NCBI GenBank assembly: GCA_028879995.1
Contig: GCA_028879995.1_4895.1
DNA length: 52,495 bases
Direction: 5' to 3' (one strand)
Origin: a phage
Shown: positions 1 to 52,495 of the stretch, one piece after another
How positions within the stretch are numbered: the stretch's first letter is position 1
How the letters are laid out: every line of letters begins with the position of its first letter
Made by a program: the position numbers and the translations under genes
The notes under the pieces: generated by a model
Seen by the model: the letters and a program-made list of their open reading frames with translations, nothing else
Told to the model about the DNA's origin: nothing
Databases searched by the model: none

Positions 1-279
1 AAAAAAACCCGTGAGGCAACAGAAGAGCTGTTGGCCACTATGCGACGTATCCAACTGGACCCGTTGGAAGTTATGCAACGAGCTATCATCCTTGCTGAAC
101 GTGAAGACGACTATAAAGCAATGATGGATGGTGCGCTTGGTGTTATGCCGTACATGTATCCTAAGCTGAAAGAGTCCGTTGTTAAAGCTGACATCGACCA
201 GAACTTGTCTGGCAATGGCGTTAGCCTGAATATTACGATCGGTGACCAGAAAGTGGTAGACGTTACTGAGGAAGAGTAA
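1..279 (+). CDS. Probable terminase small subunit, C-terminal part (ORF open to the window edge)
   Basis: Frame 1 has no stop from nt 1; ends TAA 277-279 just before the terminase large subunit ATG; call is by position only. Confidence 0.3.
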   Translation, partial: KKTREATEELLATMRRIQLDPLEVMQRAIILAEREDDYKAMMDGALGVMPYMYPKLKESVVKADIDQNLSGNGVSLNITIGDQKVVDVTEEE

Positions 280-282
280 TAA

Positions 283-1731
283 ATGAACCTTGACTTTCAC
301 CTGCATGACAGACAAGGTGCCGCTCTACAGTCTCAGGCAACTGAGATTCTGTACGGTGGCGCTGCTGGTGGTGGTAAGTCTCACCTTATGCGTGTAATGT
401 CGATTATCATGTGCTGCATGATACCTGACTTGCAGATTTACCTTTTCCGCCGAAACTATAACGACCTTACGGCTAACCACATGGTTGGTCCCACAAGTTA
501 TCCTGCCTTGCTGGATGGTATGTGCAAAGCTGGCAAGTGCAAGATTAACTACTCGAGCAACACGATTAAATTCTGGAACGGTGCGAACATCAAACTCTGT
601 CACCTCCAGTACGAAAAAGATATTTATACCTACCAGGGTGCGGAGATTCACGTTCTGCTGATGGATGAGCTTACTCACTTCACAGAAACGATGTACCGCT
701 TCTTGCGTAACCGTGTCCGACTCGGTGCTCTCAAAGTACCTGAGAACTTTTTCCGGCCACTGCCACTCATCTTTTGTGGGTCAAACCCTGGTGGTGTTGG
801 TCATAACTGGGTTAAGCGCACTTTCGTAACTGCTGCTCCTCCGATGAAAATCGTTAAGCAGGAAAAACGCGAAGGCGGTATGGCTCGTCAGTACATTCCG
901 GCTAAGATGACTGATAACCCTACGCTGATGGAAAACGACCCTGACTACGGTGACCGTCTTGAAGGTCTTGGTGACCCGGCTCTTGTTGCTGCGATGAAAG
1001 AGGGTGACTGGGATATTGTTGCTGGTGGTGCGCTTGACGACGTATGGTCAACCAAGTGTATTCTGCCGCGTATGCGTATTCCGAAAGGCTGGACTATCGA
1101 ACGTTCTCTTGACTGGGGTTCTACTCACCCGTTCTCTGTTGGTATCTGGGCTATCGCAAATGGTGCCTCGCTTACAGACGACGAAGGCAATGAGTACTTT
1201 ATTCCGCGTGGTTCAATTATACGTATAGCTGAATGGTATGGGTGCTCTGAAAAAGAAGCTAACAGGGGTATTAAGCTATCTGCTGCCGAAGTCGCTCAAG
1301 GTGTTCTTCGCCTACAGGAAAATCTGCAGGCTGGTGGCTGGATTCAAAGTAACGTTAATCCTGGTCCGGCGGATAGTCAGATTTATGCGTGCAAGGAAAA
1401 AGACGTTGAGACTATCGCGAAGAAAATGGAAGACGAAGGCGTAACCTGGGTCAAGGCCGACAAGTCACAAGGTTCGAGAATAAATGGCTTAGAGCTATTC
1501 CGTCAGCTTCTGAAAAATGTTAAGATGGACGAAACGGAAAAGCCGGGCATTTATTTCATGGAAAACTGTCCAGCAGCCATAAACACGTTGCCGGTTCTGC
1601 CGCGTGACAAGAACAACACGGAAGATGTCGACACGAACTCTGAAGACCACGTATACGATGATTGTCGTTACATGGTGTTGCGTGGCATCAACCGTTATAC
1701 TACCAAGCTCAAAATAAATATGGGACGGTAA
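283..1731 (+). CDS. terL: Terminase large subunit
   Basis: Walker A GGAAGGGKSH, Walker B-like HVLLMDELTHF, acidic C-terminal nuclease-like region; 482 aa; directly precedes portal. Confidence 0.9.
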   Translation: MNLDFHLHDRQGAALQSQATEILYGGAAGGGKSHLMRVMSIIMCCMIPDLQIYLFRRNYNDLTANHMVGPTSYPALLDGMCKAGKCKINYSSNTIKFWNGANIKLCHLQYEKDIYTYQGAEIHVLLMDELTHFTETMYRFLRNRVRLGALKVPENFFRPLPLIFCGSNPGGVGHNWVKRTFVTAAPPMKIVKQEKREGGMARQYIPAKMTDNPTLMENDPDYGDRLEGLGDPALVAAMKEGDWDIVAGGALDDVWSTKCILPRMRIPKGWTIERSLDWGSTHPFSVGIWAIANGASLTDDEGNEYFIPRGSIIRIAEWYGCSEKEANRGIKLSAAEVAQGVLRLQENLQAGGWIQSNVNPGPADSQIYACKEKDVETIAKKMEDEGVTWVKADKSQGSRINGLELFRQLLKNVKMDETEKPGIYFMENCPAAINTLPVLPRDKNNTEDVDTNSEDHVYDDCRYMVLRGINRYTTKLKINMGR

Positions 1732-1732
1732 A

Positions 1733-3295
1733 ATGTCGATAACCCCAAGCAGCACGCCGAACGTCGGATACCAGCGTCCTGAGCTGACTAAGAACGCTGG
1801 TAAGTACCGAATGATTAAGGACTGCATCGAGGGTCAGGAAGCTGTTAAAGCACGCGGTGATTTCTACTTGCCCCGTCCTGACCCTACGAACTGCACAGAA
1901 GAAAACATGATGCGGTATAATTCGTACCTGCGTCGCGCTGTGTTCTACAACGTACTGCAGCGAACTCTTTCGGGTATGACTGGCCTGGTATTCCAGCAGC
2001 AGCCTGAGATGCTAATGCCTGACGATATGGAAGTGCTGAAAGTAAATATCGACGGTGCAGGCATTGGTGCTATTCAGCAAATGCGTAAGTGCTTCAAGTC
2101 TGTTCTGGCTTTTGGTCGAGCAGGTCTGTTGACTGACTTCCCTAAAGCACGTATCGGTGAGTTTGGCGAGTCCATTGGCTTTACCCGTAAAGAGCTGATG
2201 GACGGAGATGTACAGCCGACAGTAACGCTGTATATGCCATGGCAGATTATAAACTGGCGAGAAGAGTATCGCAACGGTAAAGTGATGCTCACTCAAGTTG
2301 TCATTTGCGAACAGATACCGGGTGTTACTGATGGCTTTCAGCAAGACTACACACCCGTGTGGCGTCACCTTTACCTGGATGAAGAAGGCAATTGCAACCA
2401 GTCTTTGTGGGTCAATAAGGGCGACAAGAACGCGCAGAACGTCTCCGGTGGTGCGTTGTATGTCACGCAAGAAAATGTTGTCTTACGCGACTCCAATGGC
2501 TTACCGTTGAAGTTTATTCCGTTCCAGTTTATTGGTTCTGAAACAAACAGCGCTGAGATTGACCCTCCGCCGATGTACGACTTAGCTGTGCTTAATATTG
2601 CACACTACCGTAACTCTGCTGACTACGAAGAGTCATGCTTCGTAACAGGTCAACCCACAGTATGGGCGTCTGGTCTTACTGAGGCATGGGTTGAAGATGT
2701 TCTGAAGGGTGAACTGCGACTCGGTTCGTTTGGTGGTATTCCGCTGCCGGCTAACGCCGCTGTAGGTATTATCCAGACCAACCCTAACACCCAGCCGTTT
2801 GAAGCGATGAAGCAAAAAGAAGCACAGATGATTGCAATCGGTGCTCGTCTGATTCGTGAGAATGGTAAGGTAGAACGACGCGAAGTTGAGATTAAGAATG
2901 AAGCTGCATCTGAAGCTTCGCTTATCGTAACTGTTGCGCAGAACGTTGAAGCTGCTTATCGTAAAGCAATCGAATGGTGTGGCCTGTTCTACGGACACCC
3001 TAAAGAAGAAATTACGATTAACCTCAGCTACAACTTCATCTATAGCCAGTTGACTTATCAAGAACGTCAGCAACTGGTTAACGAATGGATTGCCGGTGCT
3101 ATCACGTTTAGTGAGATGCGTAGCAATCTTAAACAGGCTGGCATTGCTAAGCTCACCGACGAAGAAGCCAAGAAGCTAATTGATGAAGAGCTGGCTGAAC
3201 GCGATGCGCGTGAGGTAGCAAAAGAAGCAGAAAAGAACGCTCAAGCAGCTAAGAACAGCGATGGGCAGGAAAATAATCCAGAAAAAACTGAATAA
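1733..3295 (+). CDS. Portal protein
   Basis: 520 aa ORF immediately after terL (2-nt gap), acidic C-terminus; position and size. Confidence 0.7.
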   Translation: MSITPSSTPNVGYQRPELTKNAGKYRMIKDCIEGQEAVKARGDFYLPRPDPTNCTEENMMRYNSYLRRAVFYNVLQRTLSGMTGLVFQQQPEMLMPDDMEVLKVNIDGAGIGAIQQMRKCFKSVLAFGRAGLLTDFPKARIGEFGESIGFTRKELMDGDVQPTVTLYMPWQIINWREEYRNGKVMLTQVVICEQIPGVTDGFQQDYTPVWRHLYLDEEGNCNQSLWVNKGDKNAQNVSGGALYVTQENVVLRDSNGLPLKFIPFQFIGSETNSAEIDPPPMYDLAVLNIAHYRNSADYEESCFVTGQPTVWASGLTEAWVEDVLKGELRLGSFGGIPLPANAAVGIIQTNPNTQPFEAMKQKEAQMIAIGARLIRENGKVERREVEIKNEAASEASLIVTVAQNVEAAYRKAIEWCGLFYGHPKEEITINLSYNFIYSQLTYQERQQLVNEWIAGAITFSEMRSNLKQAGIAKLTDEEAKKLIDEELAERDAREVAKEAEKNAQAAKNSDGQENNPEKTE

Positions 3296-3300
3296 AGCTA

Positions 3301-3329
3301 TTTACTTTCGGTTTACCTGGCTATATAAT
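3301..3329 (+). promoter_or_regulatory. sigma70-like promoter TTTACT-N17-TATAAT (scaffold/capsid operon)
   Basis: Exact -35 TTTACT, 17-nt spacer, -10 TATAAT right after the portal stop. Confidence 0.55.
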
Positions 3330-3337
3330 CCTTCATG

Positions 3338-3410
3338 TCAACCGCGCAACAGCCGGCCACGAGAGTCTGCAGGGCTCAGTGGATTTCGGATGGCTGGCTG
3401 CGCGGTTTGA
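3338..3410 (+). other. Long imperfect hairpin in the 5' leader of the scaffold/capsid transcript
   Basis: Arms tcaaCCGCGCAacagcc (3338-3354) and ggctggctGCGCGGtttga (3392-3410) pair over about 11 bp with bulges around a 35-nt loop. Confidence 0.35.
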
Positions 3411-3472
3411 CCAAAACCTGTTCAGAGCCCACTTGAGTGGATTGAGCCCCTCTCATATAGGATTGTAAAATT

Positions 3473-4186
3473 ATGGCACTTAAAACAGTTGTAACTGACC
3501 TTACCGAAGTTGATGAAGGCTTCCGTGGCCTGTATATCAAAGACGAAGCATCTGGTGCATTCCGTTTGGACGTTGAACCAGACGAAAAAACGCTGAAAGA
3601 ATTAGAAGACCTGCGCAAAGAAAAACAGCGTATGGAACAGCACACCAAAAAGCTTCTCGAAGAAAAGAAAAAAGAAGCTGAACGTGCTCGCCTGGCTGAA
3701 GAAGAACGCGCACGTCGTGAGCGTGATGTTGAATCTCTTGAGCGCTCTATCAAAGAGAAACATCAGGCTGAACTGGAACAGTATACTAATCGTCAGGCCC
3801 AGCTGCAAGCTCAGCTGGAAGCGCAAATGGTTGATAACCTGGCGCTGAACCTGGCTAACCAACTCTCTGACACCCCGGCACTTATTATGCCACACATCAA
3901 GGCCCGACTGCGCGCTCAGGAAATTGATGGTAAGTGGCGTACTACTGTCGTGGATGTTATGGGTAACCCGACTGCTACAACGCCAGATGAACTAGTGGAA
4001 CATATGCGCGCTGATAAGCAGTTTGCACCTCTTGTGCGTGGAACCAAGGCTGGCGGTGGCGGTGCCAACGGCGGCGGAGCTAATCCTGGTGGGAACGGCG
4101 GTGGCGAACAGCACACTTTCGGAGGCGGGGACGACCGCATAGCACGTGCTCGTGCTAAAATCCAAAACACACAATGGGGCAAATAA
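3473..4186 (+). CDS. Scaffolding protein
   Basis: 237 aa, highly charged coiled-coil-like E/K/R/Q-rich body, Gly-rich C-terminus; lies between portal and capsid gene. Confidence 0.6.
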   Translation: MALKTVVTDLTEVDEGFRGLYIKDEASGAFRLDVEPDEKTLKELEDLRKEKQRMEQHTKKLLEEKKKEAERARLAEEERARRERDVESLERSIKEKHQAELEQYTNRQAQLQAQLEAQMVDNLALNLANQLSDTPALIMPHIKARLRAQEIDGKWRTTVVDVMGNPTATTPDELVEHMRADKQFAPLVRGTKAGGGGANGGGANPGGNGGGEQHTFGGGDDRIARARAKIQNTQWGK

Positions 4187-4189
4187 TTT

Positions 4190-5167
4190 ATGTCACTGTA
4201 TATTTTTAACGAACAAGTACGTTCTACCGCCACCGAACTGGTTGACCAGGACGTACAGAAGTTTAACGAAGCTTCTGCAGGTACCCTTATTCTGGGTAAC
4301 CAGTACGTAATCGGTGATTACGTTGAGCAGGCAATGTGGCAGCTGGTTGACGGTATCGCTACCCGCCGTAATGCTTACGCTGGTACCAACAAAGTTGATG
4401 CGCAGACTCTGGGCCAGATTCTGGACCGCTCTGTTAAAATCGACGGCCGTGTTGGTCCTCTGAACATTACCGGTACTATGATGCGTCGCATCGGTGCAGG
4501 TGATACTGAACCAGCAGCTGTTGTTGCTGCACAGGCATCTGCTGCAATGTTCCAGGATTACCTGAACACCACTGCTGCATGTCTGGTAGCTGCTATCGGC
4601 GCAAACGCTGATGTTGTTCTGGACGTAACTTCAGGCTCCGGTGCTGCTGCAAACATCACCATGCAGAACCTGAACAAAGTCAACGCGAAGATGGGTGACC
4701 GTTCTCAGCAGATTCGTGCGTACATCATGCACTCTACTGCGTTCCACTCCCTCATCGACCAGGCTATCAACAACACAGAACACCTGTTCCAGATTGGTGA
4801 CCTGAACGTGTACAAAGACTTCCTGGGTCGTCGTTATGTCGTTTCCGACATCCCGGCTCTGGTTGATGGCGCCGGTGCTTCCGCTAAGTACCGCACTCTT
4901 GGTCTGACCCCGTCTGCTGCAATAGTTCAGGTCGGCGGCCTGTACGACATGGTTACCTCCGAGCAAACCGGTGGTGAAAACATCCTGCGTCAGATGCAGG
5001 GTGAATACGACTTCAACGTGTCGCTGAAAGGCTACAGCTGGGTCGGTCACAAAGCTGGTCAGTCTCCGACTGATGAAGACCTGGCTGCTCAGGCGTCCTG
5101 GTCTAAAGTTGCGACTTCCAACAAAGACACCGCTGGTGTTATGTTGCTGGCTAAGTCTGCAATCTAA
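4190..5167 (+). CDS. Major capsid protein
   Basis: 325 aa ORF directly after scaffold, followed by a strong intrinsic terminator (5190-5217). Confidence 0.7.
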   Translation: MSLYIFNEQVRSTATELVDQDVQKFNEASAGTLILGNQYVIGDYVEQAMWQLVDGIATRRNAYAGTNKVDAQTLGQILDRSVKIDGRVGPLNITGTMMRRIGAGDTEPAAVVAAQASAAMFQDYLNTTAACLVAAIGANADVVLDVTSGSGAAANITMQNLNKVNAKMGDRSQQIRAYIMHSTAFHSLIDQAINNTEHLFQIGDLNVYKDFLGRRYVVSDIPALVDGAGASAKYRTLGLTPSAAIVQVGGLYDMVTSEQTGGENILRQMQGEYDFNVSLKGYSWVGHKAGQSPTDEDLAAQASWSKVATSNKDTAGVMLLAKSAI

Positions 5168-5189
5168 CCCACAAACGGGACTAACAAAA

Positions 5190-5217
5190 GGCGAGCTGAC
5201 GAGCTCGCCTTTTTTTA
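5190..5217 (+). terminator. Intrinsic terminator after major capsid gene
   Basis: 8-bp GC-rich stem GGCGAGCT/AGCTCGCC, 4-nt loop, then T7. Confidence 0.75.
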
Positions 5218-5246
5218 TTTACACGTATAAAGTTCTGGTATATAAT
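5218..5246 (+). promoter_or_regulatory. sigma70-like promoter TTTACA-N17-TATAAT (neck/tail operon)
   Basis: Exact match to the recurring promoter pattern directly after the terminator. Confidence 0.6.
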
Positions 5247-5272
5247 CGGACTAAACTTGCTGGAGGCTTTCT

Positions 5273-5773
5273 ATGGCATACACACTTGTTGTGGAAGACG
5301 GTTCAATTGTTCCGGGTGCTAACTCGTATGTTAGCACTGCAGAAGTTGATGAGTTTATCACTAACGAAGGTATTCTCATTCAACCAGGAACTGACCCGTA
5401 CTACCAAGCTGCCAAAGCAGCTATCCGACTTGATAACCAGTTTAACTGGCTAGGTCGTAAGGTCAGCAAAACACAGAGCATGGCTTGGCCCCGTACTGGC
5501 CTCGGTGCATGTAATGTTGACATCGCGGAGTCTGTAATTCCGCGAGAAGTTAAGCTGGCACAGCTTTATATGATGGCCAGTGTATTGAGCTACGACGGTG
5601 AAGAAGGTGTGCGTAGCGACCAGGCTTTGCGCCGTAAGAAAGTTGGTAACCTGGAGATTGAATACTTCGACTCCAAATCAGGCGTTACCGGTGCAACTGA
5701 CCTTTGGACGTCAGACGTCAGGGCCATGCTCAAGCACCTTGTGGGTGCATCACTGAGAGCGCGGAGAGTATAA
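5273..5773 (+). CDS. Head-tail adaptor/connector-like protein
   Basis: 166 aa, first gene after the capsid terminator/promoter, RBS GGAGG; start of a translationally coupled neck operon. Confidence 0.35.
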   Translation: MAYTLVVEDGSIVPGANSYVSTAEVDEFITNEGILIQPGTDPYYQAAKAAIRLDNQFNWLGRKVSKTQSMAWPRTGLGACNVDIAESVIPREVKLAQLYMMASVLSYDGEEGVRSDQALRRKKVGNLEIEYFDSKSGVTGATDLWTSDVRAMLKHLVGASLRARRV

Positions 5774-6261
5774 TGATTCGTATACGCCTTGAACGTCGCG
5801 ACAAACAAAAGTTCGAGTTCACCTACCGTGCCTTTAAGTCGTTTGAAGGTCAAGGCGTATCAGTAGGTGTTCATCCAGAGCACAACAGACGTATAAATCC
5901 CAGGGACCGTATAACAAACGCCGAGCTAGCAATGGTGCATGAGTACGGTCTTAACGGCCTGCCAGAACGAAGCTTTCTTCGTAGTGCTGTTGGTGGCAGG
6001 GGTAAAGGCCGACAGGCAATAAACAAAGCTTTCCGCGATAATGTACCTGCTGTTCTCAGAGGAAGCATGACTGCGCATGAGCTTAACGACAAAATAGGTC
6101 GTATGCTTGTTGACGCTGTTCACGACAGAATGGACAGTGACGTGCCACCTCCTAACACCGAGCTGACAGAAGAACGCAAACGCGGGCCAGGTACACTTAG
6201 AGAATCTATGCAGTTGTATGATTCGATAGGGTACAAAGTTGGCAGAAACTGGAGGCTATAA
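5773..6261 (+). CDS. Neck/head-completion protein
   Basis: ATG 5773 overlaps upstream stop (TAATG); tool start 5704 is an upstream extension; 162 aa basic protein. Confidence 0.35.
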   Translation: MIRIRLERRDKQKFEFTYRAFKSFEGQGVSVGVHPEHNRRINPRDRITNAELAMVHEYGLNGLPERSFLRSAVGGRGKGRQAINKAFRDNVPAVLRGSMTAHELNDKIGRMLVDAVHDRMDSDVPPPNTELTEERKRGPGTLRESMQLYDSIGYKVGRNWRL

Positions 6262-6638
6262 TGCTCAAGATAACTTCGCTAATGAAGGATAAAACCTTTG
6301 TAGCATTAACAGATGTTCTTCTCCGAAATGATTCACGCTTACCAAACGGCGACTTCGAAGACGAATATACAGCTGCAAAGTATCTGTGTAACATTCAACC
6401 TGGTGCAGCTACTAACCAGCCTAACCTGTTGACTAAAGACGATGGCGAGCATGAGTTCCCACGTATTGCGATATACTGTGGACAAGAACTAAAGCTCGGA
6501 GACTTCGTTATATACGAAGACCAGCCATACCGTGTATTCCGTATCGACCCATGGAGTCGTCATGGCCACTACTACGTTACAGCAATTCTCCATAAAGGAC
6601 CTCAGGGAGCTCGTTCAGAAGCTTTTAACATTACCTGA
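6261..6638 (+). CDS. Hypothetical virion protein
   Basis: TAATG coupling to the upstream gene; 125 aa. Confidence 0.3.
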   Translation: MLKITSLMKDKTFVALTDVLLRNDSRLPNGDFEDEYTAAKYLCNIQPGAATNQPNLLTKDDGEHEFPRIAIYCGQELKLGDFVIYEDQPYRVFRIDPWSRHGHYYVTAILHKGPQGARSEAFNIT

Positions 6639-7089
6639 CGGTGCATGCATTATTGGTGAAGAGTCTGGTACAGTTGATGGTACGCCGTATGTTTATCTGC
6701 GTCCTGGTGATGCTTATGACTTCGGACCTCCTAGAACCAGACAAGGCTCTGACGGCTTTGAGTACGTCAGCAAGCCAATGATGACAGCTGTACGTATTAC
6801 AGCTGTCGGTAAGAATGCTGCTGAGCTAATGCGTAAGCTACACATAGCGCTGGGTAGTTCACCAGCTAAGCAGTTTAACCGTTTACGGCATTATGCAATA
6901 ACCAAAATATCGAAGATTGATAATGTCGGTGGTGCTATTGGTGCAGGCTATGCTCAGAAGTCAATGCTGACTGTTGATATTAGCTATGTGCATAAAGTTA
7001 AAATTGAGCAACCGTACATCTACAAGGTTGACATCACTTGTATGGATGACAACGGTAACAAAGCGACTGGTACAGTAGAGGAACCGTAA
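6562..7089 (+). CDS. Hypothetical virion protein (possible neck/tail terminator)
   Basis: First ATG at 6562; overlaps the previous ORF by 77 nt in another frame; start uncertain. Confidence 0.3.
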   Translation: MATTTLQQFSIKDLRELVQKLLTLPDGACIIGEESGTVDGTPYVYLRPGDAYDFGPPRTRQGSDGFEYVSKPMMTAVRITAVGKNAAELMRKLHIALGSSPAKQFNRLRHYAITKISKIDNVGGAIGAGYAQKSMLTVDISYVHKVKIEQPYIYKVDITCMDDNGNKATGTVEEP

Positions 7090-7712
7090 TGGCAACTGAA
7101 GTAGACCCGGAACTGCAAGCGCAGCTGGATAAGCTAACCACTGCTGTCCAGCTCATTCATGACTTCGGTATGTCAGGCGACCCAAACATCCCTAACCCGG
7201 AAGGCGGTGTCATACGCACGCTCGAAGGCATTAACGCTGCAATCAATGAAGCTATACCAAACTTTGAAAACGCTAACGAAGCTGCTATCCAGGCGCGTGC
7301 TGCTCGTGACGCGGCTATTGCAGCCAAAGAAGCTGCAGAAACGGCAGCTGAACAGGCCACAGTAGCTTCGACGTCAGCAATCTATGAGTACGGCAACGTT
7401 GCAAGTGCAGCTACCGTAACTATACCTGCTGCATCTAAAACAATTGTCAGCCTTACTCTTAACCAGCCAAACACCGTAATTAATATCGGTGGTGTATCTG
7501 ACCCGTCTACTGTTGCGCGTCAGATTACTATTGCTATTAAGCAAGGCACTGGTTCTAACAAGGTGACTTCTTGGGATCCAAGAATAAAATGGGCCAACAA
7601 CAGGAAGCCCGTTCTGTCATTCCTTGTGGGTTACACAGATGTTGTTACGTTGCTGACCTTTGACTCAGGCGCAACTTGGATGGGTTTCTTTAACGGTGGA
7701 TGGATTAAATAA
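7089..7712 (+). CDS. Hypothetical virion protein
   Basis: 207 aa, Ala/Glu-rich helical N-terminal half; TAATG coupling on both sides. Confidence 0.3.
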   Translation: MATEVDPELQAQLDKLTTAVQLIHDFGMSGDPNIPNPEGGVIRTLEGINAAINEAIPNFENANEAAIQARAARDAAIAAKEAAETAAEQATVASTSAIYEYGNVASAATVTIPAASKTIVSLTLNQPNTVINIGGVSDPSTVARQITIAIKQGTGSNKVTSWDPRIKWANNRKPVLSFLVGYTDVVTLLTFDSGATWMGFFNGGWIK

Positions 7713-10669
7713 TGCACACGATGTTGCTTAAAGACGGATCAGACCATCGAGCTAATGTCGAAAGCCTTATCGAAGGTCACCACCATTTTCTTGAGCGCAA
7801 TACTGGCAGAACTGACGACGCTACGCGTCAGCACTATATCTTCAATCCAGAAGGAGTAGTGTCGAACAACCGCCATTTTATTGCACACACCATGATGGAG
7901 TATCAACCTAACGGTGATGCTCCGTCTGAAAGTCAGTCGCTGCTAATACTCGGCGAAATTCACGCGTACCTTGCTACTAAGGAACAGCGGTACCTTGACA
8001 AAGCAATTGAGTACTTCAATGCTTACGTCAAGTACTATTACGAGGGGGACCCAATCCCTGATACTCCTCGTCGCTGGATCGCTAACTGGCTTTGTAATGG
8101 CAAAGAGCCTGTGCTAGCCAGCTTCCCAATCAACCCTGATTCACCAACACAAGGCGGCTATAAAAATGTGCCAGTTAAATTTGTTAACGGCAAAGCACAA
8201 ATCCCTCATGGTTCTCCTTTCTGGGGCGAGTACCTGGATGTTGCTACTTGGGCCCACAGGGGACACATGGCTTGGCCTGCTATTAATGGTGGTGTCCGTG
8301 TTATTAAAAATAAAGTTGACTGGGACGATATTTACAACAATTATCGCATCACTACCATGCCAGCTGACCCGTGGAATCAGTTAGCCTGGATTGACTGGCC
8401 GAGGTATCTGGGTGAACCAAGCTACACTGTGGACTGGTCTGCTGCTGAACCTCCTGTACATCTCATCGAGTATATTGTTGCATGGACCAATAACAAGATT
8501 GGTGTTCTACCTGGCAAAAACGATGAGCTATGGGGAGGTGAGATTCTTGAGACTGGACTGCCTGATTCTCGCAGAGGTGAGATTCAACTCCGTGACCATA
8601 CTATCAACGGTGTGTACCTGCTTAACTATGCTGTTAAGCTTCCTGTTGAACACGGTGGTTATTTGCTTAAGCGAAATGAAGTATGGCACAACAGACCGGT
8701 AAACGTTCCATTGTACGGCGAGCTTCAACGCGGTAATGCTGCTGATGCTGAGTTGTGGTTCTGTGACTGCTGCTATATGCTGTGGCGAATTACTAACGAG
8801 CAAAAGTATTACAACGCTTGGCAAGCTGTCCTGTTTACACTGGAGGAGTATATTGACATCGATAAACAAGACCAGTTCTTCCGACAAGACACTCACGCGT
8901 CGTCTCCGTTTACTGATGGTATCTCTTATGATTGGTCTTATCCTGAACTGGCACAAGCTATATATTCACGTGATGAAAATGGTTATATAGTTCTGCGTCA
9001 GAACGAAAAAGCTCAATCATCTCTGGAGCAACAGGCTGTATGGTTTAAGTGTAAGCCAACAGCTAAGATACGTACAGAGGTCGGTGGCAAAGATGATGCT
9101 GGTCAGAATATCAGTGTCAAGGTGGAAATGTACATGAACCGTGAGAAGGTTGACGTCGAGCAAAACATCTATCGTTTTGTCACACAGCTACCTGCTCTTG
9201 GTGCTTCGCCTGCTAACTACGACATTCCGTTAAGCGATTTTGTCGCAGGTACTAAGCCAGACGGTTCTGAGTATATCTTAGCTGATATTCGTTCATCCAC
9301 TGATTATGGTAATGCCACTATTGCAGTGTCTTACCGTACTGACATACTCGACAACAGACGTGGCAACACTGTTCGTATGACTATACCTGATAGTTCGTCA
9401 GGTGCCATTATAGGCTTTTGGCTACTGGAATCTTCCCAGGCACCTTTAAACTCGCTGACGTATACTTCTACAGGTCCGTTGTGCATCAAAGTAACTGACG
9501 CGCAAGGCTGGAGCTGGGTACGTGATTTACCTGCCGCATCAGGCTGGGTAACTCAGCAGATTCGCACCTGGGAGTTCAGGCTGGCGTCATACCAGGAAAA
9601 CACAGGTACACCACCAGCTAGCCCACAATTCGGCGAGATTAAGCAGTTCTCGTTTGTACTGCCTGACGGCGTTAATACGTCGACAAGTATTAGCTGGTAC
9701 TGTGTGAATGATGTTCCGCCTCGCTATAACTGGCCAATTGGTTATACGATTAAGTATCGTCTTACTTTCTCGGCTGATAACCCGTACACAGCTAAGCTTG
9801 GCGACTGTACTGTGCTGGACTATGAGAATGATAACCTTGCTTACACGCCAGGTGTTATTCCGTTCTCCAACATTTATAACCCTGATTCTAAGCAGTTCGA
9901 TGGTTGGCACGGTATACCTTACCCTGGCTATCAGTATCCGTTTGTCTTTACGCATGACGATACTGCAGCAGGTACAATCAGGCTGAACAACATGGTTAAC
10001 TTTTTGTACGATTCTCAGCAATGGTACTTTAAGAAGTTTGGTCAGCTAGGTCCTGGCGCATCTGCTTTTATCTGGAACCGTTGGGATAACTTTAAATACG
10101 GTGTACCTGATACGTTTACCATGTATCACTGGGGTAATGGTAGTGCATGGTCAGGTTACCAGCCTCGTGCTTATTTCTCCGCAGCACGTGGATGGTATGA
10201 GCTAGTAAACCGTGGTAAGCCAGTTCCGAGTAAGCTTATTGCTTATGTGGATAACTGGTCAAAATGGTTGCTTGACTTCATGGAAAGGTCAGGAGGTGTG
10301 TCGCCTTCTAACTTCCCACAAGAAGGTGTTGCTCTGCCAGTCCCTTCAGACTTCACAGGTCACATGTGCGGACTATGGCTTGCTGGTGCAGCTATGTCAG
10401 CCCTTTGTGGGTCAATGGTATCAGGACTGGATAAGCTGATGGACATGCTTGTTAATGAACTGGAAGACCATTACGACATAACTGGTATTCCGGGGCATGT
10501 AATGGATGGTGGTTGGTCACCAGCGTTACGCCTTGAAACTGGTTCAGGACCTGAAAGCAACGCCATGTACTATGGTTTTTACTCTGGCGAAATATTACGA
10601 GGGTTGGGCTTATACCTGCTGTACAAAAACAAAGGGGCTAAAGCAGATATTTATGATTTAGGCCCGTAA
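7712..10669 (+). CDS. Large virion-associated protein, possible carbohydrate-active/receptor-interacting protein
   Basis: 985 aa, Trp/Tyr/Gly-rich; in the structural operon between neck genes and Ig-like proteins; function inferred from composition and position only. Confidence 0.3.
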   Translation: MHTMLLKDGSDHRANVESLIEGHHHFLERNTGRTDDATRQHYIFNPEGVVSNNRHFIAHTMMEYQPNGDAPSESQSLLILGEIHAYLATKEQRYLDKAIEYFNAYVKYYYEGDPIPDTPRRWIANWLCNGKEPVLASFPINPDSPTQGGYKNVPVKFVNGKAQIPHGSPFWGEYLDVATWAHRGHMAWPAINGGVRVIKNKVDWDDIYNNYRITTMPADPWNQLAWIDWPRYLGEPSYTVDWSAAEPPVHLIEYIVAWTNNKIGVLPGKNDELWGGEILETGLPDSRRGEIQLRDHTINGVYLLNYAVKLPVEHGGYLLKRNEVWHNRPVNVPLYGELQRGNAADAELWFCDCCYMLWRITNEQKYYNAWQAVLFTLEEYIDIDKQDQFFRQDTHASSPFTDGISYDWSYPELAQAIYSRDENGYIVLRQNEKAQSSLEQQAVWFKCKPTAKIRTEVGGKDDAGQNISVKVEMYMNREKVDVEQNIYRFVTQLPALGASPANYDIPLSDFVAGTKPDGSEYILADIRSSTDYGNATIAVSYRTDILDNRRGNTVRMTIPDSSSGAIIGFWLLESSQAPLNSLTYTSTGPLCIKVTDAQGWSWVRDLPAASGWVTQQIRTWEFRLASYQENTGTPPASPQFGEIKQFSFVLPDGVNTSTSISWYCVNDVPPRYNWPIGYTIKYRLTFSADNPYTAKLGDCTVLDYENDNLAYTPGVIPFSNIYNPDSKQFDGWHGIPYPGYQYPFVFTHDDTAAGTIRLNNMVNFLYDSQQWYFKKFGQLGPGASAFIWNRWDNFKYGVPDTFTMYHWGNGSAWSGYQPRAYFSAARGWYELVNRGKPVPSKLIAYVDNWSKWLLDFMERSGGVSPSNFPQEGVALPVPSDFTGHMCGLWLAGAAMSALCGSMVSGLDKLMDMLVNELEDHYDITGIPGHVMDGGWSPALRLETGSGPESNAMYYGFYSGEILRGLGLYLLYKNKGAKADIYDLGP

Positions 10670-10675
10670 CCACTA

Positions 10676-10704
10676 TTTACTTAACTGAGGCGCCAGCCTA
10701 TAAT
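10676..10704 (+). promoter_or_regulatory. sigma70-like promoter TTTACT-N17-TATAAT embedded in palindrome GCGCCAGC-N9-GCTGGCGC
   Basis: -10 TATAAT lies in the loop of an 8-bp inverted repeat (10690-10714). Confidence 0.55.
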
Positions 10705-10736
10705 AAGCTGGCGCACCCAATAAGAGGATTCTCCAG

Positions 10737-11375
10737 ATGGCAAATCGTACTACAGCCAACCGTCCTGTTAAAGACGCAGACCTGCGTCAAGAGTCGGTTA
10801 CTCAGTTCCCGTTATCCAAGCCGACCAAGCTTGACGAGAACGGAAAATTCATTCCAACCCCGGTTACCGGTGTAACTGCTACACCTAAGGCTAAGTCAAT
10901 TGCTGTTGGTGAGTTTACAACTCTGTCAGCAGCAGTAGCCCCGGTAGACGCGGACGACGTTACTGTATTGTGGGAAAGCAATGCACCTGACAAAGCCACT
11001 GTTGATGGTTCAGGTCGTGTTCAGGGTATCAAAGTTGGTTCAGCAACTATTACTGCTAAATCCAAGCTTGACCCTTCCAAAACCGATACTGTAGCAATTA
11101 CGGTAACTGCTCCGCCTGTGGCCGTCACTGGTGTTACGTTAGCGCCTAAGTCGCCAAGTGTTGTAGTAGGCTCTACTGTACAGCTGACTGCAACTGTGCT
11201 GCCTGCTGGCGCTACTAACAAAGCTGTTACCTACGAATCAAACGACCAGGCTAAAGCTACCGTTAGCGCAACTGGTCTGGTGACTGGTAAAGCAGCTGGC
11301 GTCGTCACCATCACTGTCAAAACAGCTGATGGCAGCTTCACTGACACCGCGTCAGTAACTGTTACTGCTGAGTAA
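10737..11375 (+). CDS. Ig-like (Big_2-type) domain protein
   Basis: Two repeats of the bacterial Ig-like pattern (VTGVT...V.VG.T.QL.ATV.P..AT...VT..S...TV...G.VTG...G..TIT). Confidence 0.55.
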   Translation: MANRTTANRPVKDADLRQESVTQFPLSKPTKLDENGKFIPTPVTGVTATPKAKSIAVGEFTTLSAAVAPVDADDVTVLWESNAPDKATVDGSGRVQGIKVGSATITAKSKLDPSKTDTVAITVTAPPVAVTGVTLAPKSPSVVVGSTVQLTATVLPAGATNKAVTYESNDQAKATVSATGLVTGKAAGVVTITVKTADGSFTDTASVTVTAE

Positions 11376-11386
11376 GGAGCTGATTG

Positions 11387-13516
11387 ATGTCGCTTCCACT
11401 TAATGAGGTTGTCGACGTACAGTTCAGTAAGAGCAACGGGGGTAAAGGTTTTACCCCCAATGTTCCGCTGGAAGGTATAATGCTTTCCAACTACGAGTAC
11501 TCAATCGTCGCGGGTGATGACCCTGTTCAGCTAGTTGTGCGTTACATTCCAACCAACGCTACTGAGCGTGGTATGGCATGGAAATCTAGCGACCCGGACG
11601 TTATCACTGTTGATGAGCTCGGATTTGTGAAGCCACTGGCGGAAGGTGTTGCATACGTGACTGGTACGTCTGTTGACGGCGGTTATACAGTACGGGCAAA
11701 GTTTAACATTGCTCGGGCACCTATCCTTGTTGAATCTGTTACAGTGTCTCCCACAAGTGTGACACTTGAAGAGGGCAAGACTCAACGCCTGACATACACC
11801 TATTTACCTGCTAATGCAGACAAACCTGATTTCTACTGGATTTCAGACGATGAGTCTGTTGCTGTCGTTAACGACAGCGGGCTTGTCACTGCCATTGGAG
11901 ATGGCGAAACAACTGTAAACGTACAGTACGGTGTTGACAGCTCTATATTCGATAGCTGTACTGTAACTGTTATTCCGCCTGTTGTACACGTTACAGGAGT
12001 TGAGTTTCTTACTCAGTCGCCTCTTAACGTTAATATCGGAAGCACAGCTGGGACTAGTATTCGTATATCGCCAGAAGACGCCACTGACAAAACAGTGACG
12101 TATGAAAGCAGTGTACCTGATGTAGCAACTGTGGATACTGACGGAAATGTTACTGGTATTACAGCTGGTAATGCCACTGTTACTGTTAAGACGAATGACG
12201 GTGATAAGACTGACACTCTTGACATTATAGTCAGGGTGCCTGCTGTAAATGTTACCGGCGTAAGTATTGACGAAGGCGATACAGCTTCCATGGAAGTTGG
12301 GGACACTCTTCAGCTACATGCCACTGTGACTCCTGAAAATGCTACTGACCCATCTGTTGTATGGAGTGCTCCTGTATCAGAAGTTGCGTCTGTGACTGAA
12401 GCTGGTTTGGTAACTGCTAACGCTGCAGGCTTAATTGATGTTACTGTTATCACTAATGACGGGAACTTTACTGACAGAATCGAGGTTAAAGTTACAGACC
12501 CTAGCATCGCAGTTACGGATGTTGCATGGGCTCCTGACTCTCCGACTAAAGTAAGTGCCGGCCATCAGGTGCAGACTAAAATTGTTATAACACCTAACAA
12601 CGCAACCAACAAAAAAGTTAGCTACAATAGCTCAAACCCAGACGCTGTTACTGTTGACACTAACGGAGTTATATACGGTCAATCACCTGGAACTTCGACT
12701 ATTACAGTTACAACAGACGACGGTGGACTTGTTGCTTCATTTGTAGCGACTTGCACAGAGGTGGCTGTTATTACACCAGATGGTCTTGGTGGTATTCCAG
12801 TCGGTGGTACTCAGCAGTTCACTTACACTGTTAGCCCGTCTGATGCTGACCTGACTAATATTCGTTATGAGTCTGCTAACCCAGATATTGCAACTGTTGA
12901 TTCATCAGGCGTTGTAACTGGTGTTGCTAGCGGCGGATGTAACATCTGGATTTACGCAACTAGCAATGGTGCTGACATTAGCGCAGCTACTTGGGCACAA
13001 ATTTCTGAGAAGGTACAGGTATACCCTCAGTATGCCGAATGGCTTGTGGGTAACACCAAACAGCTTGATGTTGAGATTTACCCGTCGGACTCTAAGAGCG
13101 TTACCGTTACTTATGAATCGTCAAATGACGCTATCATTAGTATAGATGCAAATGGCTTGATGACTGCTAAGTCTGAAGGTTCAGCAACTATTACTGCTAA
13201 CGTTGTGATGAACGGTGTTGCTGCTTCTGGTACAACATCTCCTTACGTGTCTGAGCTTTCTGTTGCTACTGATTCGCTGCCTGCACTTACTGTTGGCAAC
13301 ACGCAGCAGCTGGTTATAACTGTTAGACCTGAATACGCTAAGACAGACCCAGGCTATAACATTCAGTATACAACTACAGACGATACTGTCGCTACTGTAA
13401 GTAATACCGGTGTTATTACTGGCGTTGGTAACGGTGGATGTCGTATTGGTGCCACAGTAACTGTGAGAAATGCTACAGCGTCGGACAGCTCTTATCAGTC
13501 CGTCGATGCAGCATAA
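11387..13516 (+). CDS. Multi-domain Ig-like (Big_2-type) virion protein
   Basis: About seven tandem Ig-like repeats; ATG 11387 has RBS AAGGAG 7 nt upstream (tool start 11384 is TTG). Confidence 0.55.
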   Translation: MSLPLNEVVDVQFSKSNGGKGFTPNVPLEGIMLSNYEYSIVAGDDPVQLVVRYIPTNATERGMAWKSSDPDVITVDELGFVKPLAEGVAYVTGTSVDGGYTVRAKFNIARAPILVESVTVSPTSVTLEEGKTQRLTYTYLPANADKPDFYWISDDESVAVVNDSGLVTAIGDGETTVNVQYGVDSSIFDSCTVTVIPPVVHVTGVEFLTQSPLNVNIGSTAGTSIRISPEDATDKTVTYESSVPDVATVDTDGNVTGITAGNATVTVKTNDGDKTDTLDIIVRVPAVNVTGVSIDEGDTASMEVGDTLQLHATVTPENATDPSVVWSAPVSEVASVTEAGLVTANAAGLIDVTVITNDGNFTDRIEVKVTDPSIAVTDVAWAPDSPTKVSAGHQVQTKIVITPNNATNKKVSYNSSNPDAVTVDTNGVIYGQSPGTSTITVTTDDGGLVASFVATCTEVAVITPDGLGGIPVGGTQQFTYTVSPSDADLTNIRYESANPDIATVDSSGVVTGVASGGCNIWIYATSNGADISAATWAQISEKVQVYPQYAEWLVGNTKQLDVEIYPSDSKSVTVTYESSNDAIISIDANGLMTAKSEGSATITANVVMNGVAASGTTSPYVSELSVATDSLPALTVGNTQQLVITVRPEYAKTDPGYNIQYTTTDDTVATVSNTGVITGVGNGGCRIGATVTVRNATASDSSYQSVDAA

Positions 13517-13541
13517 AAATTAATTAACTTTGCACTGGCCA

Positions 13542-13570
13542 TTTACTTGGTTAAACTTACTGAGTATAAT
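13542..13570 (+). promoter_or_regulatory. sigma70-like promoter TTTACT-N17-TATAAT flanked by inverted repeat GGCCATT/AATGGCC
   Basis: Promoter elements between 7-bp inverted repeats at 13537-13543 and 13568-13574. Confidence 0.55.
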
Positions 13571-13602
13571 GGCCGGAAAGTCCACCCAAGAGGTAAACAA
13601 AA

Positions 13603-14742
13603 ATGCCGTTGAATGTAAACCAGATTGTAAACGTTCAACTGAACAACACTCCAACTGGTATCAGCAAAGGTGACTTCGGTAAGCTGGCTCTTTTAACTCA
13701 GGACCCTGGCACTGCTTTTCCTGACAGCGACAACGGACACTATGTTGAAATCGGCAGCTACTCTGAAGCCGAGTCTTATTGGGGTACTGGTTCAGTTGTA
13801 CTTGGCGCGCTGAAGATTTTCTTTGCACAATCTCCGCGTCCTCGTTCAGTAGTTATCGCCTCATGGAGCAACACCTCTACTCTGGATGCGGCTATTAAAG
13901 CATTCAACGATGTGTATCCTGACTGGTATGTTCTGCGTCCGCTTCCGCCTACTGGCGAGCTGTCTGACGATGACATCAGTTTGCTGGCGTCAACTGTTGC
14001 TGCTTACGATAAAAAACGTTGCAGCTACACTACCACTAAAGCAACTCATATTGAAAACAGCGACTCCAACCCGATTAAAGTTCTGGCTGGTAAAGGCTAC
14101 AACAATATGTGGCTTCAGTACGATAAGAACAACCAACACTATGCAGACATTTCTGCTATGGCGCGTGCTCTGTCTGTTAACTTCTCAGGTAACCGCACTA
14201 CGATTACCATGAAGTTCAAACAAGAGCCTGGTATTACACCGAACAACACTTTAACGCTCACTGAAGCTAACAAGTGTAAAGCGCTGGGTATTAACTGGTA
14301 CACCTACTACAGCACCTTTGCTATGCTTGCAGAAGGTACTGTCCTCGGTACGTCCAAGCCGCCGCGCTTCTGGGATGAAGTACATGGTCTCGACTGGTTC
14401 TGTAATGCTGTCCAGACTTACGTCTTCAACTCAATCGCTACGTCACCCACGAAGGTGCCGCAGACTAACAAAGGTCACGAGCGCCTTACCGGTGCTGCAG
14501 CTGTTGCTTGTCAGCAGGCTGTCGACAACGGCTTGGTTGCACCTGGTATCTGGTACGGTGATGAGTTTGGTACACTGTCTTATGGTGACCGACTCGAGAC
14601 AGGTTTCTACATCTACATCCCTGACGTAGATGACCAGCCTCTGGATGAGCGTGAAGCTCGTCAGGCCGTTGTAATGCAAATCGCGATTAAGCTGGCTGGT
14701 GCAATCCACTCCAGTGACATCCTGATTAACTTCACTCGCTAA
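13603..14742 (+). CDS. Putative tail sheath protein (alternatively a large major tail protein)
   Basis: 379 aa first gene after promoter 13542-13570; followed by a 143-aa tube-sized protein, chaperone, tape measure and Mu/P2-like baseplate genes. Confidence 0.4.
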   Translation: MPLNVNQIVNVQLNNTPTGISKGDFGKLALLTQDPGTAFPDSDNGHYVEIGSYSEAESYWGTGSVVLGALKIFFAQSPRPRSVVIASWSNTSTLDAAIKAFNDVYPDWYVLRPLPPTGELSDDDISLLASTVAAYDKKRCSYTTTKATHIENSDSNPIKVLAGKGYNNMWLQYDKNNQHYADISAMARALSVNFSGNRTTITMKFKQEPGITPNNTLTLTEANKCKALGINWYTYYSTFAMLAEGTVLGTSKPPRFWDEVHGLDWFCNAVQTYVFNSIATSPTKVPQTNKGHERLTGAAAVACQQAVDNGLVAPGIWYGDEFGTLSYGDRLETGFYIYIPDVDDQPLDEREARQAVVMQIAIKLAGAIHSSDILINFTR

Positions 14743-14753
14743 GGAGCAGATCA

Positions 14754-15185
14754 ATGATCATCGATTCTTCTGAATGCGTGTTGAGCCTGAATGGTGTTCA
14801 GCTGTCCGACTGGGCAGACGGTGCCGATGTCATTGACGTGCAATGGGTGGACCCAGCTTCCACCTATCTTGCAGGTGCAGATGGCAATGGCATTCAGATT
14901 ATGAACCCGTCCAAAGCCATTAAGCTAACTATCAAGGTTAAGCAAAATGGTCCGGATGCCAAATGGCTTAACGACCAGTACAACCTGCAGCGTAACAACA
15001 TTCGTGGATTTGTCCCGTTTGTGCTGCAAGCCAAAGACCTGCTAAACCAGGATTTGGCATGGGGCAAAAAAGGTTACTTTACCGATGGTTCCCCGTGGAC
15101 TCGTGGTAACGGCCATAACCCGACTACCTTCGCTATTGTGTTCCACCAAGGTGGTATGCAGTTGACTGAAGGCTTTGACCAGTAA
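14754..15185 (+). CDS. Putative tail tube protein
   Basis: 143 aa, between putative sheath and tail assembly chaperone. Confidence 0.4.
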   Translation: MIIDSSECVLSLNGVQLSDWADGADVIDVQWVDPASTYLAGADGNGIQIMNPSKAIKLTIKVKQNGPDAKWLNDQYNLQRNNIRGFVPFVLQAKDLLNQDLAWGKKGYFTDGSPWTRGNGHNPTTFAIVFHQGGMQLTEGFDQ

Positions 15186-15203
15186 CAATAGAGGAAAGCA
15201 CAA

Positions 15204-15632
15204 ATGACTGAGCCCAAATCATTTGACATCGACGACGTAACGTACAACATGACACTCGCAAACGCGCTACAAGCCTGGACAGTCCTGAAAAAAGCAGGTA
15301 AGCTGTTCAAAGGCATTGGTAACGCGGACATTGTGGGTAAAGATGGCAAAGTGGACGGTAAGAAAGCAATGCTGGTCCTGTTGGACGCTGTTCTGGAGAA
15401 CGCAGGTTCTGACGAGATGACAGCTATTGAGGAACTAATCTTCCGCAATACTGTTGTTGTAGTTGATGGCAAACCGCGTAAGCTGTCTGACTGTAAAGAC
15501 CAACACTTCAACGCACATCGTAGCCACATCTTCGGTGTGCTTAAGGAGGGATTGGTATATCAGTTCGCGGATTTTTTCAAAGGGAATGGCCTGTCAGGTC
15601 TAGCGGGTCTAGCCACGCCCTTGACGAAATAA
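15204..15632 (+). CDS. Tail assembly chaperone (short form)
   Basis: 142 aa directly upstream of tape measure; contains slippery heptamer T_TTT_TTC at 15572-15578. Confidence 0.55.
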   Translation: MTEPKSFDIDDVTYNMTLANALQAWTVLKKAGKLFKGIGNADIVGKDGKVDGKKAMLVLLDAVLENAGSDEMTAIEELIFRNTVVVVDGKPRKLSDCKDQHFNAHRSHIFGVLKEGLVYQFADFFKGNGLSGLAGLATPLTK

Positions 15633-15814
15633 AACGCAAGCAACAGTCAGGGACGCAAGAAACTGACTGGTTCGTTTGGCTTCCTATTCTCAAGGGTCAT
15701 GTGACCCTTGCAGAATTAAAGTCGTCTTACAGCTTGTGTGATTTGTGTGACCTGCATATTGCTATTCTGGACTATGCTGAGTTAGAGGAAATCCATGGCG
15801 ACCATAATCGATAG
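15204..15814 (+). CDS. Tail assembly chaperone, predicted -1 frameshift fusion form
   Basis: After T_TTT_TTC (15572-15578) the -1 frame stays open for 80 codons to TAG 15812-15814, overlapping the tape measure start. Confidence 0.45.
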
Positions 15815-17477
15815 CTTTCTGGTAACGCTTGAGAGTAGAGCTGATAGTTCTGGCTTTGACCTCTTCGACCAGCTGTCCCGCCGTTTTGTGATTACCCTCG
15901 GCGATGTAATCAATCTTGCTGAGCGTGCCGCTGGTGCGCTCGGCAGGATGTTTGCGCCTGCGTTAGAGGCTGACGTACTCGCCGCCAAGATTAAAGGCTT
16001 CGGCTACGACGTCGAATCGACGTGGAAAACGCTGATGGATATGTCTTTACAAATGGGCACACCATTTCAAGAGGCACTCGACGGCTTTACTAAACTTAAA
16101 TCGTATGGCGTTGACCCGTTAAACGGTTCGCTACAAATGCTCAAAACAATCACTGCTGCAACAGGCGGTGATTTGGCACGTACCATTGTTGCGTATGGCC
16201 AGGCGTCTGCTATGGGTTCATTGCAGGGCCAGGAAAAGAACCAGTTCATTAACGCCGGTGTTGACATCTGGGGCGCATTGTCCCGCTACACTGGTAAGAA
16301 GCTTGGCGAGCTTCAGGATATGATGCGGCAGAAGCAAATCACTGCCGACATACTGACTAGCGCGCTCAAACAAGAAGCCGAACGTTTAAAACCAATTGCC
16401 CACGAAGTGTCACAGACACTCAAAGCGCAGTTAACTAACCTGGGCACAATTTGGTATGCTGCTCGTTCTAAGATTGCCCAGACCAGAATATGGGATGAGA
16501 TAACTAAAGGCGCGATAGGTATGGTTAAGTCACTCACAGCAGTGCTTAACGATACCACACTTACTGCGGCGTTTAAAAAGTTCGACGAAATTGTATTCAA
16601 TACAATTGAAAACGTAAAACGACTTATCTACGTTATCGGGGATAACTTCCCGTTAATGGTTGCAATAACATCATACGCACTGCTGTCACTTATTCCCGTG
16701 CTGGCGGCACTTATTCCCTGGCTAGCTAAGGTCGGCAACGCCTTTGTGGGTTTAGCTACCAAAATGCTTATGAATCCGCTCACGTGGTTTGCACTGGCTA
16801 TCGGCACAGTTGTTGCTGTACTCACTGACCTCGACGACGCTCTGGCAGGACGTGAGACAGTTGTTAAGTGGTCAAAAGATGTTGTAGCCGCATGGGGAAT
16901 TGTCAAGCAGTATATCGTAGTTATTGCAGACTTTATTCTGTCAATATTTGACGGTCGCTTATGGAACAAACTCGGTAACTGGTGGCAAGGTTTCCTTGTT
17001 GAAGTTAAGCAAGGCATAGAGCAAATAAAGCTGTGGTTGTCTGAAGCGCTTTACCAGCTGCCTGGTGGTAAGTTCCTGATGGCGTTGTTTGGTAAGCTCG
17101 ATTCTACACTGGGCTTTGCTGGCAACAAACTTGTGGCAGGCGCTGAAGCTACTGCTAATGCTGTATCACCTACAACTGAACGGGGCGGAAGCTTCTGGAG
17201 TAGGGCACTCAACTGGTCTATGCGTAACTTCAACCCTATTACAGGGGAGATGACAGCTGGGGGTCAGGCTATGCAGTCGGCGATAAATACTGCTAAGCAA
17301 AACCAGCAGCAGAACGCGACTGTTATCCACCAGGATAATAGCGTTAAAGTTGACGCTACTATTACCGGTGTACAGAACCCACAAGAAGTAGGCCGTGAGG
17401 TCAATGACCAGGTCAAACAGGCGCAGAAAGAGAATGCTACTGTAATGGCCAACAACAAAACGGCGGTAACACAATGA
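15795..17477 (+). CDS. Tail tape measure protein
   Basis: 560 aa, helical with hydrophobic segments, downstream of chaperone/frameshift pair. Confidence 0.65.
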   Translation: MATIIDSFLVTLESRADSSGFDLFDQLSRRFVITLGDVINLAERAAGALGRMFAPALEADVLAAKIKGFGYDVESTWKTLMDMSLQMGTPFQEALDGFTKLKSYGVDPLNGSLQMLKTITAATGGDLARTIVAYGQASAMGSLQGQEKNQFINAGVDIWGALSRYTGKKLGELQDMMRQKQITADILTSALKQEAERLKPIAHEVSQTLKAQLTNLGTIWYAARSKIAQTRIWDEITKGAIGMVKSLTAVLNDTTLTAAFKKFDEIVFNTIENVKRLIYVIGDNFPLMVAITSYALLSLIPVLAALIPWLAKVGNAFVGLATKMLMNPLTWFALAIGTVVAVLTDLDDALAGRETVVKWSKDVVAAWGIVKQYIVVIADFILSIFDGRLWNKLGNWWQGFLVEVKQGIEQIKLWLSEALYQLPGGKFLMALFGKLDSTLGFAGNKLVAGAEATANAVSPTTERGGSFWSRALNWSMRNFNPITGEMTAGGQAMQSAINTAKQNQQQNATVIHQDNSVKVDATITGVQNPQEVGREVNDQVKQAQKENATVMANNKTAVTQ

Positions 17478-18370
17478 GTGACATCTTTGCTGGAATTACT
17501 GATGCTGCCAACGACTTGTACCAAGATGCCCGTGACAGACTCATGGGCGACGGTACAACCACCTTACGCTTCCGCAACTGCGGAGGCATTAAGATGGATG
17601 CTGTCACTAACGAAGAACATCAGTCTGACCTTGACATCGCTGACAACGAACTTGAGTCCGGGGCTAAGGCTTCGGACCATGCTGCAGTACAACCAAAAGT
17701 TATTACTGTAACTGGTGTGGTAGTTGGCTATATTGACGAGTCGATTCAAGAGTCAACAGTTAACGACGTAACCGGCTTACGGTCTATGGATTTCTTGGAT
17801 GATATTCAGCTTCCACAGGTAGTGTCTACTGTCCTCGAAGGAACAAGGGACTTTGCTGTTAACAAGCTAGTCTCATTCATAGACTGGGGCGGTTTAGACG
17901 CCACCATTTCACGCTCTTTAGTTCCATGGCTTCCTGACTTTAGTATAGCTGAACAACTTAAGTCTTCGGACAACATGAGGATTGAACAGGTATACCGTAC
18001 ACTGCTGGATTTACAGAAAAACGTTATTTACTGTGACGTTGATACTGGTATCTTTAAGTATACGAATATGCTTTTGAAGTCTGTTCGTGTTGTGCAGGAG
18101 AAAGATGGTTCAGCTACGTTTACCCTTACGTTCCGTGAAGTCATTGAAGTACCGATTGTAGTTACAAACGCTGTAGCCGCTAAGTCGACAGGTCGCCCTG
18201 CTAATAACGGCACTAAGAAAAGCGGACGTGCTCAAGGTCAGGGTGATGCCACCAGTAAGAAGGACATAAACACAACTACACCGATTAGCGAGAAACGTGT
18301 AAACGATAACCGCGGTTTTGGTGTAACACTCGGTGACATGTTTGGCTTTAACTTACGAGGCATATTCTGA
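17474..18370 (+). CDS. Tail/baseplate assembly protein
   Basis: ATGA overlap with tape measure stop; 298 aa; position. Confidence 0.35.
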   Translation: MSDIFAGITDAANDLYQDARDRLMGDGTTTLRFRNCGGIKMDAVTNEEHQSDLDIADNELESGAKASDHAAVQPKVITVTGVVVGYIDESIQESTVNDVTGLRSMDFLDDIQLPQVVSTVLEGTRDFAVNKLVSFIDWGGLDATISRSLVPWLPDFSIAEQLKSSDNMRIEQVYRTLLDLQKNVIYCDVDTGIFKYTNMLLKSVRVVQEKDGSATFTLTFREVIEVPIVVTNAVAAKSTGRPANNGTKKSGRAQGQGDATSKKDINTTTPISEKRVNDNRGFGVTLGDMFGFNLRGIF

Positions 18371-18762
18371 TGATATTTACCACAACTGCTTTCCTTGACA
18401 TTATAGGTAATGATGGTTCTGGTATTTACGACTTGGAACCTACCTCCGAAGGTAAGCAATCAATATCTATTTCTATCGCTGGATATACGTATAACATTGA
18501 GTTGTACTATAACACGGTAGGTCAGCTCTGGCAGGCTACAGTGACTGACATATCAAGTAATGCTGTACTTTGTTCCAGTTATGCTTTACAATATGGGCGT
18601 ATTGCTTTTGGTAACTGGGACACGCGTATAGCGTTGCTGGTAAGTGACAAATCCTCCAGCCGCATCGGTCCTATGACTACAGATGACATGGGAGGACGTT
18701 GCAGTGTCTACATCGTCGACAAAACAGCCTACCCGTCAGTTTGGCCGCGCGTTAAAGCTTGA
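18370..18762 (+). CDS. Small tail/baseplate protein
   Basis: 130 aa; TGATG coupling. Confidence 0.3.
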   Translation: MIFTTTAFLDIIGNDGSGIYDLEPTSEGKQSISISIAGYTYNIELYYNTVGQLWQATVTDISSNAVLCSSYALQYGRIAFGNWDTRIALLVSDKSSSRIGPMTTDDMGGRCSVYIVDKTAYPSVWPRVKA

Positions 18763-19663
18763 GGTCAGCAACGGTAAAGATGAAGGCATAATCATCTCAA
18801 ATCTTCGTGTTACCTTTGACATTCAAAAGGGTAACACGAAGCATCCAAATAAAGCGACAATCACAGTGTTCAACTTGACTGAATCCAACCGTTATAAGTT
18901 GGCGTCAGGCACCTGGGATTACGTCCGTCTCTCTGTGGGTTACGGTCTTGACAACATAGTTTATCGCTTGATATTCGAAGGCGATATTACTCGCGCTAAT
19001 GACCAACGAAACGGCCTTGATATTCAGACTGTTCTCGAATGTGGCGATGCCCGTAAGTCTTACAACGATGGCTTTGTTAATACGACGCTGGCCGCTGGCT
19101 CTACGTATGACAGTGTTGTTGACGTTTGCCTGGCTAGTATGCCAAACGTTGAAGAAGGGTACGTCTGCCTTGACAGCAACAAACCAGCTTTCCTGAGAGC
19201 ACGTACTCTGTTCGGACAAACGCACAGCATACTCGACCAGGTTGCTGCTGCCAACAAGGCTACCTGGTCTATACAAGACAATAAACTCAATATCATTCCT
19301 AATGACTCTGTTACTGACTACGACGTTGTTGTGCTGTCAGAATCATCTGGTATGATTGGTGCTCCTCGCGGCACAGACAAAGGTCTTGAGGTTACTTGCA
19401 ACCTGAATCCTACTCTGGCCATTGGTGGTCTCGTACAAGTAAATTCTATGTTTACACAGTACAACGGACAGTATAAAATCGACACTATAAGATTTCGGGG
19501 TGACAATAAACCGAAAGGACCGTGGCGTGCTGACTTGACGGTTCTCGGTGGACAGTTCGCGAAGAAAGTTCGTCGACTCAAGAAGCCACGCAAACTGTCG
19601 AAGATTGAGTATGACTATGTTACTGAACCCGGTGTTGACCATACAGTAGGCGGAGGTAGCTGA
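18704..19663 (+). CDS. Baseplate hub-like tail protein
   Basis: GTG 18704 has RBS GGGAGGA 7 nt upstream; tool ATG 18683 lacks an RBS; about 320 aa. Confidence 0.4.
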   Translation: MSTSSTKQPTRQFGRALKLEVSNGKDEGIIISNLRVTFDIQKGNTKHPNKATITVFNLTESNRYKLASGTWDYVRLSVGYGLDNIVYRLIFEGDITRANDQRNGLDIQTVLECGDARKSYNDGFVNTTLAAGSTYDSVVDVCLASMPNVEEGYVCLDSNKPAFLRARTLFGQTHSILDQVAAANKATWSIQDNKLNIIPNDSVTDYDVVVLSESSGMIGAPRGTDKGLEVTCNLNPTLAIGGLVQVNSMFTQYNGQYKIDTIRFRGDNKPKGPWRADLTVLGGQFAKKVRRLKKPRKLSKIEYDYVTEPGVDHTVGGGS

Positions 19664-20310
19664 TGTCAGCTATTGATTATAATACAGCAACACTTGATGA
19701 GGCAATTGAGGCTGCACTGTTTGCTGCAATGATTGGTAAGCGCCACTGTTTACCTGGCCGCATAGTATCGTTTAACAGCAACCTACAGACTGTTGTTGTT
19801 GAACCTATGGTCAGTGCTGAAAACGAAGATGGTTCAATGAGACCGCTACCACCAGCAGCTGATGTTCCTTTGTTCCAGCTAGGCGGTGGTGATTTTGTTA
19901 TAACGCTTGAACCAAAGAAAGGCGACCCGTGCTTACTTCTTGTTGCTGACAGATGTATTGACGTATGGTATGAGCTGGCTGAAAACGCTATACCAGGTGA
20001 CTTCCGACAGAACGACCTGTCAGACTGCTTCTGTCTTGTGGGCTTCAGACCTAAGCCTCTGAAGATAACAAACTGGATGGAAGGCGTAACTATACGTAAG
20101 GTTGACGGAAGTCACTATATCAATATTAATAATGCTGGCAAGGTATCAATAAAGGCCACAGCAGTAGACTTGCTTGATACGCCAACACTTAATGCACCAA
20201 ACACAGAAGCCAAGTTTAAAGAAGTTGACATTGGCGGCGTTAAGATGTCCAAACACAGACACCAAGAAAACGGTGACGGTGGCGGTATTACTAATGGCCC
20301 GCAAAACTAG
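19663..20310 (+). CDS. Baseplate central spike protein (gpV-like)
   Basis: 215 aa, size and position match P2 gpV / Mu gp45-type spikes; Gly-rich C-terminus. Confidence 0.45.
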   Translation: MSAIDYNTATLDEAIEAALFAAMIGKRHCLPGRIVSFNSNLQTVVVEPMVSAENEDGSMRPLPPAADVPLFQLGGGDFVITLEPKKGDPCLLLVADRCIDVWYELAENAIPGDFRQNDLSDCFCLVGFRPKPLKITNWMEGVTIRKVDGSHYININNAGKVSIKATAVDLLDTPTLNAPNTEAKFKEVDIGGVKMSKHRHQENGDGGGITNGPQN

Positions 20311-20320
20311 GTAACCCACA

Positions 20321-20692
20321 ATGCGAACAAGACGACTCGATTCAAACTGGGACTGGAATTTTGGGCGTGGCCGACTTGACTACGCCGATACGTCTGAGTC
20401 CATTGAACAACGCATCGTGCAGATACTCCGCTGCTATACTATGGACTGGGTACATGACCTGGACTATGGCATTGACTGGTTCGGACTAATGGAGAAGCCT
20501 GTTCGATGGGCTGACCTTGAGGCTGCAATCAAAACAGCAATACTTGCGGAGTATGGAGTTAGTTCTATCGAGAGCTTTACCCTAAGCTTCGACCCTGACT
20601 CACGTCACGCTGTTTATTCGGTTGAGGTTAATGATATTTACCACAACACAACCTCTATTAACAGAAGTATTAATTTAACCGGAGAAAACTGA
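20321..20692 (+). CDS. Baseplate wedge protein (gpW/gp25-like)
   Basis: 123 aa, size and position between spike and J-like protein. Confidence 0.4.
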   Translation: MRTRRLDSNWDWNFGRGRLDYADTSESIEQRIVQILRCYTMDWVHDLDYGIDWFGLMEKPVRWADLEAAIKTAILAEYGVSSIESFTLSFDPDSRHAVYSVEVNDIYHNTTSINRSINLTGEN

Positions 20693-21864
20693 TGGGCTCT
20701 GTAACTAGCACAGGCTATGTTCCCGTCAAGCTCGACGACTGGATCAGCAGATTCGAAACGCTCTTCCGTCGTGTGTATGGCGCGGATATTGATTTGTCAG
20801 CTAAGTCTGCTGACGGACAAATGGTTGGTATTCTGGCGCAGATGTTTGCAGACCAGGACGAGCAAGTTGCAATTCTGTTTTCTATGCTTGACCCTAACCA
20901 GGCATCTGGTGTATACGTAGACCAGTTCCTTGCCTACGTAGCGCTTCAGCGTAAAGGCGAGATGTCAACGCTGTTGACCAGGGTTAAGATTGAAGGTGAC
21001 CGTAACACTATTATACGTACTCCTTACTATGTAACTGACAGCTCGAATAACGTGTACCAGCTTAACTCCACTGTTGCGCTGGATGATAACGGTGTAGTCG
21101 AAACAAGCTTCAGTTCTGTTAAGACTGGCCGCTTTGTCGTACTTGCAAACGATGAGCTTAAACCACAGACCATCGTTTCTGGTGTGCGTAAAGTTACCAA
21201 CATGCAAGTGTCGTCTGGCGGTGCGTCCACTGAGCTCGACTCTGAGGCAATAGACCGTGCGTATAACTCTTACGGCAAACCTGGCACGAACAGCTTAGAC
21301 GGTATTGTTGCTGAGATTCGTCAGATGACTGATGTTATCGCGTGTAACGGTTACGAGAACGAAGAAGATACTCGGGACCCGTTAACTGGCTTACCTCCTC
21401 ACAGTATGCAGATTGTTGTGGATGGTGGTTCGCCTGCTGCTATTGCTGACTGTATCTTCCGTCGTAAGACTAATGGCTGTAAGCAGATTGGCACTGTGTC
21501 TTATCAGATTACGGATAAGTCAGGTACACAGCGCACAATGAAATGGAGTCAGCCTACTTATGTTGAGGCTTATGCTTCACTTGTTGTAGCCCGTAAGGAA
21601 CTGTTTACCGACGTTTCCGAGGAACTTATTAAGAATGCTATTCTGTCCAAGGTATACAATATCGGTGAAGAGGTATCAACCTATGAACTTGGCCAGCTGA
21701 TTCAAGAAGCGAATGGCGTAAGCCCCAACTTCTACATCAAAACTTTCTTTGTGGGTAAATCAGCTAATCCGTCGACAGATACGATTCTGCGTATCACTGC
21801 TCTTGAGCGTGCAATATTCACTGCAGACCGTATCACTATTGCAGTGGTGAATGCTGATGGCTGA
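20692..21864 (+). CDS. Baseplate J-like protein
   Basis: 390 aa, ATGA coupling to upstream gene; position. Confidence 0.45.
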   Translation: MGSVTSTGYVPVKLDDWISRFETLFRRVYGADIDLSAKSADGQMVGILAQMFADQDEQVAILFSMLDPNQASGVYVDQFLAYVALQRKGEMSTLLTRVKIEGDRNTIIRTPYYVTDSSNNVYQLNSTVALDDNGVVETSFSSVKTGRFVVLANDELKPQTIVSGVRKVTNMQVSSGGASTELDSEAIDRAYNSYGKPGTNSLDGIVAEIRQMTDVIACNGYENEEDTRDPLTGLPPHSMQIVVDGGSPAAIADCIFRRKTNGCKQIGTVSYQITDKSGTQRTMKWSQPTYVEAYASLVVARKELFTDVSEELIKNAILSKVYNIGEEVSTYELGQLIQEANGVSPNFYIKTFFVGKSANPSTDTILRITALERAIFTADRITIAVVNADG

Positions 21865-22510
21865 ATATCATAAACTACTTATTCAACAGTACGCTGATAA
21901 GCCAAAAGCTGTTGCAACTATTAAGGGCTTCGATGATGCAATTCAGGGTATCTGGGACGGCGCCCAACAAGTTGTTGATAGCCTTAATATCGATAAAGCT
22001 TTCGGTAAAGGTCTTGATAATGTTGCAGCCCGCGTCGGCGCATCTCGTGTTCTCAAGAAAGGCGTAGACCGTAAGTTCTTCGGCTTTACCAACAAAGTAC
22101 CAGATGTGCTTGGCTTCGGTGGTTCGTCTGGTAATAAAGGTGGCCCGTTCTATCGCTACGGTGCATCAGTATGGGACCCGGTAATTCTTGACGACATTGA
22201 CCTGCGTACTTACATCAAGATGAAAATCTGGAAGAACATGCAAGACGGTACTATGCCGTATCTAATTGACTTCCTGATTGAATTCTTCGGAATGAATAAC
22301 TTCGTTATAACTGACAACGAAGATATGACAATGACTCTGGAGATATACAGTACTCTGACACCACTTAAGCAAGTGCTGATTCAGAACTACGATATACTTC
22401 CGCGCCCCACAGGGGTAAAGATTGAACTTAACACGAGCGTTGACGTTACGGATAGTCTGTATCGTTATGCTACTGTAAACTTACCAGCACAGGTGAATGT
22501 ATATGGCTGA
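21851..22510 (+). CDS. Baseplate/tail-fiber-attachment protein (gpI-like)
   Basis: 219 aa, overlaps J-like gene end; position. Confidence 0.4.
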   Translation: MLMAEYHKLLIQQYADKPKAVATIKGFDDAIQGIWDGAQQVVDSLNIDKAFGKGLDNVAARVGASRVLKKGVDRKFFGFTNKVPDVLGFGGSSGNKGGPFYRYGASVWDPVILDDIDLRTYIKMKIWKNMQDGTMPYLIDFLIEFFGMNNFVITDNEDMTMTLEIYSTLTPLKQVLIQNYDILPRPTGVKIELNTSVDVTDSLYRYATVNLPAQVNVYG

Positions 22511-23837
22511 TGTACAAACAAGACCCGATAACGACATCTTCGCCAGCTCCGCGGGTACTGGTGAACTGCTGCCGTTCGGTGACCTTGCTCGTGGCTGGGG
22601 TGCAACCCTTGGCTACTCTGAAGGTATTCCTCCGATGGAGTGGTTTAACTTTATCGGTAACCGTACTGACAAAGGTATCCACTACATCCTTCAGCAGGGT
22701 GTTGATGTATGGGTAGAAACTGAGACCTACCCGGTTGGTGCACTGGTTAAAGTTAACGCCGACAATATGCTGTACCGTTGTCTGGTGCAGAACATTAATA
22801 TGCCACCGTCTGCTAACCCTACGCAGTGGCGCCCTGTACTCGACCTGACTGCAGCAACTGCTGCAGCACGACAGGTTGGTAAGGCCTCTGGTAACGTAAT
22901 CCAGGTCGGTGCATTTGGTTTAGGTGGCAACGCTGAGGTAGTTACTAATGCTAACAGCATTGTAAACGACGGTATCTACCAGCTTCCAGCGTCAGGTACT
23001 GGCGGACCTACTAACGGCGTTGAGACTGAGATTCTGCATATCAACTGGGATGAGAAAAACGCTTCACAGTGGGGACGCACCAAGGGTAAGCGCGTAATAG
23101 CCATGCGCGAGAAGGTTAACAATACCTGGGGCGGATGGTCATACTCTTACGGGCCTGATAATAAACCTACTGCATCTGAGCTGGGCATTAACCAGGACTT
23201 CATCCCTATGGATGGTTCTGACTCAATCCGCGGCAACTTAGGTACTGTAGGCTGGTTACATATTGCACGTACTACTTCCGACTTGCTACGTGCTGCTAAC
23301 TCCGCCGGTGTAGGTACTGTTGAGTATTCTGGTAACATCGCAGGCGGTACTGCTGTTCAGGAGTTGCTGACTTCAGTTTCTGTAGCGGCTAACAGTAATG
23401 TTGTCACTGCTGCTCGCTGGGGATCTGTGCCTATGTCGCACATCCAGCACATCCTTGTGGCTGGCGGTGCTACACAGATTAACATGGCAGTATGTCGCCC
23501 TGGTGGTATTGCCGACCGCCGTACAGTAGCTTTGCAGGTGGATGGCCTTAACAGCCGAGTAACTACCACAAATAGCTTTATTTTATGTGAGAATGGTGTT
23601 AGAGTATATTCACCTAACAACCCGCAGCCTATCGATACTTCAGCCGGTAACGTTCGGGGTATTCGACTCGGCGCTCGTATTGCTGCTGGTGTATCCGAGT
23701 CAACGTTCTACCCTGGGCATGTAATGACTGGCTGGCGCTTCGGCAATAAGAAAGAGCTGCGTGGTGGTACATACTGGTCAGCGCCGTTACAGTATTATAT
23801 CAACGGCACTTGGATTAACGTAAGCAACGTATCGTAA
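22497..23837 (+). CDS. Tail fiber protein
   Basis: 446 aa, Gly/Thr/Asn/Val-rich; last structural gene before two chaperone-like paralogs. Confidence 0.5.
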   Translation: MYMADVQTRPDNDIFASSAGTGELLPFGDLARGWGATLGYSEGIPPMEWFNFIGNRTDKGIHYILQQGVDVWVETETYPVGALVKVNADNMLYRCLVQNINMPPSANPTQWRPVLDLTAATAAARQVGKASGNVIQVGAFGLGGNAEVVTNANSIVNDGIYQLPASGTGGPTNGVETEILHINWDEKNASQWGRTKGKRVIAMREKVNNTWGGWSYSYGPDNKPTASELGINQDFIPMDGSDSIRGNLGTVGWLHIARTTSDLLRAANSAGVGTVEYSGNIAGGTAVQELLTSVSVAANSNVVTAARWGSVPMSHIQHILVAGGATQINMAVCRPGGIADRRTVALQVDGLNSRVTTTNSFILCENGVRVYSPNNPQPIDTSAGNVRGIRLGARIAAGVSESTFYPGHVMTGWRFGNKKELRGGTYWSAPLQYYINGTWINVSNVS

Positions 23838-23846
23838 AGGTTTATT

Positions 23847-24389
23847 ATGACTAAGCATAAGGTGTTCCGTAACTTTACCATGTACCATCCTGAGGTAACA
23901 GAAGAGAACGAGAACATTGTAAATGCTGGTGCAATCTTCCTCAAGGATGAGGAAGGTCGCGACTGGTATAATCTCGCAAAAGAGTTCGCTGTCAAATACG
24001 AAGGTGCAACGTTCTTGCAGGTAGATAAGAACGGAGTTGTAATTGCTGCACATACCGACCCAACTATGTTCCATCCTGTGGGTTGCGATATGGTTGTAAC
24101 GTACGACCCGCCTTTCAACATCTTCGAGACTGTTGGCGAATGGCTGTTCGACGGTAAAGAGTTTACGCTTAACGCACCAATGATGAAGGAGATTGCTCGT
24201 GAGCGTAAAGAACAAGCTCTGTCCATCGCTTCGACCAAGGTAAGTGTTTTACGCGACACAGTTGATAGTGGCAATGCTACCGATGAAGAAAAAGAGCTAT
24301 TTGCTAAATGGCGTGATTACAGGATTGCTGTCAATCGTCTTGACATTAACCTTGGTTCCGCTATGGTTGTTCCACCTATGCCGGAGTAA
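23847..24389 (+). CDS. Putative tail fiber assembly chaperone, paralog 1
   Basis: 180 aa; clear similarity to the next ORF (N-terminal F.NFT.Y.P, W..LAKE, FPV.CD motifs). Confidence 0.4.
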   Translation: MTKHKVFRNFTMYHPEVTEENENIVNAGAIFLKDEEGRDWYNLAKEFAVKYEGATFLQVDKNGVVIAAHTDPTMFHPVGCDMVVTYDPPFNIFETVGEWLFDGKEFTLNAPMMKEIARERKEQALSIASTKVSVLRDTVDSGNATDEEKELFAKWRDYRIAVNRLDINLGSAMVVPPMPE

Positions 24390-24392
24390 ACC

Positions 24393-24896
24393 ATGCAACT
24401 GTCATTTTTCAACTTTACAGAATACAACCCACAAAGGACGGCGGAGACACTTCCGCTGATTAAGCAAGGCGTTGTATTCATCAAGGATAACAATGGTAAT
24501 GACTGGCGCAAGCTGGCTAAAGAGCTGGCTAAGAATAAAGAGCTGGTTCATTATATTGTTGTGGACAAGTACAATGCTGTTGCCGCGTATGCTAACGATC
24601 CTACACTACTGTTTCCTGTTAATTGCGATTTGCATATTGTTGAGTCTGTCCCTGCTGCTAAGTTTGCGGATTGCTATTACGAATGGTCGTACGTTAATGG
24701 CAAGTTTGTTAAGCACTCTGAACTGCAGAAGGTGATTGCAGAAGAACGCCTGCAGGAAGAACAGGCTTGGGTTGAAGGACAACTCGACACTGAAGAAGAT
24801 GAGGAACGTATTATCGCTCTCCATAAATTCCGTGCCGATTTGTTGCTGCTTGTTATGTCAGATGCGCCGCATATCGACTGGCCTGTACGACCGTAA
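24393..24896 (+). CDS. Putative tail fiber assembly chaperone, paralog 2
   Basis: 167 aa; paralog of 23847-24389; followed by terminator 24904-24944. Confidence 0.4.
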   Translation: MQLSFFNFTEYNPQRTAETLPLIKQGVVFIKDNNGNDWRKLAKELAKNKELVHYIVVDKYNAVAAYANDPTLLFPVNCDLHIVESVPAAKFADCYYEWSYVNGKFVKHSELQKVIAEERLQEEQAWVEGQLDTEEDEERIIALHKFRADLLLLVMSDAPHIDWPVRP

Positions 24897-24903
24897 CTAA
24901 TTG

Positions 24904-24944
24904 CTACCAGCAAGCTTGTGCAGTTGCTGGTAGTGTTTCTTTTA
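24904..24944 (+). terminator. Intrinsic terminator after tail-fiber chaperone genes
   Basis: 10-bp stem CTACCAGCAA/TTGCTGGTAG, 10-nt loop, then T-rich tgtttctttt. Confidence 0.7.
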
Positions 24945-24964
24945 CGCTTGAGTCGTGCTATAAT
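24936..24964 (+). promoter_or_regulatory. Promoter-like site for the lysis cassette (good -10 TATAAT, weak -35)
   Basis: TATAAT at 24959-24964; -35 region TTTCTT; overlaps the terminator tail. Confidence 0.35.
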
Positions 24965-24998
24965 CCACTCTGGGTATACAATAAACCGGAGATATGGG

Positions 24999-25259
24999 AT
25001 GTTTGACTACAACGACAAGTCTTCCCTTATTGGCCAGTTTGTGGCTTGGGTAACAATAACAGTAAGTACTTTATCACTAAGTGATTGGGGTACTCTTATC
25101 GGTATACTAAGTTCCTTGGTGATGCTGATTGTTGTTACGTATAACCAAACACGGCGAACCAAAATTATGTCGGATTATTACAATCGTAAGAAGCCGATAG
25201 AGGATGAAGTCGCATCGAAAGAAGAGGTGTTGCGTGAGTCTGAAATCAGCAGCGACTAA
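24999..25259 (+). CDS. Holin (two TM segments, pinholin-like)
   Basis: In-frame ATG 24999 with RBS GGAG; 87 aa with two hydrophobic segments and a charged C-terminus; directly upstream of the endolysin. Confidence 0.5.
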   Translation: MFDYNDKSSLIGQFVAWVTITVSTLSLSDWGTLIGILSSLVMLIVVTYNQTRRTKIMSDYYNRKKPIEDEVASKEEVLRESEISSD

Positions 25260-25779
25260 AGGAGGTTGTAGCGTGCTCGCTATCATCGGGCTTGTATTGT
25301 CGATGACAAGTACGCATGTACGTACTAATAAAGAAGGTCTTGAAATAATCGGTAATGCAGAAGGTTGTATGCGCAACCCGTATGTATGCCCTACTGGTTA
25401 TTTAACAGTTGGCATTGGTAGCCGCATCTACAGCGATGAGCCCGCTGTACGGCGCGAAGGCCTGACAGACCAGGAGATTGCTGACCGCTGGGTCAAGAAT
25501 ATTCAAGAGGCCGAAAAATGTGTTAATGACTGGTTCCACGGTAAAGATATGAACACGAACCAGTTCAGCGCCATGACCTCTATGGTATTTAACCATGGTT
25601 GCACTAGACTCCGTAAGAACAAGGATGGTTCACCTACCAAAATATATACTGCTGCTCGTAAACAAAACTGGACTGAAATGTGTAACCGCATAACTGACTG
25701 GGATATGGGTGGTAAGTACAGGGGCTTGACAATACGTAAGCAAAAGGAAAAAGCGCTATGTCTAAAACCGGTGCAATAA
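25204..25779 (+). CDS. SAR endolysin, P1 Lyz-like lysozyme
   Basis: N-terminal Gly/Ala/Ser-rich hydrophobic segment with Cys, then VRTNKEGLEIIGNAEGC...PYVCPTGY as in P1 Lyz; possible starts ATG 25204, GTG 25234, GTG 25273. Confidence 0.8.
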   Translation: MKSHRKKRCCVSLKSAATKGGCSVLAIIGLVLSMTSTHVRTNKEGLEIIGNAEGCMRNPYVCPTGYLTVGIGSRIYSDEPAVRREGLTDQEIADRWVKNIQEAEKCVNDWFHGKDMNTNQFSAMTSMVFNHGCTRLRKNKDGSPTKIYTAARKQNWTEMCNRITDWDMGGKYRGLTIRKQKEKALCLKPVQ

Positions 25780-26087
25780 TTGCAGTTATTCTCGGCCTCG
25801 CCATTGTGTTCCTGTCTTTGTGGGTACGTGAGCTGAAAGGTGATATTATCGACCGCGACGGTATAATCAAACAGCTTAACAAGACTAATGGCGAGTTGTC
25901 TGCTGCTAATCAAACGCTGATTAATTCTGTAAAGGATGAACGTGAGGCCTCAGCCAAACGCGCCAGTAAGATAGCTGAACTTGAACAACAACTGCGTGAT
26001 AAGAAGGGTAAATATGACGAAGCGACAAAATATGATTCGTGCGCTAATACCGTTGCTCCTTCTGCCGTTATTGAACTCATGCGCTGA
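25758..26087 (+). CDS. i-spanin (Rz-like)
   Basis: 109 aa, N-terminal TM segment then coiled-coil; contains the start of the o-spanin in another frame. Confidence 0.6.
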   Translation: MSKTGAIIAVILGLAIVFLSLWVRELKGDIIDRDGIIKQLNKTNGELSAANQTLINSVKDEREASAKRASKIAELEQQLRDKKGKYDEATKYDSCANTVAPSAVIELMR

Positions 26088-26289
26088 TAAGCCTGAAGTT
26101 GTTTATGTTGACAGGGTAGTCAAGGTTTATCCGCCTGGTGCGTACCTGGTTAAATGCCATAAGCCTGAATTAACAGGTAACACCTGGAAGGCAATAGGTC
26201 AGTTAGCTATTGAACGTGGAACAGCTCTTGATGATTGTGCAGACAAGATGGACAGCATAATTAACTGGAGTAACAAAGGGGCCGAGTGA
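26014..26289 (+). CDS. o-spanin (Rz1-like lipoprotein)
   Basis: ATG 26014 with RBS AAGAAGGG; signal peptide ending in lipobox-like LLNSC; overlaps the Rz 3' end. Confidence 0.55.
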   Translation: MTKRQNMIRALIPLLLLPLLNSCADKPEVVYVDRVVKVYPPGAYLVKCHKPELTGNTWKAIGQLAIERGTALDDCADKMDSIINWSNKGAE

Positions 26290-26305
26290 TGGCCCCTTTA
26301 TTTAT
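26277..26305. terminator. Bidirectional intrinsic terminator between lysis cassette and minus-strand replication block
   Basis: Stem GGGGCC/GGCCCC with 7-nt loop, T-rich on both strands; sits between convergent Rz1 and TraR-like genes. Confidence 0.65.
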
Positions 26306-26529
26306 TAGCGTTTTCCTTTCAGCTCGTTATACTGCGCACATGCAGCACACAGCACTGTACCGGGTAAAAGCTGACGTCGTTTTTCTTCAATGTCTTCCCC
26401 ACACTGGTAGCACGTCAGCGGGCTTACTCCGGTGTATCTTACTCGGTTCGATAGTGCTGCGTCCCGGGCAACTTGTTCAGCTTCAGAAGCCATATCAGTA
26501 ATGTCCGATGTGCGCATAGTCTCAATCAT
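26305..26529 (-). CDS. TraR/DksA-family C4 zinc-finger protein
   Basis: 74 aa with CYQCGEDIEEKRRQLLPGTVLCAACAQ, matching the TraR C-x2-C...PG.TLC..C fold signature. Confidence 0.7.
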   Translation of the reverse strand: MIETMRTSDITDMASEAEQVARDAALSNRVRYTGVSPLTCYQCGEDIEEKRRQLLPGTVLCAACAQYNELKGKR

Positions 26530-26804
26530 TATTTTCCCTCTTCTTCACAATACAGGGTTTCTAATTCATCGCATAGCTGTTGCGTCCAGTAATCATCCTC
26601 GCCACGTATCTGGAAGCACAGCACAGGAATATCCTGTCGTAAAATATCGCTCTTGTAAATCTTTTTGGCAACAGCTTCTGGTTCTTCCTGGAATATCTTC
26701 ATAAACCAGTCCAGGCCTGACGTACAGCCTGAGGCGTCTAGTATCTCCTTCGCCCTTAATTTAAGCGTTTCATCTACCTCATACTCTAAACCTATATTAG
26801 ACAT
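26529..26804 (-). CDS. Hypothetical protein
   Basis: 91 aa acidic ORF, TAATG coupling to TraR-like gene. Confidence 0.4.
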   Translation of the reverse strand: MSNIGLEYEVDETLKLRAKEILDASGCTSGLDWFMKIFQEEPEAVAKKIYKSDILRQDIPVLCFQIRGEDDYWTQQLCDELETLYCEEEGK

Positions 26805-26819
26805 ATTATAGACCTTTAA

Positions 26820-28787
26820 TTAGTGTGCCTCTGCCCAGTTACTTTCTATCTTAGCATCAGTAAGAACAGGAACACGAAGCGGTAACACAGTTTCCATGAC
26901 CCGTACGAAATCATAGAATCCATCTTCTGCTTGCTTACCAGACGGTAGAGAGAAGTTAAGCTCATCGTGTACTGTCAGGCGAGGTACGCCAATCACGTCA
27001 AAGTAACCGTCTTCATACCCTTTCAGCATTGCAGACTTCATCTGGTCCGCTGACGACCCTTGCAGCACCCGGTTGATTGCTTTGTGGGTGTCTGCCAGTT
27101 TAATGTTCGGACCGTACTCCTGACGTGCTTCTTCAAATGGCAAAGGCATCTTACCAAATCCACCACGCTTTGGAACCCATTTGTTGAACCATGTCTTCCG
27201 GCCCATAAAGGTTTCTACGTACCCCTGGCTATAACATAAATCTTCATAATGCTTCATGGTAGCACCAATGAAAGGTGCACCCTGATGATACGCCTTCAGA
27301 ACAGGTTCAGCTTCTTCAGGCGTCATTGCTAACTTACGGGCAAGAGCATTAAGCATCATGCCATACAACAAACCAAAGTTAATGGTCTTAGCCGGTTTAC
27401 GCTCTATAATGTGACCTGAGGCTTCCTTGATAATATCGACCATAACATTGTGGTAATCTGCTTCCGGGTTAGCCGCGAAAATTGCTCGTAACTCATCAGC
27501 GCCCGGGCCGACTGCAAAATGCGCCATGAATCGATATTCAATTTGGGCGTAGTCTGCTGATCCCCATCTGTGTCCGACATCCGGTACGAAACAAGCACGA
27601 AGGAGTGGTCCCAGTATTTTGTGTCGAGACGGTATATTCTGCAGATTAGGGTCAGATGAGCTAAACCGACCACTAACGGTTCCACCGTCATCACCGCGCA
27701 TTTGATGGAATTGACCGTGAAGGAAGCCATTTGTATTCATCCCCAATATATAGCCACGAATAAACGTGGACTGGATTTTCTCATAAGACTTAATCTCAGA
27801 CACCAGTTCCGCAAACGGATGGTGCAAGCCTGCTAAGAAGTCTGCCGTAAACGACGGATTGCCCGCCGCTGTTCTGAAGTACTCCAGACCTAAATGGTCA
27901 AATGCAAGAGCTAAGTCCGGACCGGAGTTAACGTTAATGTTAAAGCCAATCTGGTCTTTAATCTGCTGGTGCATTTTCCTTATTTCAGCGCTAAGCGTAT
28001 CATCCGCCTCTTTGGCTTTGTCAAGGTCAACACGCACACCTGCAAAACGCATCTTAAGCATTAATGGAATGAGCTTGCACTCCATATAGAATACGTCTGT
28101 TAAACACCAGCGACTTAACAAAGGCCACTGGGCTTTGATAATGTGTATTGGTAAGTCGGCGTCAGATTCAGCATAGTAACCCACAAGACGAGGAGGCGTT
28201 TTGTAGATGTACTTTCTGGCTTCACCTGTTGGCTTACAGCCATAAGCGTCTGAAATCCATTGGTACATCTCGGCTGAGTCTTTACCTTCGCCTACATACT
28301 TTCGTCCAAGTCCTTCAAGTGCAACACGCGCGCCTGGGTCAAGTAATGCTTCCGCGAATTGTACATCCATGCACAATCCTTTAACTTCCACGCCTTCTGC
28401 TGCAAGCCAGCCCAAGTCATATGTGATGTTAGCACCGACTTTAACTTGGTTAGGTCGCGAGAGTTCGAGCCGAAGCCAACCAAGTACTTCCTCAGCTGGA
28501 AGGTTATCCTCTTCGCCGAGCTCGTGTCTGATTGGGTAGTAAGCTTTGAAGCCGTTGTCCGTAGCGATACTAACTCCAACGATATGACCCTCCCTCCTGG
28601 CCCAACCACTACCATTTGTATCCATCCCTGGGTCGTATGTTTCACAGTCAAGACCGATAATCTTCGCAGTAGACAAATCCGGGTAATGCGCGCGCGGCCG
28701 CCATCCAGTATCCCTGACGTATGGTATAGGACGGTTGATAGGTTTAACATTCTTTGCACCTTCGAAGCTATCGAATAAAAAGCTCAT
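26820..28787 (-). CDS. DNA polymerase, family A, with 3'-5' exonuclease domain
   Basis: Exo motif LDCETYD; pol motif A DYAQIEYR, motif B KTINFGLLYGM, motif C VHDELNF; ATG 28787 (tool start 28790 is TTG). Confidence 0.9.
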   Translation of the reverse strand: MSFLFDSFEGAKNVKPINRPIPYVRDTGWRPRAHYPDLSTAKIIGLDCETYDPGMDTNGSGWARREGHIVGVSIATDNGFKAYYPIRHELGEEDNLPAEEVLGWLRLELSRPNQVKVGANITYDLGWLAAEGVEVKGLCMDVQFAEALLDPGARVALEGLGRKYVGEGKDSAEMYQWISDAYGCKPTGEARKYIYKTPPRLVGYYAESDADLPIHIIKAQWPLLSRWCLTDVFYMECKLIPLMLKMRFAGVRVDLDKAKEADDTLSAEIRKMHQQIKDQIGFNINVNSGPDLALAFDHLGLEYFRTAAGNPSFTADFLAGLHHPFAELVSEIKSYEKIQSTFIRGYILGMNTNGFLHGQFHQMRGDDGGTVSGRFSSSDPNLQNIPSRHKILGPLLRACFVPDVGHRWGSADYAQIEYRFMAHFAVGPGADELRAIFAANPEADYHNVMVDIIKEASGHIIERKPAKTINFGLLYGMMLNALARKLAMTPEEAEPVLKAYHQGAPFIGATMKHYEDLCYSQGYVETFMGRKTWFNKWVPKRGGFGKMPLPFEEARQEYGPNIKLADTHKAINRVLQGSSADQMKSAMLKGYEDGYFDVIGVPRLTVHDELNFSLPSGKQAEDGFYDFVRVMETVLPLRVPVLTDAKIESNWAEAH

Positions 28788-29782
28788 CAATCCCCTCTCA
28801 CATACGCAATTACAACTGTACGAGTTGAGTTTTCCATTTTGAGCGCCTGACTACCCAGGCCTATTCTTTCCATGCCTTTAGCCAGTTTACTCATCTGACT
28901 AATAACACAGTTGAACGGTTTACTAAACTTAGTCGACTGGAACTTAATGTCGACGGACATCTTTGGAATAATCTTATCTGGTAAGTCTGCCTTTGCAGTT
29001 GACTCGCCTGTTATCTCCAGAATAGCCTGACCTTCGTCGTACCCAGTAAGCTGGTCCATGACTTCCAGGAACTCAGGAGTGATGGCCTGCATATCCATTT
29101 CCATATTGAAGAACTTCGATACGTCTGGCCATTTGGCTGCTAGTACCGGAGCATCCATCTGTACACCATCCGCAAAGCCGAAGAACATCTGGCCGCGGGC
29201 GTAACCTACACTTGTGGGTTCCATCTTCAGCTTAACCAGAGCCTCAAGCATTGGTTTGGCTATGGCACATTCAAATTCAAAATCTACGTTCAGCTTCTCG
29301 CGTATCATATACTTACCGTTAGTTGCGTAAGCATAACCATCGCGCAGAAGTAAAGATGTTGCCCATACCTGCGGTGCTTCGTTAGGTACCCATTTGGCTA
29401 AGGCAGTTAATACCGGGAGTAATTCGCCATGCGCTGAATACCAGTTGTTAACTGTAGCAAGTGGTGGTATTGGTTCATTAAGCGCTTGCATTCTTGTTTT
29501 AAGTACGCCTGCTGTGACTGTGAGGTTTCCAGCGGCTGTAATGTTAAAAGTAATCTGTTCAGTTCTTGCCGCATTAACGGCCTTACGAAATGATTCAGCA
29601 TCCACTTGCAGGTCTGGAAATCCTTTACATGGCGCTCGTAGTAATACGTTCTTGTAGTATGAATGGATTGTTTCGTTTGCAATCCATATTTTGCCCATAA
29701 GACCGCTATCAGTATACTTGATGGGACGAGCTTGTTGAACGGCAGTCTGTATTTGTTTGGTGTCATAGTTAAACTTGCTCAT
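28787..29782 (-). CDS. Hypothetical replication protein, possibly a sliding-clamp-like protein
   Basis: 331 aa immediately upstream of and coupled to the polymerase; weak by-eye resemblance to beta-clamp repeats. Confidence 0.3.
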   Translation of the reverse strand: MSKFNYDTKQIQTAVQQARPIKYTDSGLMGKIWIANETIHSYYKNVLLRAPCKGFPDLQVDAESFRKAVNAARTEQITFNITAAGNLTVTAGVLKTRMQALNEPIPPLATVNNWYSAHGELLPVLTALAKWVPNEAPQVWATSLLLRDGYAYATNGKYMIREKLNVDFEFECAIAKPMLEALVKLKMEPTSVGYARGQMFFGFADGVQMDAPVLAAKWPDVSKFFNMEMDMQAITPEFLEVMDQLTGYDEGQAILEITGESTAKADLPDKIIPKMSVDIKFQSTKFSKPFNCVISQMSKLAKGMERIGLGSQALKMENSTRTVVIAYVRGD

Positions 29783-29790
29783 AGTATAAC

Positions 29791-29804
29791 GGGGCCGAAG
29801 CCCC
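29791..29804 (-). other. GC hairpin GGGGCCGAAGCCCC (copy 1)
   Basis: Perfect 5-bp GC stem with CGAA loop between the ThyA-family gene stop and clamp-like gene start; identical 14-mer at 36236-36249. Confidence 0.5.
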
Positions 29805-29812
29805 GCTCCATC

Positions 29813-30697
29813 TTATACGGCCATTTGGAGTTTGATGTTTGGCATTGGTTTGTACTTCTCAACCATTGGCGTAACATCGGCAGGAGTGAAGTCAAACACT
29901 GACACGTCGTAAATTGCGTTAATGTCAGGACGACGTTCAAAGTTAGTGTCCAGTGTAGTATCAGAATTGCTTACGATACGTTGCAGGAAAATCTTTGCCG
30001 CATCGATATGATTCTGATAGATATGATAATCACCCAGCGTAACAGTCATGTCGCCAACACCAGTACCCAGCTCAGCAGCAATGGTAATCTGCAGCATTTG
30101 ATGCAACAGAATATCGTGAGGCAGACCAAGAATAACATCCGCGCTACGCATGTGGAACATCAGCTCTAATTCATTACGGTTGTTAATGAACAGCTGAAAA
30201 CCATGGTAACAAGGCGGAAGGGCCATGGCGTCCATCTCTTGTGGGTTCCACGCCGTAATGTACGCCCGGCGGTCAGTAGGCTTAACCTTCAGCGTTTCAA
30301 TAACGTCTTTAAGCTGGTTAGTAAGAACACCATTCTTATAGAAAGGCTTAATCCATTGTACGCCGTACACAGGACCTAAGTCACGATTGTCTGGCGTACC
30401 CCAACGTTTGTTTGCGTCCTGCAGGTTACCTTCCCACCAGTTGCAGCCAAAGCCTTTTAGCGTGTCGACGTTTGAAATGCCGTTGATAAAGCAGTAAAGC
30501 TCAGCAGCAACAGCTTTGATGTTAACAGGTTTAAACACCGGCACCATCAGTTTGTTATCGTTGAAAGCCAGCTTAAACGCTGTACCAAAACAACGGCGTG
30601 TACCAACACCTGTACGGTCTACAACATCCTCGCCTTTACGCAGGATAAAAGAAATGATGTCGCTGTAAAGAGAATCGACAGTGCTGTATGTTTTCAT
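29813..30697 (-). CDS. Thymidylate synthase-family pyrimidine C5 transferase, predicted dCMP-specific (hydroxymethylase or methylase)
   Basis: ThyA motifs DRTGVGT, DLGPVYGVQW, DRRAYITAWNP, MALPPCY, RSADVILGLPHDILL, GDYHIYQNH; the Asn of E. coli ThyA PFNIAS is Asp here (LPHDIL). Confidence 0.7.
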   Translation of the reverse strand: MKTYSTVDSLYSDIISFILRKGEDVVDRTGVGTRRCFGTAFKLAFNDNKLMVPVFKPVNIKAVAAELYCFINGISNVDTLKGFGCNWWEGNLQDANKRWGTPDNRDLGPVYGVQWIKPFYKNGVLTNQLKDVIETLKVKPTDRRAYITAWNPQEMDAMALPPCYHGFQLFINNRNELELMFHMRSADVILGLPHDILLHQMLQITIAAELGTGVGDMTVTLGDYHIYQNHIDAAKIFLQRIVSNSDTTLDTNFERRPDINAIYDVSVFDFTPADVTPMVEKYKPMPNIKLQMAV

Positions 30698-31290
30698 TAA
30701 AACAGTTCCTTTTGAGCCGGGTTAACGTGTGCGTCGATGATGGCCTGGATGTCAGGTGCTTTCCATCCTTCAGGTTTAACAATGTCCTGGCCAGACTTAT
30801 GCTTACTGTTGCTTGCATCAGGCTTAGCACGTTCTTTCGCCATGTTAGCAGCTTGTACCGCATCCCATGCAGCGTCAAGTGGCCAGTTGTTGTTTGCGCA
30901 CCAGGTAATCAGGTGGATAATTAACTGGGCCAGACGGTCGCAATGAGTGTCTTCAGTATCCTTAACGTATACAATAAGGCCATCAGCATCGAAACGGTCC
31001 ATAAATCCGCATGGCGTAGTTAACAGAATCGGATACTCAAATTCGTTGGTGAACCATGCAGTCTGGTCATACAGGTATAACGTACCTGCAGCAATGTAAA
31101 TTAAATCTACAATACCGTCTAAGAAGCCAGCTTTGTCGCCGTCTTTCTTAGCTTGTTTAATTTCTTCCATCTCCTCAATAAGACGGTCGTAACGAAGCTT
31201 GAACTCAGGTTTACCGCCTTGACTAACAGGCTTGAGGTCAAACTTCTCATGAAAAGCGGTAACGCCTGCAGCAATTTTACTGAATCGCAT
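30697..31290 (-). CDS. MazG-like all-alpha NTP pyrophosphohydrolase (candidate dCTPase/dUTPase)
   Basis: 197 aa, N-terminal EExxE-type helical motifs (HEKF...RLIEEMEEI...DLIYIA); TAATG-coupled to the ThyA-family gene; RBS AAGGAG. Confidence 0.45.
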   Translation of the reverse strand: MRFSKIAAGVTAFHEKFDLKPVSQGGKPEFKLRYDRLIEEMEEIKQAKKDGDKAGFLDGIVDLIYIAAGTLYLYDQTAWFTNEFEYPILLTTPCGFMDRFDADGLIVYVKDTEDTHCDRLAQLIIHLITWCANNNWPLDAAWDAVQAANMAKERAKPDASNSKHKSGQDIVKPEGWKAPDIQAIIDAHVNPAQKELF

Positions 31291-31675
31291 TTCGTAACTC
31301 CTTACAAACAGTTTCGATAAACTTACGTTTAATTTCTGTAGACCAGATAATATGACGAGCCTGTTCTAAAGTGTCCCAACGTTCTTTACCCACAGGAAAG
31401 GGAACAATGAAAAGGCCGGTACGGGATATGCGCTTGATAAACGGGAATTTACAGCGCATGGTTGTTTCAAACTTGATAAAGTTTGTTTGCACATCGCGTG
31501 TAAACTTGACCTTATCAAATTCATGTTCAAGAGTTTGAGCAATGTTGCATACTTCCTGGAAAGAAGATGCAGGCAAGTAATCTTCGCGGCCGACGGTGTT
31601 CACGTAGTCGATTTGGCCCTCTAGCCGAAGTATCCAAATCCTGTAATAAGCTTCAGCAACACGTTGTAGGTTCAT
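31277..31675 (-). CDS. Hypothetical protein
   Basis: 132 aa; first gene after minus promoter 31702-31730. Confidence 0.4.
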   Translation of the reverse strand: MNLQRVAEAYYRIWILRLEGQIDYVNTVGREDYLPASSFQEVCNIAQTLEHEFDKVKFTRDVQTNFIKFETTMRCKFPFIKRISRTGLFIVPFPVGKERWDTLEQARHIIWSTEIKRKFIETVCKELRNAIQ

Positions 31676-31701
31676 TGTATCTCTCCTCTAAAAGATAACT
31701 T

Positions 31702-31730
31702 ATTATACCACATCACTCTCTAGTGGTAAA
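31702..31730 (-). promoter_or_regulatory. sigma70-like promoter (minus) TTTACC-N17-TATAAT
   Basis: Plus-strand attata at 31702-31707 and ggtaaa at 31725-31730; spacer contains CCAC...GTGG inverted repeat. Confidence 0.55.
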
Positions 31731-31749
31731 GCACTTTTTACGCTTCTGG

Positions 31750-31783
31750 TAAAAATAAAAAGGACCAGCGTTAACTGGTCCTT
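31750..31783 (-). terminator. Intrinsic terminator (minus strand) ending the transcript from the 32870 promoter
   Basis: 8-bp stem AGGACCAG/CTGGTCCT followed on the minus strand by TTTTATTTTT. Confidence 0.65.
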
Positions 31784-32353
31784 TTGGCAGGGTGGCGTAA
31801 GGAGATACAAGGCATCGTAACTATGCAACCAGGCAGCGCATATGAGATTGGCCAAAAGACTTACCATTTTAATCCCCGCGACGAGACGAAAAAGGAGGTG
31901 TCATCGAGTAGCCAATCACATATGCGTTACTTGCTGTGTGCTCTCACCGCGGAAAGCATAGAGCGTTGCACTTATCACACCGATGGAGTGGCAAAAGCAC
32001 ACAGCAAGTACAACCTTAGTTGTGGTGTCTTAGCACCTGAGTTATTGTGGATAACCTGCACCCGACGGGTGTCAAAAAGATACGCCAAAACACCACAACT
32101 AAAATTATGACCGCCGTCTACACCAGGCGCCTGGGGTCAAGGTAGCGAGCCAATACCCTTTTCAGCGTCGGAGGAATCGAACCTCACACATCACGGCTTT
32201 TACCAAATCTCGGTCAGCGAGCAGAATTGAACTGCATTCACTGGACACCCTCACTGTTTCAACACACCAGGCTTAATTGATTGTTGATAAGAAGAGAGAT
32301 GTAAGGATGTCCATTGAATGCACCTCCGTAGAGGTGCGTTCAGATCAGCGCTA

Positions 32354-32821
32354 TTATTCAGCAACTTCTTCGTTGTCGCCTTCGATCGCGCCAGCCAGTT
32401 TAGCAGCTTCAGCTTTAGCAGCTTCTGCTTTCTGGCGAGCTTTTTCAGCTTTCTCTTCAGCTTTGCGGATCTGCTCAGCAGCTTTCGCTTCGGCTTTTTC
32501 AGCTTTGATGCGAGCACGCTCTTCAGCTTTACGCTGTTTTTCAGCGGCTTTAGCAGCATCGCGTTCTGCTTTAGCGGTATCAACACGCTTAGCCAGAACT
32601 TTACCAGTGGCTTTACGCCAGTAGGTCAGCTGGGAAGAAACAGTACCACGGGACATTTCGGTAGTGGCAACAACTTCGTCCATAACGTCAGAGCTGGACT
32701 TGCCTTCTTCATGGGCTTTATCAGCCAGGTCCCATACGTAACGTGCGCCAGTACCAGCTGCCGGATACAGTACGCCGTTAACTTCTTCTTTACCAGTTAC
32801 AAAAGTCAGTTTCTCGCTCAT
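32354..32821 (-). CDS. Lys/Ala/Glu-repeat protein, possible histone-like DNA-binding protein
   Basis: ATG 32821 with RBS GAGGA; C-terminal 80 aa are AKAAEK/KAEE repeats; promoter 32870-32898 upstream. Confidence 0.4.
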   Translation of the reverse strand: MSEKLTFVTGKEEVNGVLYPAAGTGARYVWDLADKAHEEGKSSSDVMDEVVATTEMSRGTVSSQLTYWRKATGKVLAKRVDTAKAERDAAKAAEKQRKAEERARIKAEKAEAKAAEQIRKAEEKAEKARQKAEAAKAEAAKLAGAIEGDNEEVAE

Positions 32822-32869
32822 AATTTTTTCCTCGTCTACAGGGCTTAATGTTTGTTCGTTACGTGAGTT

Positions 32870-32898
32870 AATATACGTCATTTAAAAGAGTGTGTAAA
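32870..32898 (-). promoter_or_regulatory. sigma70-like promoter (minus) TTTACA-N17-TATATT
   Basis: Upstream of the Lys/Ala/Glu-repeat protein gene. Confidence 0.45.
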
Positions 32899-32927
32899 CA
32901 CCTTTTTTAAACTTTTTTCATTAGTGT

Positions 32928-33155
32928 CTAGAAAGGCACATCATAGTCAAAAAGTTTACATCCGGAAGACAGAACTGCCGGCGGTGGTGTTTTGCCTCCG
33001 GATAATAGACAACCTCCTGCCTGAAAGCTACGGCAGTTTGCACAGCTCATATCCTGCAGGTATATAATAAGCTGTCGGCGAACATGCCGTGGTAAAGCTT
33101 TAGCCTGGGTTGCTACCCGTTCAAATAGTTCTCTGTCATCGAGCGCCATAGCCAT
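32928..33155 (-). CDS. Small Cys-containing protein
   Basis: 75 aa with CANC...GGC...GC; overlaps the helicase stop. Confidence 0.3.
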   Translation of the reverse strand: MAMALDDRELFERVATQAKALPRHVRRQLIIYLQDMSCANCRSFQAGGCLLSGGKTPPPAVLSSGCKLFDYDVPF

Positions 33156-34806
33156 TTCCCCAGTCGTAGTTCATGATTTGTGGGTAGGGTCGTTTAATCC
33201 ATACCTTGATGCGCTTAGGAATAGCTAGCTCACCCTTACGGCGAATAAACTCATCGCATGTTTCAGGCGGTTCTGTTCCTGCAGCATTACGCCACCAGGC
33301 GTCTGCCATTTGCTTAGCATTACCATGGGCCTCTATATTTACCCATGTTGTATACACTTCCAGGTTTGAGTAGTACACAACCTTTATACTGTCAGGTCGT
33401 CCCTGCTTCTGGAATAAAGAATAGTTTACCAGCGTAACATCTTTATCCACAACACGAAGCTGACCGTTAGTCATTACCTCTTCTTCTGATGAAGTGAAGG
33501 CAATAGCAGGTCCGTTAACTGTAAACTCAAACTCATGCCCGCACATCGGATATACTCCATTCTCGTCTGGCGTACTTCCTTTAGCCGGATGCTTACACGT
33601 ACGAGCAGCATAGCCGCTTACCTGGTGGCAGATAGGACACTCTTTACCGCCAGGTGTTTTCTCTGACCGTTTCTTTTTCTTCTTACCAAGACGTGGCGGA
33701 ACAGCCGGGTCGTCAATAGGTCCAAGGTCAATGGTGTTAGACGTAAAGTCCATAACAAGACAGTCATGCTTGCCAGGCGCTGTACGTAATCCTCGACCGA
33801 GTATCTGCACCCACAAAGCAACAGACTTGGACGGGCGCAAGATGCCGAGCATATCAATCTCAGGATAGTCAAATCCTGTCGTCAATACGTTTACGTTTAC
33901 ACAGACCCGTGCTCGTCCGCTTGTAAACTCTTCCAGTGCGGCTTCACGTTCTTTCTTTGTAAGACCGCCATGCACAACTACAGTCTGCCAACCTCGCAGA
34001 TTAAACTCGTCTGCTATGTTGTGGGCGTGCTCAACACTTGTGGCAAATACAAGAACGTGGTTCCTGTCTTTACCGTAGTGCATCATCTCACGAATAGCCG
34101 CGACTGTTATACTATGTTGGTTGGCTACCTTCTCAAGCTCTGACGGGATGTAGTCACCCATCCTTTCACCAACATTACTGGTGTCAATCTTGGTTAACAC
34201 TTTCTTGTTGACCAGGCGTGACAGGAAGCCTTCATTTACCAACCTGGTGAATGCGTCAGGTGTTGTAAGGTCATAGCAGATGTCGGTAAATATACCACAG
34301 TCCAGCAAGTGGCCACCTGCAAGGCGATATGGAGTTGCTGTGAGTCCTGTTACCTTTACCTTAGGATTAAGCTCTTTGAAGTGAGCAATAACCTTACGGT
34401 ATGTTGTTTCAGACTTCTCAGGAACAAGATGGGCTTCGTCAATGAATATAAGATTAAACTTACCTGCTTCTTCCAGGTTCTTAATAATTGACTGTACCGA
34501 TGCTACAACGATACGGCCTGAAAAGTCTTTATGTCCTGCACCTGAAGAGTATATTGATACTGGTGCTTGTGGCCAGTGACGAACAATCGCTTTGGCGTCT
34601 TGTTCAACCAGCTCCTTGACGTGAGTCAGTATAAGAATACGCTGACGTGGATAGCTGGTAAGAATATCCTTCATCAGCATACCAAGCACAGGTGATTTGC
34701 CTGAACCTGTTGGCATGACAATAAGTGGGTTACCACTATAAGAATTGAAGTACGACCACCAAGCTGTGACCGCTTCTTGTTGATACCAGCGAGCTTCAAA
34801 AGCCAT
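33136..34806 (-). CDS. SF2 DEAD/DEAH-box helicase with C-terminal Cys-rich domain
   Basis: Walker A MPTGSGKS, DEAH (FIDEAHL), LTATPYR, TTGFDYPE, QILGRGLR; C-terminal CPICH...C...C cluster. Confidence 0.8.
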   Translation of the reverse strand: MAFEARWYQQEAVTAWWSYFNSYSGNPLIVMPTGSGKSPVLGMLMKDILTSYPRQRILILTHVKELVEQDAKAIVRHWPQAPVSIYSSGAGHKDFSGRIVVASVQSIIKNLEEAGKFNLIFIDEAHLVPEKSETTYRKVIAHFKELNPKVKVTGLTATPYRLAGGHLLDCGIFTDICYDLTTPDAFTRLVNEGFLSRLVNKKVLTKIDTSNVGERMGDYIPSELEKVANQHSITVAAIREMMHYGKDRNHVLVFATSVEHAHNIADEFNLRGWQTVVVHGGLTKKEREAALEEFTSGRARVCVNVNVLTTGFDYPEIDMLGILRPSKSVALWVQILGRGLRTAPGKHDCLVMDFTSNTIDLGPIDDPAVPPRLGKKKKKRSEKTPGGKECPICHQVSGYAARTCKHPAKGSTPDENGVYPMCGHEFEFTVNGPAIAFTSSEEEVMTNGQLRVVDKDVTLVNYSLFQKQGRPDSIKVVYYSNLEVYTTWVNIEAHGNAKQMADAWWRNAAGTEPPETCDEFIRRKGELAIPKRIKVWIKRPYPQIMNYDWGNGYGAR

Positions 34807-34832
34807 TTAACGTCTCCTCATTAACTACATAT

Positions 34833-34861
34833 ATTATACCACTTCCTTGTGGTGATGTATA
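34833..34861 (-). promoter_or_regulatory. sigma70-like promoter (minus), -10 TATAAT with upstream TGG, -35 TATACA
   Basis: Immediately upstream of the helicase ATG; spacer holds CCAC...GTGG inverted repeat. Confidence 0.45.
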
Positions 34862-34864
34862 CTT

Positions 34865-35743
34865 TTATTTTAAGGAAAGTTTAACGGGCTTCTCATCCTG
34901 TGGGAAGACATCAGCAGGGCGATACTCATCGCAAGCCGCTAATTGCTCTTCGATTGTTTCGAGCTCTTTCTGGTGCTTGTTGCAGTACCACACTTTGCCC
35001 TGAAGCGGTTTACTGTAATGGCAGGTTCTGCAGTTCCTGTCTGGCATTGCTCCTTTGTGGCACAGGTGATGGTATTCGCACATCCCTGGCTTGCACTCCC
35101 ACCAGATAGGTGATTCAGAAATCTTCGGCATATCCAAACCAGATTCCGCATATACAACAGCCTCCGCTTTACTCAGCTGTATGTCGCTTTCCAGTAAGTC
35201 AATCTCGACCACCTCAAAATACATCTCATCAGTGTTCTTGTTGATTGCAATATACACAGCTTGATTCAGCTTAAGCTTCCGCATGTATACCTGCATCTGG
35301 GCGTAGTGTACCGGCTTACTTGCTTTAACAGACTTGAGCTTGACTAACTCTTTAAACGACTTATCGCCATGCGTCTTGAATTCAGCAAGTGCCCATACGC
35401 CTTTGTATTTGATCACACAGTCACAAGACCCAGAGAATATGCCATTGAATTCATGTATGCGCCATTGCTTACCAGTCTTAGGATTGACGTCCAGCACTTC
35501 GTCACATACGGAACGAAGCCACTTTACAATTCTGCTTTCTTCAAGGTTACCGCGTTCAAACAGACGAAGTTGCTTAGCCGTAAACTTCTCCTTGAACGAC
35601 CAGTGCAGTACATGCCAAAGATAGCGATAGCAGTTGTGCCCTATCTGCGATGCTCCAAGATGCCCGCGTCGTTCTTCTCTTTCGTGGGCTTCGACTATCT
35701 TGATGTCAATACGTTTCTGCAGGTCGTCAAACGGACTGGACAT
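34865..35743 (-). CDS. PD-(D/E)xK nuclease, Cas4/RecB-like with Cys cluster
   Basis: ATG 35743 with RBS GAGGAG; D...EFK core, QxxxY motif (HYAQMQVY), N-terminal Cys plus C-terminal C...C...C cluster. Confidence 0.6.
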   Translation of the reverse strand: MSSPFDDLQKRIDIKIVEAHEREERRGHLGASQIGHNCYRYLWHVLHWSFKEKFTAKQLRLFERGNLEESRIVKWLRSVCDEVLDVNPKTGKQWRIHEFNGIFSGSCDCVIKYKGVWALAEFKTHGDKSFKELVKLKSVKASKPVHYAQMQVYMRKLKLNQAVYIAINKNTDEMYFEVVEIDLLESDIQLSKAEAVVYAESGLDMPKISESPIWWECKPGMCEYHHLCHKGAMPDRNCRTCHYSKPLQGKVWYCNKHQKELETIEEQLAACDEYRPADVFPQDEKPVKLSLK

Positions 35744-36212
35744 TGTTAAACTCCTCAACACTGAATTCATCGTACACAATATTATGTGCCCACAAATGAG
35801 CGACGGCATTTGCCATGCTATCTTTCCATTTGGATTGTGAAGCTGTATGTGCCAATGCAACTACACGTACCAGGTTAAGGTTGGCTATCAGCATGTCAGC
35901 GCAATGTTCGCACGGCGGGTAGGTTATGTAGATGGTAACCGGGCCTAAAGAAGGAGTGTCTAACTCGCTCCTTATATTAGCTAAGGTGTTTATCTCGCTA
36001 TGAATAGTTAGAGCGTTCTTGAGGCTATTAGGCACTATTCTTATAGAGTCTAACTGCGTAGGCAGACCGTTATATCCAGTGGAAATAATACGCTTGTTCT
36101 GGTCCACAAGAACGCTACCGACTTGACGTTTCGGGTCCTTCGACCAGCTTGCAACTTCACAAGCTATACGCATAAACCGCCTGTCCCACTTGTCCATCTT
36201 CTTCTTTTGCAT
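35727..36212 (-). CDS. dCMP deaminase
   Basis: Zinc-binding HSE...PCEHC motifs and a dCMP-deaminase-like N-terminus (WDRRFMRIA.EVA.WS). Confidence 0.8.
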   Translation of the reverse strand: MQKKKMDKWDRRFMRIACEVASWSKDPKRQVGSVLVDQNKRIISTGYNGLPTQLDSIRIVPNSLKNALTIHSEINTLANIRSELDTPSLGPVTIYITYPPCEHCADMLIANLNLVRVVALAHTASQSKWKDSMANAVAHLWAHNIVYDEFSVEEFNNVQSV

Positions 36213-36235
36213 GGTAGTCTCCGTATACGAAAATA

Positions 36236-36249
36236 GGGGCCGAAGCCCC
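36236..36249 (-). other. GC hairpin GGGGCCGAAGCCCC (copy 2)
   Basis: Identical 14-mer to 29791-29804; between SSB-like gene stop and dCMP deaminase start. Confidence 0.5.
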
Positions 36250-36273
36250 TATTGAATATCTACTCGGCAGGGA

Positions 36274-36819
36274 TTATTCTTCCCAAGGAGCTGCTGCACC
36301 GTCGTCAGCACCAGGTGCCGTTGCAGTAGCACTCGCCTTCGTTGAAGTACCCGCACCTACACCTACTTTCTTCGTCGTCGATGCAGTTGCTTGAGAATGA
36401 CCGCCTACTGCAGTAGTTGCTTCAGTTGACGCTTTGTATTCGCGAATATCGTTTTGTGGGTCGTACTCACCGGTCTTGTCGATACGAACACCAACTTTAC
36501 CAGCTACAATACGGTTTTCTAGTAAGTCGGTAGAAGTCAGTTCAACAATACCCAGCGCACGACACAGCGCAGACAGTTTGCGATGACCGATTTCAACAGC
36601 TTGTGCATTAGGGTTGGAGTAGGTAATCATGTCAAATACAACACGGTTAGCGAACTCACCTTCTTGCACTTTCAGACGCAGGGACAGGTAAGAACCAGTG
36701 CCTGCTTTAGTCGGCTTCAGCTCAACCTCTTCAATCATGAAGTTGTACCAGCCTTTCTGGATAGGGTCAAAAGACTGTTGCGGTTCGACGGTAGAGCTGT
36801 TGAAGTTTAATTCAGCCAT
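36274..36819 (-). CDS. Putative single-stranded DNA-binding protein
   Basis: Structured N-terminal domain, then a low-complexity Gly/Ala/Thr/Ser linker and acidic tip DDGAAAPWEE (SSB-like architecture). Confidence 0.4.
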   Translation of the reverse strand: MAELNFNSSTVEPQQSFDPIQKGWYNFMIEEVELKPTKAGTGSYLSLRLKVQEGEFANRVVFDMITYSNPNAQAVEIGHRKLSALCRALGIVELTSTDLLENRIVAGKVGVRIDKTGEYDPQNDIREYKASTEATTAVGGHSQATASTTKKVGVGAGTSTKASATATAPGADDGAAAPWEE

Positions 36820-36891
36820 TGTTTGGTATCCTGTTTAAGTTTAATTTAATTTCGTTTAACGCTTTACCGGCAGCGTTCGGCCGTGATGCTT

Positions 36892-36921
36892 ATTATACGC
36901 CACTTTTTATCATGGCGTAAA
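36892..36921 (-). promoter_or_regulatory. sigma70-like promoter (minus) TTTACG-N18-TATAAT
   Basis: Upstream of the SSB-like gene; spacer holds CGCCA...TGGCG inverted repeat. Confidence 0.5.
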
Positions 36922-36926
36922 CACTT

Positions 36927-37811
36927 TTATTCGCCGGTTCCTTTCTCAGCTTGAGCGGCTTTCTTCGCCATCCAGGCTTGGTGCTTCTCTTTCGATTCGT
37001 CTGAACCGATTTTAGTAAGCTGCACGTTCGGGTCTTCGTCCTGCATCTGTTCTGCAGCTCGACCTGTCAGAAGCAGGTAACTGTCTGACTCCGGATGGTA
37101 GTACCACAGCTGGTAAGGATGATAGCCTTGTAGCTTATCATAAATCCAACCAAGATCTGCAGGTTCACGTGCGTCCAGCTCACGACCTGGTGCGTTACGG
37201 CACTTAGCTTCCCATTGGTAGTCAGGCTGGGTCTGGATGTAGCGCTCGCTGTTACCGTTGGCGTCAGGCGCAGTCATACGTAAAGCAAGCACCGCATCCA
37301 TCAGGTACGGCAACTGCTTAGGTAGCTGTTGGCCAGGCATAAGAGGTGAGTACAGCATTGCACCAGTAACCTCGTCCTTGTTCTTCTCAAGCTTGCACAA
37401 GTATGCAACGCTGAAAGGCAAGTCACGGAACTGACGCATGATGTACATCATCTTGTCGTTGGTGTTACCATACGCCTGTCGTTTGTCATTAACCTGTGAC
37501 TTCTCGTAGTCCAGACAAACTTCAGCCACATCTGACAGCGAATCAAAAATCAGATGCTCATACTTCTGCGCATCCTTACTTTCGGTAAGCCATTTGTACA
37601 AAGCCAGAATGTCGTTGAACGTATTGATTGGTGTAGAGTCGATGTCAGCGTCTGCAATCGACATCAAACCACCTTCAGCGTTAATAACCAGAACCTTGTC
37701 GTGAGGCAAGGTCTTAGCCAGGGTGGTTTTACCAACACCTGACGCGCCGTAAATAGCGACCTTAGGTCGCTTATTTTCTACGGCTTGTTTAGTAGATACA
37801 ATCTGAACCAT
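36927..37811 (-). CDS. P-loop ATPase, RecA-like (Sak4-type recombination/annealing protein candidate)
   Basis: Walker A IYGASGVGKTT near the N-terminus followed by a hydrophobic strand (VLVINAEGG); 294 aa. Confidence 0.45.
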   Translation of the reverse strand: MVQIVSTKQAVENKRPKVAIYGASGVGKTTLAKTLPHDKVLVINAEGGLMSIADADIDSTPINTFNDILALYKWLTESKDAQKYEHLIFDSLSDVAEVCLDYEKSQVNDKRQAYGNTNDKMMYIMRQFRDLPFSVAYLCKLEKNKDEVTGAMLYSPLMPGQQLPKQLPYLMDAVLALRMTAPDANGNSERYIQTQPDYQWEAKCRNAPGRELDAREPADLGWIYDKLQGYHPYQLWYYHPESDSYLLLTGRAAEQMQDEDPNVQLTKIGSDESKEKHQAWMAKKAAQAEKGTGE

Positions 37812-38041
37812 TAATGATAGTCCTCGTAAAGTGATTCTTCATCGCAGTACATACGATAAAGAGCTTCTTCGGCTTCTTCCAGGGTGTCAAACTCCTCGCC
37901 ACAGACGGAGTATTTTGTGGGTTCATCGAATGACTCGACGATGTGCCAGTCATGATGAATACCGTATGTCCACAAGTCGCAGTCGTCTTTTACAACAAGC
38001 TTACGTGTGGAACGAAATTGTGCTAGAGTATTGATGCTCAT
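37811..38041 (-). CDS. Hypothetical protein
   Basis: ATG 38041 with RBS GAGGAGAGAG; 76 aa; promoter 38069-38098 upstream. Confidence 0.35.
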   Translation of the reverse strand: MSINTLAQFRSTRKLVVKDDCDLWTYGIHHDWHIVESFDEPTKYSVCGEEFDTLEEAEEALYRMYCDEESLYEDYH

Positions 38042-38068
38042 ATTCTCTCTCCTCATGTGTATAGAGGT

Positions 38069-38098
38069 ATTATACACCACTTACATGGGGTAAGTACA
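38069..38098 (-). promoter_or_regulatory. sigma70-like promoter (minus) TGTACT-N18-TATAAT
   Basis: TGTACT-type -35 variant. Confidence 0.4.
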
Positions 38099-38101
38099 CT
38101 A

Positions 38102-38548
38102 CTATTTTACACTAACAGCTTGACACGATAGCCGTGACAAACCGAGGTTGGCTATGACGCCATCGAGCAATACTCCTGCATGTTCTTCGTTGTATGCTTC
38201 TACCCACAAGGGGATGGTGACGCCCTTCAGATGGTCGCTGTACACGTTGAACCTATATACCTGTTTGTGTGCTTTGTCAACACGTACAACAGTAAGGTTG
38301 CCATCCTCGTAAGGAGGAAGCTCAACGCCTTTCTTACTCCAGAAGTTACGGAACTCAGCACTATTAACAATGCCATGTACAACACGTTCTGTAAGCTCTG
38401 TTTTGAGGTCAGCACGTGCCTTTGTACTGATAAAGAAACGACAAGAGAAGAAAGCATTGACGTTTAGCACATCAACCGCGTACACAACGTTATGCTCTTC
38501 AGCAGTTGGTGCTTTATAAACAATATATTTAGTTTTGAACAGGTCCAT
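38102..38548 (-). CDS. Hypothetical protein
   Basis: ATG 38548 with RBS GGAGAG (tool start 38584 is GTG); 148 aa. Confidence 0.4.
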   Translation of the reverse strand: MDLFKTKYIVYKAPTAEEHNVVYAVDVLNVNAFFSCRFFISTKARADLKTELTERVVHGIVNSAEFRNFWSKKGVELPPYEDGNLTVVRVDKAHKQVYRFNVYSDHLKGVTIPLWVEAYNEEHAGVLLDGVIANLGLSRLSCQAVSVK

Positions 38549-38596
38549 AGTACTCTCCAGGGAGGAAGACTGGCGGGCTTGCACCCGCCTAAGTTA

Positions 38597-39502
38597 TTAC
38601 AGCAGTTCTGCTTTCAGTGCAGCGATACCATCCAGCAATGCTTTGATGTCCGGGTTAGATGCCGCCAGGTCTGCAACAACTGACTGACGACGACGTTCCA
38701 GCTCTTTCTCAACTTCCAGGTCGAGGCGTGCTGACGCTTCACGCAGTAAGTCTTCAACCTGCTGACGGCGCTGATACTTGTTAAAGTCAGGTACATCAAC
38801 CAGCCATTTGAGAGTTGCAGTGTTGTAGCCAGAAGTATTGGCTGCACTTACAGACACAACATCAACAAGCTTGGTACCGTTAAGCTCCGGATAGTTAACA
38901 TTGCGAACGTCAACAACCGCTTTGTCACCTACACTTACTTTGCCGATGTACTTGTAAGTGTACACACGACCATTCGGTTCAAACTTAACACCAACAAACT
39001 TCAGTTTGTCGTCTGCAATAACTTCTTCCTCAACTTTGAAGTTGATTGCAGTATTCTTGACAGGTGCAGCCGCTTTGAGCTTAGCGACCATGTACTGTTC
39101 GGAATGAGACGGACGGCACAGACGGAAGACGTCTTCATTGTAGGTCAGCCAGTTACCGGTCTCATCCACGCATGCAATCTGATTAGTGCCATCCAGCGAA
39201 CGAACGCCCGGACGATTCTTCTCAACACGATACAGCTTACCTTCTTTCAGGTTAGCGTAAGAACGGCGGGCGATACCCCAGTTGTGTTTTTCAGATTCAT
39301 ACTTAGCGAAACGGTCAACACTGAAGTTCTGCTTCAGACCACGGTCGTCGATTACCCATAAGTTATCGTAAGCCCCGCCGAAAGAACCCAGGTTGGCATA
39401 CACTTTGCCCTGCGTCAACAGGGAAGTGTTTCCCTCGTCGACACAGATAACAAAACCCAGAGCTTCGTGTGCTTTACCGCTGCGGTCAAATACTGTAGTC
39501 AT
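38597..39502 (-). CDS. Hypothetical protein
   Basis: 301 aa; first gene after minus promoter 39585-39613. Confidence 0.45.
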   Translation of the reverse strand: MTTVFDRSGKAHEALGFVICVDEGNTSLLTQGKVYANLGSFGGAYDNLWVIDDRGLKQNFSVDRFAKYESEKHNWGIARRSYANLKEGKLYRVEKNRPGVRSLDGTNQIACVDETGNWLTYNEDVFRLCRPSHSEQYMVAKLKAAAPVKNTAINFKVEEEVIADDKLKFVGVKFEPNGRVYTYKYIGKVSVGDKAVVDVRNVNYPELNGTKLVDVVSVSAANTSGYNTATLKWLVDVPDFNKYQRRQQVEDLLREASARLDLEVEKELERRRQSVVADLAASNPDIKALLDGIAALKAELL

Positions 39503-39584
39503 TTCTTGTTTCCTTGTATACCAGTTTAATTGTATGCCAGAGTTATTCCCTGCGCATGTGCTTTATTGCTTAACCGTTAAAGAC

Positions 39585-39613
39585 ATTATAGCACTAGTGA
39601 GTGGTGAAGTACA
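39585..39613 (-). promoter_or_regulatory. sigma70-like promoter (minus) TGTACT-N17-TATAAT
   Basis: Upstream of gene 38597-39502; spacer contains perfect palindrome CACTAGTG. Confidence 0.45.
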
Positions 39614-39616
39614 CAT

Positions 39617-39907
39617 TTATTTTAAGGCAGAAGTGCAAATAGCATCACACAAACAATAATGAGCACGGTCGTAGTCTTCAAACAAGAACACTTCGCCATT
39701 GGCGACAACTTCATTACTGTTGACCTGCAGGCTAATACCTGAATGCAGAAGCACATCCATAGCCTGGTCCTTGTTCTTGTACGGGTCCCAAATAAGCTGG
39801 AAGCCTGACCCACAAAGGAGACATCCCTTGAGCTCCGGAAGAGTTGACTCCTTCACAGTCACATTACAAATCTTAGCCAGTTTAGCACGAGAATCTAGAG
39901 TACTCAT
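39617..39907 (-). CDS. Hypothetical protein
   Basis: 96 aa, ATGA coupling with upstream gene. Confidence 0.35.
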   Translation of the reverse strand: MSTLDSRAKLAKICNVTVKESTLPELKGCLLCGSGFQLIWDPYKNKDQAMDVLLHSGISLQVNSNEVVANGEVFLFEDYDRAHYCLCDAICTSALK

Positions 39908-40194
39908 TTACGTTTACCTTTACGTTTGTGTAGCGGAGTATATGTTTTCTTCGGTACGCCGAACATGGCCGCATATGTACCGACTTCTTTCTTTGTTGGC
40001 TTATCCACAATCTCGTCAATCACGATTAAGTCATGGTTGATATTGCGAAAGACTTCAGCTGCTCTTTTCTCAACAGGAGTAAAGTCAATAACCAGCTCTT
40101 TGCCTATCAGGCTTTCTTTGAACTTGTCAAATAGCCATTTGTCACGCGGACCAGGATTGCCAATAAACATAACACGCACCTGCTTATTGTCCAT
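39904..40194 (-). CDS. Hypothetical protein
   Basis: 96 aa, basic C-terminus (KRKGKRK). Confidence 0.4.
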   Translation of the reverse strand: MDNKQVRVMFIGNPGPRDKWLFDKFKESLIGKELVIDFTPVEKRAAEVFRNINHDLIVIDEIVDKPTKKEVGTYAAMFGVPKKTYTPLHKRKGKRK

Positions 40195-40262
40195 GGATGA
40201 TATACCCCGTTATTTGTGTTGCCAGGTATAAACCGTATACCACACACCCAACTAGTATGGCA

Positions 40263-40601
40263 TCAAGAATCAGATGAGCCATCTTCACGCTTGACCTCCG
40301 GAAGAAATGAGTTATCAGCCTTGATCAGTAAGTTACGGCTGTTAACCACTTCCAGGCTGATACCATCATTTTTGTGGGTTACACGAATAAATGCAACACC
40401 ATCAGCCTGTGCCTGCTCAATAGCTTTATTCAGCACAACATTATCCTGTACCATATGACGTACACGAGGAAGGATATTGCAAAGAGGTTCCATCTCATCC
40501 ATTCCTGCAGTACGCATGACTGACTTGAGAATGCCAAGATGATGTTTATAACGGTCTTCAAGATTATACTTCTTGCTGTTATGCTTTAGTTCTGATGCCA
40601 T
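40263..40601 (-). CDS. Hypothetical protein
   Basis: ATG 40601 with RBS GGAGA (tool start 40613 is TTG); 112 aa. Confidence 0.4.
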   Translation of the reverse strand: MASELKHNSKKYNLEDRYKHHLGILKSVMRTAGMDEMEPLCNILPRVRHMVQDNVVLNKAIEQAQADGVAFIRVTHKNDGISLEVVNSRNLLIKADNSFLPEVKREDGSSDS

Positions 40602-40620
40602 GTAAGTCTCCAAAAGTTAA

Positions 40621-40639
40621 GGGGCTTGAGCTAAGCCCC
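40621..40639 (-). other. GC hairpin GGGGCTT-gagct-AAGCCCC
   Basis: 7-bp stem between two minus-strand genes. Confidence 0.45.
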
Positions 40640-40645
40640 GTTTAA

Positions 40646-41095
40646 TTACTCGGCTTCTTCCGTAGCTGCCGGGGTGAATGTTACAGTCGGAATACCAGGT
40701 GAGGTCTTCACAACAGGGTCGACGATAGCCAGTTGTTCTGGTGTCAGGTTACGGTATGCAGTAACTGACATTTCATATTTGGTTTTAAACAGCTTGGCAA
40801 CAACAGTCTTCGGTAACTTCTTCATTACGTCAGGCACAAGCTTCTGGTCTAGCGAGCGGTTAACCTTCTGCTCAACCTTGAGTTTACCAGGTACGCCATG
40901 CATGCTGAACTCAACCGTTTGTGTACCTTCTTTACCACGATTGATAATCATGTCGCGTTCAAGACGTGCTTTAATGGTCCGGCGTAACGTCTCCTGGTCA
41001 GCTTTCGCTTGTGCCATCCAGCGGTTCAGATTCGCCAGCTTGTCGTACAGCTGTTCCGTGTCCATCGATTCCAGTTCTTGTGGGTTCAATGCCAT
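40646..41095 (-). CDS. Hypothetical protein
   Basis: ATG 41095 with RBS GAGGAA; 149 aa; GC hairpin 40621-40639 downstream. Confidence 0.4.
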   Translation of the reverse strand: MALNPQELESMDTEQLYDKLANLNRWMAQAKADQETLRRTIKARLERDMIINRGKEGTQTVEFSMHGVPGKLKVEQKVNRSLDQKLVPDVMKKLPKTVVAKLFKTKYEMSVTAYRNLTPEQLAIVDPVVKTSPGIPTVTFTPAATEEAE

Positions 41096-41366
41096 CAGTT
41101 GTTTCCTCAGGTTGCATGTGCATAGTTGCACCAATTAGTAGACAATAATTATTGAACATTGTACGTAGTGCCTGGCCCGCAACAATATCCGTTACGTCTA
41201 TTATACCACTTTTAGTGGTGACGCGTAAAGCTTTTTCTTTCTTTGTTTTCTCCACAAATGCAATGCTGATGATTTCTTCCGCATGAATTACGTGGATGGT
41301 ACCTGCAAACTCACCAGCCTTAGCTGGTGCCTGGTACACTAACGACATAGACGGTTGGTTACTCAC
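40998..41366 (-). CDS. Hypothetical protein (overlaps next gene by about 98 nt; contains a promoter-like site)
   Basis: GTG 41366 with RBS AGGAGT; 122 aa; C-terminal part overlaps 40646-41095 out of frame. Confidence 0.3.
   Translation of the reverse strand: MSNQPSMSLVYQAPAKAGEFAGTIHVIHAEEIISIAFVEKTKKEKALRVTTKSGIIDVTDIVAGQALRTMFNNYCLLIGATMHMQPEETTDGIEPTRTGIDGHGTAVRQAGESEPLDGTSES
41200..41229 (-). promoter_or_regulatory. sigma70-like promoter (minus) TTTACG-N18-TATAAT located inside ORF 40998-41366
   Basis: Internal promoter-like site. Confidence 0.4.
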
Positions 41367-41376
41367 TTAATTACTC

Positions 41377-41814
41377 CTATTTATATAAGTCCATCCAGTT
41401 ACGATACTCGTCATAAAACCTGTCAAACTCGTTTTTGGTGAGTGCAATAGCAACACCATTTACCAGATGCATGGTTCTTGTTTTGATGTTGACATACATG
41501 ACGTTGCTGTACGGGAACAAGCTACCGTCATTGTCAGTGAAGTAAGTCGGTGTAATATGAAGCGCATCGCGCAATGCAACCAGCGCTTCAACAGCTTCTG
41601 CATGACCTTCGCGGCGGAACGTCATGCAAGGCGGTGCACCGTCTTCGTCCTGGGTACCGCGCAAAGTAAGGTACACAGTTTCAGCAACATCATTGTGTAC
41701 GACTACGCTGATGTCAACGATGTCACTGGTACGGAAAGTAACAAAGTGCTGTACAATTACCTGTTCGTCGGTATTAGGACTGACGCCCTGAAAGGTCTTG
41801 AGTGTGTGAAACAT
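41377..41814 (-). CDS. Hypothetical protein
   Basis: ATG 41814 with RBS AAGGAG; 145 aa; first minus gene at the divergent promoter region. Confidence 0.4.
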   Translation of the reverse strand: MFHTLKTFQGVSPNTDEQVIVQHFVTFRTSDIVDISVVVHNDVAETVYLTLRGTQDEDGAPPCMTFRREGHAEAVEALVALRDALHITPTYFTDNDGSLFPYSNVMYVNIKTRTMHLVNGVAIALTKNEFDRFYDEYRNWMDLYK

Positions 41815-41845
41815 TGGTTGTATCTCCTTAACAGAATGTAAGTCT

Positions 41846-41874
41846 ATTATGTATATAAAGGAGGGGAAAGTAAA
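41846..41874 (-). promoter_or_regulatory. sigma70-like promoter (minus) TTTACT-N17-CATAAT, leftward arm of divergent pair
   Basis: Upstream of gene 41377-41814; overlaps direct repeat AAGTCTATT. Confidence 0.45.
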
Positions 41875-41907
41875 TAGATATAAATGTATAAAATACATAA
41901 AAGTCTA

Positions 41908-41937
41908 TTTACTCTGGTTTAATAACGTGTATATAAT
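41908..41937 (+). promoter_or_regulatory. sigma70-like promoter TTTACT-N18-TATAAT, rightward arm of divergent pair
   Basis: Upstream of 41968 gene and primase; -35 overlaps second copy of AAGTCTATT. Confidence 0.5.
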
Positions 41938-41967
41938 GAGAGCCTCACAAACAAGAGGAGAGACTCA

Positions 41968-42300
41968 ATGATAAAGCCAAAACTGTTGCGGCACATTCGC
42001 AACGGTATTAAGCTACTAGCTGAAGGTAATGAATACGCCTGCAAGCAACGCGGTATTACAAAAGTCGGCCTGTTCAATAAAGAGCTACCAACTCGATACT
42101 TTACCAAATCACCCTTAACACTCGTACCTGCAGCGGAGTACTATAAAGACCCCGAAGCAGCTCGGGCTAAAATCAAGGAAGGTCTTGACCGACTTGTAGA
42201 GGAAGGCTATTTGACAGTACGTCAACACACTGAATCATCTTATTACTACAAGCCAACTTCTAAGGTAACCAGCAATGACAATGACGAGTCAGCCGAGTGA
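41968..42300 (+). CDS. Hypothetical small protein, possible DNA-binding/replication accessory protein
   Basis: 110 aa; RBS AGAGGAG; first plus gene after the divergent promoter; overlaps primase start. Confidence 0.4.
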   Translation: MIKPKLLRHIRNGIKLLAEGNEYACKQRGITKVGLFNKELPTRYFTKSPLTLVPAAEYYKDPEAARAKIKEGLDRLVEEGYLTVRQHTESSYYYKPTSKVTSNDNDESAE

Positions 42301-44809
42301 TATTCTCGGTCTGAAATACTTTAAGCCAGAAGGGATTCCCCAAGTCTTCAAAGATATGAAGCGCTGGGCTATCTTTGAGCTGACGTACGAAGACGAGACC
42401 CTCGAAGTTCAATCCAAACCTAAGAAACCTGCAAGAGCGCCATCAGGCCGTTCCTTCAGCACAACTGTGCCTGAAGAGTGGATGACTTTCGACGACGCCC
42501 TGACACGTTGTATCCGCAATCGTGAAATGAAGATTAAAGCTGTACAGGGTAACATCACCTTTGTGCCGGCTTTGATTGTTCCTCGCCAGTGGTACTTTGT
42601 TGACCTGGACAACCATGAAGATAATCCAGACATTGAAGCTACCCACAAAGCGATAATTGAGGGGACTCGTGGCGCTTATGCCGAGACGTCAATCTCTGGC
42701 AAAGGTCAACACATCGCAATCCCTTTACCATGGACTGCAGCAACATCTAAAGAGAAAGACGACCAGCTGGACATCAAAATCCAGAAGGCTGAGATGTTCC
42801 TGGTAATGACAGGCAATGTATTGAGTGAGTTCAATGCTAATCCTGTTTCAGCCCGTGAATGGCATGCAGCAATTGAGAAGTTCTTTCTTGAATCAAGCGC
42901 ACCTGACATTGATGTTGAGTTTGAGCAAGACGAAGACTGTGGCGAAGAGTACGACAAAGAGCTGTACGAACAGTTAGCCGACAATACTCGCTGGGCGCTT
43001 GAACATTATCTTAGCGACTATGCACCTGACGGTGTTGGTGTTAGTAACGACGGTTCCGAACGTTTAAGCCGCATACTCAAAGACTTGCTTCGTGTAACCC
43101 GTAACTACGAAGTTACACAACGCATCTTCATGGCCAGCAAAGCTGCAGCATATGAAGGTCGCAGACCAAGCCGACACAACTTGTCTGTTGACAAGTACCA
43201 TCAGTGGTTCAGCCGTGTAGGTAAGACTGTGCTGAAAGAGATGCAACGTGACGGCTTATTCGTTAAGACCAAGTTTGCTCTTGACATCAACAAAGAGTTA
43301 GCCAAGAATTCAGGTGTCTCCCTGGCTGAGAACGTTGAGTTCAAGGTCAACGACGATATTCTACCTTCTGATGTATTCGTCAGGACGGCACCGTCCGGGT
43401 TTAAACGGCTTATTGCTGAGATACAGGATAACATATCTCCTGCTAACAGGGTTAACGACTATGCCATCGGCACAGCTCTTAACATCCTGAGCAACTGCGC
43501 CGGTCGCAAGTATGTTTGTCCAGTAGGCGGTCATGCTAACTTCCTGGTAACCAACATCATTCTTGTGGGTGGTTCATCTATCGGTAAATCGCTGTATACC
43601 GAGTTGTTCCCACAAATCCAGGCAAGCGTACCAGACACATCGCCTATCAGCCTTAACCGTATCCCAAGGGAACAGACTTTTGCAACCAGGACGTTTGCTG
43701 AACTGATGTCCAACCCGTCATACCATTCAGTCCAGTTGTTCTATCCTGAATTTGGTCTGGCTTTAGGTTCAGGCTTACGCATGAATCCTAACAACCCGGA
43801 CAACTTTCAGAAAGCTCTGATGGACGCTTCAACCAAGCGTAAGGTTGGCGGTATTCTGACAGGTATCAAACGTGCTAATGCTGATAATGATGTCAAGACA
43901 GTAAGCGAACCATGTTACTCTATCCTGGGCGACTCCACTCAAGAGCTTATCCTTGACAACACCCGTAAGCAAGACTTCTCAAGTGGCTTTTTGCCCCGCT
44001 TCCTGTTCATCCCGAACTACGAACGAGCGGAGTTTGCAAAACCTGAGAAGGTAGGACGTCGCCAGCAGATTCGCCGTACTCAATTCTCCAAAGAACTGAT
44101 TGAGAAGCTGGAAGCAATCGCTTATGTGAATGCTATCCCGCCTAACGGTAAACTAAGGCACGACCCGATTCCTATTTACGACGAGTCGGACGATGATGAC
44201 TTCCTGTACGAGTACCAGTGCAATATTAATGACATGCGCCAGTATTACAGGGACAACGAAGTAGCATCTGCCTTTGTGGGCCGAATGGGTGAGTATGTTT
44301 TCAATATAGCAGCACTGATCGGGTTACTCGACAACTGGGATGCTCCTGTAATGACCAGGGACAACATCGAATGGGCTTACAAATACGTTCTTCGTTGTAT
44401 AACCGCCTGGGTCAATAACACAAGCAGAATAGTCGCACCTCCGACTACTAACGCCGAAGTAGTGGACGGCTTCCTCAAAGTCTACAGGGATATTTTGGCC
44501 CTTTACGCCAAAAGCGGATGGAACGGTATTGTTAAGCATTATCCTGAAGGTGTTGTGAGAAGTATCCGAGAAGAACACCTCCAGATGAATGGTTTAAGCA
44601 TATATGCTATTCGTCAATCTTTAAGCTGGTTTAAATCAAATTATGGTTTTAATATCACAGCTAATAATAAAGTCATTGACGGAATGCTACAGGACATGAT
44701 TGACCAGGACTATTTAGCGGTTCAAATATATAAGCCCACAAGAGGCCGAACTGCTAACATTTACTGCCTGACAGAGCGAGGATATGACACTGCTAAGAAA
44801 CTAAAATAA
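42275..44809 (+). CDS. Primase-polymerase / SF3-type helicase fusion protein
   Basis: N-terminal prim-pol-like motifs (FVDLDNHE, ETSISGKGQHI), later P-loop VGGSSIGKS; 844 aa. Confidence 0.6.
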   Translation: MTMTSQPSDILGLKYFKPEGIPQVFKDMKRWAIFELTYEDETLEVQSKPKKPARAPSGRSFSTTVPEEWMTFDDALTRCIRNREMKIKAVQGNITFVPALIVPRQWYFVDLDNHEDNPDIEATHKAIIEGTRGAYAETSISGKGQHIAIPLPWTAATSKEKDDQLDIKIQKAEMFLVMTGNVLSEFNANPVSAREWHAAIEKFFLESSAPDIDVEFEQDEDCGEEYDKELYEQLADNTRWALEHYLSDYAPDGVGVSNDGSERLSRILKDLLRVTRNYEVTQRIFMASKAAAYEGRRPSRHNLSVDKYHQWFSRVGKTVLKEMQRDGLFVKTKFALDINKELAKNSGVSLAENVEFKVNDDILPSDVFVRTAPSGFKRLIAEIQDNISPANRVNDYAIGTALNILSNCAGRKYVCPVGGHANFLVTNIILVGGSSIGKSLYTELFPQIQASVPDTSPISLNRIPREQTFATRTFAELMSNPSYHSVQLFYPEFGLALGSGLRMNPNNPDNFQKALMDASTKRKVGGILTGIKRANADNDVKTVSEPCYSILGDSTQELILDNTRKQDFSSGFLPRFLFIPNYERAEFAKPEKVGRRQQIRRTQFSKELIEKLEAIAYVNAIPPNGKLRHDPIPIYDESDDDDFLYEYQCNINDMRQYYRDNEVASAFVGRMGEYVFNIAALIGLLDNWDAPVMTRDNIEWAYKYVLRCITAWVNNTSRIVAPPTTNAEVVDGFLKVYRDILALYAKSGWNGIVKHYPEGVVRSIREEHLQMNGLSIYAIRQSLSWFKSNYGFNITANNKVIDGMLQDMIDQDYLAVQIYKPTRGRTANIYCLTERGYDTAKKLK

Positions 44810-44820
44810 GTAAGTAAATC

Positions 44821-44861
44821 AAGGGCTTGGGTAATTGTAAAAATCCTAAGCCCTTATTTTT
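44821..44861 (+). terminator. Intrinsic terminator after primase-helicase gene
   Basis: Stem AAGGGCTT...AAGCCCTT followed by ATTTTTT. Confidence 0.65.
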
Positions 44862-45209
44862 TAAGCTTATTTTACAAACTGATTAATATTTAAACTATAA
44901 TTAAATATATGGGCTATAAGAGTATGATTTTATTACTCTTTTACTAACCATAATATATGGGCTCCTTATAAAAGATTAAGGGGGTAAAAAAGGGGGTACA
45001 AGTACCGGATAAAAGGGGGGATATATTTATTTATTATTATTATTATTATTATATATTATTAATTATATTAGAAGTAATAAAAACAGCTACTTAGAGGCGT
45101 CTATATGTATGATCCGGTTTATCTCTTTATTAATATCAGAACCGGATGAAAAAAATTTACGCCGGCGAAAAATAATAAAAAACCGGACTGATAAATAAAT
45201 CTGTAGACG
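44862..45209. repeat. AT-rich repeat-dense noncoding region (candidate replication origin)
   Basis: Two ATATATGGGCT copies, purine-rich AAGGGGGTA repeats (44977-45021), (TTA)n microsatellite near 45027-45051, inverted repeat ATCCGGTT/AACCGGAT (45112-45148); no ORF. Confidence 0.45.
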
Positions 45210-45238
45210 TTTACACTATAAAAAAGATGTGTTACAAT
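45210..45238 (+). promoter_or_regulatory. sigma70-like promoter TTTACA-N17-TACAAT
   Basis: Upstream of the Hjc-like resolvase gene. Confidence 0.5.
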
Positions 45239-45292
45239 ATTTATCAATGTTGCTGATTACCAAAACTTTGAATTGTATACGAGGCTGAATAA

Positions 45293-45724
45293 ATGGTTAA
45301 TATAAGACAGAAAGGACAGAACTTTGAGCGCAAAATGGCTAAGAAGTTCAATAGCTCGTTCGGATTAACTGTTGAGCGCAATCTTCAACAGTCTATTAAT
45401 GGCGGGGATGACTTGCTGGGTGTACCGTTTTTCAGTGTTGAACTGAAGAAGCACAACACCAAGTCTATCGGAACATGGTGGAGACAGTGTGCGGCGTCGG
45501 CAAAGGCTCAGAACAAGATGCCAGTGCTTATATACGAACTACCAAGAAAACAGCCTACCGTGGTGATGAATAAGGCTGATGTGATTGACTGTTTTCCAAG
45601 TGGCACGACTTTTAACGAGGCATCGAACCGCCTCTTTGTGGGTTTAGTAGAATTAACATGGGAACAATTTTGCCGGGTCTACAACTATTACGTTGCGCCC
45701 GGCACTCAATATCACGTCAATTAA
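45293..45724 (+). CDS. Hjc-like Holliday junction resolvase (PD-(D/E)xK)
   Basis: N-terminal KGQNFERKMAKKF then GGDDLLG...FSVELKK, matching archaeal Hjc-type motif order; RBS GAGG; promoter 45210-45238. Confidence 0.5.
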   Translation: MVNIRQKGQNFERKMAKKFNSSFGLTVERNLQQSINGGDDLLGVPFFSVELKKHNTKSIGTWWRQCAASAKAQNKMPVLIYELPRKQPTVVMNKADVIDCFPSGTTFNEASNRLFVGLVELTWEQFCRVYNYYVAPGTQYHVN

Positions 45725-45906
45725 TCTTGTTTCAGCTCGTCACAAATGACACGCTGATTTTTGGCAGGTATAATACCAAGATTTAGTAAGGTGTATGGAC
45801 TATCGGCGACGCATTGTTCAACGGTAGTCCATTCAGGTTTGGATTCAACAATTTCGTAATTACAGTCGTGAGCTGCAATACATGTTGACAGTATTAAGCC
45901 AATCAC
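45721..45906 (-). CDS. Hypothetical small protein
   Basis: 61 aa; GTG start overlapping upstream stop (GTGA); convergent with resolvase gene. Confidence 0.3.
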   Translation of the reverse strand: MIGLILSTCIAAHDCNYEIVESKPEWTTVEQCVADSPYTLLNLGIIPAKNQRVICDELKQD

Positions 45907-46082
45907 AAGTAATCTCCATCAACCAGAAACTCAAACAATTGGTTGTAAACGTTGCAACCTTTAGCGAAAGAGCTTTCAGCAGGTTTACCGTCGCGGACAA
46001 TCATCATATACTCACCGCCATGGATGTCCACCCAGTATTGCATGCCACCTTTGACCGGATTACGTTGCAGAAATTTAAACAT
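45903..46082 (-). CDS. Hypothetical small protein (59 aa, below the ORF-track cutoff)
   Basis: ATG 46082 with RBS AGGAGT, TAATG coupling; read by eye as MFKFLQRNPVKGG...FLVDGDYL. Confidence 0.3.
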   Translation of the reverse strand: MFKFLQRNPVKGGMQYWVDIHGGEYMMIVRDGKPAESSFAKGCNVYNQLFEFLVDGDYL

Positions 46083-46327
46083 TATTTACTCCTGATTCCA
46101 AGTTTATTCAATAACCAAATTGTCATGTCAACCCATGTTAACGGTACAGTTTTCGGGGGTTGATAATCCCAGCAGCTTGCAGTTCTTTGTATTTCTGCTT
46201 GGCGCCGCTCCGCTTCGCGTAATACCGCATCGTCAGAAGTGCCGGCAGAAAAAAGATCGGTAACACCAGATAAATCGCGTTGATTAACACGTCGAGCAAT
46301 GTCATATAAATCATCCTTAGAAAACAT
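46082..46327 (-). CDS. Hypothetical small protein
   Basis: 81 aa; ATG 46327. Confidence 0.35.
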   Translation of the reverse strand: MFSKDDLYDIARRVNQRDLSGVTDLFSAGTSDDAVLREAERRQAEIQRTASCWDYQPPKTVPLTWVDMTIWLLNKLGIRSK

Positions 46328-46503
46328 AAGCCAATACCATAAAAATTATCAGAAAGATCCCAACCAGCTTCCTCATAGCCCGACCTTCAGCATATGCAGG
46401 ATTCACAACAGAATACTCAACAACATGTTTACAGCGGACCATAAGGCCTCCACTTGTGGGTTAATTCAATCATGAGGACTTTTGGCAAATCCTCATTGTT
46501 GAA

Positions 46504-46704
46504 TCACTCCATCATTACCTGAACTATTATTATACACTCTTTATTGAAGCGGGTAAACACCTTTCCTCCATTTGTGCGTTTAGCCCCAGATTTTAGAGCT
46601 GACTGGCACCAGACATGCCACTCCTCAACTGTCAAGAATTTTTGTTCAGCTTTGGGTGGCAATCCATTGGCAAGGTCTACCGTAGTAAATTTGACTAGTG
46701 GCAT
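46504..46704 (-). CDS. Hypothetical small protein
   Basis: 66 aa; ATG 46704 overlapping upstream stop; contains a promoter-like site 46529-46557. Confidence 0.3.
   Translation of the reverse strand: MPLVKFTTVDLANGLPPKAEQKFLTVEEWHVWCQSALKSGAKRTNGGKVFTRFNKECIIIVQVMME
46529..46557 (-). promoter_or_regulatory. sigma70-like promoter (minus) TTTACC-N17-TATAAT inside small ORF 46504-46704
   Basis: Internal promoter-like site. Confidence 0.4.
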
Positions 46705-47093
46705 CACTTGACCTCAAATTTTGACTCGTCATATTCCGGATCAGTCACGTCCCGGGTAGCACAATTTTTGATTGCCTCCCAGTAACGTTGGGCATCATCA
46801 CCATCGACATAAACTGTCCAGTGGCCGTAACCACCTTCAAATCTGTCCCAGGCTTGTTCCCAGACTTTGCCATCTTCCAGCTTGTACCAAGTTGGACGAC
46901 TGTCAAACTCGCGGATTGGATGGTACCCCATCAAAGGATTCATCAGGTCAATAATGTCTTCCCGACTAATCTCCTGGTTCTCCCACAACACCGTCATGAA
47001 TTGCTCAAACTTGAAGGCGTTTGGCAGAACTTTGATGACTTCACCATCACGATATACGGTATAGGTGCCATCTTCGCATTTTGCACTGTACAT
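46704..47093 (-). CDS. Hypothetical acidic Trp-rich protein
   Basis: ATG 47093 preceded by conserved leader and hairpin cassette; 129 aa. Confidence 0.4.
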   Translation of the reverse strand: MYSAKCEDGTYTVYRDGEVIKVLPNAFKFEQFMTVLWENQEISREDIIDLMNPLMGYHPIREFDSRPTWYKLEDGKVWEQAWDRFEGGYGHWTVYVDGDDAQRYWEAIKNCATRDVTDPEYDESKFEVK

Positions 47094-47162
47094 GTTTCTC
47101 TCTCTTGTTGTGAATAATTTCAATCATGAACTATCACAATTTTGGATAGTTCATTGTTGAAA
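47094..47162 (-). promoter_or_regulatory. Conserved leader plus upstream hairpin cassette, copy A
   Basis: Perfect 8-bp hairpin GAACTATC/GATAGTTC (47128-47152) abutting a leader whose 16-nt core is identical at 47109-47124 and 47773-47788. Confidence 0.5.
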
Positions 47163-47336
47163 CTATGCTAACTTTGTTGCGATCTGAATTGTCAGCCTGA
47201 AATCTTCCATCAAGTTATCAAACTCTTTGGAACCACCAACAGCATCAGATATTTGATCTTTCACAATTTGGGCATTTGATTCCAGTAATTCAATCAGGTG
47301 CGCCAATTCGTCTTCAGTCAATTTCAGATCTTTCAT
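47163..47336 (-). CDS. Small acidic helical protein, paralog family member 3 (MKDLKLT...)
   Basis: ATG 47336 (ATGA overlap with upstream stop); 57 aa; N-terminus MKDLKLTEDE shared with two other small ORFs. Confidence 0.4.
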   Translation of the reverse strand: MKDLKLTEDELAHLIELLESNAQIVKDQISDAVGGSKEFDNLMEDFRLTIQIATKLA

Positions 47337-47591
47337 AATGCATCCACCCAAGCCATAACTTTTGCCAGTCTTACAACGTCTTCATGGTCTCGCTCGCCAT
47401 CAGAAAATTCGCTGGCGATGATACCCATAATTGACGCCAGATTCATGTTGATGATGTATGAGTGTTCCCGCACTTCATCAATTCCTGAATCTATCACCAA
47501 TTCCGCAAATTCCTGCGAACCTTCATCCCATTCAGCCCAATACTGCTCAGCATAAAAGTCCAGTTCTTTTTTTCATCTCAATATCAGTCAT
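47333..47591 (-). pseudogene. Small acidic protein gene interrupted at an A7 homopolymer (frameshift)
   Basis: ATG 47591 with RBS GAGGAG gives MTDIEMKK then stop; with A6 instead of A7 (plus 47567-47573) the frame stays open to TGA 47333-47335. Confidence 0.35.
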
Positions 47592-47596
47592 TTTGA

Positions 47597-47755
47597 TTAC
47601 TCCTCAGAACCTGAAAATTTGTCGTCAATGGCTTCAACAATATAATCAAGAGTTGAAGTGTGAGAACTATCAGAAAAAGTGCCCATCTTCTCTAACTCAA
47701 TCATCATATCCCGCAAGGCCATCGCCTGGTCTTTGGTCAGTTTGATTTTAAGCAT
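47597..47755 (-). CDS. Small acidic helical protein, paralog family member 2 (MLKIKLT...)
   Basis: ATG 47755 preceded by conserved leader/hairpin cassette; 52 aa. Confidence 0.4.
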   Translation of the reverse strand: MLKIKLTKDQAMALRDMMIELEKMGTFSDSSHTSTLDYIVEAIDDKFSGSEE

Positions 47756-47819
47756 GTTTCTCTCCTGTTGATTGTGAATAATTTCAATTGATGGCACTAC
47801 TTGAGTGCCATCTCAAAAA
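47756..47819 (-). promoter_or_regulatory. Conserved leader plus upstream hairpin cassette, copy B
   Basis: Perfect 9-bp hairpin GATGGCACT/AGTGCCATC (47790-47812) abutting the same conserved leader. Confidence 0.5.
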
Positions 47820-48386
47820 TTACTCAGTTTCTTGTTCTTCAATTTCAGGTTTTTCTTCAGTCTTAGGTTTTTCGCCTGTTACTGATTTGCCCTCAGTCAC
47901 TTTACCAGATTTTACATCATTACGGTAATAGGACATATAGGATTGGACAACACGTTTTGCCCTAATATCATCCGCTTCCATCCCACAGGCTTTCATGGCA
48001 TCAGCCAGCGCCAATTTGGAATCTTCTTTGTCCATCAAATTGTAATCCTTGAATACTGCATAGCAGGTATCTTTGGTTGACGGACCGGATGAAGTTTTGC
48101 GGGTGCCACCTGCAGATGCACGTGATGCCGCAACTTTGACCTCTTCAACTTCCAGTTGGTTAAGCTCATCAAACAAGGCTTTCACCAGCACTTCTTTTGA
48201 GTCTTTGACACTTACAGAACTTTCATCATTAAGGGACTTGATCATCTTAATGATTTGGTTATTGGCAAAGTACTGCAGGCTATCCATCTGCACTACAATA
48301 GTCCCAAGACTTTCAGTAGTCAGACCAGATTTTACAGACTCGACAGAAAAGGCGGAAGTCAGGTAAACGTAGTTAGTAGCAGTCAT
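47820..48386 (-). CDS. Hypothetical protein
   Basis: 188 aa, Lys/Glu-rich C-terminal tail; ATG 48386. Confidence 0.45.
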   Translation of the reverse strand: MTATNYVYLTSAFSVESVKSGLTTESLGTIVVQMDSLQYFANNQIIKMIKSLNDESSVSVKDSKEVLVKALFDELNQLEVEEVKVAASRASAGGTRKTSSGPSTKDTCYAVFKDYNLMDKEDSKLALADAMKACGMEADDIRAKRVVQSYMSYYRNDVKSGKVTEGKSVTGEKPKTEEKPEIEEQETE

Positions 48387-48481
48387 TTTGATGTATCCTC
48401 GTCAATAGAATTTTGGTAAGCGCCAATCCCTGGCAAGTAAGTCCAAACATGACAACTTTTGTCAAGCTGTCATGATTGAAA

Positions 48482-48661
48482 TCACTTCAATTTGTTAAGT
48501 ATTTTGGTCAATAGCTCAACTCTTTCTTCCTGGTCAGTAGGGTCAAAGTTTTCAATTGACTCCTTCCAGTCCTCCAGCAGTTCCTTTTCATTAAATATTG
48601 AAATGTCAAGAAATTCAACCAATAACTCAACTTCTTTTTTAGTCAATTTCAAATCTTTCAT
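48482..48661 (-). CDS. Small acidic helical protein, paralog family member 1 (MKDLKLT..., 59 aa, below the ORF-track cutoff)
   Basis: ATG 48661 with RBS AGAGGG; read by eye as MKDLKLTKKEVELLVEFLDISIFNEKELLEDWKESIENFDPTDQEERVELLTKILNKLK. Confidence 0.4.
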   Translation of the reverse strand: MKDLKLTKKEVELLVEFLDISIFNEKELLEDWKESIENFDPTDQEERVELLTKILNKLK

Positions 48662-48675
48662 CTTGTATGACCCTC

Positions 48676-48825
48676 TTACCCTTGATATTTGACTACTTGC
48701 GACTGGATGAAATCAACACAATCTTCCACGTCCATTGATTCAAAATCTGGAACTGGTCCATTATTAATGTTGACACACCATAGCCCTTCATTACAATCAT
48801 ACCAAAGCGTATAGTTGTCTTTCAT
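48676..48825 (-). CDS. Hypothetical small protein (MKDNYTLWYDCNEG...)
   Basis: ATG 48825 with RBS AGGAGT; 49 aa with four Cys; first gene of the leftward small-gene cluster. Confidence 0.3.
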   Translation of the reverse strand: MKDNYTLWYDCNEGLWCVNINNGPVPDFESMDVEDCVDFIQSQVVKYQG

Positions 48826-49042
48826 AATAGTTACTCCTGCTATTAGTTTCCAGGCGTGGCTACTGCTTCCAATAGCCACTAGTTGAAACTATTACCAGCG
48901 TTACTATCAACAAGAAACATGTTACCAAATTGTTAAAGAGCGGTCTGGTACTATTCGACCAGGTAAAGTTGATGTTTGCGCATCTTGACGACACGCGCCA
49001 GACAAGACGCTTGACACATTCATCATTCGTCTTGATGTAATA

Positions 49043-49071
49043 ATTATAGGCCAGTCAATCAATGTTGTACA
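49043..49071 (-). promoter_or_regulatory. sigma70-like promoter (minus) TGTACA-N17-TATAAT for the leftward small-gene cluster
   Basis: Plus-strand attata 49043-49048 and tgtaca 49066-49071. Confidence 0.45.
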
Positions 49072-49182
49072 TAAAAGAATTGCAAGTTTATGCAAGTTTT
49101 TAGAAATGATAATCACTTGCGATTGAGAGTGGTTCTCGTATGCAATTGATATAGTTTCGCATGTAATTACTCACTTCAAAAT

Positions 49183-49240
49183 GGTCGGCAGGGGTTATAA
49201 TCACATAGGGGTGCCACTTAAAGGAGCCGGCGAAATTATT
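49183..49240. repeat. Approx. 58-nt GC-rich repeat unit R1
   Basis: Shares with R2 the pattern GGT.CGGC.GGGG-TAAT-C.CA-GGGGTGC.AC.T-AGGAGCC.GC.AAATT.TTTAT. Confidence 0.5.
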
Positions 49241-49358
49241 TATAAAAATATAATTTCAATCTGAATTATAGACGCTTTGTGTTATAACGGCCGAAGTAGT
49301 TCATACGGTAATTGTATCAATCGCAATAGTTACCAAAGTAATCATTTCAATTGAAATA

Positions 49359-49416
49359 GGTGCGGCGGGGGGTAATTTCGCAGGGGTGCTACCTGCCAGG
49401 AGCCAGCAAAATTTTT
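49359..49416. repeat. Approx. 58-nt GC-rich repeat unit R2
   Basis: Second copy about 176 bp downstream of R1, same orientation. Confidence 0.5.
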
Positions 49417-49566
49417 TATTTTTTGGTATTTTCTCCTTATCAGGACCAATCATCATCAGAGTAATACGGCAGGAGCTAACCTTTTGCTTAACACAATAAT
49501 AAGTGAAGCCCCTCTAAAAATTTTTTATATTTTTCGGAAATTGTGTAGACACTCACTAAAAAGTGG

Positions 49567-49595
49567 TGTACTTTCTCTCCTCCACGCGCTATCAT
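49567..49595 (+). promoter_or_regulatory. sigma70-like promoter TGTACT-N17-TATCAT for the rightward DHFR/kinase operon
   Basis: About 40 nt upstream of the first plus-strand gene. Confidence 0.4.
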
Positions 49596-49645
49596 TAATG
49601 TGAATCATCAAACGGCCTCACGGTCTCCTACTTGTGGGTAACATT

Positions 49646-50122
49646 ATGAAAATTGTTCAATTAGAGCCATATCCGCCTCAATTGGCTATCGTTTGTAGCG
49701 AAAAAGAGCACGAAGAGCTCCAAAAACTGATGGATTTGCCTGATTTTGGCAACTGGAATGACCGGGAAACGCGTAATGCATCTACTTTTACGTTCACTCG
49801 CGTTAACTATCCGTACCTGTTAATTGTCGTCGAACTGTATCACCCGGACGACCTGAAGTACAACACCATTTCCCACGAAGGCATTCACGTAATGTCATCG
49901 CTGATGAACTATGTAGGGCTTAAATACGACCCAGAAAACGATGAATGGTACGCATATCAGCATGATTTCATCGTAAATGCCATTTGTAAGGCCCATGACG
50001 AGTATATAGAGCGTCAAAAAACGCCAAAAACTAAGCCAAAAATCGAAACAGGTAACCATCCTGCAATACTGCCACAAGACGTAATGAACTCGCTTTTGAC
50101 TGACACTACTGGGGACTTTTAG
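49646..50122 (+). CDS. Hypothetical protein with HExxH motif (possible small zinc metallopeptidase-like protein)
   Basis: ATG 49646 (tool start GTG 49634); single HEGIH motif; first gene after plus promoter 49567-49595. Confidence 0.3.
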   Translation: MKIVQLEPYPPQLAIVCSEKEHEELQKLMDLPDFGNWNDRETRNASTFTFTRVNYPYLLIVVELYHPDDLKYNTISHEGIHVMSSLMNYVGLKYDPENDEWYAYQHDFIVNAICKAHDEYIERQKTPKTKPKIETGNHPAILPQDVMNSLLTDTTGDF

Positions 50123-50797
50123 GTGATTAATATAATCTTCGCAATGGGCCAAAATGGGGAATTCGGGTTATCTCCGGAGTTTATGAAGCATCAGGTTGAC
50201 TCGTGTAAGACCATGGATGAGGTTCGTGCGCTTCCTAAATCGGGTCTCCCTTGGAAATGTCCGTCAGATATGCTCTTTTTCAGGACTATGACTAATTCAA
50301 TTGCGTCAGAACCAGGCTATAATGCGTATCAGCAACTACGTGGACAGTTCCCAAATGACCAGTTGCGAAACATGATAGCAGATGTAACTGTAAAAATGGT
50401 CGGGCATAGTGTATTGTTAGCCGGTCGTAATACGTATATGACTATGAGTCTGCCTATGTCAGCCCACAGAATACTGCTGCCTGTATCTCGTCAGATTATG
50501 GCTTCAGAAGGCTACAATAATTTGGGTGAGATGGCAGCAGACCTTGAATCCAGAGGTACTGACGTCTGGATTGTAGGCGGTGCCGAGTTGATACTTTCGG
50601 CCCTTGAAGAGCATGCAAAAGACTTACTCCGTATCGACAACATGTTTATCAGTACAATCAAGCAATCAGGTCCAAGTGATATTTTAATGGATTGTAGCAA
50701 ATTAATGATGTACATTGATAGCGACTTCACTTATAATGATGAATATGTTGATAACAAACAAGTTCTGATACAACGGTACAGGAGTTTACACAAATGA
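50123..50797 (+). CDS. Dihydrofolate reductase-like protein
   Basis: GTG 50123; DHFR-like N-terminus MINIIFAMGQNGEFG, LPWKCPSDMLFFRTMT (compare E. coli MPWNLPADLAWFKRNT), IVGGAELILSAL; contains a long insertion. Confidence 0.55.
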   Translation: MINIIFAMGQNGEFGLSPEFMKHQVDSCKTMDEVRALPKSGLPWKCPSDMLFFRTMTNSIASEPGYNAYQQLRGQFPNDQLRNMIADVTVKMVGHSVLLAGRNTYMTMSLPMSAHRILLPVSRQIMASEGYNNLGEMAADLESRGTDVWIVGGAELILSALEEHAKDLLRIDNMFISTIKQSGPSDILMDCSKLMMYIDSDFTYNDEYVDNKQVLIQRYRSLHK

Positions 50798-51300
50798 ACA
50801 TCATAATCGAGGGGCCCGACAATGCTGGTAAAAGTACACTTATTGAGTTCCTTAAATCTCATACTGGCCGCAGTGTTATTCATAATACTGTTGATAAAGA
50901 CCCCGAATCGGTCATGGCTAAACAGGCCAAAGAAAACGCGTTGGAGGGCGATTGCATTTATGACCGTAGCGCTGTTATATCTGAGTATATCTATTGCCTG
51001 GTTCTTCAACGTACGCCTGTCATCAATATTAATGTATCACATGTAGCAGATATGTGTGACAACGCCATCGTTATCTTTTGTATGCCGCCTGTTGAAAAGG
51101 TACTGGCAACTACAAAAGACGAGATGCCTGGCGTTGTGGAAAATCTTGAGGCGTTATACAATCAGTATGACAACCTCATTGACGAGCTGGTTATGATGAG
51201 TAAGCAGTTCTTCATTTACGACTGGACTGTTGAAGAAGATGGTCCTGAAGCAGCTCTCGAATACATCAACGAACGTATTAATAAGGAGTGGAACAAATGA
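50794..51300 (+). CDS. Deoxynucleoside monophosphate kinase (thymidylate-kinase-like P-loop kinase)
   Basis: N-terminal P-loop IIIEGPDNAGKSTL; 168 aa; ATGA coupling to the DHFR-like gene. Confidence 0.55.
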   Translation: MNIIIEGPDNAGKSTLIEFLKSHTGRSVIHNTVDKDPESVMAKQAKENALEGDCIYDRSAVISEYIYCLVLQRTPVININVSHVADMCDNAIVIFCMPPVEKVLATTKDEMPGVVENLEALYNQYDNLIDELVMMSKQFFIYDWTVEEDGPEAALEYINERINKEWNK

Positions 51301-52016
51301 GCCCAGTATACAATACCTCAGTCACGCTGTCCGCAACCGTAAGCGGCGTCAACAAGACAGTTACTGTGGGTTCAACTAACCCAAACCTGACAGGCGAAGA
51401 CCTGCTGCGCCTGGCCAAACGTGCACTTGAAGATAACGAAGTAACTGGTACTGAAGGCGTTAACATTGAAATTAACGTCGAAGGATGTCCGCACAGCATC
51501 AGTATTGCTACCTCTTCATTGCCTGAAGACGAGACTCGTGAACAGCTGGAAATTAAAAAGTTCAACGATGAGCTGGAATATCGCACAGGTGAGATGTTCA
51601 GCAGTGCACTAAACTGGTACTTGTGCAAGGCTTCAAACTACGCTGGCGCTCCTATGTCAGACCGTATGTTAGCTGATATGTCAGCACGTGAAATTGCTAA
51701 AGGCTGGGCGCATGTACAGATGCTGCAAGAGCATATCTGCAAGCTGGAAAGCTGCAATAAAGACGCGTCTGAGCTTATTACTGCCTATAAGCGACAGATT
51801 AACGACCTGCAGCAACTGATGGGTAAACGCGCTGAAGAATATGAGGCTGAGATTCGCAGTCTTAATGGTACAGCTGTTGCTAACAACCGTGCTTTCAGCG
51901 AAGAGCGTAAAGCGCTTATCGCCCAGCGTGACGCTGAAAAACGTCGTGCAGACGACCTGGCAGACCGTCTTAACTTTATCCGTAAGCACATGGATGCTAT
52001 GGAAGGGGTAATCTGA
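51297..52016 (+). CDS. Hypothetical protein
   Basis: ATG 51297 with RBS AAGGAG (tool start 51288 is GTG); 239 aa, coiled-coil-like C-terminal half. Confidence 0.4.
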   Translation: MSPVYNTSVTLSATVSGVNKTVTVGSTNPNLTGEDLLRLAKRALEDNEVTGTEGVNIEINVEGCPHSISIATSSLPEDETREQLEIKKFNDELEYRTGEMFSSALNWYLCKASNYAGAPMSDRMLADMSAREIAKGWAHVQMLQEHICKLESCNKDASELITAYKRQINDLQQLMGKRAEEYEAEIRSLNGTAVANNRAFSEERKALIAQRDAEKRRADDLADRLNFIRKHMDAMEGVI

Positions 52017-52306
52017 TGGACCTGTTCGATATGGTCGAACATCCTGAAGTAAACGGCTTGGCGGAAGCTAAGCCTTTTAACTGGGATGAATTCGTAGCAG
52101 GCAAACCTGCTGTAACCCACAACGGGCAGATTGCATATTACGGAGGCCATAGCGAACATCCGATGTGCACTCACCTGTACAACGCTATCACAACCATATC
52201 CGACGAAAACGTTATTAAGTACGGAAAAGAGGTAATGCCTTTTCTTGTAGATGAACGCGGTTACTTCGAAGGTAAATGGTTCCCGTTTCTGGTAGAAATG
52301 GCCTAA
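52016..52306 (+). CDS. Hypothetical protein
   Basis: 96 aa; ATG overlaps upstream stop. Confidence 0.35.
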   Translation: MDLFDMVEHPEVNGLAEAKPFNWDEFVAGKPAVTHNGQIAYYGGHSEHPMCTHLYNAITTISDENVIKYGKEVMPFLVDERGYFEGKWFPFLVEMA

Positions 52307-52422
52307 AAACCGGATAAATATAAAGGCGTCTAAGCTAGTTCTTCATCTGTATAAGCTACTTATTCGCCTTTCTACTGTAGACTTTCTCATCATCTCTCTA
52401 GACACTTCATTTTTATATTCTG

Positions 52423-52451
52423 TTTACTTACTTCGCGTAACTCGTTATAAT
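52423..52451 (+). promoter_or_regulatory. sigma70-like promoter TTTACT-N17-TATAAT
   Basis: Exact consensus upstream of the gene starting at 52484. Confidence 0.55.
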
Positions 52452-52483
52452 CCCGACTATCCGGATTAACGAGGACGATACCA

Positions 52484-52495
52484 ATGGCAAAACCG
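52484..52495 (+). CDS. Start of a gene truncated by the window edge
   Basis: ATG 52484 with RBS GAGGA, downstream of promoter 52423-52451. Confidence 0.3.

Follow-up and report, generated by a model that had tools for sequence, protein, structure and literature searches.

Conserved sigma-70-type promoter motifs in Salmonella phage BP63 and the stem-loops that accompany part of them

A recurring T[T/G]TAC...TATAAT motif in Salmonella phage BP63 (Rosemountvirus) is, judged from its sequence properties, a genuine and conserved set of about 18 putative sigma-70-type promoters for host RNA polymerase. The window, by which we mean the whole 52,495-nucleotide stretch analysed, corresponds to BP63, rotated relative to its GenBank record, in which seven of the sites are already annotated as sigma-70-like promoters. 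We consider it probable that these are primary-sigma promoters of the host polymerase, and that about half of those internal to gene arrays are fused to stem-loops acting on the upstream transcript. This reading builds on the enrichment, placement and conservation of the motif, on the covariation of the stems, and on the fact that no phage sigma factor or polymerase could be recognised.

Searching for TTTAC-N18-TATAAT with at most one mismatch returned 17 matches against 1.30 expected, a count that none of 100 shuffles reached, and a spacer longer by one base added four matches, all in promoter context. In the exact form T[T/G]TAC-N18/19-TATAAT the motif occurs 14 times against 0.165 expected (block shuffles, largest count 2), and ten of these matches fall within the non-coding DNA that makes up 7.5% of the window (binomial P = 4e-9). 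Generic TTGACA/TATAAT scans gave roughly chance numbers (30 vs 24.5, 23 vs 20.6 and 37 vs 29.5), and the signal is therefore specific to the T[T/G]TAC...TATAAT family. The first-pass annotation of this DNA had counted at least 19 near-identical sites, intergenic and on the strand of the downstream genes; our own list likewise has nine sites on the plus strand and ten on the minus strand (Table 1), all 19 facing the next gene, whose start lies 26-143 nt away (217 nt for 49043). The intergenic placement stands for most of them, but two sites, 41200 and 46529, fall within annotated ORFs, and a third, 31702, extends over the 3' end of a dubious 54-aa ORF.

The spacer measures 17 or 18 bp at every site. 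The -10 element is an exact TATAAT at 14 sites and one base off elsewhere (TATCAT at 49567, TACAAT at 45210, CATAAT at 41846, TATATT at 32870), and is invariant across lineages. Measured against TTGACA, the TTTACN boxes match at 4-5 of six positions (TTTACA at five) and TGTACN/TATACN at 3-4. The 25 nt upstream of the -35 hexamer are 68% AT, compared with 54% genome-wide, with an A-run at -10 to -5 relative to that hexamer; the A-rich stretch reads AAAAAGTG in the replication cluster, which we take to fit a proximal UP element. Discriminators are GC-rich at structural-gene promoters and AT-rich at the rest, a split that appears to be a new detail.

Table 1. Predicted promoters and associated features in the BP63 window (spacer lengths in bp between the hexamers).
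Site	Feature	Position	Strand	Elements
52423	hyp19 (small-terminase position) promoter	52423..52451	+	TTTACT-17-TATAAT, discriminator CCCGAC; kept in 4 lineages; spacer 3' end CTCGT + TAATCC complementary to GGATTAACGAGG, which contains the ribosome-binding site
3301	scaffold/major capsid operon promoter	3301..3329	+	TTTACT-17-TATAAT; then a highly conserved 143-nt structured leader (3330-3472)
5218	terminator-promoter cassette, head-tail adaptor	5186..5246	+	TTTACA-17-TATAAT at 5218-5246; predicted intrinsic terminator 5186-5213, its T-run continuing into TTTACA; GenBank-annotated promoter
10676	Ig-domain protein/major tail gene promoter	10676..10714	+	TTTACT-17-TATAAT; 8-bp stem with the -10 hexamer inside the loop
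13542	sheath promoter	13535..13576	+	TTTACT-17-TATAAT at 13542-13570, entirely inside a 17-pair hairpin
24935	holin promoter	24903..24964	+	weak -35 GTTTCT, spacer 18, extended -10 TGC-TATAAT (24959-24964); preceded by terminator-like hairpin 24903-24934
41908	hyp75/primase promoter	41908..41937	+	TTTACT-18-TATAAT; TGTACA in relatives; back-to-back divergent pair with 41846
45210	RusA promoter	45210..45238	+	TTTACA-17-TACAAT; GTAGAC adjoins -35; GenBank-annotated
49567	hyp14-hyp18 nucleotide-metabolism operon promoter	49567..49595	+	AAAAAGTGG-TGTACT-17-TATCAT; kept in 5 lineages
	DksA/TraR-type zinc-finger protein, 74 aa	26305..26529	-	sole recognisable transcription factor of the phage
31702	terminator then promoter	31702..31785	-	predicted terminator 31785-31758; TTTACC-17-TATAAT 31730-31702, extended -10 TGG; GenBank-annotated
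32870	hyp59 promoter	32870..32898	-	AAAAAAGGTG-TTTACA-17-TATATT; TGTACA in relatives; GenBank-annotated
34833	helicase promoter	34833..34861	-	TATACA-17-TATAAT; spacer hairpin ACCAC-AAGGAA-GTGGT
36892	SSB promoter	36892..36921	-	TTTACG-18-TATAAT; spacer hairpin TACGCCAT...GTGGCGTA
38069	hyp66/Sak4 promoter	38069..38098	-	TGTACT-18-TATAAT; spacer hairpin, stronger in relatives (CCCCA/TGGGG; CCCCT/AGGGG)
39585	hyp68 promoter	39585..39613	-	TGTACT-17-TATAAT; contains CACTAGTG (39592-39599)
41200	promoter within hyp73 ORF, upstream of hyp72	41200..41229	-	TTTACG-18-TATAAT; spacer repeat CCACT/AGTGG in BP63 lineage only
41846	replication cluster head promoter	41846..41874	-	TTTACT-17-CATAAT; conserved, on the opposite strand of the hyp75 upstream region
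46529	exact motif match within hyp06	46529..46557	-	doubtful as a promoter; not conserved in other lineages
49043	promoter for small terminal-repeat-region genes	49043..49071	-	TGTACA-17-TATAAT, upstream of hyp13; kept in 4/5 lineages

Footprinting was carried out against ZCSE2/SE4/AEV23, KE26/KM/fHy-Eco03, Erwinia SOI901, SE13, yarpen and one metagenomic contig. At 18 sites the position, -35 and -10 are kept in five to nine diverged relatives, and it is the spacers that change; 46529 and an extra site at 44871 (spacer 19) are not conserved outside the BP63 lineage. Throughout about 18 promoters and up to nine lineages the -35 box reads T-N-T-A-C, with position 3 always T, position 2 free (T/G/A), and TTGAC never present. 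The TGTAC subset singled out in the first pass is real, and at a given orthologous promoter TGTAC is interchangeable with TTTAC or TATAC among relatives. Related genomes carry 7-10 motif copies each; 37 loci of distant phages, with nothing but the helicase in common, yielded just two matches. Site 49043 is probably an early leftward promoter, and the terminal repeat of fHy-Eco03 measures 3699 bp.

Pfam and PHROGs searches of 40 unknown ORFs detected neither an RNA polymerase nor a sigma factor nor a helix-turn-helix protein, with about 30 phage ORFs still without known function, and the record annotation lists no polymerase or sigma factor either; the large ORFs carry structural or replication annotations throughout. 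A "sigma factor" of ZCSE2 was rejected as a candidate, the protein being an AAA_24 Sak4-like ATPase. For S144, too, its authors predicted 18 host promoters and did not find a polymerase. Together with enrichment, intergenic position, co-orientation and footprinting, this absence supports the earlier suggestion that the phage would rely on host RNA polymerase.

Stem-loops accompany nine of 13 promoters inside gene arrays and none of five operon-start promoters (Fisher two-sided 0.029, for a grouping defined post hoc, after the data were seen), and the promoters that have one all lie in the path of read-through from a gene upstream. Compared with dinucleotide shuffles, folding gives z-scores of -4.45 at 10676, -5.14 at 13542, -4.28 at 36892, -1.92 at 34833 and -1.29 at 38069, and about zero at the remaining promoters; hairpin propensity is conserved at these five only, with mean z of -1.9 to -4.9 across lineages. 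The U-tract is absent from all five of these promoter-overlapping stem-loops, which are therefore not canonical intrinsic terminators, while three hairpins lying upstream of promoters have T-rich tails, two of them scored as terminator-like by scan and the third, 24903-24934, assessed by folding. Pairing is maintained through sequence change: at 10676 the relatives carry GCGCCAGC, TGCCAGC, GTGCCTGC or AGCCAG with matching partners, all four paired, and at 34833 the stems read CCAC/GTGG, TCAC/GTGA or CGCGC/GCGCG according to lineage. Across the stem alignments 95-100% of cells are paired, against 12-62% in slid controls (95% against 25-42% for the 13542 hairpin); with just 5-6 distinct sequences to draw on, the formal covariation statistics are weak, and shuffles equalled the observed score in about 20% of trials. 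The hairpins at 13542 and 36892 fold more stably as sense-strand RNA than as antisense RNA in all lineages (six for 13542) and tolerate G·U pairs on the sense strand only; for three of the five hairpins the comparison of strands gives a mixed picture.

These data support a model where the host RNA polymerase, carrying the primary sigma factor, would read promoters composed of a T-N-T-A-C-N box (TTTACW), a spacer of 17-18 bp that in some cases ends in TGn, and a consensus TATAAT, with starts predicted about 7 nt past the -10, and where these promoters would split long gene arrays into restartable transcription units. The stem-loop, which may directly precede the promoter, lie within its spacer, surround the -10 or enclose the promoter as a whole, would form solely in RNA read through from the upstream gene; its most likely role is to attenuate, end, process or stabilise that transcript, with the embedded promoter restarting transcription. 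Counting against this explanation, service of all promoter classes by an unmodified sigma-70 holoenzyme would leave the delay of late genes unexplained.

A rather unlikely alternative, and the one that survives best, is gating of the T4 lysozyme (gene e) type, in which read-through RNA would be untranslatable at some promoters as its ribosome-binding site is paired. With start sites assumed and no shuffle control, upstream pairing with the ribosome-binding site is predicted at TerS, holin, helicase, adaptor and hyp66, and not at Ig, sheath or SSB. When the two RNAs are compared in silico, the site is less accessible in the read-through form than in the promoter-initiated one for almost every lineage, with gains in unpaired probability of +0.21 to +0.33 at TerS, +0.16 to +0.78 at the helicase and +0.07 to +0.36 at the holin (at least +0.24 in 7/8 lineages), but longer RNAs are generally less accessible, the gains were computed without a shuffle control, and the folds end at the ATG and use assumed start sites. 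Beside the -10 of 52423, C(C/T)TCGT is complementary to (A/G)CGAGG in 4/4 lineages, with a U·G pair in SOI901. Against gating, the two strongest hairpins have no such effect (-0.02 to +0.12 at Ig30, -0.07 to +0.14 at the sheath gene).

The inverted repeats were first read as a sign of operator-type regulation; a dimeric DNA-binding protein of phage or host would then bind them and repress or activate the promoter. The repeats themselves largely check out: the palindrome of 10690-10714 is exact (GCGCCAGC/GCTGGCGC at 10690-10697/10707-10714), as is GGCCATT/AATGGCC at 13537/13568, and CACTAGTG is present, but shifted by one base from the position first given and lost in yarpen, SOI901 and fHy-Eco03. 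Dyad centres coincide with the promoter core, CCA...TGG is common to several arms, the divergent promoters have a further AT-rich palindrome between them (41875-41907), TAGACRC boxes are clustered in the non-coding DNA beside some promoters, and co-varying half-sites could also follow a change in dimer specificity. However, arm sequence and spacing (loops of 4 to about 28 nt) vary among promoters of one genome, arm sequences are not kept across relatives, at 13542 and 36892 the G·T mismatches are on the sense strand, the unknown ORFs yielded no HTH or other DNA-binding domain, and palindromes are missing from the operon-start promoters, although a switch would be expected there. Dyads that all differ, compensatory substitutions, the sense-fold bias, placement under read-through only and the failure to recognise a candidate repressor speak against operator-type regulation, which we regard as improbable; the palindromes are genuine, each promoter with its own arms, but not shared operators.

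A further possibility, which we hold with strong doubt, is that stem-loops and the two discriminator classes form a transcription-history switch without a phage sigma factor, in which a TraR-like protein times the late genes. RNA coming from upstream would fold across the internal promoter and, in the case of TerS, holin and helicase, across the ribosome-binding site as well, such that only promoter-proximal transcripts would be stable and translated; the TraR-like protein would redistribute host polymerase between AT-rich-discriminator (replication) and GC-rich-discriminator (structural, lysis) promoters. The DksA/TraR-like family binds RNA polymerase rather than DNA, and the discriminator split makes the TraR idea more specific.

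The chance is slim that T-N-T-A-C is no true sigma-70 -35 element and is instead recognised by a polymerase modified by the phage or by an overlooked phage specificity factor, as with T4 MotA/AsiA or Alt modification. The strict avoidance of TTGAC, with position 3 fixed and position 2 free, speaks for it, as do the roughly 30 ORFs of no known function and the fact that T4, a polymerase-modifying phage, has TTTACW in its early promoters. Against it, TTTACA is a functional -35 for the unmodified holoenzyme (lac, lacUV5), 17-18 bp spacing with a consensus -10 is classical sigma-70 geometry, and 49043, probably the earliest promoter, has the same box and must fire before phage proteins are made unless a factor is injected. 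Least credible of all is the idea that the cassettes are mobile recombination modules, repeated units that drive gene shuffling: the architecture is as in the PeSL cassettes discussed below, and there are anecdotal insertions beside two cassettes, in that ZCSE2 has an extra 49-aa ORF between helicase promoter and helicase gene, and HNH genes are inserted next to the adaptor promoter in ZCSE2 and fHy-Eco03, but identity outside the hexamers averages 29% (22/76 positions; best pair 47%, 36/76), the first gene after a promoter accounts for 0/4 of the lineage-variable genes, and the promoters are attached to conserved core genes.

Returning to host-polymerase promoters with stem-loops acting on the upstream transcript, several known systems share part of this layout. 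lacUV5 (TTTACA-N18-TATAAT) and T4 early promoters have the same -35 variant, spacing and consensus -10, and the latter also an A-rich upstream element; in BP63, however, -35 position 2 is free (T/G/A), and its promoters are predicted ones. The late promoters of T4 gene e, soc and gene 49, TATAAATA boxes read by gp55, sit inside hairpins that sequester the ribosome-binding site. BP63 promoters are similarly embedded in hairpins predicted to form in read-through RNA only, with pairing that takes in the ribosome-binding site at TerS, holin and helicase, but the strongest hairpins (10676, 13542) are clear of it. In MerR promoters the spacer is 19-20 bp long and a single operator is shared, and N4 hairpin promoters need a giant virion RNA polymerase and 3-nt loops; both resemble BP63, through a dyad whose centre falls between the two hexamers or through a promoter hairpin, whereas BP63 has 17-18 bp spacers and dyads that all differ, and neither a giant virion RNA polymerase nor 3-nt loops.

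The closest known counterpart of the BP63 cassettes is the group of promoter-early stem-loop (PeSL) composite promoter/terminator cassettes of T4-type phages (Arbiol et al. 2010, PMC2839356; Comeau et al. 2014, PMC4122927), which combine a strong sigma-70-like promoter, an AT-rich upstream region and a fused stem-loop, all present in BP63. PeSL stem-loops lie between -35 and -10, overlap either box or stand upstream (PMC2839356), and each of these positional subclasses occurs in BP63; the T4/PST consensus, TTTACW-N17-TAYWAT, is the BP63 box, and terminator activity was seen for one tested PeSL stem-loop (PMC2839356; PMC4122927), such activity being predicted at most in BP63. PeSL copies are conserved over about 100 bp and favour variable ORFans and indels, whereas BP63 copies share no extended sequence, flank conserved core genes, and are found not just in early modules but also in replication and structural ones, in a 52-kb Rosemountvirus that is not T4-like. 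As this promoter and stem-loop layout has already been described in T4-type phages, the finding is solid but largely ordinary.

TTTAC-N18-TATAAT, at up to one mismatch, occurs 17 times in the window against 1.30 expected, and a variant with a one-base-longer spacer adds four more matches. Exact copies of T[TG]TAC-N18/19-TATAAT number 14, compared with 0.165 in shuffled sequences, and 10 of these fall in the non-coding DNA that makes up 7.5% of the window (P = 4e-9). Generic sigma-70 consensus scans of the window gave matches at chance level, from which the family was not separable, so that what stands out is this specific family and not promoter-like sequence generally. We recovered the nine plus-strand and ten minus-strand sites of the first-pass annotation and confirmed its statement on orientation, as every site (named here by its window start coordinate) faces the next gene, usually 26-143 nt from the start. 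Its description of the sites as intergenic and near-identical holds in part: most are intergenic, but 41200 and 46529 each lie within an ORF, and 31702 overlaps an ORF of 54 aa that is itself doubtful; the family is real, but four sites carry a one-base -10 variant. Sites 46529 and 44871, exact or near matches confined to the BP63 lineage, are doubtful as promoters, and 50709, within the DHFR-like gene, was not counted: its TATAAT encodes a conserved Tyr-Asn pair, and three lineages have lost its -35.

The first 20 kb of the window are 100% identical to Salmonella phage BP63 (Rosemountvirus; KM366099/NC_031250, 52,437 bp), whose genome is rotated here (window position = record position − 7406; record position 1 = window 45089). 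Fifty-seven bases at 45032-45088 are absent from the GenBank record, and one base more than in the record, near 47333-47591, breaks the frame of the small early ORF gp09; this is a genuine frameshift or else a sequencing difference. The AT-rich region containing the record start (table) is probably a genome end, or a packaging or origin region. Seven features of the record, annotated as "promoter, similar to TTGACA(N15-18)TATAAT", match our sites, and part of the promoter finding is therefore already on record; the present curated, conservation-backed map raises the number from 7 to 18 in a phage group used in Salmonella/E. coli biocontrol. A homologue of the annotated ORF gp58 is absent from three of four diverged relatives, and gp58 is probably not a gene.

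Orthologous upstream regions were compared in the Loughboroughvirus phages ZCSE2, SE4 and AEV23, the KE26/KM/fHy-Eco03 group, Erwinia phage SOI901, SE13, yarpen and one metagenomic contig, relatives whose proteins are mostly 30 to 95% identical to those of BP63. Across them hexamers and spacing are invariant at 18 sites while spacer and flanks diverge. The -35 box reads T-N-T-A-C, with TTTAC, TGTAC and TATAC interchanging between relatives at a given orthologous promoter, and TTGAC was never found as the -35 at the orthologous promoters compared. Each related genome holds 7-10 exact motif copies; an IMG/VR search with the helicase yielded five close relatives and 37 distant loci, and the latter, from phages with the helicase alone in common, contain two copies in total.

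DNA upstream of the -35 is 68% AT against 54% for the genome, and in replication-cluster promoters the -35 hexamer is immediately preceded by AAAAAGTG, which we take to fit the proximal UP-element consensus. The architecture TTTACA-N18-TATAAT is that of lacUV5. Among the 40 unknown ORFs, Pfam and PHROGs returned neither an RNA polymerase nor a sigma or anti-sigma factor, and no helix-turn-helix protein, the sole transcription-related match being a DksA/TraR zinc finger (table). The "putative sigma factor" of ZCSE2 (L003 23915-24805, MK673511.1) was rejected as such, being the orthologue of the BP63 Sak4-like AAA_24 ATPase, and this public-record misannotation is corrected here. Work on the sister phage S144 likewise turned up no polymerase, and its authors predicted 18 host promoters (PMC7432712). 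TTTACW-N17-TAYWAT is the promoter consensus published for the T4/PST PeSL (promoter-early stem-loop) cassettes (PMC4122927). We infer that the sites would serve as promoters for sigma-70 holoenzyme; the earlier proposal that host RNA polymerase reads the family is well supported by the sequence evidence.

Folding better than shuffles is found in BP63 at 10676 (Ig/major tail), 13542 (sheath), 36892 (SSB), 38069 (hyp66/Sak4), 41200 and, weakly, 34833 (helicase), and at no others. Mean z across lineages is -4.9 at 13542, -4.3 at 10676, -3.9 at 38069, -2.7 at 36892 and -1.9 at 34833, with hairpin propensity near zero at all other promoters. The 10676 arms, at 10690-10714 in the window, are GCGCCAGC/GCTGGCGC in BP63, SE13, ZCSE2 and AEV23, TGCCAGC/GCTGGCA in KE26 and KM, GTGCCTGC/GCAGGCAC in fHy-Eco03 and AGCCAG/CTGGCT in SOI901 (pairs counted by hand; the MAFFT alignment misplaced the register of the 5' arms). 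Those of 34833 read ACCAC/GTGGT, ATCAC/GTGAT or CGCGC/GCGCG depending on the lineage, around a conserved loop A(A/T)GGAA. Stems such as these two thus appear to be maintained by compensatory change. At 13542 a 17-pair helix, at 13535-13576, surrounds the whole promoter and 95% of cells pair, against 25-42% with partners slid, and at 36892 the figures are 100% against 12-62%; shuffle controls for both, having only 5-6 distinct sequences, are not decisive.

Stem-loops are present at 9 of the 13 promoters within co-directional gene arrays, a count that takes in three hairpins with T-rich tails just upstream, and at none of the 5 operon-start promoters (Fisher two-sided 0.029, for classes defined post hoc). 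Stem-loops acting on RNA that comes in from upstream would be distributed in this way, and we propose that their target would be read-through RNA from the preceding gene. Single-sided arm changes pass through G·U. At 13542 and 36892 every lineage has a sense RNA fold of greater stability than its antisense counterpart, and the comparison is mixed at 10676, 34833 and 38069. At these last three sites the palindromes could still form DNA cruciforms, a reading that is unlikely overall, since short arms, long loops and G·T mismatches on the sense strand all speak against it. The operator-type regulation suggested in the first-pass annotation is unsupported, and we do not favour it because arms and arm spacing differ per promoter, arms are conserved across relatives as pairs and not as sequence, no DNA-binding protein is recognisable in the phage, and the stem-loops are confined to array-internal promoters and absent at five operon starts. 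The putative operator CACTAGTG, reported at 39591-39598, is present, at 39592-39599, and was rejected as a chance occurrence, being unconserved with a folding z of about +0.5 across lineages.

TAGAC boxes are not enriched genome-wide (12 TAGACRC against 12.75; KTAGAC is depleted). Six of the 12 TAGACRC copies lie in the 7.5% non-coding DNA, adjoining promoters, and relatives keep the TAGACRC/GTAGAC boxes that precede the TerS, hyp14, RusA and hyp59 promoters; as a possible protein-binding motif, TAGACRC is a stronger candidate than the palindromes. The AT-rich palindrome between back-to-back promoters differs in sequence among relatives yet stays palindromic (AGTAT-AAA-ATACT in ZCSE2), and could serve both promoters of the divergent pair as a common control site.

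Positions of promoters, sequence elements and other features in the window
Feature	Position	Strand	Description
Operon-start promoters	41846, 41908, 45210, 49043, 49567		Without stem-loop
GenBank-annotated promoters	45210, 5218, 10676, 31702, 32870, 34833, 36892		BP63 record
Hairpins with T-rich tails	5186-5213, 24903-24934, 31785-31758		Just upstream of promoters
TAGACRC boxes	32924, 45097, 49269, 49546, 52326, 52399		
GTAGAC box	45203		Abuts RusA -35
AT-rich palindrome	41875-41907		ATGTATAAAATACAT, between promoters 41846(-) and 41908(+)
Four related elements	46443-46503, 47094-47162, 47756-47819, 48387-48481	-	Intergenic, between small terminal-repeat-region genes
Scaffold leader	3330-3472	+	143 nt, scaffold promoter to scaffold start codon
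Gap without ORF	31868-32353	-	486 nt, tRNA-like GGTTCGATTCC motif
Non-coding region	48826-49645		820 nt, between divergent promoters 49043(-) and 49567(+)
UUCG-tetraloop hairpin	29783-29812, 36213-36273	-	GGGGCTTCGGCCCC, identical at both
Third GC-rich hairpin	38549-38596		
AT-rich region	44810-45292		483 nt; (TTA)n run, G5 boxes, many imperfect inverted repeats; contains 45089
ORF gp58	31703-31867	-	Annotated, 54 aa; overlaps conserved promoter 31702 and terminator
DksA/TraR zinc finger	26305-26529		gp51, 74 aa

In silico folding, a calculation without controls on which most lineages agree, predicts the ribosome-binding sites of TerS, holin, helicase, adaptor and hyp66 to be less accessible in read-through than in promoter-initiated RNA, an occlusion like that of T4 gene e. 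The six structural/lysis promoters have GC-rich discriminators (lineage mean 3.0-5.5 G+C among the first six bases past the -10), whereas the remaining thirteen have AT-rich ones (0.75-3.2; Mann-Whitney P = 0.0009), and TATAATC occurs at 4 of 6 of the former against 0 of 12 others (P = 0.005). The GC-rich class takes in 52423, 13542 and 5218, and the AT-rich class 34833, 36892 and 49567. In general, promoters with GC-rich discriminators are inhibited, and AT-rich ones activated, by DksA/ppGpp and TraR, and reviews call the role of phage TraR-like proteins unclear (PMC9304144). Given this preference, the experiment proposed earlier, asking whether the TraR-like protein alters promoter use, becomes specific, and the split offers a concrete test of that protein's role.

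Searches of the window for tRNAs and Rfam families gave no matches. The four related intergenic elements each fold into a hairpin of about 20 bp that is interrupted by a small internal loop (-22 to -31 kcal/mol, z -3.9 to -6.8) and followed by ATTGAAATTATTCACAA. They are similar to the sites between T7 early genes that RNase III processes; the terminal-repeat region holding them is probably the early region. Internal TnTAC promoters are absent from that region except for the unconserved 46529 match. The scaffold leader, conserved above flanking coding DNA in four lineages and folding at -44 kcal/mol, has no Rfam match and varies too little to show covariation; it may act in cis to regulate the head operon. 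ARAGORN found no tRNA in the ORF-free gap; SOI901 carries tRNA-Gln and tRNA-Pro at the equivalent position (L004 5192-5352), and remnants of tRNA genes, or a different RNA, may lie in the gap. The 820-nt region, near the inner terminal-repeat boundary inferred from fHy-Eco03, shows by eye two similar GC-rich units (~49200-49270 and ~49370-49440), an AT-run after each, which the repeat tool did not detect. The UUCG hairpins occupy two promoterless intergenic gaps of the replication cluster.

In T4-type phages a PeSL joins a strong sigma-70-like promoter, AT-rich in its upstream region, to a stem-loop, for which attenuation of upstream transcription was proposed, one tested stem-loop being a strong terminator (Arbiol et al., PMC2839356). 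BP63 has the same promoter/stem-loop layout, yet its copies are only about 29% identical outside the hexamers and its lineage-variable genes do not adjoin the promoters, which favours cassettes that would work like PeSLs over membership of the mobile-cassette family. A PeSL-type layout is thus also found in an unrelated 52-kb myovirus, on core genes and apparently kept by compensatory evolution, two features that argue for a regulatory and not only a recombination role. This is not a new kind of system: the layout is of a known kind, and what is modestly new is the occurrence of covarying embedded stem-loops outside T4-like phages, together with the discriminator split.

Follow-up and report, generated by a model that had tools for sequence, protein, structure and literature searches.

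The window, a stretch of phage DNA of 52,495 nucleotides (nt), contained a block of four open reading frames (ORFs) at positions 7089 to 13516, flanked by a tail terminator gene (PF23961) and a tail sheath gene (DUF3383). The four-gene insert that a preliminary description had placed between the neck genes and the sheath gene was thereby confirmed. The features of the locus were as follows.

6532 to 7089 (annotated start, 6562), plus strand: tail terminator gene (Pfam PF23961, E = 1.7e-16), the upstream border of the insertion
7089 to 7712, plus strand: gp28, 207 amino acids (aa), putative small adaptor or short-fiber protein of the phi92 gp140 family
7712 to 10669, plus strand: gp29, 985 aa, predicted GH8-like (alpha/alpha)6-barrel tail protein of the phi92 gp141 family
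7748 to 8089, 8717 to 8911, and 9827 to 10636, plus strand: predicted barrel segments of gp29 (residues 13 to 126, 336 to 400, and 706 to 975)
8090 to 8716 and 8912 to 9826, plus strand: predicted beta-rich inserts of gp29 (residues 127 to 335 and 401 to 705)
7922 to 7939, plus strand: gp29 motif PSESQS (residues 71 to 76; family consensus, TTEGQS), in which Glu73 is the candidate catalytic acid
8735 to 8752, plus strand: gp29 motif NAADAE (residues 342 to 347), resembling the GH8 signature A-[ST]-D-[AG]-D
10676 to 10704, plus strand: predicted sigma70-like promoter of both Ig genes, TTTACT-N17-TATAAT (10/12 matches; also annotated in the records for BP63 and S144)
10690 to 10714, plus strand: inverted repeat or hairpin around the -10 box, GCGCCAGC-N9-GCTGGCGC (RNA fold, -18.4 kcal/mol; z = -4.45)
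10737 to 11375, plus strand: gp30, 212 aa, short Ig protein (Pfam Big_2, E = 2.8e-34)
11387 to 13516, plus strand: gp31, 709 aa, long Ig-repeat fiber-like protein (Pfam Big_2, E = 1.2e-93)
11387 to 11458, plus strand: invariant first 24 residues of gp31, MSLPLNEVVDVQFSKSNGGKGFTP, a presumed virion-attachment segment
13542 to 13570, plus strand: predicted promoter of the sheath operon, the downstream border (conserved in five lineages; bracketed by GGCCAT...ATGGCC)
13603 to 14742, plus strand: tail sheath gene (Pfam DUF3383, E = 4.5e-72; phrog_205, "tail sheath")

Terminator and sheath genes adjoined each other in two distant relatives that share both families (L016 and L017), as expected from the earlier statement that such genes are normally adjacent, and the four-gene block is on this ground a real insertion. 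It was present at the equivalent position in all BP63-lineage relatives examined (Rosemountvirus, Loughboroughvirus, L014, and Erwinia phage SOI901), and gene order confines the insertion to this lineage, that of Salmonella phage BP63. The block is thus unusual relative to L016 and L017, in which nothing corresponding lies between terminator and sheath, but not within the lineage. Base composition showed no anomaly (GC, 0.45 to 0.49) and resembled that of the neighboring genes, so the block shows no sign of recent foreign origin. Annotation of these genes as tail fiber, tail protein, and Ig-domain proteins in existing records predates this analysis. Since the block is predicted to encode an adaptor, a cellulase-like enzyme, and two Ig-repeat proteins, it may represent an accessory module directed at sugars on the host surface.

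Translational coupling to the neck genes, previously described for the first three genes of the block, was found for the first two (TAATG at 7089 and 7712) but not for the third. The promoter and palindrome formerly assigned to the fourth gene precede the third, and the fourth starts 8 to 11 nt past the third with the Shine-Dalgarno sequence AAGGAG (a TTG start at 11384 would give 710 aa, and the annotated ATG at 11387 gives 709 aa). The promoter motif was one of five copies, all on the plus strand, with 0 expected by chance; its -35 and -10 hexamers, spaced by 17 nt at a conserved position, were invariant in five lineages. The hairpin contained two compensatory double substitutions in L014 and one further in SOI901, as read from the sequence, and was not followed by a U-tract.

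The predicted layout of gp28 comprised N-terminal helices, including an Ala-rich helix (residues 59 to 97; positions 7263 to 7379), and a conserved C-terminal beta-sandwich (residues ~100 to 206; positions 7386 to 7709). Its characterization as a helical Ala/Glu-rich protein held for the long helix and for alanine (15.5%, versus a background of 8.5%), but glutamate was enriched only inside helix 58 to 98. Neither gp28 nor gp29 matched PDB chains by sequence search or any family in Pfam or NCBIfam. The C-terminal domain of gp28 was 35 to 39% identical to phi92 gene 140 and PHB05 gp132, and gp28 also matched ORFs upstream of gp141-type genes in three other contexts (E = 3e-19, 6e-22, and 5e-34). 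With this conserved domain encoded immediately upstream of a gp141-type gene, gp28 was assigned to the phi92 gp140 type, although the N-terminal parts of BP63 gp28 and phi92 gp140 differ. The predicted fold was of the adaptor type, with moderate scores and no sequence similarity to the N-terminal XD domains of CBA120 TSP4, T4 gp9/gp10, and the K1E/K1-5 adaptor. Branched receptor-binding complexes are the comparison class for gp28, whose trimerization and partner binding are predictions.

Structure prediction and a fold search for the 985-aa protein, which the preliminary description had proposed as a check, returned a glycoside hydrolase (alpha/alpha)6 barrel, in agreement with its earlier likening to carbohydrate-active enzymes. 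The aromatic-rich composition was also borne out (Trp, 3.7% versus 1.5%; Tyr, 6.3% versus 3.4%), but Gly was not enriched. The comparison set for gp29 was GH8 (Escherichia coli BcsZ, C. thermocellum CelA, and C. perfringens CPF_2247) and the six-hairpin enzymes of clan GH-M. Identity to the GH8 enzymes was just 7 to 14%, with no significant sequence or profile match, and the gp29 barrel, unlike that of GH8, is interrupted by beta-rich inserts of about 210 and about 305 residues. The likeness lies in the predicted fold, and two motifs, the first with the candidate acid, are putative counterparts of GH8 motifs; no residue could be assigned as the catalytic base. Across the family, Glu73 was invariant and Gln75 near-invariant; around NAADAE, N342, D345, E347, and W349 were all invariant. 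Glu73 starts barrel helix 2 (residues 72 to 89) and Asp345/Glu347 start barrel helix 4, and both helix-start positions agree with the structure model. A TTEGQS-type motif occurred in Erwinia phage SOI901 too, and a local hhalign comparison restricted to the N-terminal part aligned the motif with TSEGQS of BcsZ (residues 53 to 58; E = 0.048). The best match of a spliced barrel to Pfam Glyco_hydro_8, that of one gp29 homolog (P0011), included both motifs but was subthreshold (E = 0.077; 12.4 bits, against a PF01270 cutoff of 24 bits). For the whole spliced barrel, hhalign against E. coli BcsZ was nonsignificant overall and settled on another register, so that the TEGQS motifs were paired in the restricted N-terminal run only. 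Searching the gp29 family profile against the PDB gave no GH8 enzyme, the sole match being a chance-level helical hairpin of a GH76 enzyme. An exhaustive profile search recovered a distinct and small family (372 cluster representatives among 1.84 billion) and no bridge to cellular GH8 families. Published work notes a hydrolase-like HHpred match for the S144 homolog of gp29 (ORF17), and a listing for phi92 gp141 gives "glycosidase" as its predicted function.

Full-length homology was found between gp29 and the tail protein family of phi92 gp141 (PHROG 2871; phrog_2871, 1427 bits), with a tblastn alignment to a phi92-like protein that covered 96% of the length at 42% identity, and 310 homologous clusters were recovered. 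The gp29-type and gp28-type homologs occurred in 533 and 521 phage records, respectively (phi92 gene 140 among the latter), with matching taxon counts, and the two genes were adjacent in every case cross-checked; judged from gene content, they are an obligate pair. Homologous adjacent pairs (PHROG 27998-related families plus PHROG 2871) were found in phi92, rV5, Phapecoctavirus, PVP-SE1, Erwinia phiEa21-4, and Seoulvirus. The phi92 wedge protein gp145, which has a fiber-docking domain, was first suspected as the gp29 homolog owing to a gpI fusion; it was rejected in favor of gp141 because of the PHB05 gene order and the S144 and phi92 annotations, the S144 record itself citing a match to phi92 gp141. 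The pair of phi92-like phages sits in the baseplate/fiber block, after spike and sheath-initiator genes and before fiber and tailspike genes, whereas the BP63 pair sits between terminator and sheath and is followed by Ig-repeat genes. Identity of gp29 was 83 to 99% within the BP63 lineage, 42 to 48% across Escherichia, Erwinia, Cronobacter, Acinetobacter, and Pseudomonas phages, and about 30% in Vibrio phages, an evolution like that of core tail proteins.

The pair was located upstream of, or fused within, four tail architectures. Fusions of the gp29-type protein involved P2 gpI (at the gpI position), the podophage fiber-tail adaptor Gp77, non-contractile tail sheath domains, and Big_2 strings, and they support an external location on the tail. 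Three module types are shared with lateral fiber loci of Queuovirinae-like siphoviruses, which lie downstream of a gpJ-like tail-tip gene and encode a small gp28-type protein and then a 1687-aa fusion of a GH8-like protein and a Big_2 string. Enzyme and Ig string are thus one polypeptide in these siphoviruses, whereas they are separate genes and transcription units in BP63, a myovirus.

Both Ig-like proteins had been correctly recognized as such. They passed Pfam PF02368 with 117 bits (gp30, 2 stretches) and 307 bits (gp31, 8 stretches); gp30 consisted of an N-terminal segment of about 40 residues and two Big_2 domains, and its L014 version (145 aa) contained a single one. While gp28 to gp30 were conserved in a core-like manner, gp31 (BP63 as query) was 97% identical in SPLA2, 69.7% in SPLA11, and 49% in SE4, against 92 to 100% (Rosemountvirus) and 71 to 97% (SE4) for its neighboring genes. 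At least five allele classes were present in 63 records, lengths varied from 622 to 709 aa, and by these sequence comparisons gp31 is hypervariable and by far the fastest-evolving virion gene. No DNA-level tandem repeats were found in the Ig genes, so the variation in length does not stem from recent repeat slippage. The N-terminal segment of gp31, in contrast, was identical or different by one residue in Rosemountvirus and Loughboroughvirus alleles, the 49%-identity SE4 types included, and L014 and SOI901, which are more distant, kept its core motif alone. Virion proteins with Big_2 repeats are also represented by the lambda gpV C terminus, T4 Hoc, T5 pb10, and the Big_2 PHROGs labeled "major tail protein." In contrast to Ig domains that extend a tube or capsid protein, gp30 and gp31 are free-standing with their own promoter, and the combination of hypervariability with an invariant N-terminal anchor sets gp31 apart from these phage Ig-like accessory domains. 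Such domains are said to be weak carbohydrate binders that aid adsorption or mucus adherence.

Published virion ESI-MS/MS of the sister phage S144 lists gp16, gp17, and gp18, the homologs of the 207-, 985-, and 212-aa proteins (gp18 with 80% coverage), and does not list gp19, the homolog of the long Ig protein. Absence from purified virions, which the preliminary description had named as evidence against its proposal, was therefore not seen for these three. Together with the predicted barrel fold and the Big_2 repeats, these data favor its suggestion of decoration, fiber, or depolymerase modules for glycan binding, except for a depolymerase of the classical host-range kind.

The reading that we prefer, at a probability of roughly 60% as a whole, is a tail-appendage cassette composed of a gp28-gp29 enzyme pair and the Ig adhesins gp30 and gp31. 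The common ancestor of the BP63 lineage would have acquired this accessory cassette at the junction of its terminator and sheath genes. Cotranslated from the neck operon, gp28 and gp29 would act as a pair in which gp28, a small and probably trimeric adaptor, is fixed to the virion by its phage-specific N-terminal part and holds gp29 through the conserved C-terminal beta-sandwich. The gp29 protein would be a six-hairpin (alpha/alpha)6-barrel enzyme with a GH8-like fold and two beta-rich inserts, with Glu73 and Asp345/Glu347 at the barrel mouth, and its most likely substrate is a beta-linked glycan of the surface or matrix that many Gram-negative hosts share, rather than one specific to a serotype. 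Expressed from their own promoter, gp30 and gp31 may act through their Big_2 repeats as weak, multivalent glycan adhesins. Anchored via its invariant 24-residue N terminus, gp31 would expose a fast-evolving repeat string that tunes which surface polymer the phage first sticks to, and irreversible binding would be left to the Mu-like tail fiber encoded past the baseplate genes.

It is also conceivable, although we consider it unlikely, that gp29 is a catalytically dead structural hub whose barrel serves as a rigid scaffold or branching node for other appendages, these being the Ig proteins here and, in phages of the phi92 and rV5 types, tailspikes or fibers; in phi92 it could, for instance, be the arm of the L-shaped fiber I. 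The position of the phi92-like pair directly before fiber and tailspike genes is consistent with this, as is the phi92 cryo-EM description of an arm-like scaffold that carries the endosialidase and from whose base a second fiber branches. Big_2 strings and further tail domains fused to the C terminus likewise show that the gp29-type protein carries other modules, and its strong conservation is equally compatible with a structural interface. The invariant columns, however, cluster in the barrel, with acidic, polar, or aromatic residues at many of them, including Glu73 and Asp345/Glu347, as expected for a sugar-binding catalytic pocket and not for a docking surface; moreover, a scaffold role and catalysis can coexist.

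Passive decoration of capsid, sheath, or neck by gp30 and gp31, in the manner of Hoc or the lambda gpV C terminus, appears improbable as well; the proteins would stabilize the particle or promote adherence to mucus or the environment and have no part in host recognition. Such a role would agree with the classification of phrog_215 ("structural protein with Ig domain") under head and packaging, with the abundance of S144 gp18 in virions, and with the mucosal binding proposed by the LPSEYT authors. The BP63-type sheath is also short (379 aa) and covers just part of DUF3383, so decoration supplied in trans is conceivable. Rapid evolution of gp31 behind a conserved attachment N terminus is, however, the usual signature of a host-interacting fiber. 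Furthermore, when SPLA2 is compared with SPLA11, a phage that differs from it in host-factor dependence, gp31 alone among the virion genes diverges strongly, and at the siphovirus lateral-fiber position the GH8-like tail protein carries homologous Big_2 strings as a fusion.

A more specific reading, which we regard as a long shot, takes the gp28-gp29 pair as a beta-glucanase that is portable, carried on the virion, and the founder of a new GH8-like family; in BP63-type phages, it would combine with the hypervariable Ig fiber gp31 to target the cellulose (phosphoethanolamine-cellulose) biofilm matrix. The gp31 alleles would set cellulose dependence (SPLA2 dependent, SPLA11 not) and gp29 would cut the matrix; the same enzyme job would be done in >500 phages of many genera, and the module would form the arm or hub of the "Swiss-army-knife" fibers of phi92 and rV5. 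Rosemountviruses are under development as Salmonella and E. coli biocontrol agents, with a Mu-like fiber as the known basis of adsorption. If gp29 were active on a conserved matrix glycan, it could be a broadly useful antibiofilm enzyme, and gp31 allele swaps might rationally alter host-factor dependence. The gp29 family is among the most widespread phage tail proteins without an assigned function or position, and neither the BASEL nor the phi92 cryo-EM paper can say which genes build which lateral fibers. A GH8-like barrel with a conserved pocket, a constant small adaptor, and fusions to baseplate gpI, podovirus tail adaptors, and Ig strings make the question testable.

A neck- or sheath-anchored whisker is a very doubtful explanation of gp31. 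The strand at the N terminus of gp31 would imitate the N-arm of the sheath and enter the "handshake" beta-sheet, and such insertion into the sheath would account for the position of the genes between terminator and sheath. When the N termini of the 134 ORFs in the window were compared with that of gp31, the best match was the sheath N terminus (score, 38, versus 25 for the next; shuffle P = 0.005), the resemblance recurred in L014 and SOI901, and the STEM description of ZCSE2 mentions a collar. The match is short, however (about 13 to 23 residues), and a beta-hairpin of the terminator itself takes up the handshake site left free on the last sheath ring of phi92, which weakens the case for a sheath N-arm mimic at the top ring.

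A classical host-range role for gp29, as a depolymerase or tailspike against a specific O-antigen or capsule, is highly improbable: many records label the gp29-type protein "tail fiber" or "tail protein" and the S144 ORF17 match is hydrolase-like, but the predicted fold is an (alpha/alpha)6 barrel and not the trimeric beta-helix of tailspikes, and gp29 is conserved like core genes, a mode of evolution incompatible with serotype specificity.

The four open reading frames (ORFs) between the tail terminator and the sheath gene of Salmonella phage BP63 (Rosemountvirus; the window is 100% identical to KM366099 and NC_031250) were recovered exactly where the preliminary description had placed them, and their RefSeq names are given in parentheses:

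7089-7712, + strand, gp28, 207 aa ("tail fiber protein")
7712-10669, + strand, gp29, 985 aa ("tail protein")
10737-11375, + strand, gp30, 212 aa ("structural protein with Ig domain")
11384/11387-13516, + strand, gp31, 710 aa from a TTG start or 709 aa from the annotated ATG ("major tail protein")

The block is bounded 5' by the terminator (PF23961) and 3' by the DUF3383 sheath. It occupied the same position in every lineage member examined: Rosemountvirus, Loughboroughvirus (SE4, S144, and ZCSE2), the more distant contig L014, and Erwinia phage SOI901. The sheath-hub-spike-gpJ-gpI synteny was common to more distant phages, in which no homologue of gp28 to gp31 was found in the 10 kb preceding the sheath; in two of these phages, L016 and L017, only a few bases separate the PF23961 terminator gene from the DUF3383 sheath gene downstream of it. 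Synteny with relatives having the two genes adjacent bears out the proposed insertion, and this comparative proof is new here. The GC content of the block gave no sign of recent foreign origin. The insert had been described as unusual; the observation is real, but the block is a conserved, already annotated cassette and is not peculiar to this genome. The general interpretation of its products as decoration, fiber, or depolymerase modules was reasonable.

No sequence match to gp29 was found in Pfam, NCBIfam, or PDB. The structure prediction and fold search suggested for this protein in the preliminary description were run and yielded a confident model (pLDDT 89.6, pTM 0.86) with a predicted glycoside hydrolase family 8 (GH8)-like fold and conserved candidate catalytic residues, which is new here. 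In the model, a barrel built from helical hairpins (residues 13-109, 344-386, and 743-974) is broken by beta-rich regions (residues 127-335 and 401-705). Invariant columns made up 16-23% of the barrel segments and 36% of the 706-750 lead-in, versus 5.6% of residues 401-705. GH8 enzymes, which include the bacterial cellulase BcsZ, carry their proton donor in [ST]EGQ (Glu55 in BcsZ); this motif and the signature A-[ST]-D-[AG]-D lie at what we take to be the equivalents of gp29 helices 2 and 4. Glu73 of gp29 (consensus TTEGQS) was invariant at the start of helix 2, as were Asp345 and Glu347 (in NAADAE) at the start of helix 4. Support for the motif equivalence was weak but consistent: local hhalign aligned TTEGQS with TSEGQS of BcsZ (E 0.048), and the spliced barrel of one gp29 homologue matched Pfam Glyco_hydro_8 over both motifs (E 0.077), while full-length profile methods gave no gp29-GH8 match. 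On the model, gp29 appears GH8-like and is probably catalytic; the likeness is one of predicted fold, not of demonstrated GH8 membership.

The well-conserved gp29 family comprised 310 clusters (at least 44% identity over full length) and 372 representatives among 1.84 billion proteins, with homologues in 533 phage records (rV5-like, phi92-like, Phapecoctavirus, Erwinia phiEa21-4, jumbo Seoulvirus, and several podophages). For gp28, a small adaptor-type protein, the C-terminal domain was found in 521 phage records, including phi92 gene 140, and its taxon counts nearly matched those of gp29. In every case cross-checked between the two record lists (rV5, phage A4, SPFM2, Philippe, PHB05, and near-identical Vibrio phages), a gp28-type domain lay immediately upstream of the gp29 homologue. 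The partner was also confirmed directly in a phi92-like myovirus (E 3e-19), an SU10-like podovirus (E 5e-34), and, downstream of a gpJ-like tail tip, a Queuovirinae-like siphovirus (E 6e-22); the small protein differed in its N-terminal part from one context to another. The order of genes in PHB05, a close relative, and the S144 record's own ORF17-gp141 match identify the phi92 pair as gp140 and gp141, the latter listed in a review table as a predicted glycosidase. Fusions of the gp29 family carried P2 gpI at the N terminus (in the position of gpI within a P2-like prophage) or, at the C terminus, the podophage Gp77 fiber-tail adaptor or non-contractile tail sheath domains; others carried Big_2 strings of ~700 residues, producing ~1690-aa proteins that amount to gp29-gp31 fusions. 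With such partners, the family would sit on the tail exterior. New here are its fusion partners and the finding that adaptor and enzyme are obligately paired in myo-, sipho-, and podoviruses alike. Among public records, PP583539 ("Listeria phage 220426122051") was nearly identical to Rosemountvirus, and the MG0656xx records ("Campylobacter phage" B15, C2, A147, and others) were nearly identical to rV5/phi92-like coliphages, so these host labels look wrong.

Published virion ESI-MS/MS of the sister phage S144 detected gp16, gp17 (25 peptides), and gp18 (80% coverage), and their mapping to BP63 gp28, gp29, and gp30, respectively, was confirmed. The gp31 homologue, gp19, was missing from that list; its absence is not decisive because gp31, poor in Lys and Arg, yields only 16 usable tryptic peptides. 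The S144 authors reported a hydrolase-like HHpred match for ORF17 and took a Mu gpS-like gene, located past the baseplate genes, to encode the receptor-binding fiber.

With BP63 as the query against SPLA2, SPLA11, and SE4, in that order, identities were 97, 97, and 78% for gp28; 99, 97, and 83% for gp29; 97, 92, and 75% for gp30; and 97, 70, and 49% for gp31. Conservation of the first three resembles that of core tail proteins, and in L014 gp29 was 77% identical, versus 56-60% for neck proteins. Judged by these comparisons, gp29 cannot be a serotype-specific depolymerase. For the long Big_2 protein gp31, 63 records yielded at least five allele classes, and length ranged from 622 to 709 aa, a difference of about one repeat, with 622-628 aa in several lineages (e.g., SPLA11, at 19676-21544) versus 709 aa in BP63. 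Its first 24 residues were identical or differed once among Rosemountvirus and Loughboroughvirus alleles, even those at 49% identity; the core motif alone was retained in L014 and SOI901. A constant N terminus with a variable body is usual where a fixed attachment segment bears a host-interacting part, and the recognition of gp31 as a hypervariable component, putatively anchored by its N terminus, is new here. No DNA-level tandem repeat accounted for the repeat-number variation in both Ig genes. The gp30 homologue in L014 (7269-7706) has 145 aa and one Big_2 domain, versus two in BP63. Residues 410-449 of gp31 (ORF 11384-13516), inside the Big_2 string, matched Pfam HL_N-beta (hyaluronate lyase N-terminal beta-sheet domain; E 7e-10); this is probably one Ig-like fold cross-matching another.

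In published TraDIS screens, Rosemountvirus SPLA2 required cellulose biosynthesis genes, unlike SPLA11, which gave LPS-related hits. Between these phages gp31 was 68.6% identical and 87 aa shorter, the Mu-like fiber was 97.7% identical, and every virion protein besides gp31 was at least 93% identical. This divergence puts gp31 first among candidates for the host-factor difference, although a correlation from two phages is not proof. The correlation of gp31 allele with cellulose dependence is new here and, with the GH8-like gp29, motivates the improbable hypothesis that both proteins are aimed at the cellulose biofilm matrix. Anchoring of gp31 to the sheath as a whisker would agree with its N terminus being closer to that of the sheath than to any of the window's other ORFs (p ~0.005), a resemblance seen again in two other lineages; it is unlikely, since the terminator hairpin takes up the top-ring handshake site in the phi92 structure. 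Both the BASEL and the phi92 cryo-EM papers describe the gene-to-lateral-fiber assignment as unresolved.

The following promoter-motif copies and inverted repeat were located:

3301-3329, + strand, exact TTTACW-N17-TATAAT
5218-5246, + strand, exact TTTACW-N17-TATAAT
10676-10704, + strand, exact copy (TTTACT-N17-TATAAT) before gp30, in the 67-bp gp29-gp30 gap
10690-10714, + strand, inverted repeat GCGCCAGC-N9-GCTGGCGC enclosing the -10 box of the gp30 promoter
13542-13570, + strand, exact TTTACW-N17-TATAAT preceding the sheath gene
52423-52451, + strand, exact TTTACW-N17-TATAAT at the window's end

These five exact copies, all on the + strand, compare with 0 expected by chance, and four split the structural gene block into units. 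The palindrome-embedded promoter attributed to the fourth gene thus sits ahead of the third. Translational coupling, proposed for the first three genes, holds for gp28 and gp29, whose start codons overlap the preceding stop codons as TAATG, but not for gp30, with its 67-bp gap and promoter; gp31 starts 8-11 nt after gp30 and has an AAGGAG Shine-Dalgarno sequence. This corrected operon structure, with a conserved putative promoter inside a hairpin, is new here. The -35 and -10 hexamers before gp30 and the sheath were unchanged across five lineages. Compensatory double changes in L014 preserved the arms of the repeat before gp30 (2 pairs, 96.8% paired; score reached by 37 of 500 shuffles), and SOI901 had one further compensatory change. 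As RNA the repeat folded at -18.4 kcal/mol (z -4.45), with no U-tract; the hairpin could stabilize or attenuate the upstream transcript or serve as a site for a regulator. An invariant inverted repeat, GGCCAT...ATGGCC (CCTGGCCAT...ATGGCCAGG in SOI901), brackets the sheath promoter, and promoters set in inverted repeats may therefore be general in this phage group. A strong intrinsic terminator (5186-5213; 12-bp stem, then a T-run) lies directly 3' of the major capsid gene, immediately before the promoter at 5218.

Three neighboring ORFs also merit comment. The terminator ORF (6532/6562-7089) has two possible starts, GTG at 6532 or the annotated 6562, and with either start overlaps the preceding gene (6261-6638) by an unusually long 77-107 nt. 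The sheath (13603-14742, 379 aa) matched the DUF3383 profile at its N-terminal end and positions 203-493 only; sheaths of distant relatives are ~490 aa with a full-length match (L017), and an internal domain of ~110-140 residues appears to be missing from the BP63 type. The 123-aa ORF at 20321-20692 gave sub-threshold matches to Sheath_initiator and GPW_gp25. A 2026 paper claimed "gp38" of Rosemountvirus SD286, a 123-aa DUF7173 protein, as the receptor-binding protein; if this is the same gene, the claimed protein would be a gp25-like baseplate protein.

What the first reader, a model, noticed from the sequence alone, without database searches (positions are those of the whole stretch)
15204..15814. 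Programmed -1 frameshift site in the tail assembly chaperone gene
The chaperone ORF contains the heptamer T_TTT_TTC in the correct register (zero-frame codons GAT TTT TTC at 15570-15578). The -1 frame is then open for 80 codons to TAG 15812-15814, overlapping the tape measure start. This matches the conserved chaperone frameshift of tailed phages and supports the tail-gene assignments.
Basis: partly seen in the sequence, partly recalled or inferred. Interest (0 to 1): 0.4.

Follow-up and report, generated by a model that had tools for sequence, protein, structure and literature searches.

The report
Tail chaperone -1 frameshift site, unannotated
The phage's tail assembly chaperone gene really does carry a conserved slippery T_TTT_TTC site that lets some ribosomes slip back one base and make a longer fusion protein; this is the ordinary, well-known trick of tailed phages, simply missing from this phage's database annotation.

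Summary
The window is Salmonella phage BP63 (Rosemountvirus). ORF 15204-15632 (142 aa) is a tail assembly chaperone (Pfam Phage_TAC_9, E 2e-31; the predicted fold matches solved chaperones). It lies between the tail tube gene and the tape measure gene. T_TTT_TTC sits at 15572-15578 in the GAT TTT TTC register. The -1 frame then runs 78 new codons to TAG 15812-15814, 20 nt into the tape measure gene, predicting a 203-aa fusion.

Comparative evidence is strong:
- The heptamer (TTTTTTC/T/G) keeps the same register and alignment position in relatives down to about 34% identity, including GC-rich hosts.
- The extension is always 70-79 codons, ends 4-20 nt inside the tape measure gene, and carries a conserved DWFxWxP...TLxEL..YxLxDL motif.
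- dN/dS of the extension is 0.10-0.21.
- Most lineages have no start codon upstream of the motif, and one has none in the whole -1 ORF.
- In three lineages a stop closes the -1 frame just 5' of the heptamer.

The homologue in phage Aaphi23 is already annotated as a joined frameshift CDS, and P2 E/E+E' has the same geometry. BP63's RefSeq record instead calls gp34 and a spurious 37-aa gp35.

Verdict: a real, unannotated member of a well-known class. No stimulatory RNA structure could be shown, and frameshifting itself is untested.

The parts
15204..15632 (+). Gene G: tail assembly chaperone, zero-frame product of 142 aa (RefSeq BP63 gp34, annotated 'hypothetical protein')
15572..15578 (+). Slippery heptamer T_TTT_TTC (U_UUU_UUC in the mRNA). 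It is in register with the zero-frame codons GAT TTT TTC and is the proposed site of the tandem -1 slip of two tRNA-Phe.
   Evidence: Sequence. Same register and same alignment position in all relatives examined, as TTTTTTC, TTTTTTT or TTTTTTG. The NNT-TTT synonymous choice is kept in 14/14 lineages, even where TTT is only 10-30% of Phe codons. U_UU.U_UU.C is a proven frameshift-prone motif in E. coli (PMC4066793).
15578..15814 (+). T extension: -1 frame coding segment of 78 codons plus TAG 15812-15814. The first 18 codons (15578-15632) are dual-coding with the 3' end of G. It is translated only as the C-terminal part of the 203-aa GT fusion.
   Evidence: Translation. Conserved length of 70-79 codons and the motif DWFxWxP-x6-[TS]LxEL-x3-Y[ST]LxDL in 15 lineages. 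dN/dS 0.10-0.21 against about 1-5 in the other two frames. No start codon upstream of the conserved motif in most lineages, and none at all in L024.
15701..15814 (+). RefSeq 'gp35' (GTG start, 37 aa, hypothetical protein). This is a mis-call; it is the C-terminal half of the T extension.
   Evidence: Annotation. The GTG is absent in S144/Loughboroughvirus, which has ATC/ATT there, and the conserved DWF motif lies upstream of it.
15795..17477 (+). Tape measure protein gene (560 aa). Its start is overlapped by the last 20 nt of the T extension.
   Evidence: Pfam TMP_3 E 1e-19. phrog_29251, full length. The T stop falls 4-20 nt inside the tape measure gene in all relatives.
14754..15185 (+). Tail tube gene immediately upstream (synteny anchor)
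   Evidence: Weak Pfam KPP10_Orf10 hit; phrog_280. Homologues in relatives carry PF11681 Phage_Tube_PhiTE.
13603..14742 (+). Tail sheath gene (synteny anchor)
   Evidence: Pfam DUF3383/E217_gp31_N E 4.5e-72; phrog_205 tail sheath E 3e-93.
15582..15622 (+). Candidate downstream hairpins, 4-9 nt 3' of the heptamer: GGG/CCC plus UGGC/GCCA, or alternatively GGCCUGU/GCGGGUC. Their role as a stimulator is unproven.
   Evidence: Both are compatible with all 9 Rosemount-like sequences, but there is no covariation because the stems are invariant and dual-coding. The fold energy is not better than shuffles (z -0.6 to -1.1). No Rfam match.

Best explanation
Gene 15204-15632 of Salmonella phage BP63 encodes the tail assembly chaperone (the 'G' protein, 142 aa).

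Proposed mechanism:
- Most ribosomes terminate at TAA 15630-15632.
- A minority, with tRNA-Phe on UUU (P site) and UUC (A site) of U_UUU_UUC at 15572-15578, slip back one nucleotide and re-pair with UUU UUU.
- They then read the -1 frame from 15578 to TAG 15812-15814, making a 203-aa 'GT' fusion of 125 aa of G plus a 78-aa T domain.

By analogy with lambda G/GT and P2 E/E+E', G and the G part of GT coat the tape measure protein (gene 15795-17477). The rarer T domain recruits the tube protein, so that tube and sheath polymerise to the length set by the tape measure. The fixed shift frequency would set the G:GT ratio.

Shown here: the sequence anatomy, chaperone identity, synteny, conservation of the site and of the -1 frame protein, and lack of an independent start.

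Inferred: that the shift occurs, its efficiency, the binding partners, and whether any RNA stimulator is used.
For: 1. Anatomy: in-register T_TTT_TTC, 17 codons before the G stop. The -1 frame is open for 78 codons and ends 20 nt inside the tape measure gene.
3. Synteny: sheath, tube, G, T, tape measure, Dit-like.
4. Site conservation: TTTTTT[C/T/G] at the same alignment column and register in Rosemountvirus, Loughboroughvirus, Erwinia, Pasteurella, Aggregatibacter, Pseudomonas aeruginosa, Mycoavidus and Proteus relatives, down to about 34% aa identity.
5. The nucleotides rather than the amino acids are conserved: F-L in Proteus/Erwinia LS-2018a against F-F elsewhere. NNT-TTT is kept in 14/14 lineages, including 62-67% GC loci where TTT is 10-30% of Phe codons.
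6. The T frame is a real protein: a conserved motif with 9 invariant residues, T-only dN/dS 0.10-0.21 against 0.8-5 in control frames, and depressed synonymous change in the dual-coding overlap.
7. Independent initiation is not the conserved route: most lineages have no ATG/GTG/TTG upstream of the DW motif, and L024 has none in the whole -1 ORF.
8. The shift is pinned to the heptamer: in L009, L027 and L029 a stop closes the -1 frame immediately 5' of it.
9. All 70 phage records hit by the fusion protein match in two pieces, one per frame.
10. Precedents: the Aaphi23 homologue is annotated as joined CDS ORF54-54', ending exactly at the predicted -1 stop. P2 E/E+E' has GGT TTT TTG, with the annotated shift site 7 codons before the E stop and E' overlapping the tape measure gene by 8 nt.
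11. Motif competence (PMC4066793): U_UU.U_UU.C frameshifts above 0.1% in E. coli without a stimulator, and H_HH.U_UU.Y is among the most efficient classes.
12. Function of G/GT in lambda and P2: review PMC5009743.
Against: - There is no experimental evidence for a GT product in BP63 or any member of this protein family. None was found in the literature searched.
- No significant downstream stimulatory structure in BP63 (z -0.6 to -1.1), no covariation and no Rfam hit.
- The SD-like AAGGAGG at 15543-15549 is 22 nt upstream, outside the 6-17 nt window that PMC4066793 searched for SD-like stimulators, and it is not conserved.
- One metagenomic lineage (L012/L013/L014) has GAT TTT ATC, which breaks the heptamer while keeping the T frame. 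So the full heptamer is not strictly required, or that lineage shifts on the U_UUU tetramer.
- The T domain has no Pfam family, and its similarity to P2 E' is not significant.
Confidence: 0.84

Rival explanations
1. The -1 ORF is a separate small gene, as RefSeq annotates it (gp35, GTG 15701 to TAG 15814, 37 aa). It would be translated from its own start, with no recoding.
For: RefSeq and several GenBank records call such a small ORF. A weak AAGGG lies 4 nt upstream of GTG 15701.
Against: - The GTG is not conserved: Loughboroughvirus has Ile there.
- Conservation and purifying selection extend well upstream of it, through the invariant D-W...P motif.
- Most lineages have no start codon upstream of that motif, and L024 has none in the entire -1 ORF.
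- The called small ORFs differ in start and length between records (37-67 aa).
Confidence: 0.03
2. Transcriptional slippage: RNA polymerase adds one extra U on the T6 run, so a fraction of mRNAs encode GT in a single frame and ribosomes do not shift.
For: The site is a homopolymer (T6 in BP63, T7 in Aaphi23/Aggregatibacter). UUUUUUU runs are known to risk transcriptional slippage (PMC4066793; PMC5009743).
Against: - From general knowledge, six T is shorter than the runs of about 8-9 or more that usually give efficient slippage in bacteria.
- The register of the run relative to the reading frame is invariant, which transcriptional slippage does not require.
- The L012-L014 lineage keeps T with only T4.
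- The homologous geometry in P2 (T6G) is annotated as a translational frameshift.
Confidence: 0.04
3. The shift is real but is a single-tRNA slip on the tetramer U_UUU (GAU_UUU, 15572-15575) or U_UUC, rather than a tandem two-tRNA slip on the full heptamer.
For: Relatives L012/L013/L014 have GAT TTT ATC, retaining only U_UUU, and still conserve the T frame with the same junction spacing. U_UU.Y tetramers are the second-best tetramer class in E. coli (PMC4066793).
Against: - Tetramers needed a strong stimulator in E. coli and gave about 10-fold less shifting than the best heptamer tested with the same stimulator. No strong stimulator is evident in BP63.
- The full T6 is kept in every other lineage despite opposing codon bias, which argues that the second half matters.
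Confidence: 0.08
4. Chance or sequencing artefact: either G and T are one ORF split by a homopolymer sequencing error, or the -1 ORF is fortuitous.
For: Homopolymer runs are error-prone in some sequencing chemistries.
Against: - The same two-frame arrangement is seen in 70 independent phage records and many prophages and metagenomes.
- The zero-frame tail after the heptamer (GNGLSGxAGLA...) is itself conserved and ends in a conserved-position stop.
- The T frame shows purifying selection.
- The chance estimate is about 0.003 per ORF.
Confidence: 0.01

Closest known systems
Phage Aaphi23 (Aggregatibacter/Haemophilus) ORF54 / ORF54-54' (AJ560763)
   Same: Homologous protein family (Phage_TAC_9; about 43% aa identity to BP63 GT by tblastn). 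Same position between tube and tape measure. Slippery T_TTT_TTT at the same alignment column. A 73-codon -1 extension with the same DWFxFxP...TLHEL..YSLxDL motif. It is already annotated as a joined (frameshift) CDS whose end coincides with the predicted -1 stop.
   Different: Temperate phage of Pasteurellaceae. The heptamer ends in T rather than C. The -1 frame is closed by TGA right before the heptamer. As far as I could find, the prediction there is also not experimentally verified.
Phage P2 E / E+E' (Peduovirus), -1 frameshift at T_TTT_TTG
   Same: Contractile-tailed phage. The chaperone gene lies between the tube (FII) and tape measure (T) genes. The register GGT TTT TTG is identical to the GGT TTT TTC of BP63's relatives. 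[quoted passage not shown] The review states that P2-type frameshifting is 2-3 fold more efficient than lambda's (PMC5009743). E' and BP63 T share the pattern F-x-W-x-P-x6-[ST]-L-x-E-L.
   Different: No detectable sequence homology of the G parts (BLASTP E 0.38). P2 E is Pfam Phage_TAC_7 and E' is Phage_P2_GpE, whereas BP63 G is Phage_TAC_9 and its T has no Pfam family. The E'/T profile comparison is not significant (E 0.066). P2 E is 91 aa and E+E' 142 aa, against 142 and 203 aa here.
Phage lambda G / GT, -1 frameshift at G_GGA_AAG (the founding case; Levin 1993; Xu, Hendrix and Duda 2004, 2013, 2014)
   Same: Two overlapping ORFs just upstream of the tape measure gene. A -1 shift near the end of the first gives a fusion at a fixed low ratio (about 30:1). 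Neither protein is needed in the virion. G binds the tape measure and T binds the major tail (tube) protein (PMC5009743).

Membership tests
Conserved tail assembly chaperone G/GT programmed -1 frameshift of long-tailed dsDNA phages (Xu, Hendrix and Duda 2004 class) | Two overlapping ORFs located between the major tail/tube gene and the tape measure gene | tested here: met
   Tube 14754-15185, G 15204-15632, T (-1) to 15814, tape measure 15795-17477. Same order in all relatives.
Conserved tail assembly chaperone G/GT programmed -1 frameshift of long-tailed dsDNA phages (Xu, Hendrix and Duda 2004 class) | The downstream ORF is in the -1 frame relative to the upstream one and lacks its own conserved start | tested here: met
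   T is in the -1 frame. No start codon upstream of the conserved motif in most lineages, and none at all in L024.
Conserved tail assembly chaperone G/GT programmed -1 frameshift of long-tailed dsDNA phages (Xu, Hendrix and Duda 2004 class) | [quoted passage not shown] | tested here: met
   T_TTT_TTC at 15572-15578, 17 codons before the G stop. Conserved in register across the family. Exception: L012-L014 retain only the U_UUU tetramer.
Conserved tail assembly chaperone G/GT programmed -1 frameshift of long-tailed dsDNA phages (Xu, Hendrix and Duda 2004 class) | Both frames encode conserved protein (G tail and T domain) | tested here: met
   T-only dN/dS 0.10-0.21 against control frames of about 1 or more, with suppressed synonymous change in the overlap. 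T motif conserved. G C-terminal tail conserved.
Conserved tail assembly chaperone G/GT programmed -1 frameshift of long-tailed dsDNA phages (Xu, Hendrix and Duda 2004 class) | A frameshift fusion protein is actually made, at a low fixed ratio to G | not testable with these tools
   Requires western blot, mass spectrometry or a reporter assay. No published data were found for Rosemountvirus/Loughboroughvirus.
Conserved tail assembly chaperone G/GT programmed -1 frameshift of long-tailed dsDNA phages (Xu, Hendrix and Duda 2004 class) | G and GT are required for tail assembly and bind the tape measure (G) and tube (T) proteins | not testable with these tools
   Inferred from lambda (PMC5009743). 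No interaction data exist for this family.
Pfam PF10876 Phage_TAC_9 (tail assembly chaperone family) | Sequence match above the Pfam gathering threshold | tested here: met
   109.2 bits against a cut-off of 25, E 2.2e-31, residues 8-126.
Solved tail assembly chaperone fold (HK97 2ob9, YqbN 3klu, 3fgx) | Structural similarity of the G domain to solved chaperones | tested here: met
   [not shown]
P2 E' domain family (Pfam PF06528 Phage_P2_GpE) | Sequence or profile match of the BP63 T domain to P2 E' | tested here: inconclusive
   No Pfam hit for five T domains even at E up to 10. hhalign of the T profile against P2 E' gives E 0.066 over 17 columns and low probability, although the pattern F-x-W-x-P-x6-[ST]LxEL is shared.
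Frameshift stimulatory RNA elements (downstream hairpin/pseudoknot or upstream SD-like sequence) | A conserved structure 5-9 nt downstream, or an SD-like sequence 6-17 nt upstream, of the slippery site | tested here: inconclusive
   Candidate hairpins are compatible with all close relatives but invariant, so there is no covariation. Folding energy is not different from shuffles in BP63. Some distant relatives do have strong hairpins (L023 z -4.3, L028 z -2.4). AAGGAGG lies 22 nt upstream and is not conserved. No Rfam family matches.

The most novel reading that the evidence does not exclude
The family may not depend on the textbook tandem slip. A natural lineage (metagenome contigs L012/L013/L014) carries GAT TTT ATC, breaking the heptamer, yet conserves the T domain. 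This leaves open that shifting in this chaperone family is driven by a single tRNA-Phe slip on U_UUU. Such a slip might be assisted by the invariant GGGAAUGGCCUGU...GCGGGUCU hairpin region 4-9 nt downstream, which would then be an undescribed stimulator hidden in dual-coding sequence. A smaller point: the T domain (F-x-W-x-P-x6-[ST]LxEL) may be a universal myovirus E'/T module that current databases file as dozens of tiny 'unknown function' ORFs.
Probability: 0.12. Interest if true: 0.35.

Novelty: new member of a known kind. Interest (0 to 1): 0.2.

Why it matters
Mostly for annotation.
- BP63's reference record, and essentially all of the roughly 60 Rosemountvirus/Loughboroughvirus genomes, many of them phage-therapy or biocontrol candidates, list the chaperone as 'hypothetical'. 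They either omit the T segment or call a spurious 37-45 aa ORF.
- The correct description is one gene with two products (142 and 203 aa).
- It confirms the sheath, tube, chaperone and tape measure assignments of the tail module.
- It adds a further well-conserved example (Phage_TAC_9 family, U_UUU_UUY) to the catalogue of G/GT frameshifts, with a natural heptamer-broken variant that could be useful for recoding studies.
- It does not change what is understood about phage tail assembly.

Tried and rejected
- Downstream RNA stimulator. Single-sequence folds of 47-102 nt were no better than shuffles. RNAalifold and explicit pair counting on 9 relatives gave zero informative covariation. The Rfam scan found nothing.
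- Upstream SD-like stimulator. AAGGAGG at 15543-15549 is 22 nt away and not conserved. Rejected as a conserved element.
- Independent start for T. Rejected.
- Alternative slippery sites between the heptamer and the G stop. None is in register (read).
The T domain was therefore modelled without homologues and has low confidence (pLDDT below 55), so no fold statement is made for T.
- Pfam scan of T domains. No family.
- Homology of BP63 G to P2 E (BLASTP E 0.38) and of T to P2 E' (hhalign E 0.066). Not demonstrated.
- IMG/VR and GTDB pattern scans returned only 5 loci and 1 locus. The profile protein search plus contig look-ups were more productive.
- Literature searches for a described frameshift in Rosemountvirus, S144 or BP63 found none.

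Full report
**Identity of the window.** The tail region 13600-17500 is 100% identical to Salmonella phage BP63 (NC_031250.1 / KM366099.1, genus Rosemountvirus). It is 97-99% identical to about 45 other Salmonella and Escherichia phages. In the RefSeq record the finding's region is annotated as two separate 'hypothetical proteins'. These are gp34 (window 15204-15632) and gp35 (window 15701-15814, 37 aa, GTG start), followed by the tape measure gp36 (window 15795-17477). No joined CDS is annotated.

**Observation check.**
- The ORF ATG 15204 to TAA 15632 encodes 142 aa.
- Codons at 15570-15578 are GAT TTT TTC, so T_TTT_TTC (15572-15578) is a canonical X_XXY_YYZ heptamer in register, 17 codons before the stop.
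- After a -1 slip, decoding resumes at 15578 (CAA). It runs 78 sense codons to TAG 15812-15814, 20 nt past the tape measure ATG at 15795.
- The predicted products are 142 aa (G) and 203 aa (GT).

**Is it more than chance?**
- In long ORFs of this window, in-register heptamers occur at 0.0015 per codon. That gives about 0.22 expected per 142-codon ORF.
- Only 1.6% of codon positions are followed by a -1 frame open for at least 78 codons (median 6).
- Of 26 in-register heptamers in all 94 ORFs of at least 100 aa, this is the only genuine one with a long extension. The other case lies in a spurious alternative-frame ORF inside the sheath gene.

**What the genes are.**
- The G ORF matches Pfam Phage_TAC_9 (E 2.2e-31) and Phage_TAC_15, and the PHROG tail assembly chaperone family 1613.
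- An AlphaFold2 model built with 48 family members is confident over the G domain (pLDDT 76-97 for residues 1-126).
- Flanking genes are the sheath (13603-14742), tube (14754-15185), tape measure (15795-17477, TMP_3), a Dit-like protein (17474-18370) and baseplate proteins.
- The synteny is therefore the classical tube, chaperone, tape measure order.

**Comparative test of the slippery site.** I collected homologous loci from several sources:
- Annotated phages: S144, PK3 and AEV23 (Loughboroughvirus, about 80% nt identity); Erwinia SOI901, fHy-Eco03, KE25 and vB_SE1_KM (about 66%); Aaphi23; Proteus ZX7; and Erwinia LS-2018a.
- IMG/VR contigs.
- Contigs encoding distant family members found by a profile search. 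These include Aggregatibacter, Pasteurella multocida, Pseudomonas aeruginosa and Mycoavidus prophages, and metagenomes, with 34-60% aa identity.

The results were consistent:
- In every lineage but one, the same alignment column (the ...QF[AG][DG]FF... motif) carries TTTTTTC, TTTTTTT or TTTTTTG in the same register.
- The conservation is at nucleotide level. Proteus ZX7 and Erwinia LS-2018a encode F-L (TTT TTG) rather than F-F.
- The synonymous choices NNT-TTT are kept in 14 of 14 lineages. This includes loci of 62-67% GC, where TTT is only 10-30% of Phe codons. The product of the codon-usage probabilities is about 1e-10, which overstates significance because the lineages are related.

**Comparative test of the -1 frame.**
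- The extension is always 70-79 codons long and ends 4-20 nt inside the tape measure gene.
- Its translation aligns across all lineages. It has invariant D-W, P, L, L, Y, L and H positions in a core DWFxWxP-x6-[TS]LxEL-x3-Y[ST]LxDLxxxH.
- For the part downstream of the G stop, Nei-Gojobori dN/dS between BP63 and relatives is 0.10-0.21. Synonymous sites are near saturation (pS 0.6-0.9). The same nucleotides read in the other two frames give ratios of 0.8-5 and contain 3-5 stops.
- In the 18-codon overlap, synonymous change is depressed. This is expected for dual coding.
- The zero-frame C-terminal tail of G (GNGLSGxAGLA...) is conserved too. G and T are therefore not one ORF broken by a sequencing error.

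**How T is reached.**
- Within the -1 ORF, most lineages have no ATG, GTG or TTG upstream of the conserved DW motif. BP63 is one of them: its first candidate start is GTG 15701, 12 codons after DW.
- The Pasteurella prophage L024 has no start codon in the whole -1 ORF.
- The BP63 GTG is replaced by an Ile codon in Loughboroughvirus.
- In three lineages (L009, L027, L029) a stop codon closes the -1 frame immediately 5' of the heptamer. Entry into the frame must therefore happen between the heptamer and the G stop.
- In BP63 that 60-nt interval contains no other in-register slippery motif.
- tblastn of the reconstructed fusion hits all 70 phage records in two pieces, one per frame.
- There is no terminator-like site between G and the tape measure gene.
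- Together these points exclude the 'separate small gene' reading and leave recoding at the T run as the only consistent route.

**Mechanism.** U_UUU_UUC allows both tRNA-Phe (one isoacceptor, anticodon GAA, by established knowledge) to re-pair perfectly or by wobble after a -1 move. Sharma et al. 2014 (PMC4066793) report the following for E. coli:
- U_UU.U_UU.C shifts above 0.1% even without a stimulator.
- It belongs to the most efficient class, H_HH.U_UU.Y.
- It is under-represented in E. coli genes.
- It is used by IS elements.

I could not demonstrate a stimulator:
- The 47-102 nt downstream fold no better than shuffled controls (z -0.6 to -1.1).
- Two alternative hairpins 4-9 nt downstream are compatible with all nine Rosemount-like sequences. 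Their stems are invariant and lie in dual-coding sequence, so covariation is nil.
- Rfam has no match.
- Some distant relatives do have strong hairpins, for example Mycoavidus with a perfect 13-bp stem (z -4.3).
- The SD-like AAGGAGG at 15543-15549 is 22 nt upstream and is not conserved.

The absence of an obvious stimulator does not argue against the frameshift. A T-run of six is short for transcriptional slippage, and the invariant register is not something that mechanism needs. I keep it as a low-probability rival.

**An exception worth noting.** Three metagenomic contigs from two divergent relatives (L012/L013 and L014) read GAT TTT ATC. The heptamer is broken, but the -1 T frame is fully conserved. 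They retain the tetramer U_UUU, which belongs to the second-best tetramer class in E. coli. Either that lineage shifts on a single tRNA-Phe, or the whole family can.

**Comparison with what is known.** The arrangement is the conserved G/GT frameshift of long-tailed phages.
- Lambda G/GT is made at about 30:1. G binds the tape measure and T binds the tail tube protein. The feature is widely conserved, and P2-type sites are 2-3 fold more efficient (review PMC5009743).
- P2 is the closest well-studied analogue. In its record, E+E' is a joined CDS with the frameshift site flagged at GGT TTT TTG, 7 codons before the E stop. E' overlaps the tape measure gene T by 8 nt.
- P2 E belongs to a different Pfam chaperone family (Phage_TAC_7). 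It shows no BLASTP similarity to BP63 G.
- E' shares the F-x-W-x-P-x6-[ST]LxEL pattern with the BP63 T domain, but the profile comparison is not significant.
- Within BP63's own protein family there is a direct precedent. Phage Aaphi23 annotates ORF54-54' as a joined CDS whose end coincides exactly with the -1 stop predicted from its T_TTT_TTT.
- I found no paper describing the frameshift for Rosemountvirus or Loughboroughvirus. The S144 paper names the chaperone (ORF22) without mentioning a frameshift.
- The records of this clade that I opened carry no joined CDS. The product names listed under the matches in the rest show only separate ORFs.
- The T domain matches only tiny 'unknown function' PHROGs (4364, 3976, 4625) and no Pfam family. 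This suggests the same mis-annotation is widespread.

**Verdict.** This is an ordinary, previously unannotated member of a very well-known recoding class. It is valuable for correcting annotation and for confirming the tail-gene assignments. It is not surprising to a specialist. What remains untested is the existence and abundance of the 203-aa product and whether any RNA element stimulates the shift.

Noticed in passing
window 15701-15814: RefSeq gp35 (37 aa, GTG start, 'hypothetical protein') is a gene-caller artefact. It is the C-terminal half of the -1 frame T extension and starts after the conserved DWFxWxP motif. Equivalent small ORFs of 45-67 aa are called in other phages and prophages, and they probably populate PHROGs 4364, 3976 and 4625 ('unknown function').
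   Followed up: yes
window 15543-15549: A perfect Shine-Dalgarno-like AAGGAGG lies inside the chaperone gene, 22 nt upstream of the slippery heptamer. That is too far for the known SD-type -1 stimulators, and it is not conserved in relatives (AAAGAAGG, CAGAAAGG, AAACAAGG).
   Followed up: partly
L012:1350-1356, L013:923-929, L014:946-952 (metagenome contigs ERR3253512, ERR3253515, SRR16287788): Natural variants of the site read GAT TTT ATC, so the heptamer is broken and only the U_UUU tetramer is left. The -1 T frame is nevertheless fully conserved. This is a natural experiment on whether a tandem slip is needed.
   Followed up: partly
L023:1843-1872 (Mycoavidus prophage); L028:1865-1906: Some distant relatives have strong hairpins starting 1-3 nt after the heptamer: a perfect 13-bp stem in L023 (z -4.3) and a weaker one in L028 (z -2.4). 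BP63 and most others show nothing significant, so stimulators seem lineage-specific.
   Followed up: partly
[not shown]
   Followed up: no
L032:755-800 (P2 E') against window 15671-15718: P2 E' and the BP63 T domain share the pattern F-x-W-x-P-x6-[ST]-L-x-E-L, although hhalign is not significant (E 0.066). The T/E' domains of contractile-tailed phages may be one very divergent family.
   Followed up: partly
database records PP583539.1 and JAEWER010000021.1 (L020): A record named 'Listeria phage 220426122051' is 98.5% identical to BP63 over the tail region. A contig of a 'Bacillota bacterium' MAG is 100% identical in the chaperone gene. These are probably a host mislabel and a binning artefact rather than real Gram-positive hosts.
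   Followed up: no
L005:703-1161 (phage fHy-Eco03 gp34): The GenBank note says the chaperone homologue was detected by LC-MS/MS in purified virions. This differs from lambda, where G and GT are absent from particles. It could be carry-over or a real difference. The raw data could be re-searched for the GT junction peptide.
   Followed up: no
window 18683-18762: The ORF called for the baseplate hub (18683-19663) overlaps the preceding Pam3_gp18-like plug gene (18370-18762) by 80 nt. RefSeq annotates a start 22 nt further downstream, which still leaves about 58 nt of overlap, so the true start may be later still.
   Followed up: no

Follow-up and report, generated by a model that had tools for sequence, protein, structure and literature searches.

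The lysis cassette of Salmonella phage BP63: a P1 Lyz-type SAR endolysin by homology and its conserved start codon

Described lysis systems and the layout of the BP63 cassette

When the endolysin Lyz of phage P1 is activated, its Cys44-Cys51 disulfide is exchanged for Cys13-Cys44. The enzyme carries the triad Glu-8X-Cys-5X-Thr, whose Cys stays bound in a disulfide until the enzyme is activated (PMC3556154), and it belongs to class I of the SAR (signal-anchor-release) endolysins, for which class I and class II have been defined (bioRxiv 10.64898/2026.09.09.750462). In contrast, R21 of phage 21, which like RrrD of DLP12 is a class II enzyme (PDB 3HDE, 4ZPU), has an E-D-T triad and a SAR segment without Cys and is activated by refolding only (bioRxiv 10.64898/2026.09.09.750462). 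SAR endolysins are paired with pinholins, and they function with canonical holins too, as in the case of P1 LydA and LydC (both PMC9025707), so that a pinholin is not required. For the spanins, the overlapped architecture has been defined in PMC6139136.

Here, we analysed a window of 52,495 nucleotides (GenBank assembly GCA_028879995.1, contig GCA_028879995.1_4895.1), whose cassette region matches Salmonella phage BP63 (NC_031250.1) at 100% identity. The source phage is BP63, of the genus Rosemountvirus. Bases 24999-26289 are its late lysis cassette and consist of four genes, encoding a predicted two-TM holin, a GH24 endolysin, an i-spanin and an overlapped o-spanin. All four products have family matches far beyond chance. 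A first-pass annotation made from the letters of the window had drawn attention to these four genes and to three possible endolysin starts, and every feature that it quoted was found at the coordinates it gave. The cassette is of a textbook type, ordinary in its layout, and adds no new mechanism. None of the four proteins gave an informative NCBIfam equivalog, and in the literature searched we found no experimental work on Rosemountvirus lysis proteins.

The cassette is flanked by elements that can be read from the sequence. A probable intrinsic terminator (24904..24943, + strand) closes the upstream tail-fibre-assembly operon, with a perfect 10-bp stem (CTACCAGCAA/TTGCTGGTAG), a loop of 10 nt and TGTTTCTTTT after it; it is missing from the scan output because the scan accepts loops of at most 8 nt. 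It is followed by an extended -10 promoter-like element, TGcTATAAT (24956..24964, + strand), located 35 nt 5' of the holin start. We saw no good -35 hexamer for this element and the two-hexamer scan listed no promoter upstream of the holin; the record of phage S144 has a predicted promoter annotated in the equivalent spacer. At the other end, a G+C-rich hairpin terminator reported by the scan (26275..26299), which the NC_031250.1 annotation gives as bidirectional, closes the cassette, includes the o-spanin stop codon and is common to a convergent DksA-like gene.

An endolysin of the P1 Lyz type

The endolysin reading frame is open from 25204 to 25779 and contains KSAATKGGCSVLAIIGLVLSMTSTHVRTNKEGLEIIGNAEGCMRNPYVCPTGYLT. 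Read as a protein of 181 aa (25234..25779, + strand), it matches Pfam Phage_lysozyme PF00959 (7.7e-20; 71.9 bits, cut-off 22.3) and a PHROG endolysin family (4e-48), and its best PDB sequence match is P1 Lyz, 1XJT (E 1.2e-42 over residues 4-178, about 47-49% identity). The alignment begins at residue 4 and the SAR segment is therefore covered. The AF2 model (pLDDT 88) also finds its best fold match in active P1 Lyz, 1XJT, with a TM of 0.80 over 175 columns, compared with 0.56-0.67 for 1XJU, the secreted inactive form. Domain match, sequence match to 1XJT and fold all place a GH24, T4-lysozyme-type muramidase domain in this protein, and the homology supports its assignment as a P1-Lyz-type (class I) SAR endolysin, in agreement with the close parallel to P1 Lyz that had been proposed at first sight. 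Among the sister-genus records, one already labels the gene "SAR-endolysin". LysSE24 of phage LPSE1 was considered as a characterised relative and set aside, being a different enzyme of 162 aa from an unrelated phage.

The predicted SAR segment covers residues 10-27 (GGCSVLAIIGLVLSMTST; 25261..25314, + strand), as judged from hydropathy, composition and the P1 Lyz alignment. Nine of its 18 residues are Gly, Ala, Ser or Thr, the basic residues Lys4 and Lys9 precede it, and its Hessa values sum to about +3, compared with +0.5 for P1 Lyz. Such a weakly hydrophobic, Gly/Ala/Ser/Thr-rich TMD behind basic residues is present when translation begins at 25234, and not when it begins at the annotated 25273. 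Within it lies Cys12 (codon 25267-25269), a Cys inside the SAR domain being a class I feature; it is invariant in all 55 aligned homologs and present in 94 of 95. The AF2 model predicts a helix at residues 14-24 that lies against the body of the enzyme, as in active P1 Lyz. Hydropathy and composition thus agree with the initial description of the N-terminus as weakly hydrophobic, rich in Gly, Ala and Ser and carrying a Cys.

The catalytic and caging motif, E43-G-C45-x6-C52-x5-T58 (25360..25407, + strand), has the spacing of P1 Lyz. Glu43 (25360-25362), Cys52 (25387-25389) and Thr58 (25405-25407) form the triad Glu-8X-Cys-5X-Thr, in which the usual Asp is replaced by Cys, and Cys45 (25366-25368), invariant and located at Glu+2, is the second Cys that could cage the triad Cys. 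C12, E43, C45, C52, C96, C123, C150 and C176 are all invariant among the 55 aligned homologs, in which T58 is conserved to at least 90%. The SAR Cys together with E-x-C-x6-C-x5-T is kept in 94 of 95 homologs, the sole exception being a truncated gene call. The SAR-domain Cys and the Cys after the catalytic Glu, both noted at the outset as shared with P1 Lyz, are indeed present and invariant family-wide, as is the triad Cys.

Compared residue by residue, C12/E43/C45/C52/T58 of BP63 correspond to C13/E42/C44/C51/T57 of P1 Lyz (PDB 1XJT, 1XJU; UniProt Q37875), with identical E-G-C-x6-C-x5-T spacing. Both proteins have the GH24 fold, a Lys-containing n-region followed by a weak Gly/Ala/Ser/Thr-rich TMD with one Cys, and all seven Cys of P1 Lyz (C12, C45, C52 and four others in BP63 numbering) are common to the two. 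There are also differences: in the HMMER pairwise alignment the BP63 SAR Cys sits 3 columns off P1 Cys13, with 2 more residues between it and VRTN. P1 has lyz ahead of lydD and an unlinked main holin, whereas in BP63 the holin comes first and overlaps the endolysin by 26 nt. Unlike its P1 counterpart, the BP63 endolysin starts with GTG and belongs to a virulent 52-kb myovirus. R21 and RrrD share with it the GH24 fold, an N-terminal SAR segment and a class II holin, but their identity to it is only about 18-19% (TM about 0.68) and the BP63 triad is Cys-based.

The start codon of the endolysin

The ambiguity of the endolysin start pointed out in the first-pass annotation is real: ATG 25204, GTG 25234 and GTG 25273 all exist. 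Comparison settles it in favour of GTG 25234, which gives a 181-aa product that retains the SAR Cys and a 26-nt overlap with the 3' end of the holin gene. The equivalent of 25234 is the sole candidate start present, as GTG or ATG, in all lineages compared. It is GTG with a GAGGTG Shine-Dalgarno sequence in Rosemountvirus and Loughboroughvirus, and ATG in fHy-Eco03, SOI901, KE25 and KM, where the frame is closed 4 codons upstream, and likewise in L008. Where a homolog has an unambiguous ATG start, its protein begins with MSLKSTATK, and the curated sister-genus records give endolysins of 181 or 187 aa with an identical 26-nt holin overlap. Furthermore, the codons 5' of 25273, which encode the N-terminal sequence found only in the 181-aa form (SLKSAATKGGCSV, SLKSAATKGGCSVLAIIGLVLSMTSTHVR), vary across relatives in ways that keep the protein: TGT becomes TGC, AGC becomes TCC or TCG with Ser kept, and there is an in-frame 9-nt indel. 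ATG 25204 was rejected as the start, being absent in SE4, L006, L007, Loughboroughvirus and the ATG lineage, and the MKSHRKKRCC that it would add is in no homolog.

The annotated start of the BP63 clade is the in-frame GTG at 25273..25275 (+ strand), used in all three records inspected, RefSeq included. Were it the sole start, as public annotation has it, the product would be a 168-aa cytoplasmic enzyme without full anchor or N-terminal Cys that needs a large-hole holin. The codon does have the strongest SD-like sequence, AAGGAGGT, at a 7-nt spacer, a better match than that of 25234, and its position 14 nt past the holin stop would suit termination-reinitiation coupling. However, the Loughboroughvirus codon is GTA and that of the L008/fHy-Eco03 lineage GTT, the SD-like string being degraded in both, and the SD-like bases are accounted for by their coding for Lys-Gly-Gly within the SAR segment. 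With the conservation of the 13 upstream codons as protein, the invariant Cys12 and the MSLKSTATK start of the ATG homologs also against it, exclusive use of GTG 25273 is very improbable, and on the comparative evidence we rejected it. The 168-aa form would have only about 14 hydrophobic residues, no charged n-region and no SAR Cys. The N-terminal segment could instead be a conventional cleavable Sec signal peptide, yielding a soluble secreted enzyme under some other control and with no SAR anchor. Its positively charged n-region, hydrophobic core and the small residues (T-S-T) behind the core fit such a peptide, but an A-x-A-type cleavage site is absent, an invariant Cys is unexpected in a discarded peptide, and the corresponding segment of P1 Lyz is retained and can be seen packed against the enzyme in 1XJT, the structure to which the model aligns over 175 columns; we regard cleavage as hardly credible.

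Given its stronger SD and its position past the holin stop, GTG 25273 may also initiate in the BP63 clade, although the main start most likely lies elsewhere. Use of both GTG codons there, giving the SAR enzyme and a shorter isoform with perhaps a regulatory or reserve role, is consistent with the good Shine-Dalgarno sequences and spacing at both, and secondary in-frame products are known in other endolysins, such as CTP1L (PMC4777826). Neither the internal start nor its SD is conserved beyond the closest clade, which points to no conserved function, and we consider dual initiation unlikely. Slightly more doubtful still is the idea that a short isoform could tune the timing of lysis. If it were true, a short isoform that was exported could, lacking Cys12 and the basic n-region, never uncage its catalytic Cys, while one that stayed in the cytoplasm would be a pre-reduced reserve; a two-start endolysin of this kind would be the lysozyme analogue of holin/antiholin dual starts. 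For GTG 25234 as the start of the SAR endolysin, the consequence is new with respect to the public record: judged by sequence comparison, annotation in the BP63 clade begins the endolysin 39 nt too late, losing the tether and the key Cys.

Holin, spanins and a proposed course of lysis

The holin gene (24999..25259, + strand; ATG at 24999) encodes 86 aa and is classed, from phrog_1350, hydropathy and remote homology, as a class II (two-TMD) holin and putative pinholin. Its match to phrog_1350 (2e-15) is to a narrow family of 7 clusters. The putative TMD1, at about residues 10-27, appears weakly hydrophobic, with a sum over residues 9-27 of about +3.5 on the Hessa scale, which is about the level of the endolysin SAR segment; TMD2, at about 30-48, is strong in the hydropathy scan and is followed by a charged C-terminal tail. 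In the records, TMHMM calls one TMD for the BP63 holin and Phobius two for that of S144. Alone, the BP63 protein reaches 12.8 bits with PF16080 (cut-off 28.8) and has no match to PF04971 at E <=1. The L009 holin, to which it is related by BLASTP (2e-9), scores 67 bits with PF16080 and 35.7 bits with PF04971, and HP1-type holins themselves exceed both Pfam thresholds. By hhalign, the BP63 holin matches HP1-type holins at 95.6%, with reversed and shuffled controls at no more than 2.7%. On sequence comparison it is a remote homolog within the HP1/P21-S class II holin superfamily (holin superfamily II), a link reached only via the HP1-type intermediates. Direct comparison gave no homology to P1 LydD, the pinholin adjoining lyz (no BLASTP match, hhalign 0.3%), and none that was significant by itself to the S21-like EssD of DLP12 (BLASTP E 0.008, hhalign 2%).

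With S21 68 and the HP1 holins (PF04971, PF16080) the protein shares a predicted pair of TMDs, a charged C-terminus, a place directly upstream of a SAR endolysin, the loop motif S-x-S-D/Q-W before TMD2 and a G-x-x-x-S helix-packing motif in TMD2. It differs from them in staying below the Pfam thresholds alone and in its C-terminal tail, which is acidic and longer and whose last stretch shares its coding DNA with the N-terminus of the endolysin. It also differs in having no dual-start antiholin: no dual-start motif was found in the gene, which has a single N-terminal Met (MFDYNDK) and no second in-frame start nearby. The suggestion that this holin fits a pinholin partner is indirectly supported by its remote HP1/P21-S homology with clean controls, from which small-pore function would follow by analogy, and a pinholin is most likely what it is. 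A canonical large-hole holin, with the endolysin mechanism the same, is a reading that we find doubtful but worth keeping in mind. P1 LydA and LydC show that canonical holins can serve such endolysins (PMC9025707), and the missed P21-S and HP1 thresholds and the absent antiholin start point the same way. Against it stand the remote class II homology, a putative TMD1 about as weakly hydrophobic as the SAR segment, and the finding that this holin lies directly 5' of the SAR endolysin at every locus inspected.

The i-spanin (Rz-like, 109 aa; 25758..26087, + strand) has a TMD near its N-terminus (residues 5-23), a periplasmic domain resembling a coiled coil and, close to the C-terminus, a Cys. It matches Pfam DUF2570 (5.6e-6) and phrog_214, Rz-like spanin (2.4e-14), and its similarity to relatives is weak. 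The o-spanin, an Rz1/LysC-like lipoprotein of 91 aa (26014..26289, + strand), matches PF23793 LysC (4e-20) and phrog_456 (9e-22) and has a signal peptide, MTKRQNMIRALIPLLLLPLLNS (...LLNS), followed by the predicted lipidated Cys23 (26080-26082). As first proposed, the spanins are overlapped: the o-spanin gene begins inside that of the i-spanin, shares 74 nt with it and extends 202 nt past its end. Such a pair, in which the i-spanin has its TMD at the N-terminus and the staggered, overlapping o-spanin a lipoprotein signal and lipobox Cys, is of the overlapped two-component type. P2 LysB/LysC-type spanins have the same arrangement, with an N-terminal TMD in the i-spanin and a lipoprotein o-spanin that begins inside the i-spanin gene and ends past it, but the BP63 o-spanin falls below the NCBIfam P2_Rz1 equivalog (14.4 bits, cut-off 27). 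A curated o-spanin homolog in S144 has the equivalent long start, whereas the BP63 RefSeq entry starts at TTG 26071 and loses the signal peptide.

The gene content, homology, residue conservation and conserved start observed here lead us to favour, as probable overall, a cassette whose endolysin starts at GTG 25234 and works by the P1-Lyz-type SAR mechanism. By homology with P1 Lyz, we infer export, tethering and disulfide isomerisation of the enzyme and, likewise by analogy, the pore size of the holin. Residues 10-27, placed after Lys4 and Lys9, would drive Sec export and, as an uncleaved signal anchor, hold the enzyme in the periplasm on the inner membrane. The tethered enzyme would be inactive, its triad Cys52 (Glu43-x8-Cys52-x5-Thr58) being locked in a disulfide with Cys45. 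On triggering, the upstream class II holin, most likely a pinholin, would collapse the proton-motive force and the SAR helix would exit the bilayer, allowing Cys12 to attack the Cys45-Cys52 disulfide and form Cys12-Cys45. Cys52 would be released and the refolded endolysin would degrade murein, and finally the overlapped i-/o-spanin pair would disrupt the outer membrane.

We believe that the practical value of these observations lies in annotation. The late endolysin start strips the membrane signal and the regulatory Cys, and the RefSeq o-spanin is without its signal peptide; such misannotated starts would mislead the cloning of these endolysins as antibacterials and the automatic classification of lysis systems. 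The start-codon problem in lysis genes has been described by Kongari et al. (PMC6139136), and BP63 is a case of the same. Furthermore, the lysis module and the adjoining DksA/TraR-like gene are also found in HP1/P2-like prophages of Pasteurellaceae, illustrating the modular exchange of lysis cassettes.

Gene content and the endolysin

Bases 24900-26300 match Salmonella phage BP63 (genus Rosemountvirus; NC_031250.1) at 100% identity, and about 45 further phages of Salmonella and Escherichia are 95-99% identical to this region. The ORF map and the sequence place four lysis genes on the + strand: a holin of 86 aa (24999-25259; phrog_1350, 2e-15), an endolysin whose reading frame is open over 25204-25779 (PF00959, 7.7e-20; phrog_7, 4e-48), an i-spanin (25758-26087; DUF2570; phrog_214, 2e-14) and an o-spanin ending at 26289 (PF23793 LysC, 4e-20; phrog_456, 9e-22), with a G+C-rich terminating hairpin (26275-26299) closing the unit. 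Two elements upstream of the holin, read directly from the sequence, suggest that the cassette is its own transcription unit: a perfect 10-bp hairpin and T-run (24904-24943), and TGcTATAAT (24956-24964), an extended -10 element with no recognisable -35. A consensus scan omitted both, given its loop-length limit and two-hexamer requirement. Just upstream lie tandem genes (23847-24389 and 24393-24896; 180 and 167 aa), both annotated as tail fibre assembly/chaperone, whose products have similar N-terminal motifs (F.NFT.Y.P.) and which appear to be paralogs.

In a search of all PDB sequences, the top match of the endolysin was P1 Lyz (1XJT, E 1.2e-42), while the next unrelated muramidases reached about 1e-8. 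The alignment covers residues 4 to 178 (counted from GTG 25234) and thus includes the N-terminal hydrophobic segment. The authentic P1 lyz gene, retrieved for comparison, encodes K2, K4 and a signal-anchor-release (SAR) segment with C13, followed by E42-G-C44-x6-C51-x5-T57; the BP63 enzyme has K4, K9 and a SAR segment with C12, followed by E43-G-C45-x6-C52-x5-T58, and the other four cysteines are common to both. In a 55-sequence alignment reaching homologs as low as 33% identity, there is no variation at C12, E43, C45, C52, C96, C123, C150 and C176, and conservation of T58 is at least 90%. The SAR Cys and E-x-C-x6-C-x5-T occur in 94 of 95 retrieved homologs, the remaining one being an obviously truncated gene call. 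Furthermore, the best fold match of an AlphaFold model (pLDDT 88) was active P1 Lyz (TM 0.80 over 175 columns, N-terminal helix included), compared with TM 0.56-0.67 for SAR-less inactive P1 Lyz and 0.68 for R21. The triad Cys of P1 Lyz is disulfide-bound until activation (PMC3556154), and class I enzymes (P1 Lyz) are Cys-dependent, whereas class II (R21) have an E-D-T triad and no SAR Cys (bioRxiv 10.64898/2026.09.09.750462). Judged by its sequence, the BP63 endolysin has every class I feature. The first-pass annotation, whose peptide strings and candidate start codons are all present in the sequence, had proposed a SAR endolysin resembling P1 Lyz, and the 1XJT match including the N-terminus, the shared cysteines and the class I features bear this out.

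The endolysin start codon

The same annotation had left the start ambiguous between ATG 25204, GTG 25234 and GTG 25273; the ambiguity is real, and conservation across relatives points to GTG 25234. All BP63-clade records inspected, RefSeq included, use GTG 25273 (168 aa), and one of them is nonetheless labelled 'SAR-endolysin, similar to Q37875'. A start there would remove K4, K9 and C12 and leave only about 14 hydrophobic residues, which would cost the enzyme its signal anchor and also its caging mechanism. As the main start it is contradicted by the comparative data: the codon is GTA in Loughboroughvirus and GTT in fHy-Eco03, KE25, KM and the relative locus L008, and the AAGGAGGT string, a lure for gene callers, decays to AAGGTGGT or AAGCTGGT in relatives, being just the Lys-Gly-Gly codons of the putative SAR segment. 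The peptide upstream of 25273 is kept despite substitutions (TGT>TGC; AGC>TCC/TCG, a two-base change that is still Ser), and a 9-nt insertion there in relatives is in-frame. ATG 25204 is absent from SE4, Loughboroughvirus and the ATG lineage. A start at the position of GTG 25234 is found in every relative: in Rosemountvirus and Loughboroughvirus it is GTG, with the Shine-Dalgarno GAGGTG, and in L008 and the fHy-Eco03/SOI901/KE25/KM lineage it is ATG; in that lineage the frame closes just four codons upstream of it. Homologs at 63-88% identity start MSLKSTATK, and sister-genus records (S144, S1, fHy-Eco03, SOI901) annotate 181/187 aa with an identical 26-nt holin overlap.

In BP63 this overlap (25234-25259) encodes both the holin C-terminus ESEISSD* and the endolysin N-terminus MSLKSAAT. 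Its DNA is almost invariant even in lineages where the flanks share no more than about 75-80% identity, and the two peptides are each conserved (ESxI(S/N)SD*; MSLKS(A/T)AT), as expected under dual coding. We conclude from these comparisons that GTG 25234 is probably the main start; some initiation may also occur at GTG 25273 in the BP63 clade, because of its good Shine-Dalgarno match and spacing.

The fHy-Eco03 record (MW602648.1, 668-1771) lists the holin, endolysin and i-spanin homologs as virion associated, verified by LC-MS/MS of phage particles. Such an association is unusual for lysis proteins, and lysate carry-over is the probable reason; those data might hold N-terminal endolysin peptides. 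In Salmonella phage SPHG1 (MW413353.1, 901-1407) the 'lysin' begins MTSTHVRTN, the upstream DNA is unrelated and EIIGNAEGCM is repeated internally near the C-terminus, suggestive of an artefact of assembly or rearrangement at a genome end.

Holin and spanins

By hydropathy, the holin has a putative, weakly hydrophobic TMD1, a strongly hydrophobic TMD2 and a charged tail. Only 7 clusters among 5.8 billion proteins make up its very narrow family; alone it falls below every Pfam holin threshold, and direct comparisons with P1 LydD and the S21-like EssD of DLP12 were negative or insignificant. In more distant class I SAR-endolysin loci from HP1/P2-like Pasteurellaceae prophages, small holins in the equivalent position score above threshold for PF16080 (HP1 holin) as well as PF04971 (P21 holin S). 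The BP63 holin matches one of them by BLASTP (E 2e-9), and the family profiles align with an hhalign probability of 95.6% over both TMDs, against 2.7% for a reversed profile and at most 0.7% for twenty column shuffles. On these matches and clean controls, we assign it by sequence to the class II holin superfamily, as a remote member. The prototype of that superfamily, S21 68, is the defining pinholin. Canonical holins also serve SAR endolysins (PMC9025707); superfamily membership and the invariable pairing with a SAR endolysin in the loci inspected make a pinholin the more likely reading, held with some confidence. A dual-start antiholin motif is absent from the BP63 holin.

The i-spanin has an N-terminal TMD, and the o-spanin has the signal MTKRQNMIRALIPLLLLPLLNS followed by a lipidated Cys. 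Of the o-spanin gene, 74 nt lie inside the i-spanin gene and 202 nt past its stop, the 'overlapped' architecture of PMC6139136, as initially suggested. RefSeq starts the BP63 o-spanin at TTG 26071 (26071-26289, 'LNSCADK...'), whereby the lipoprotein signal peptide is lost; ATG 26014 (or 26032) regains MTKRQNMIRALIPLLLLPLLNS and the lipidated Cys and agrees with the long start in the curated S144 record.

Proposed mechanism and the shared module

What the comparisons show is the gene content, the homology, the conservation of key residues and that of the start; from the P1 Lyz paradigm we infer the steps of export, tethering, disulfide exchange and lysis. The endolysin would leave by Sec with its signal anchor uncleaved and, while tethered, be kept inactive by a Cys45-Cys52 disulfide. 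Depolarisation triggered by the holin would release the SAR helix, Cys12 would attack the disulfide and free Cys52, and the endolysin would then degrade murein before the spanins disrupt the outer membrane. PP583539.1, 98.8% identical over the lysis region, was deposited as 'Listeria phage' with Listeria monocytogenes as host; this is probably a mis-assignment, such a host being implausible for a phage with a SAR endolysin and Gram-negative spanins.

A DksA/TraR-like C4 zinc-finger gene (26305-26529, - strand) converges on the cassette and is 41% identical (E 7e-15) to the gene directly after the spanins in the Pasteurellaceae prophages, where it lies on the spanins' strand (3025-3243 in locus L009, 3002-3217 in L053). 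BP63 and these prophages also share the o-spanin (E 5e-13) and the holin. It looks as if the entire module, neighbour gene included, was exchanged, and in BP63 the zinc-finger gene is inverted.

A P1 Lyz-type SAR endolysin cassette is of a well-known kind, and the label 'SAR-endolysin' already stands in sister-genus GenBank records and one same-genus record; in the literature searched we found no characterisation of any Rosemountvirus lysis protein. On sequence grounds, our analysis makes modest additions: a corrected endolysin start, with misannotation in every BP63-clade record checked, a link of the BP63 holin to the HP1/P21-S superfamily and the observation of an entire lysis module apparently shared with Pasteurellaceae prophages.
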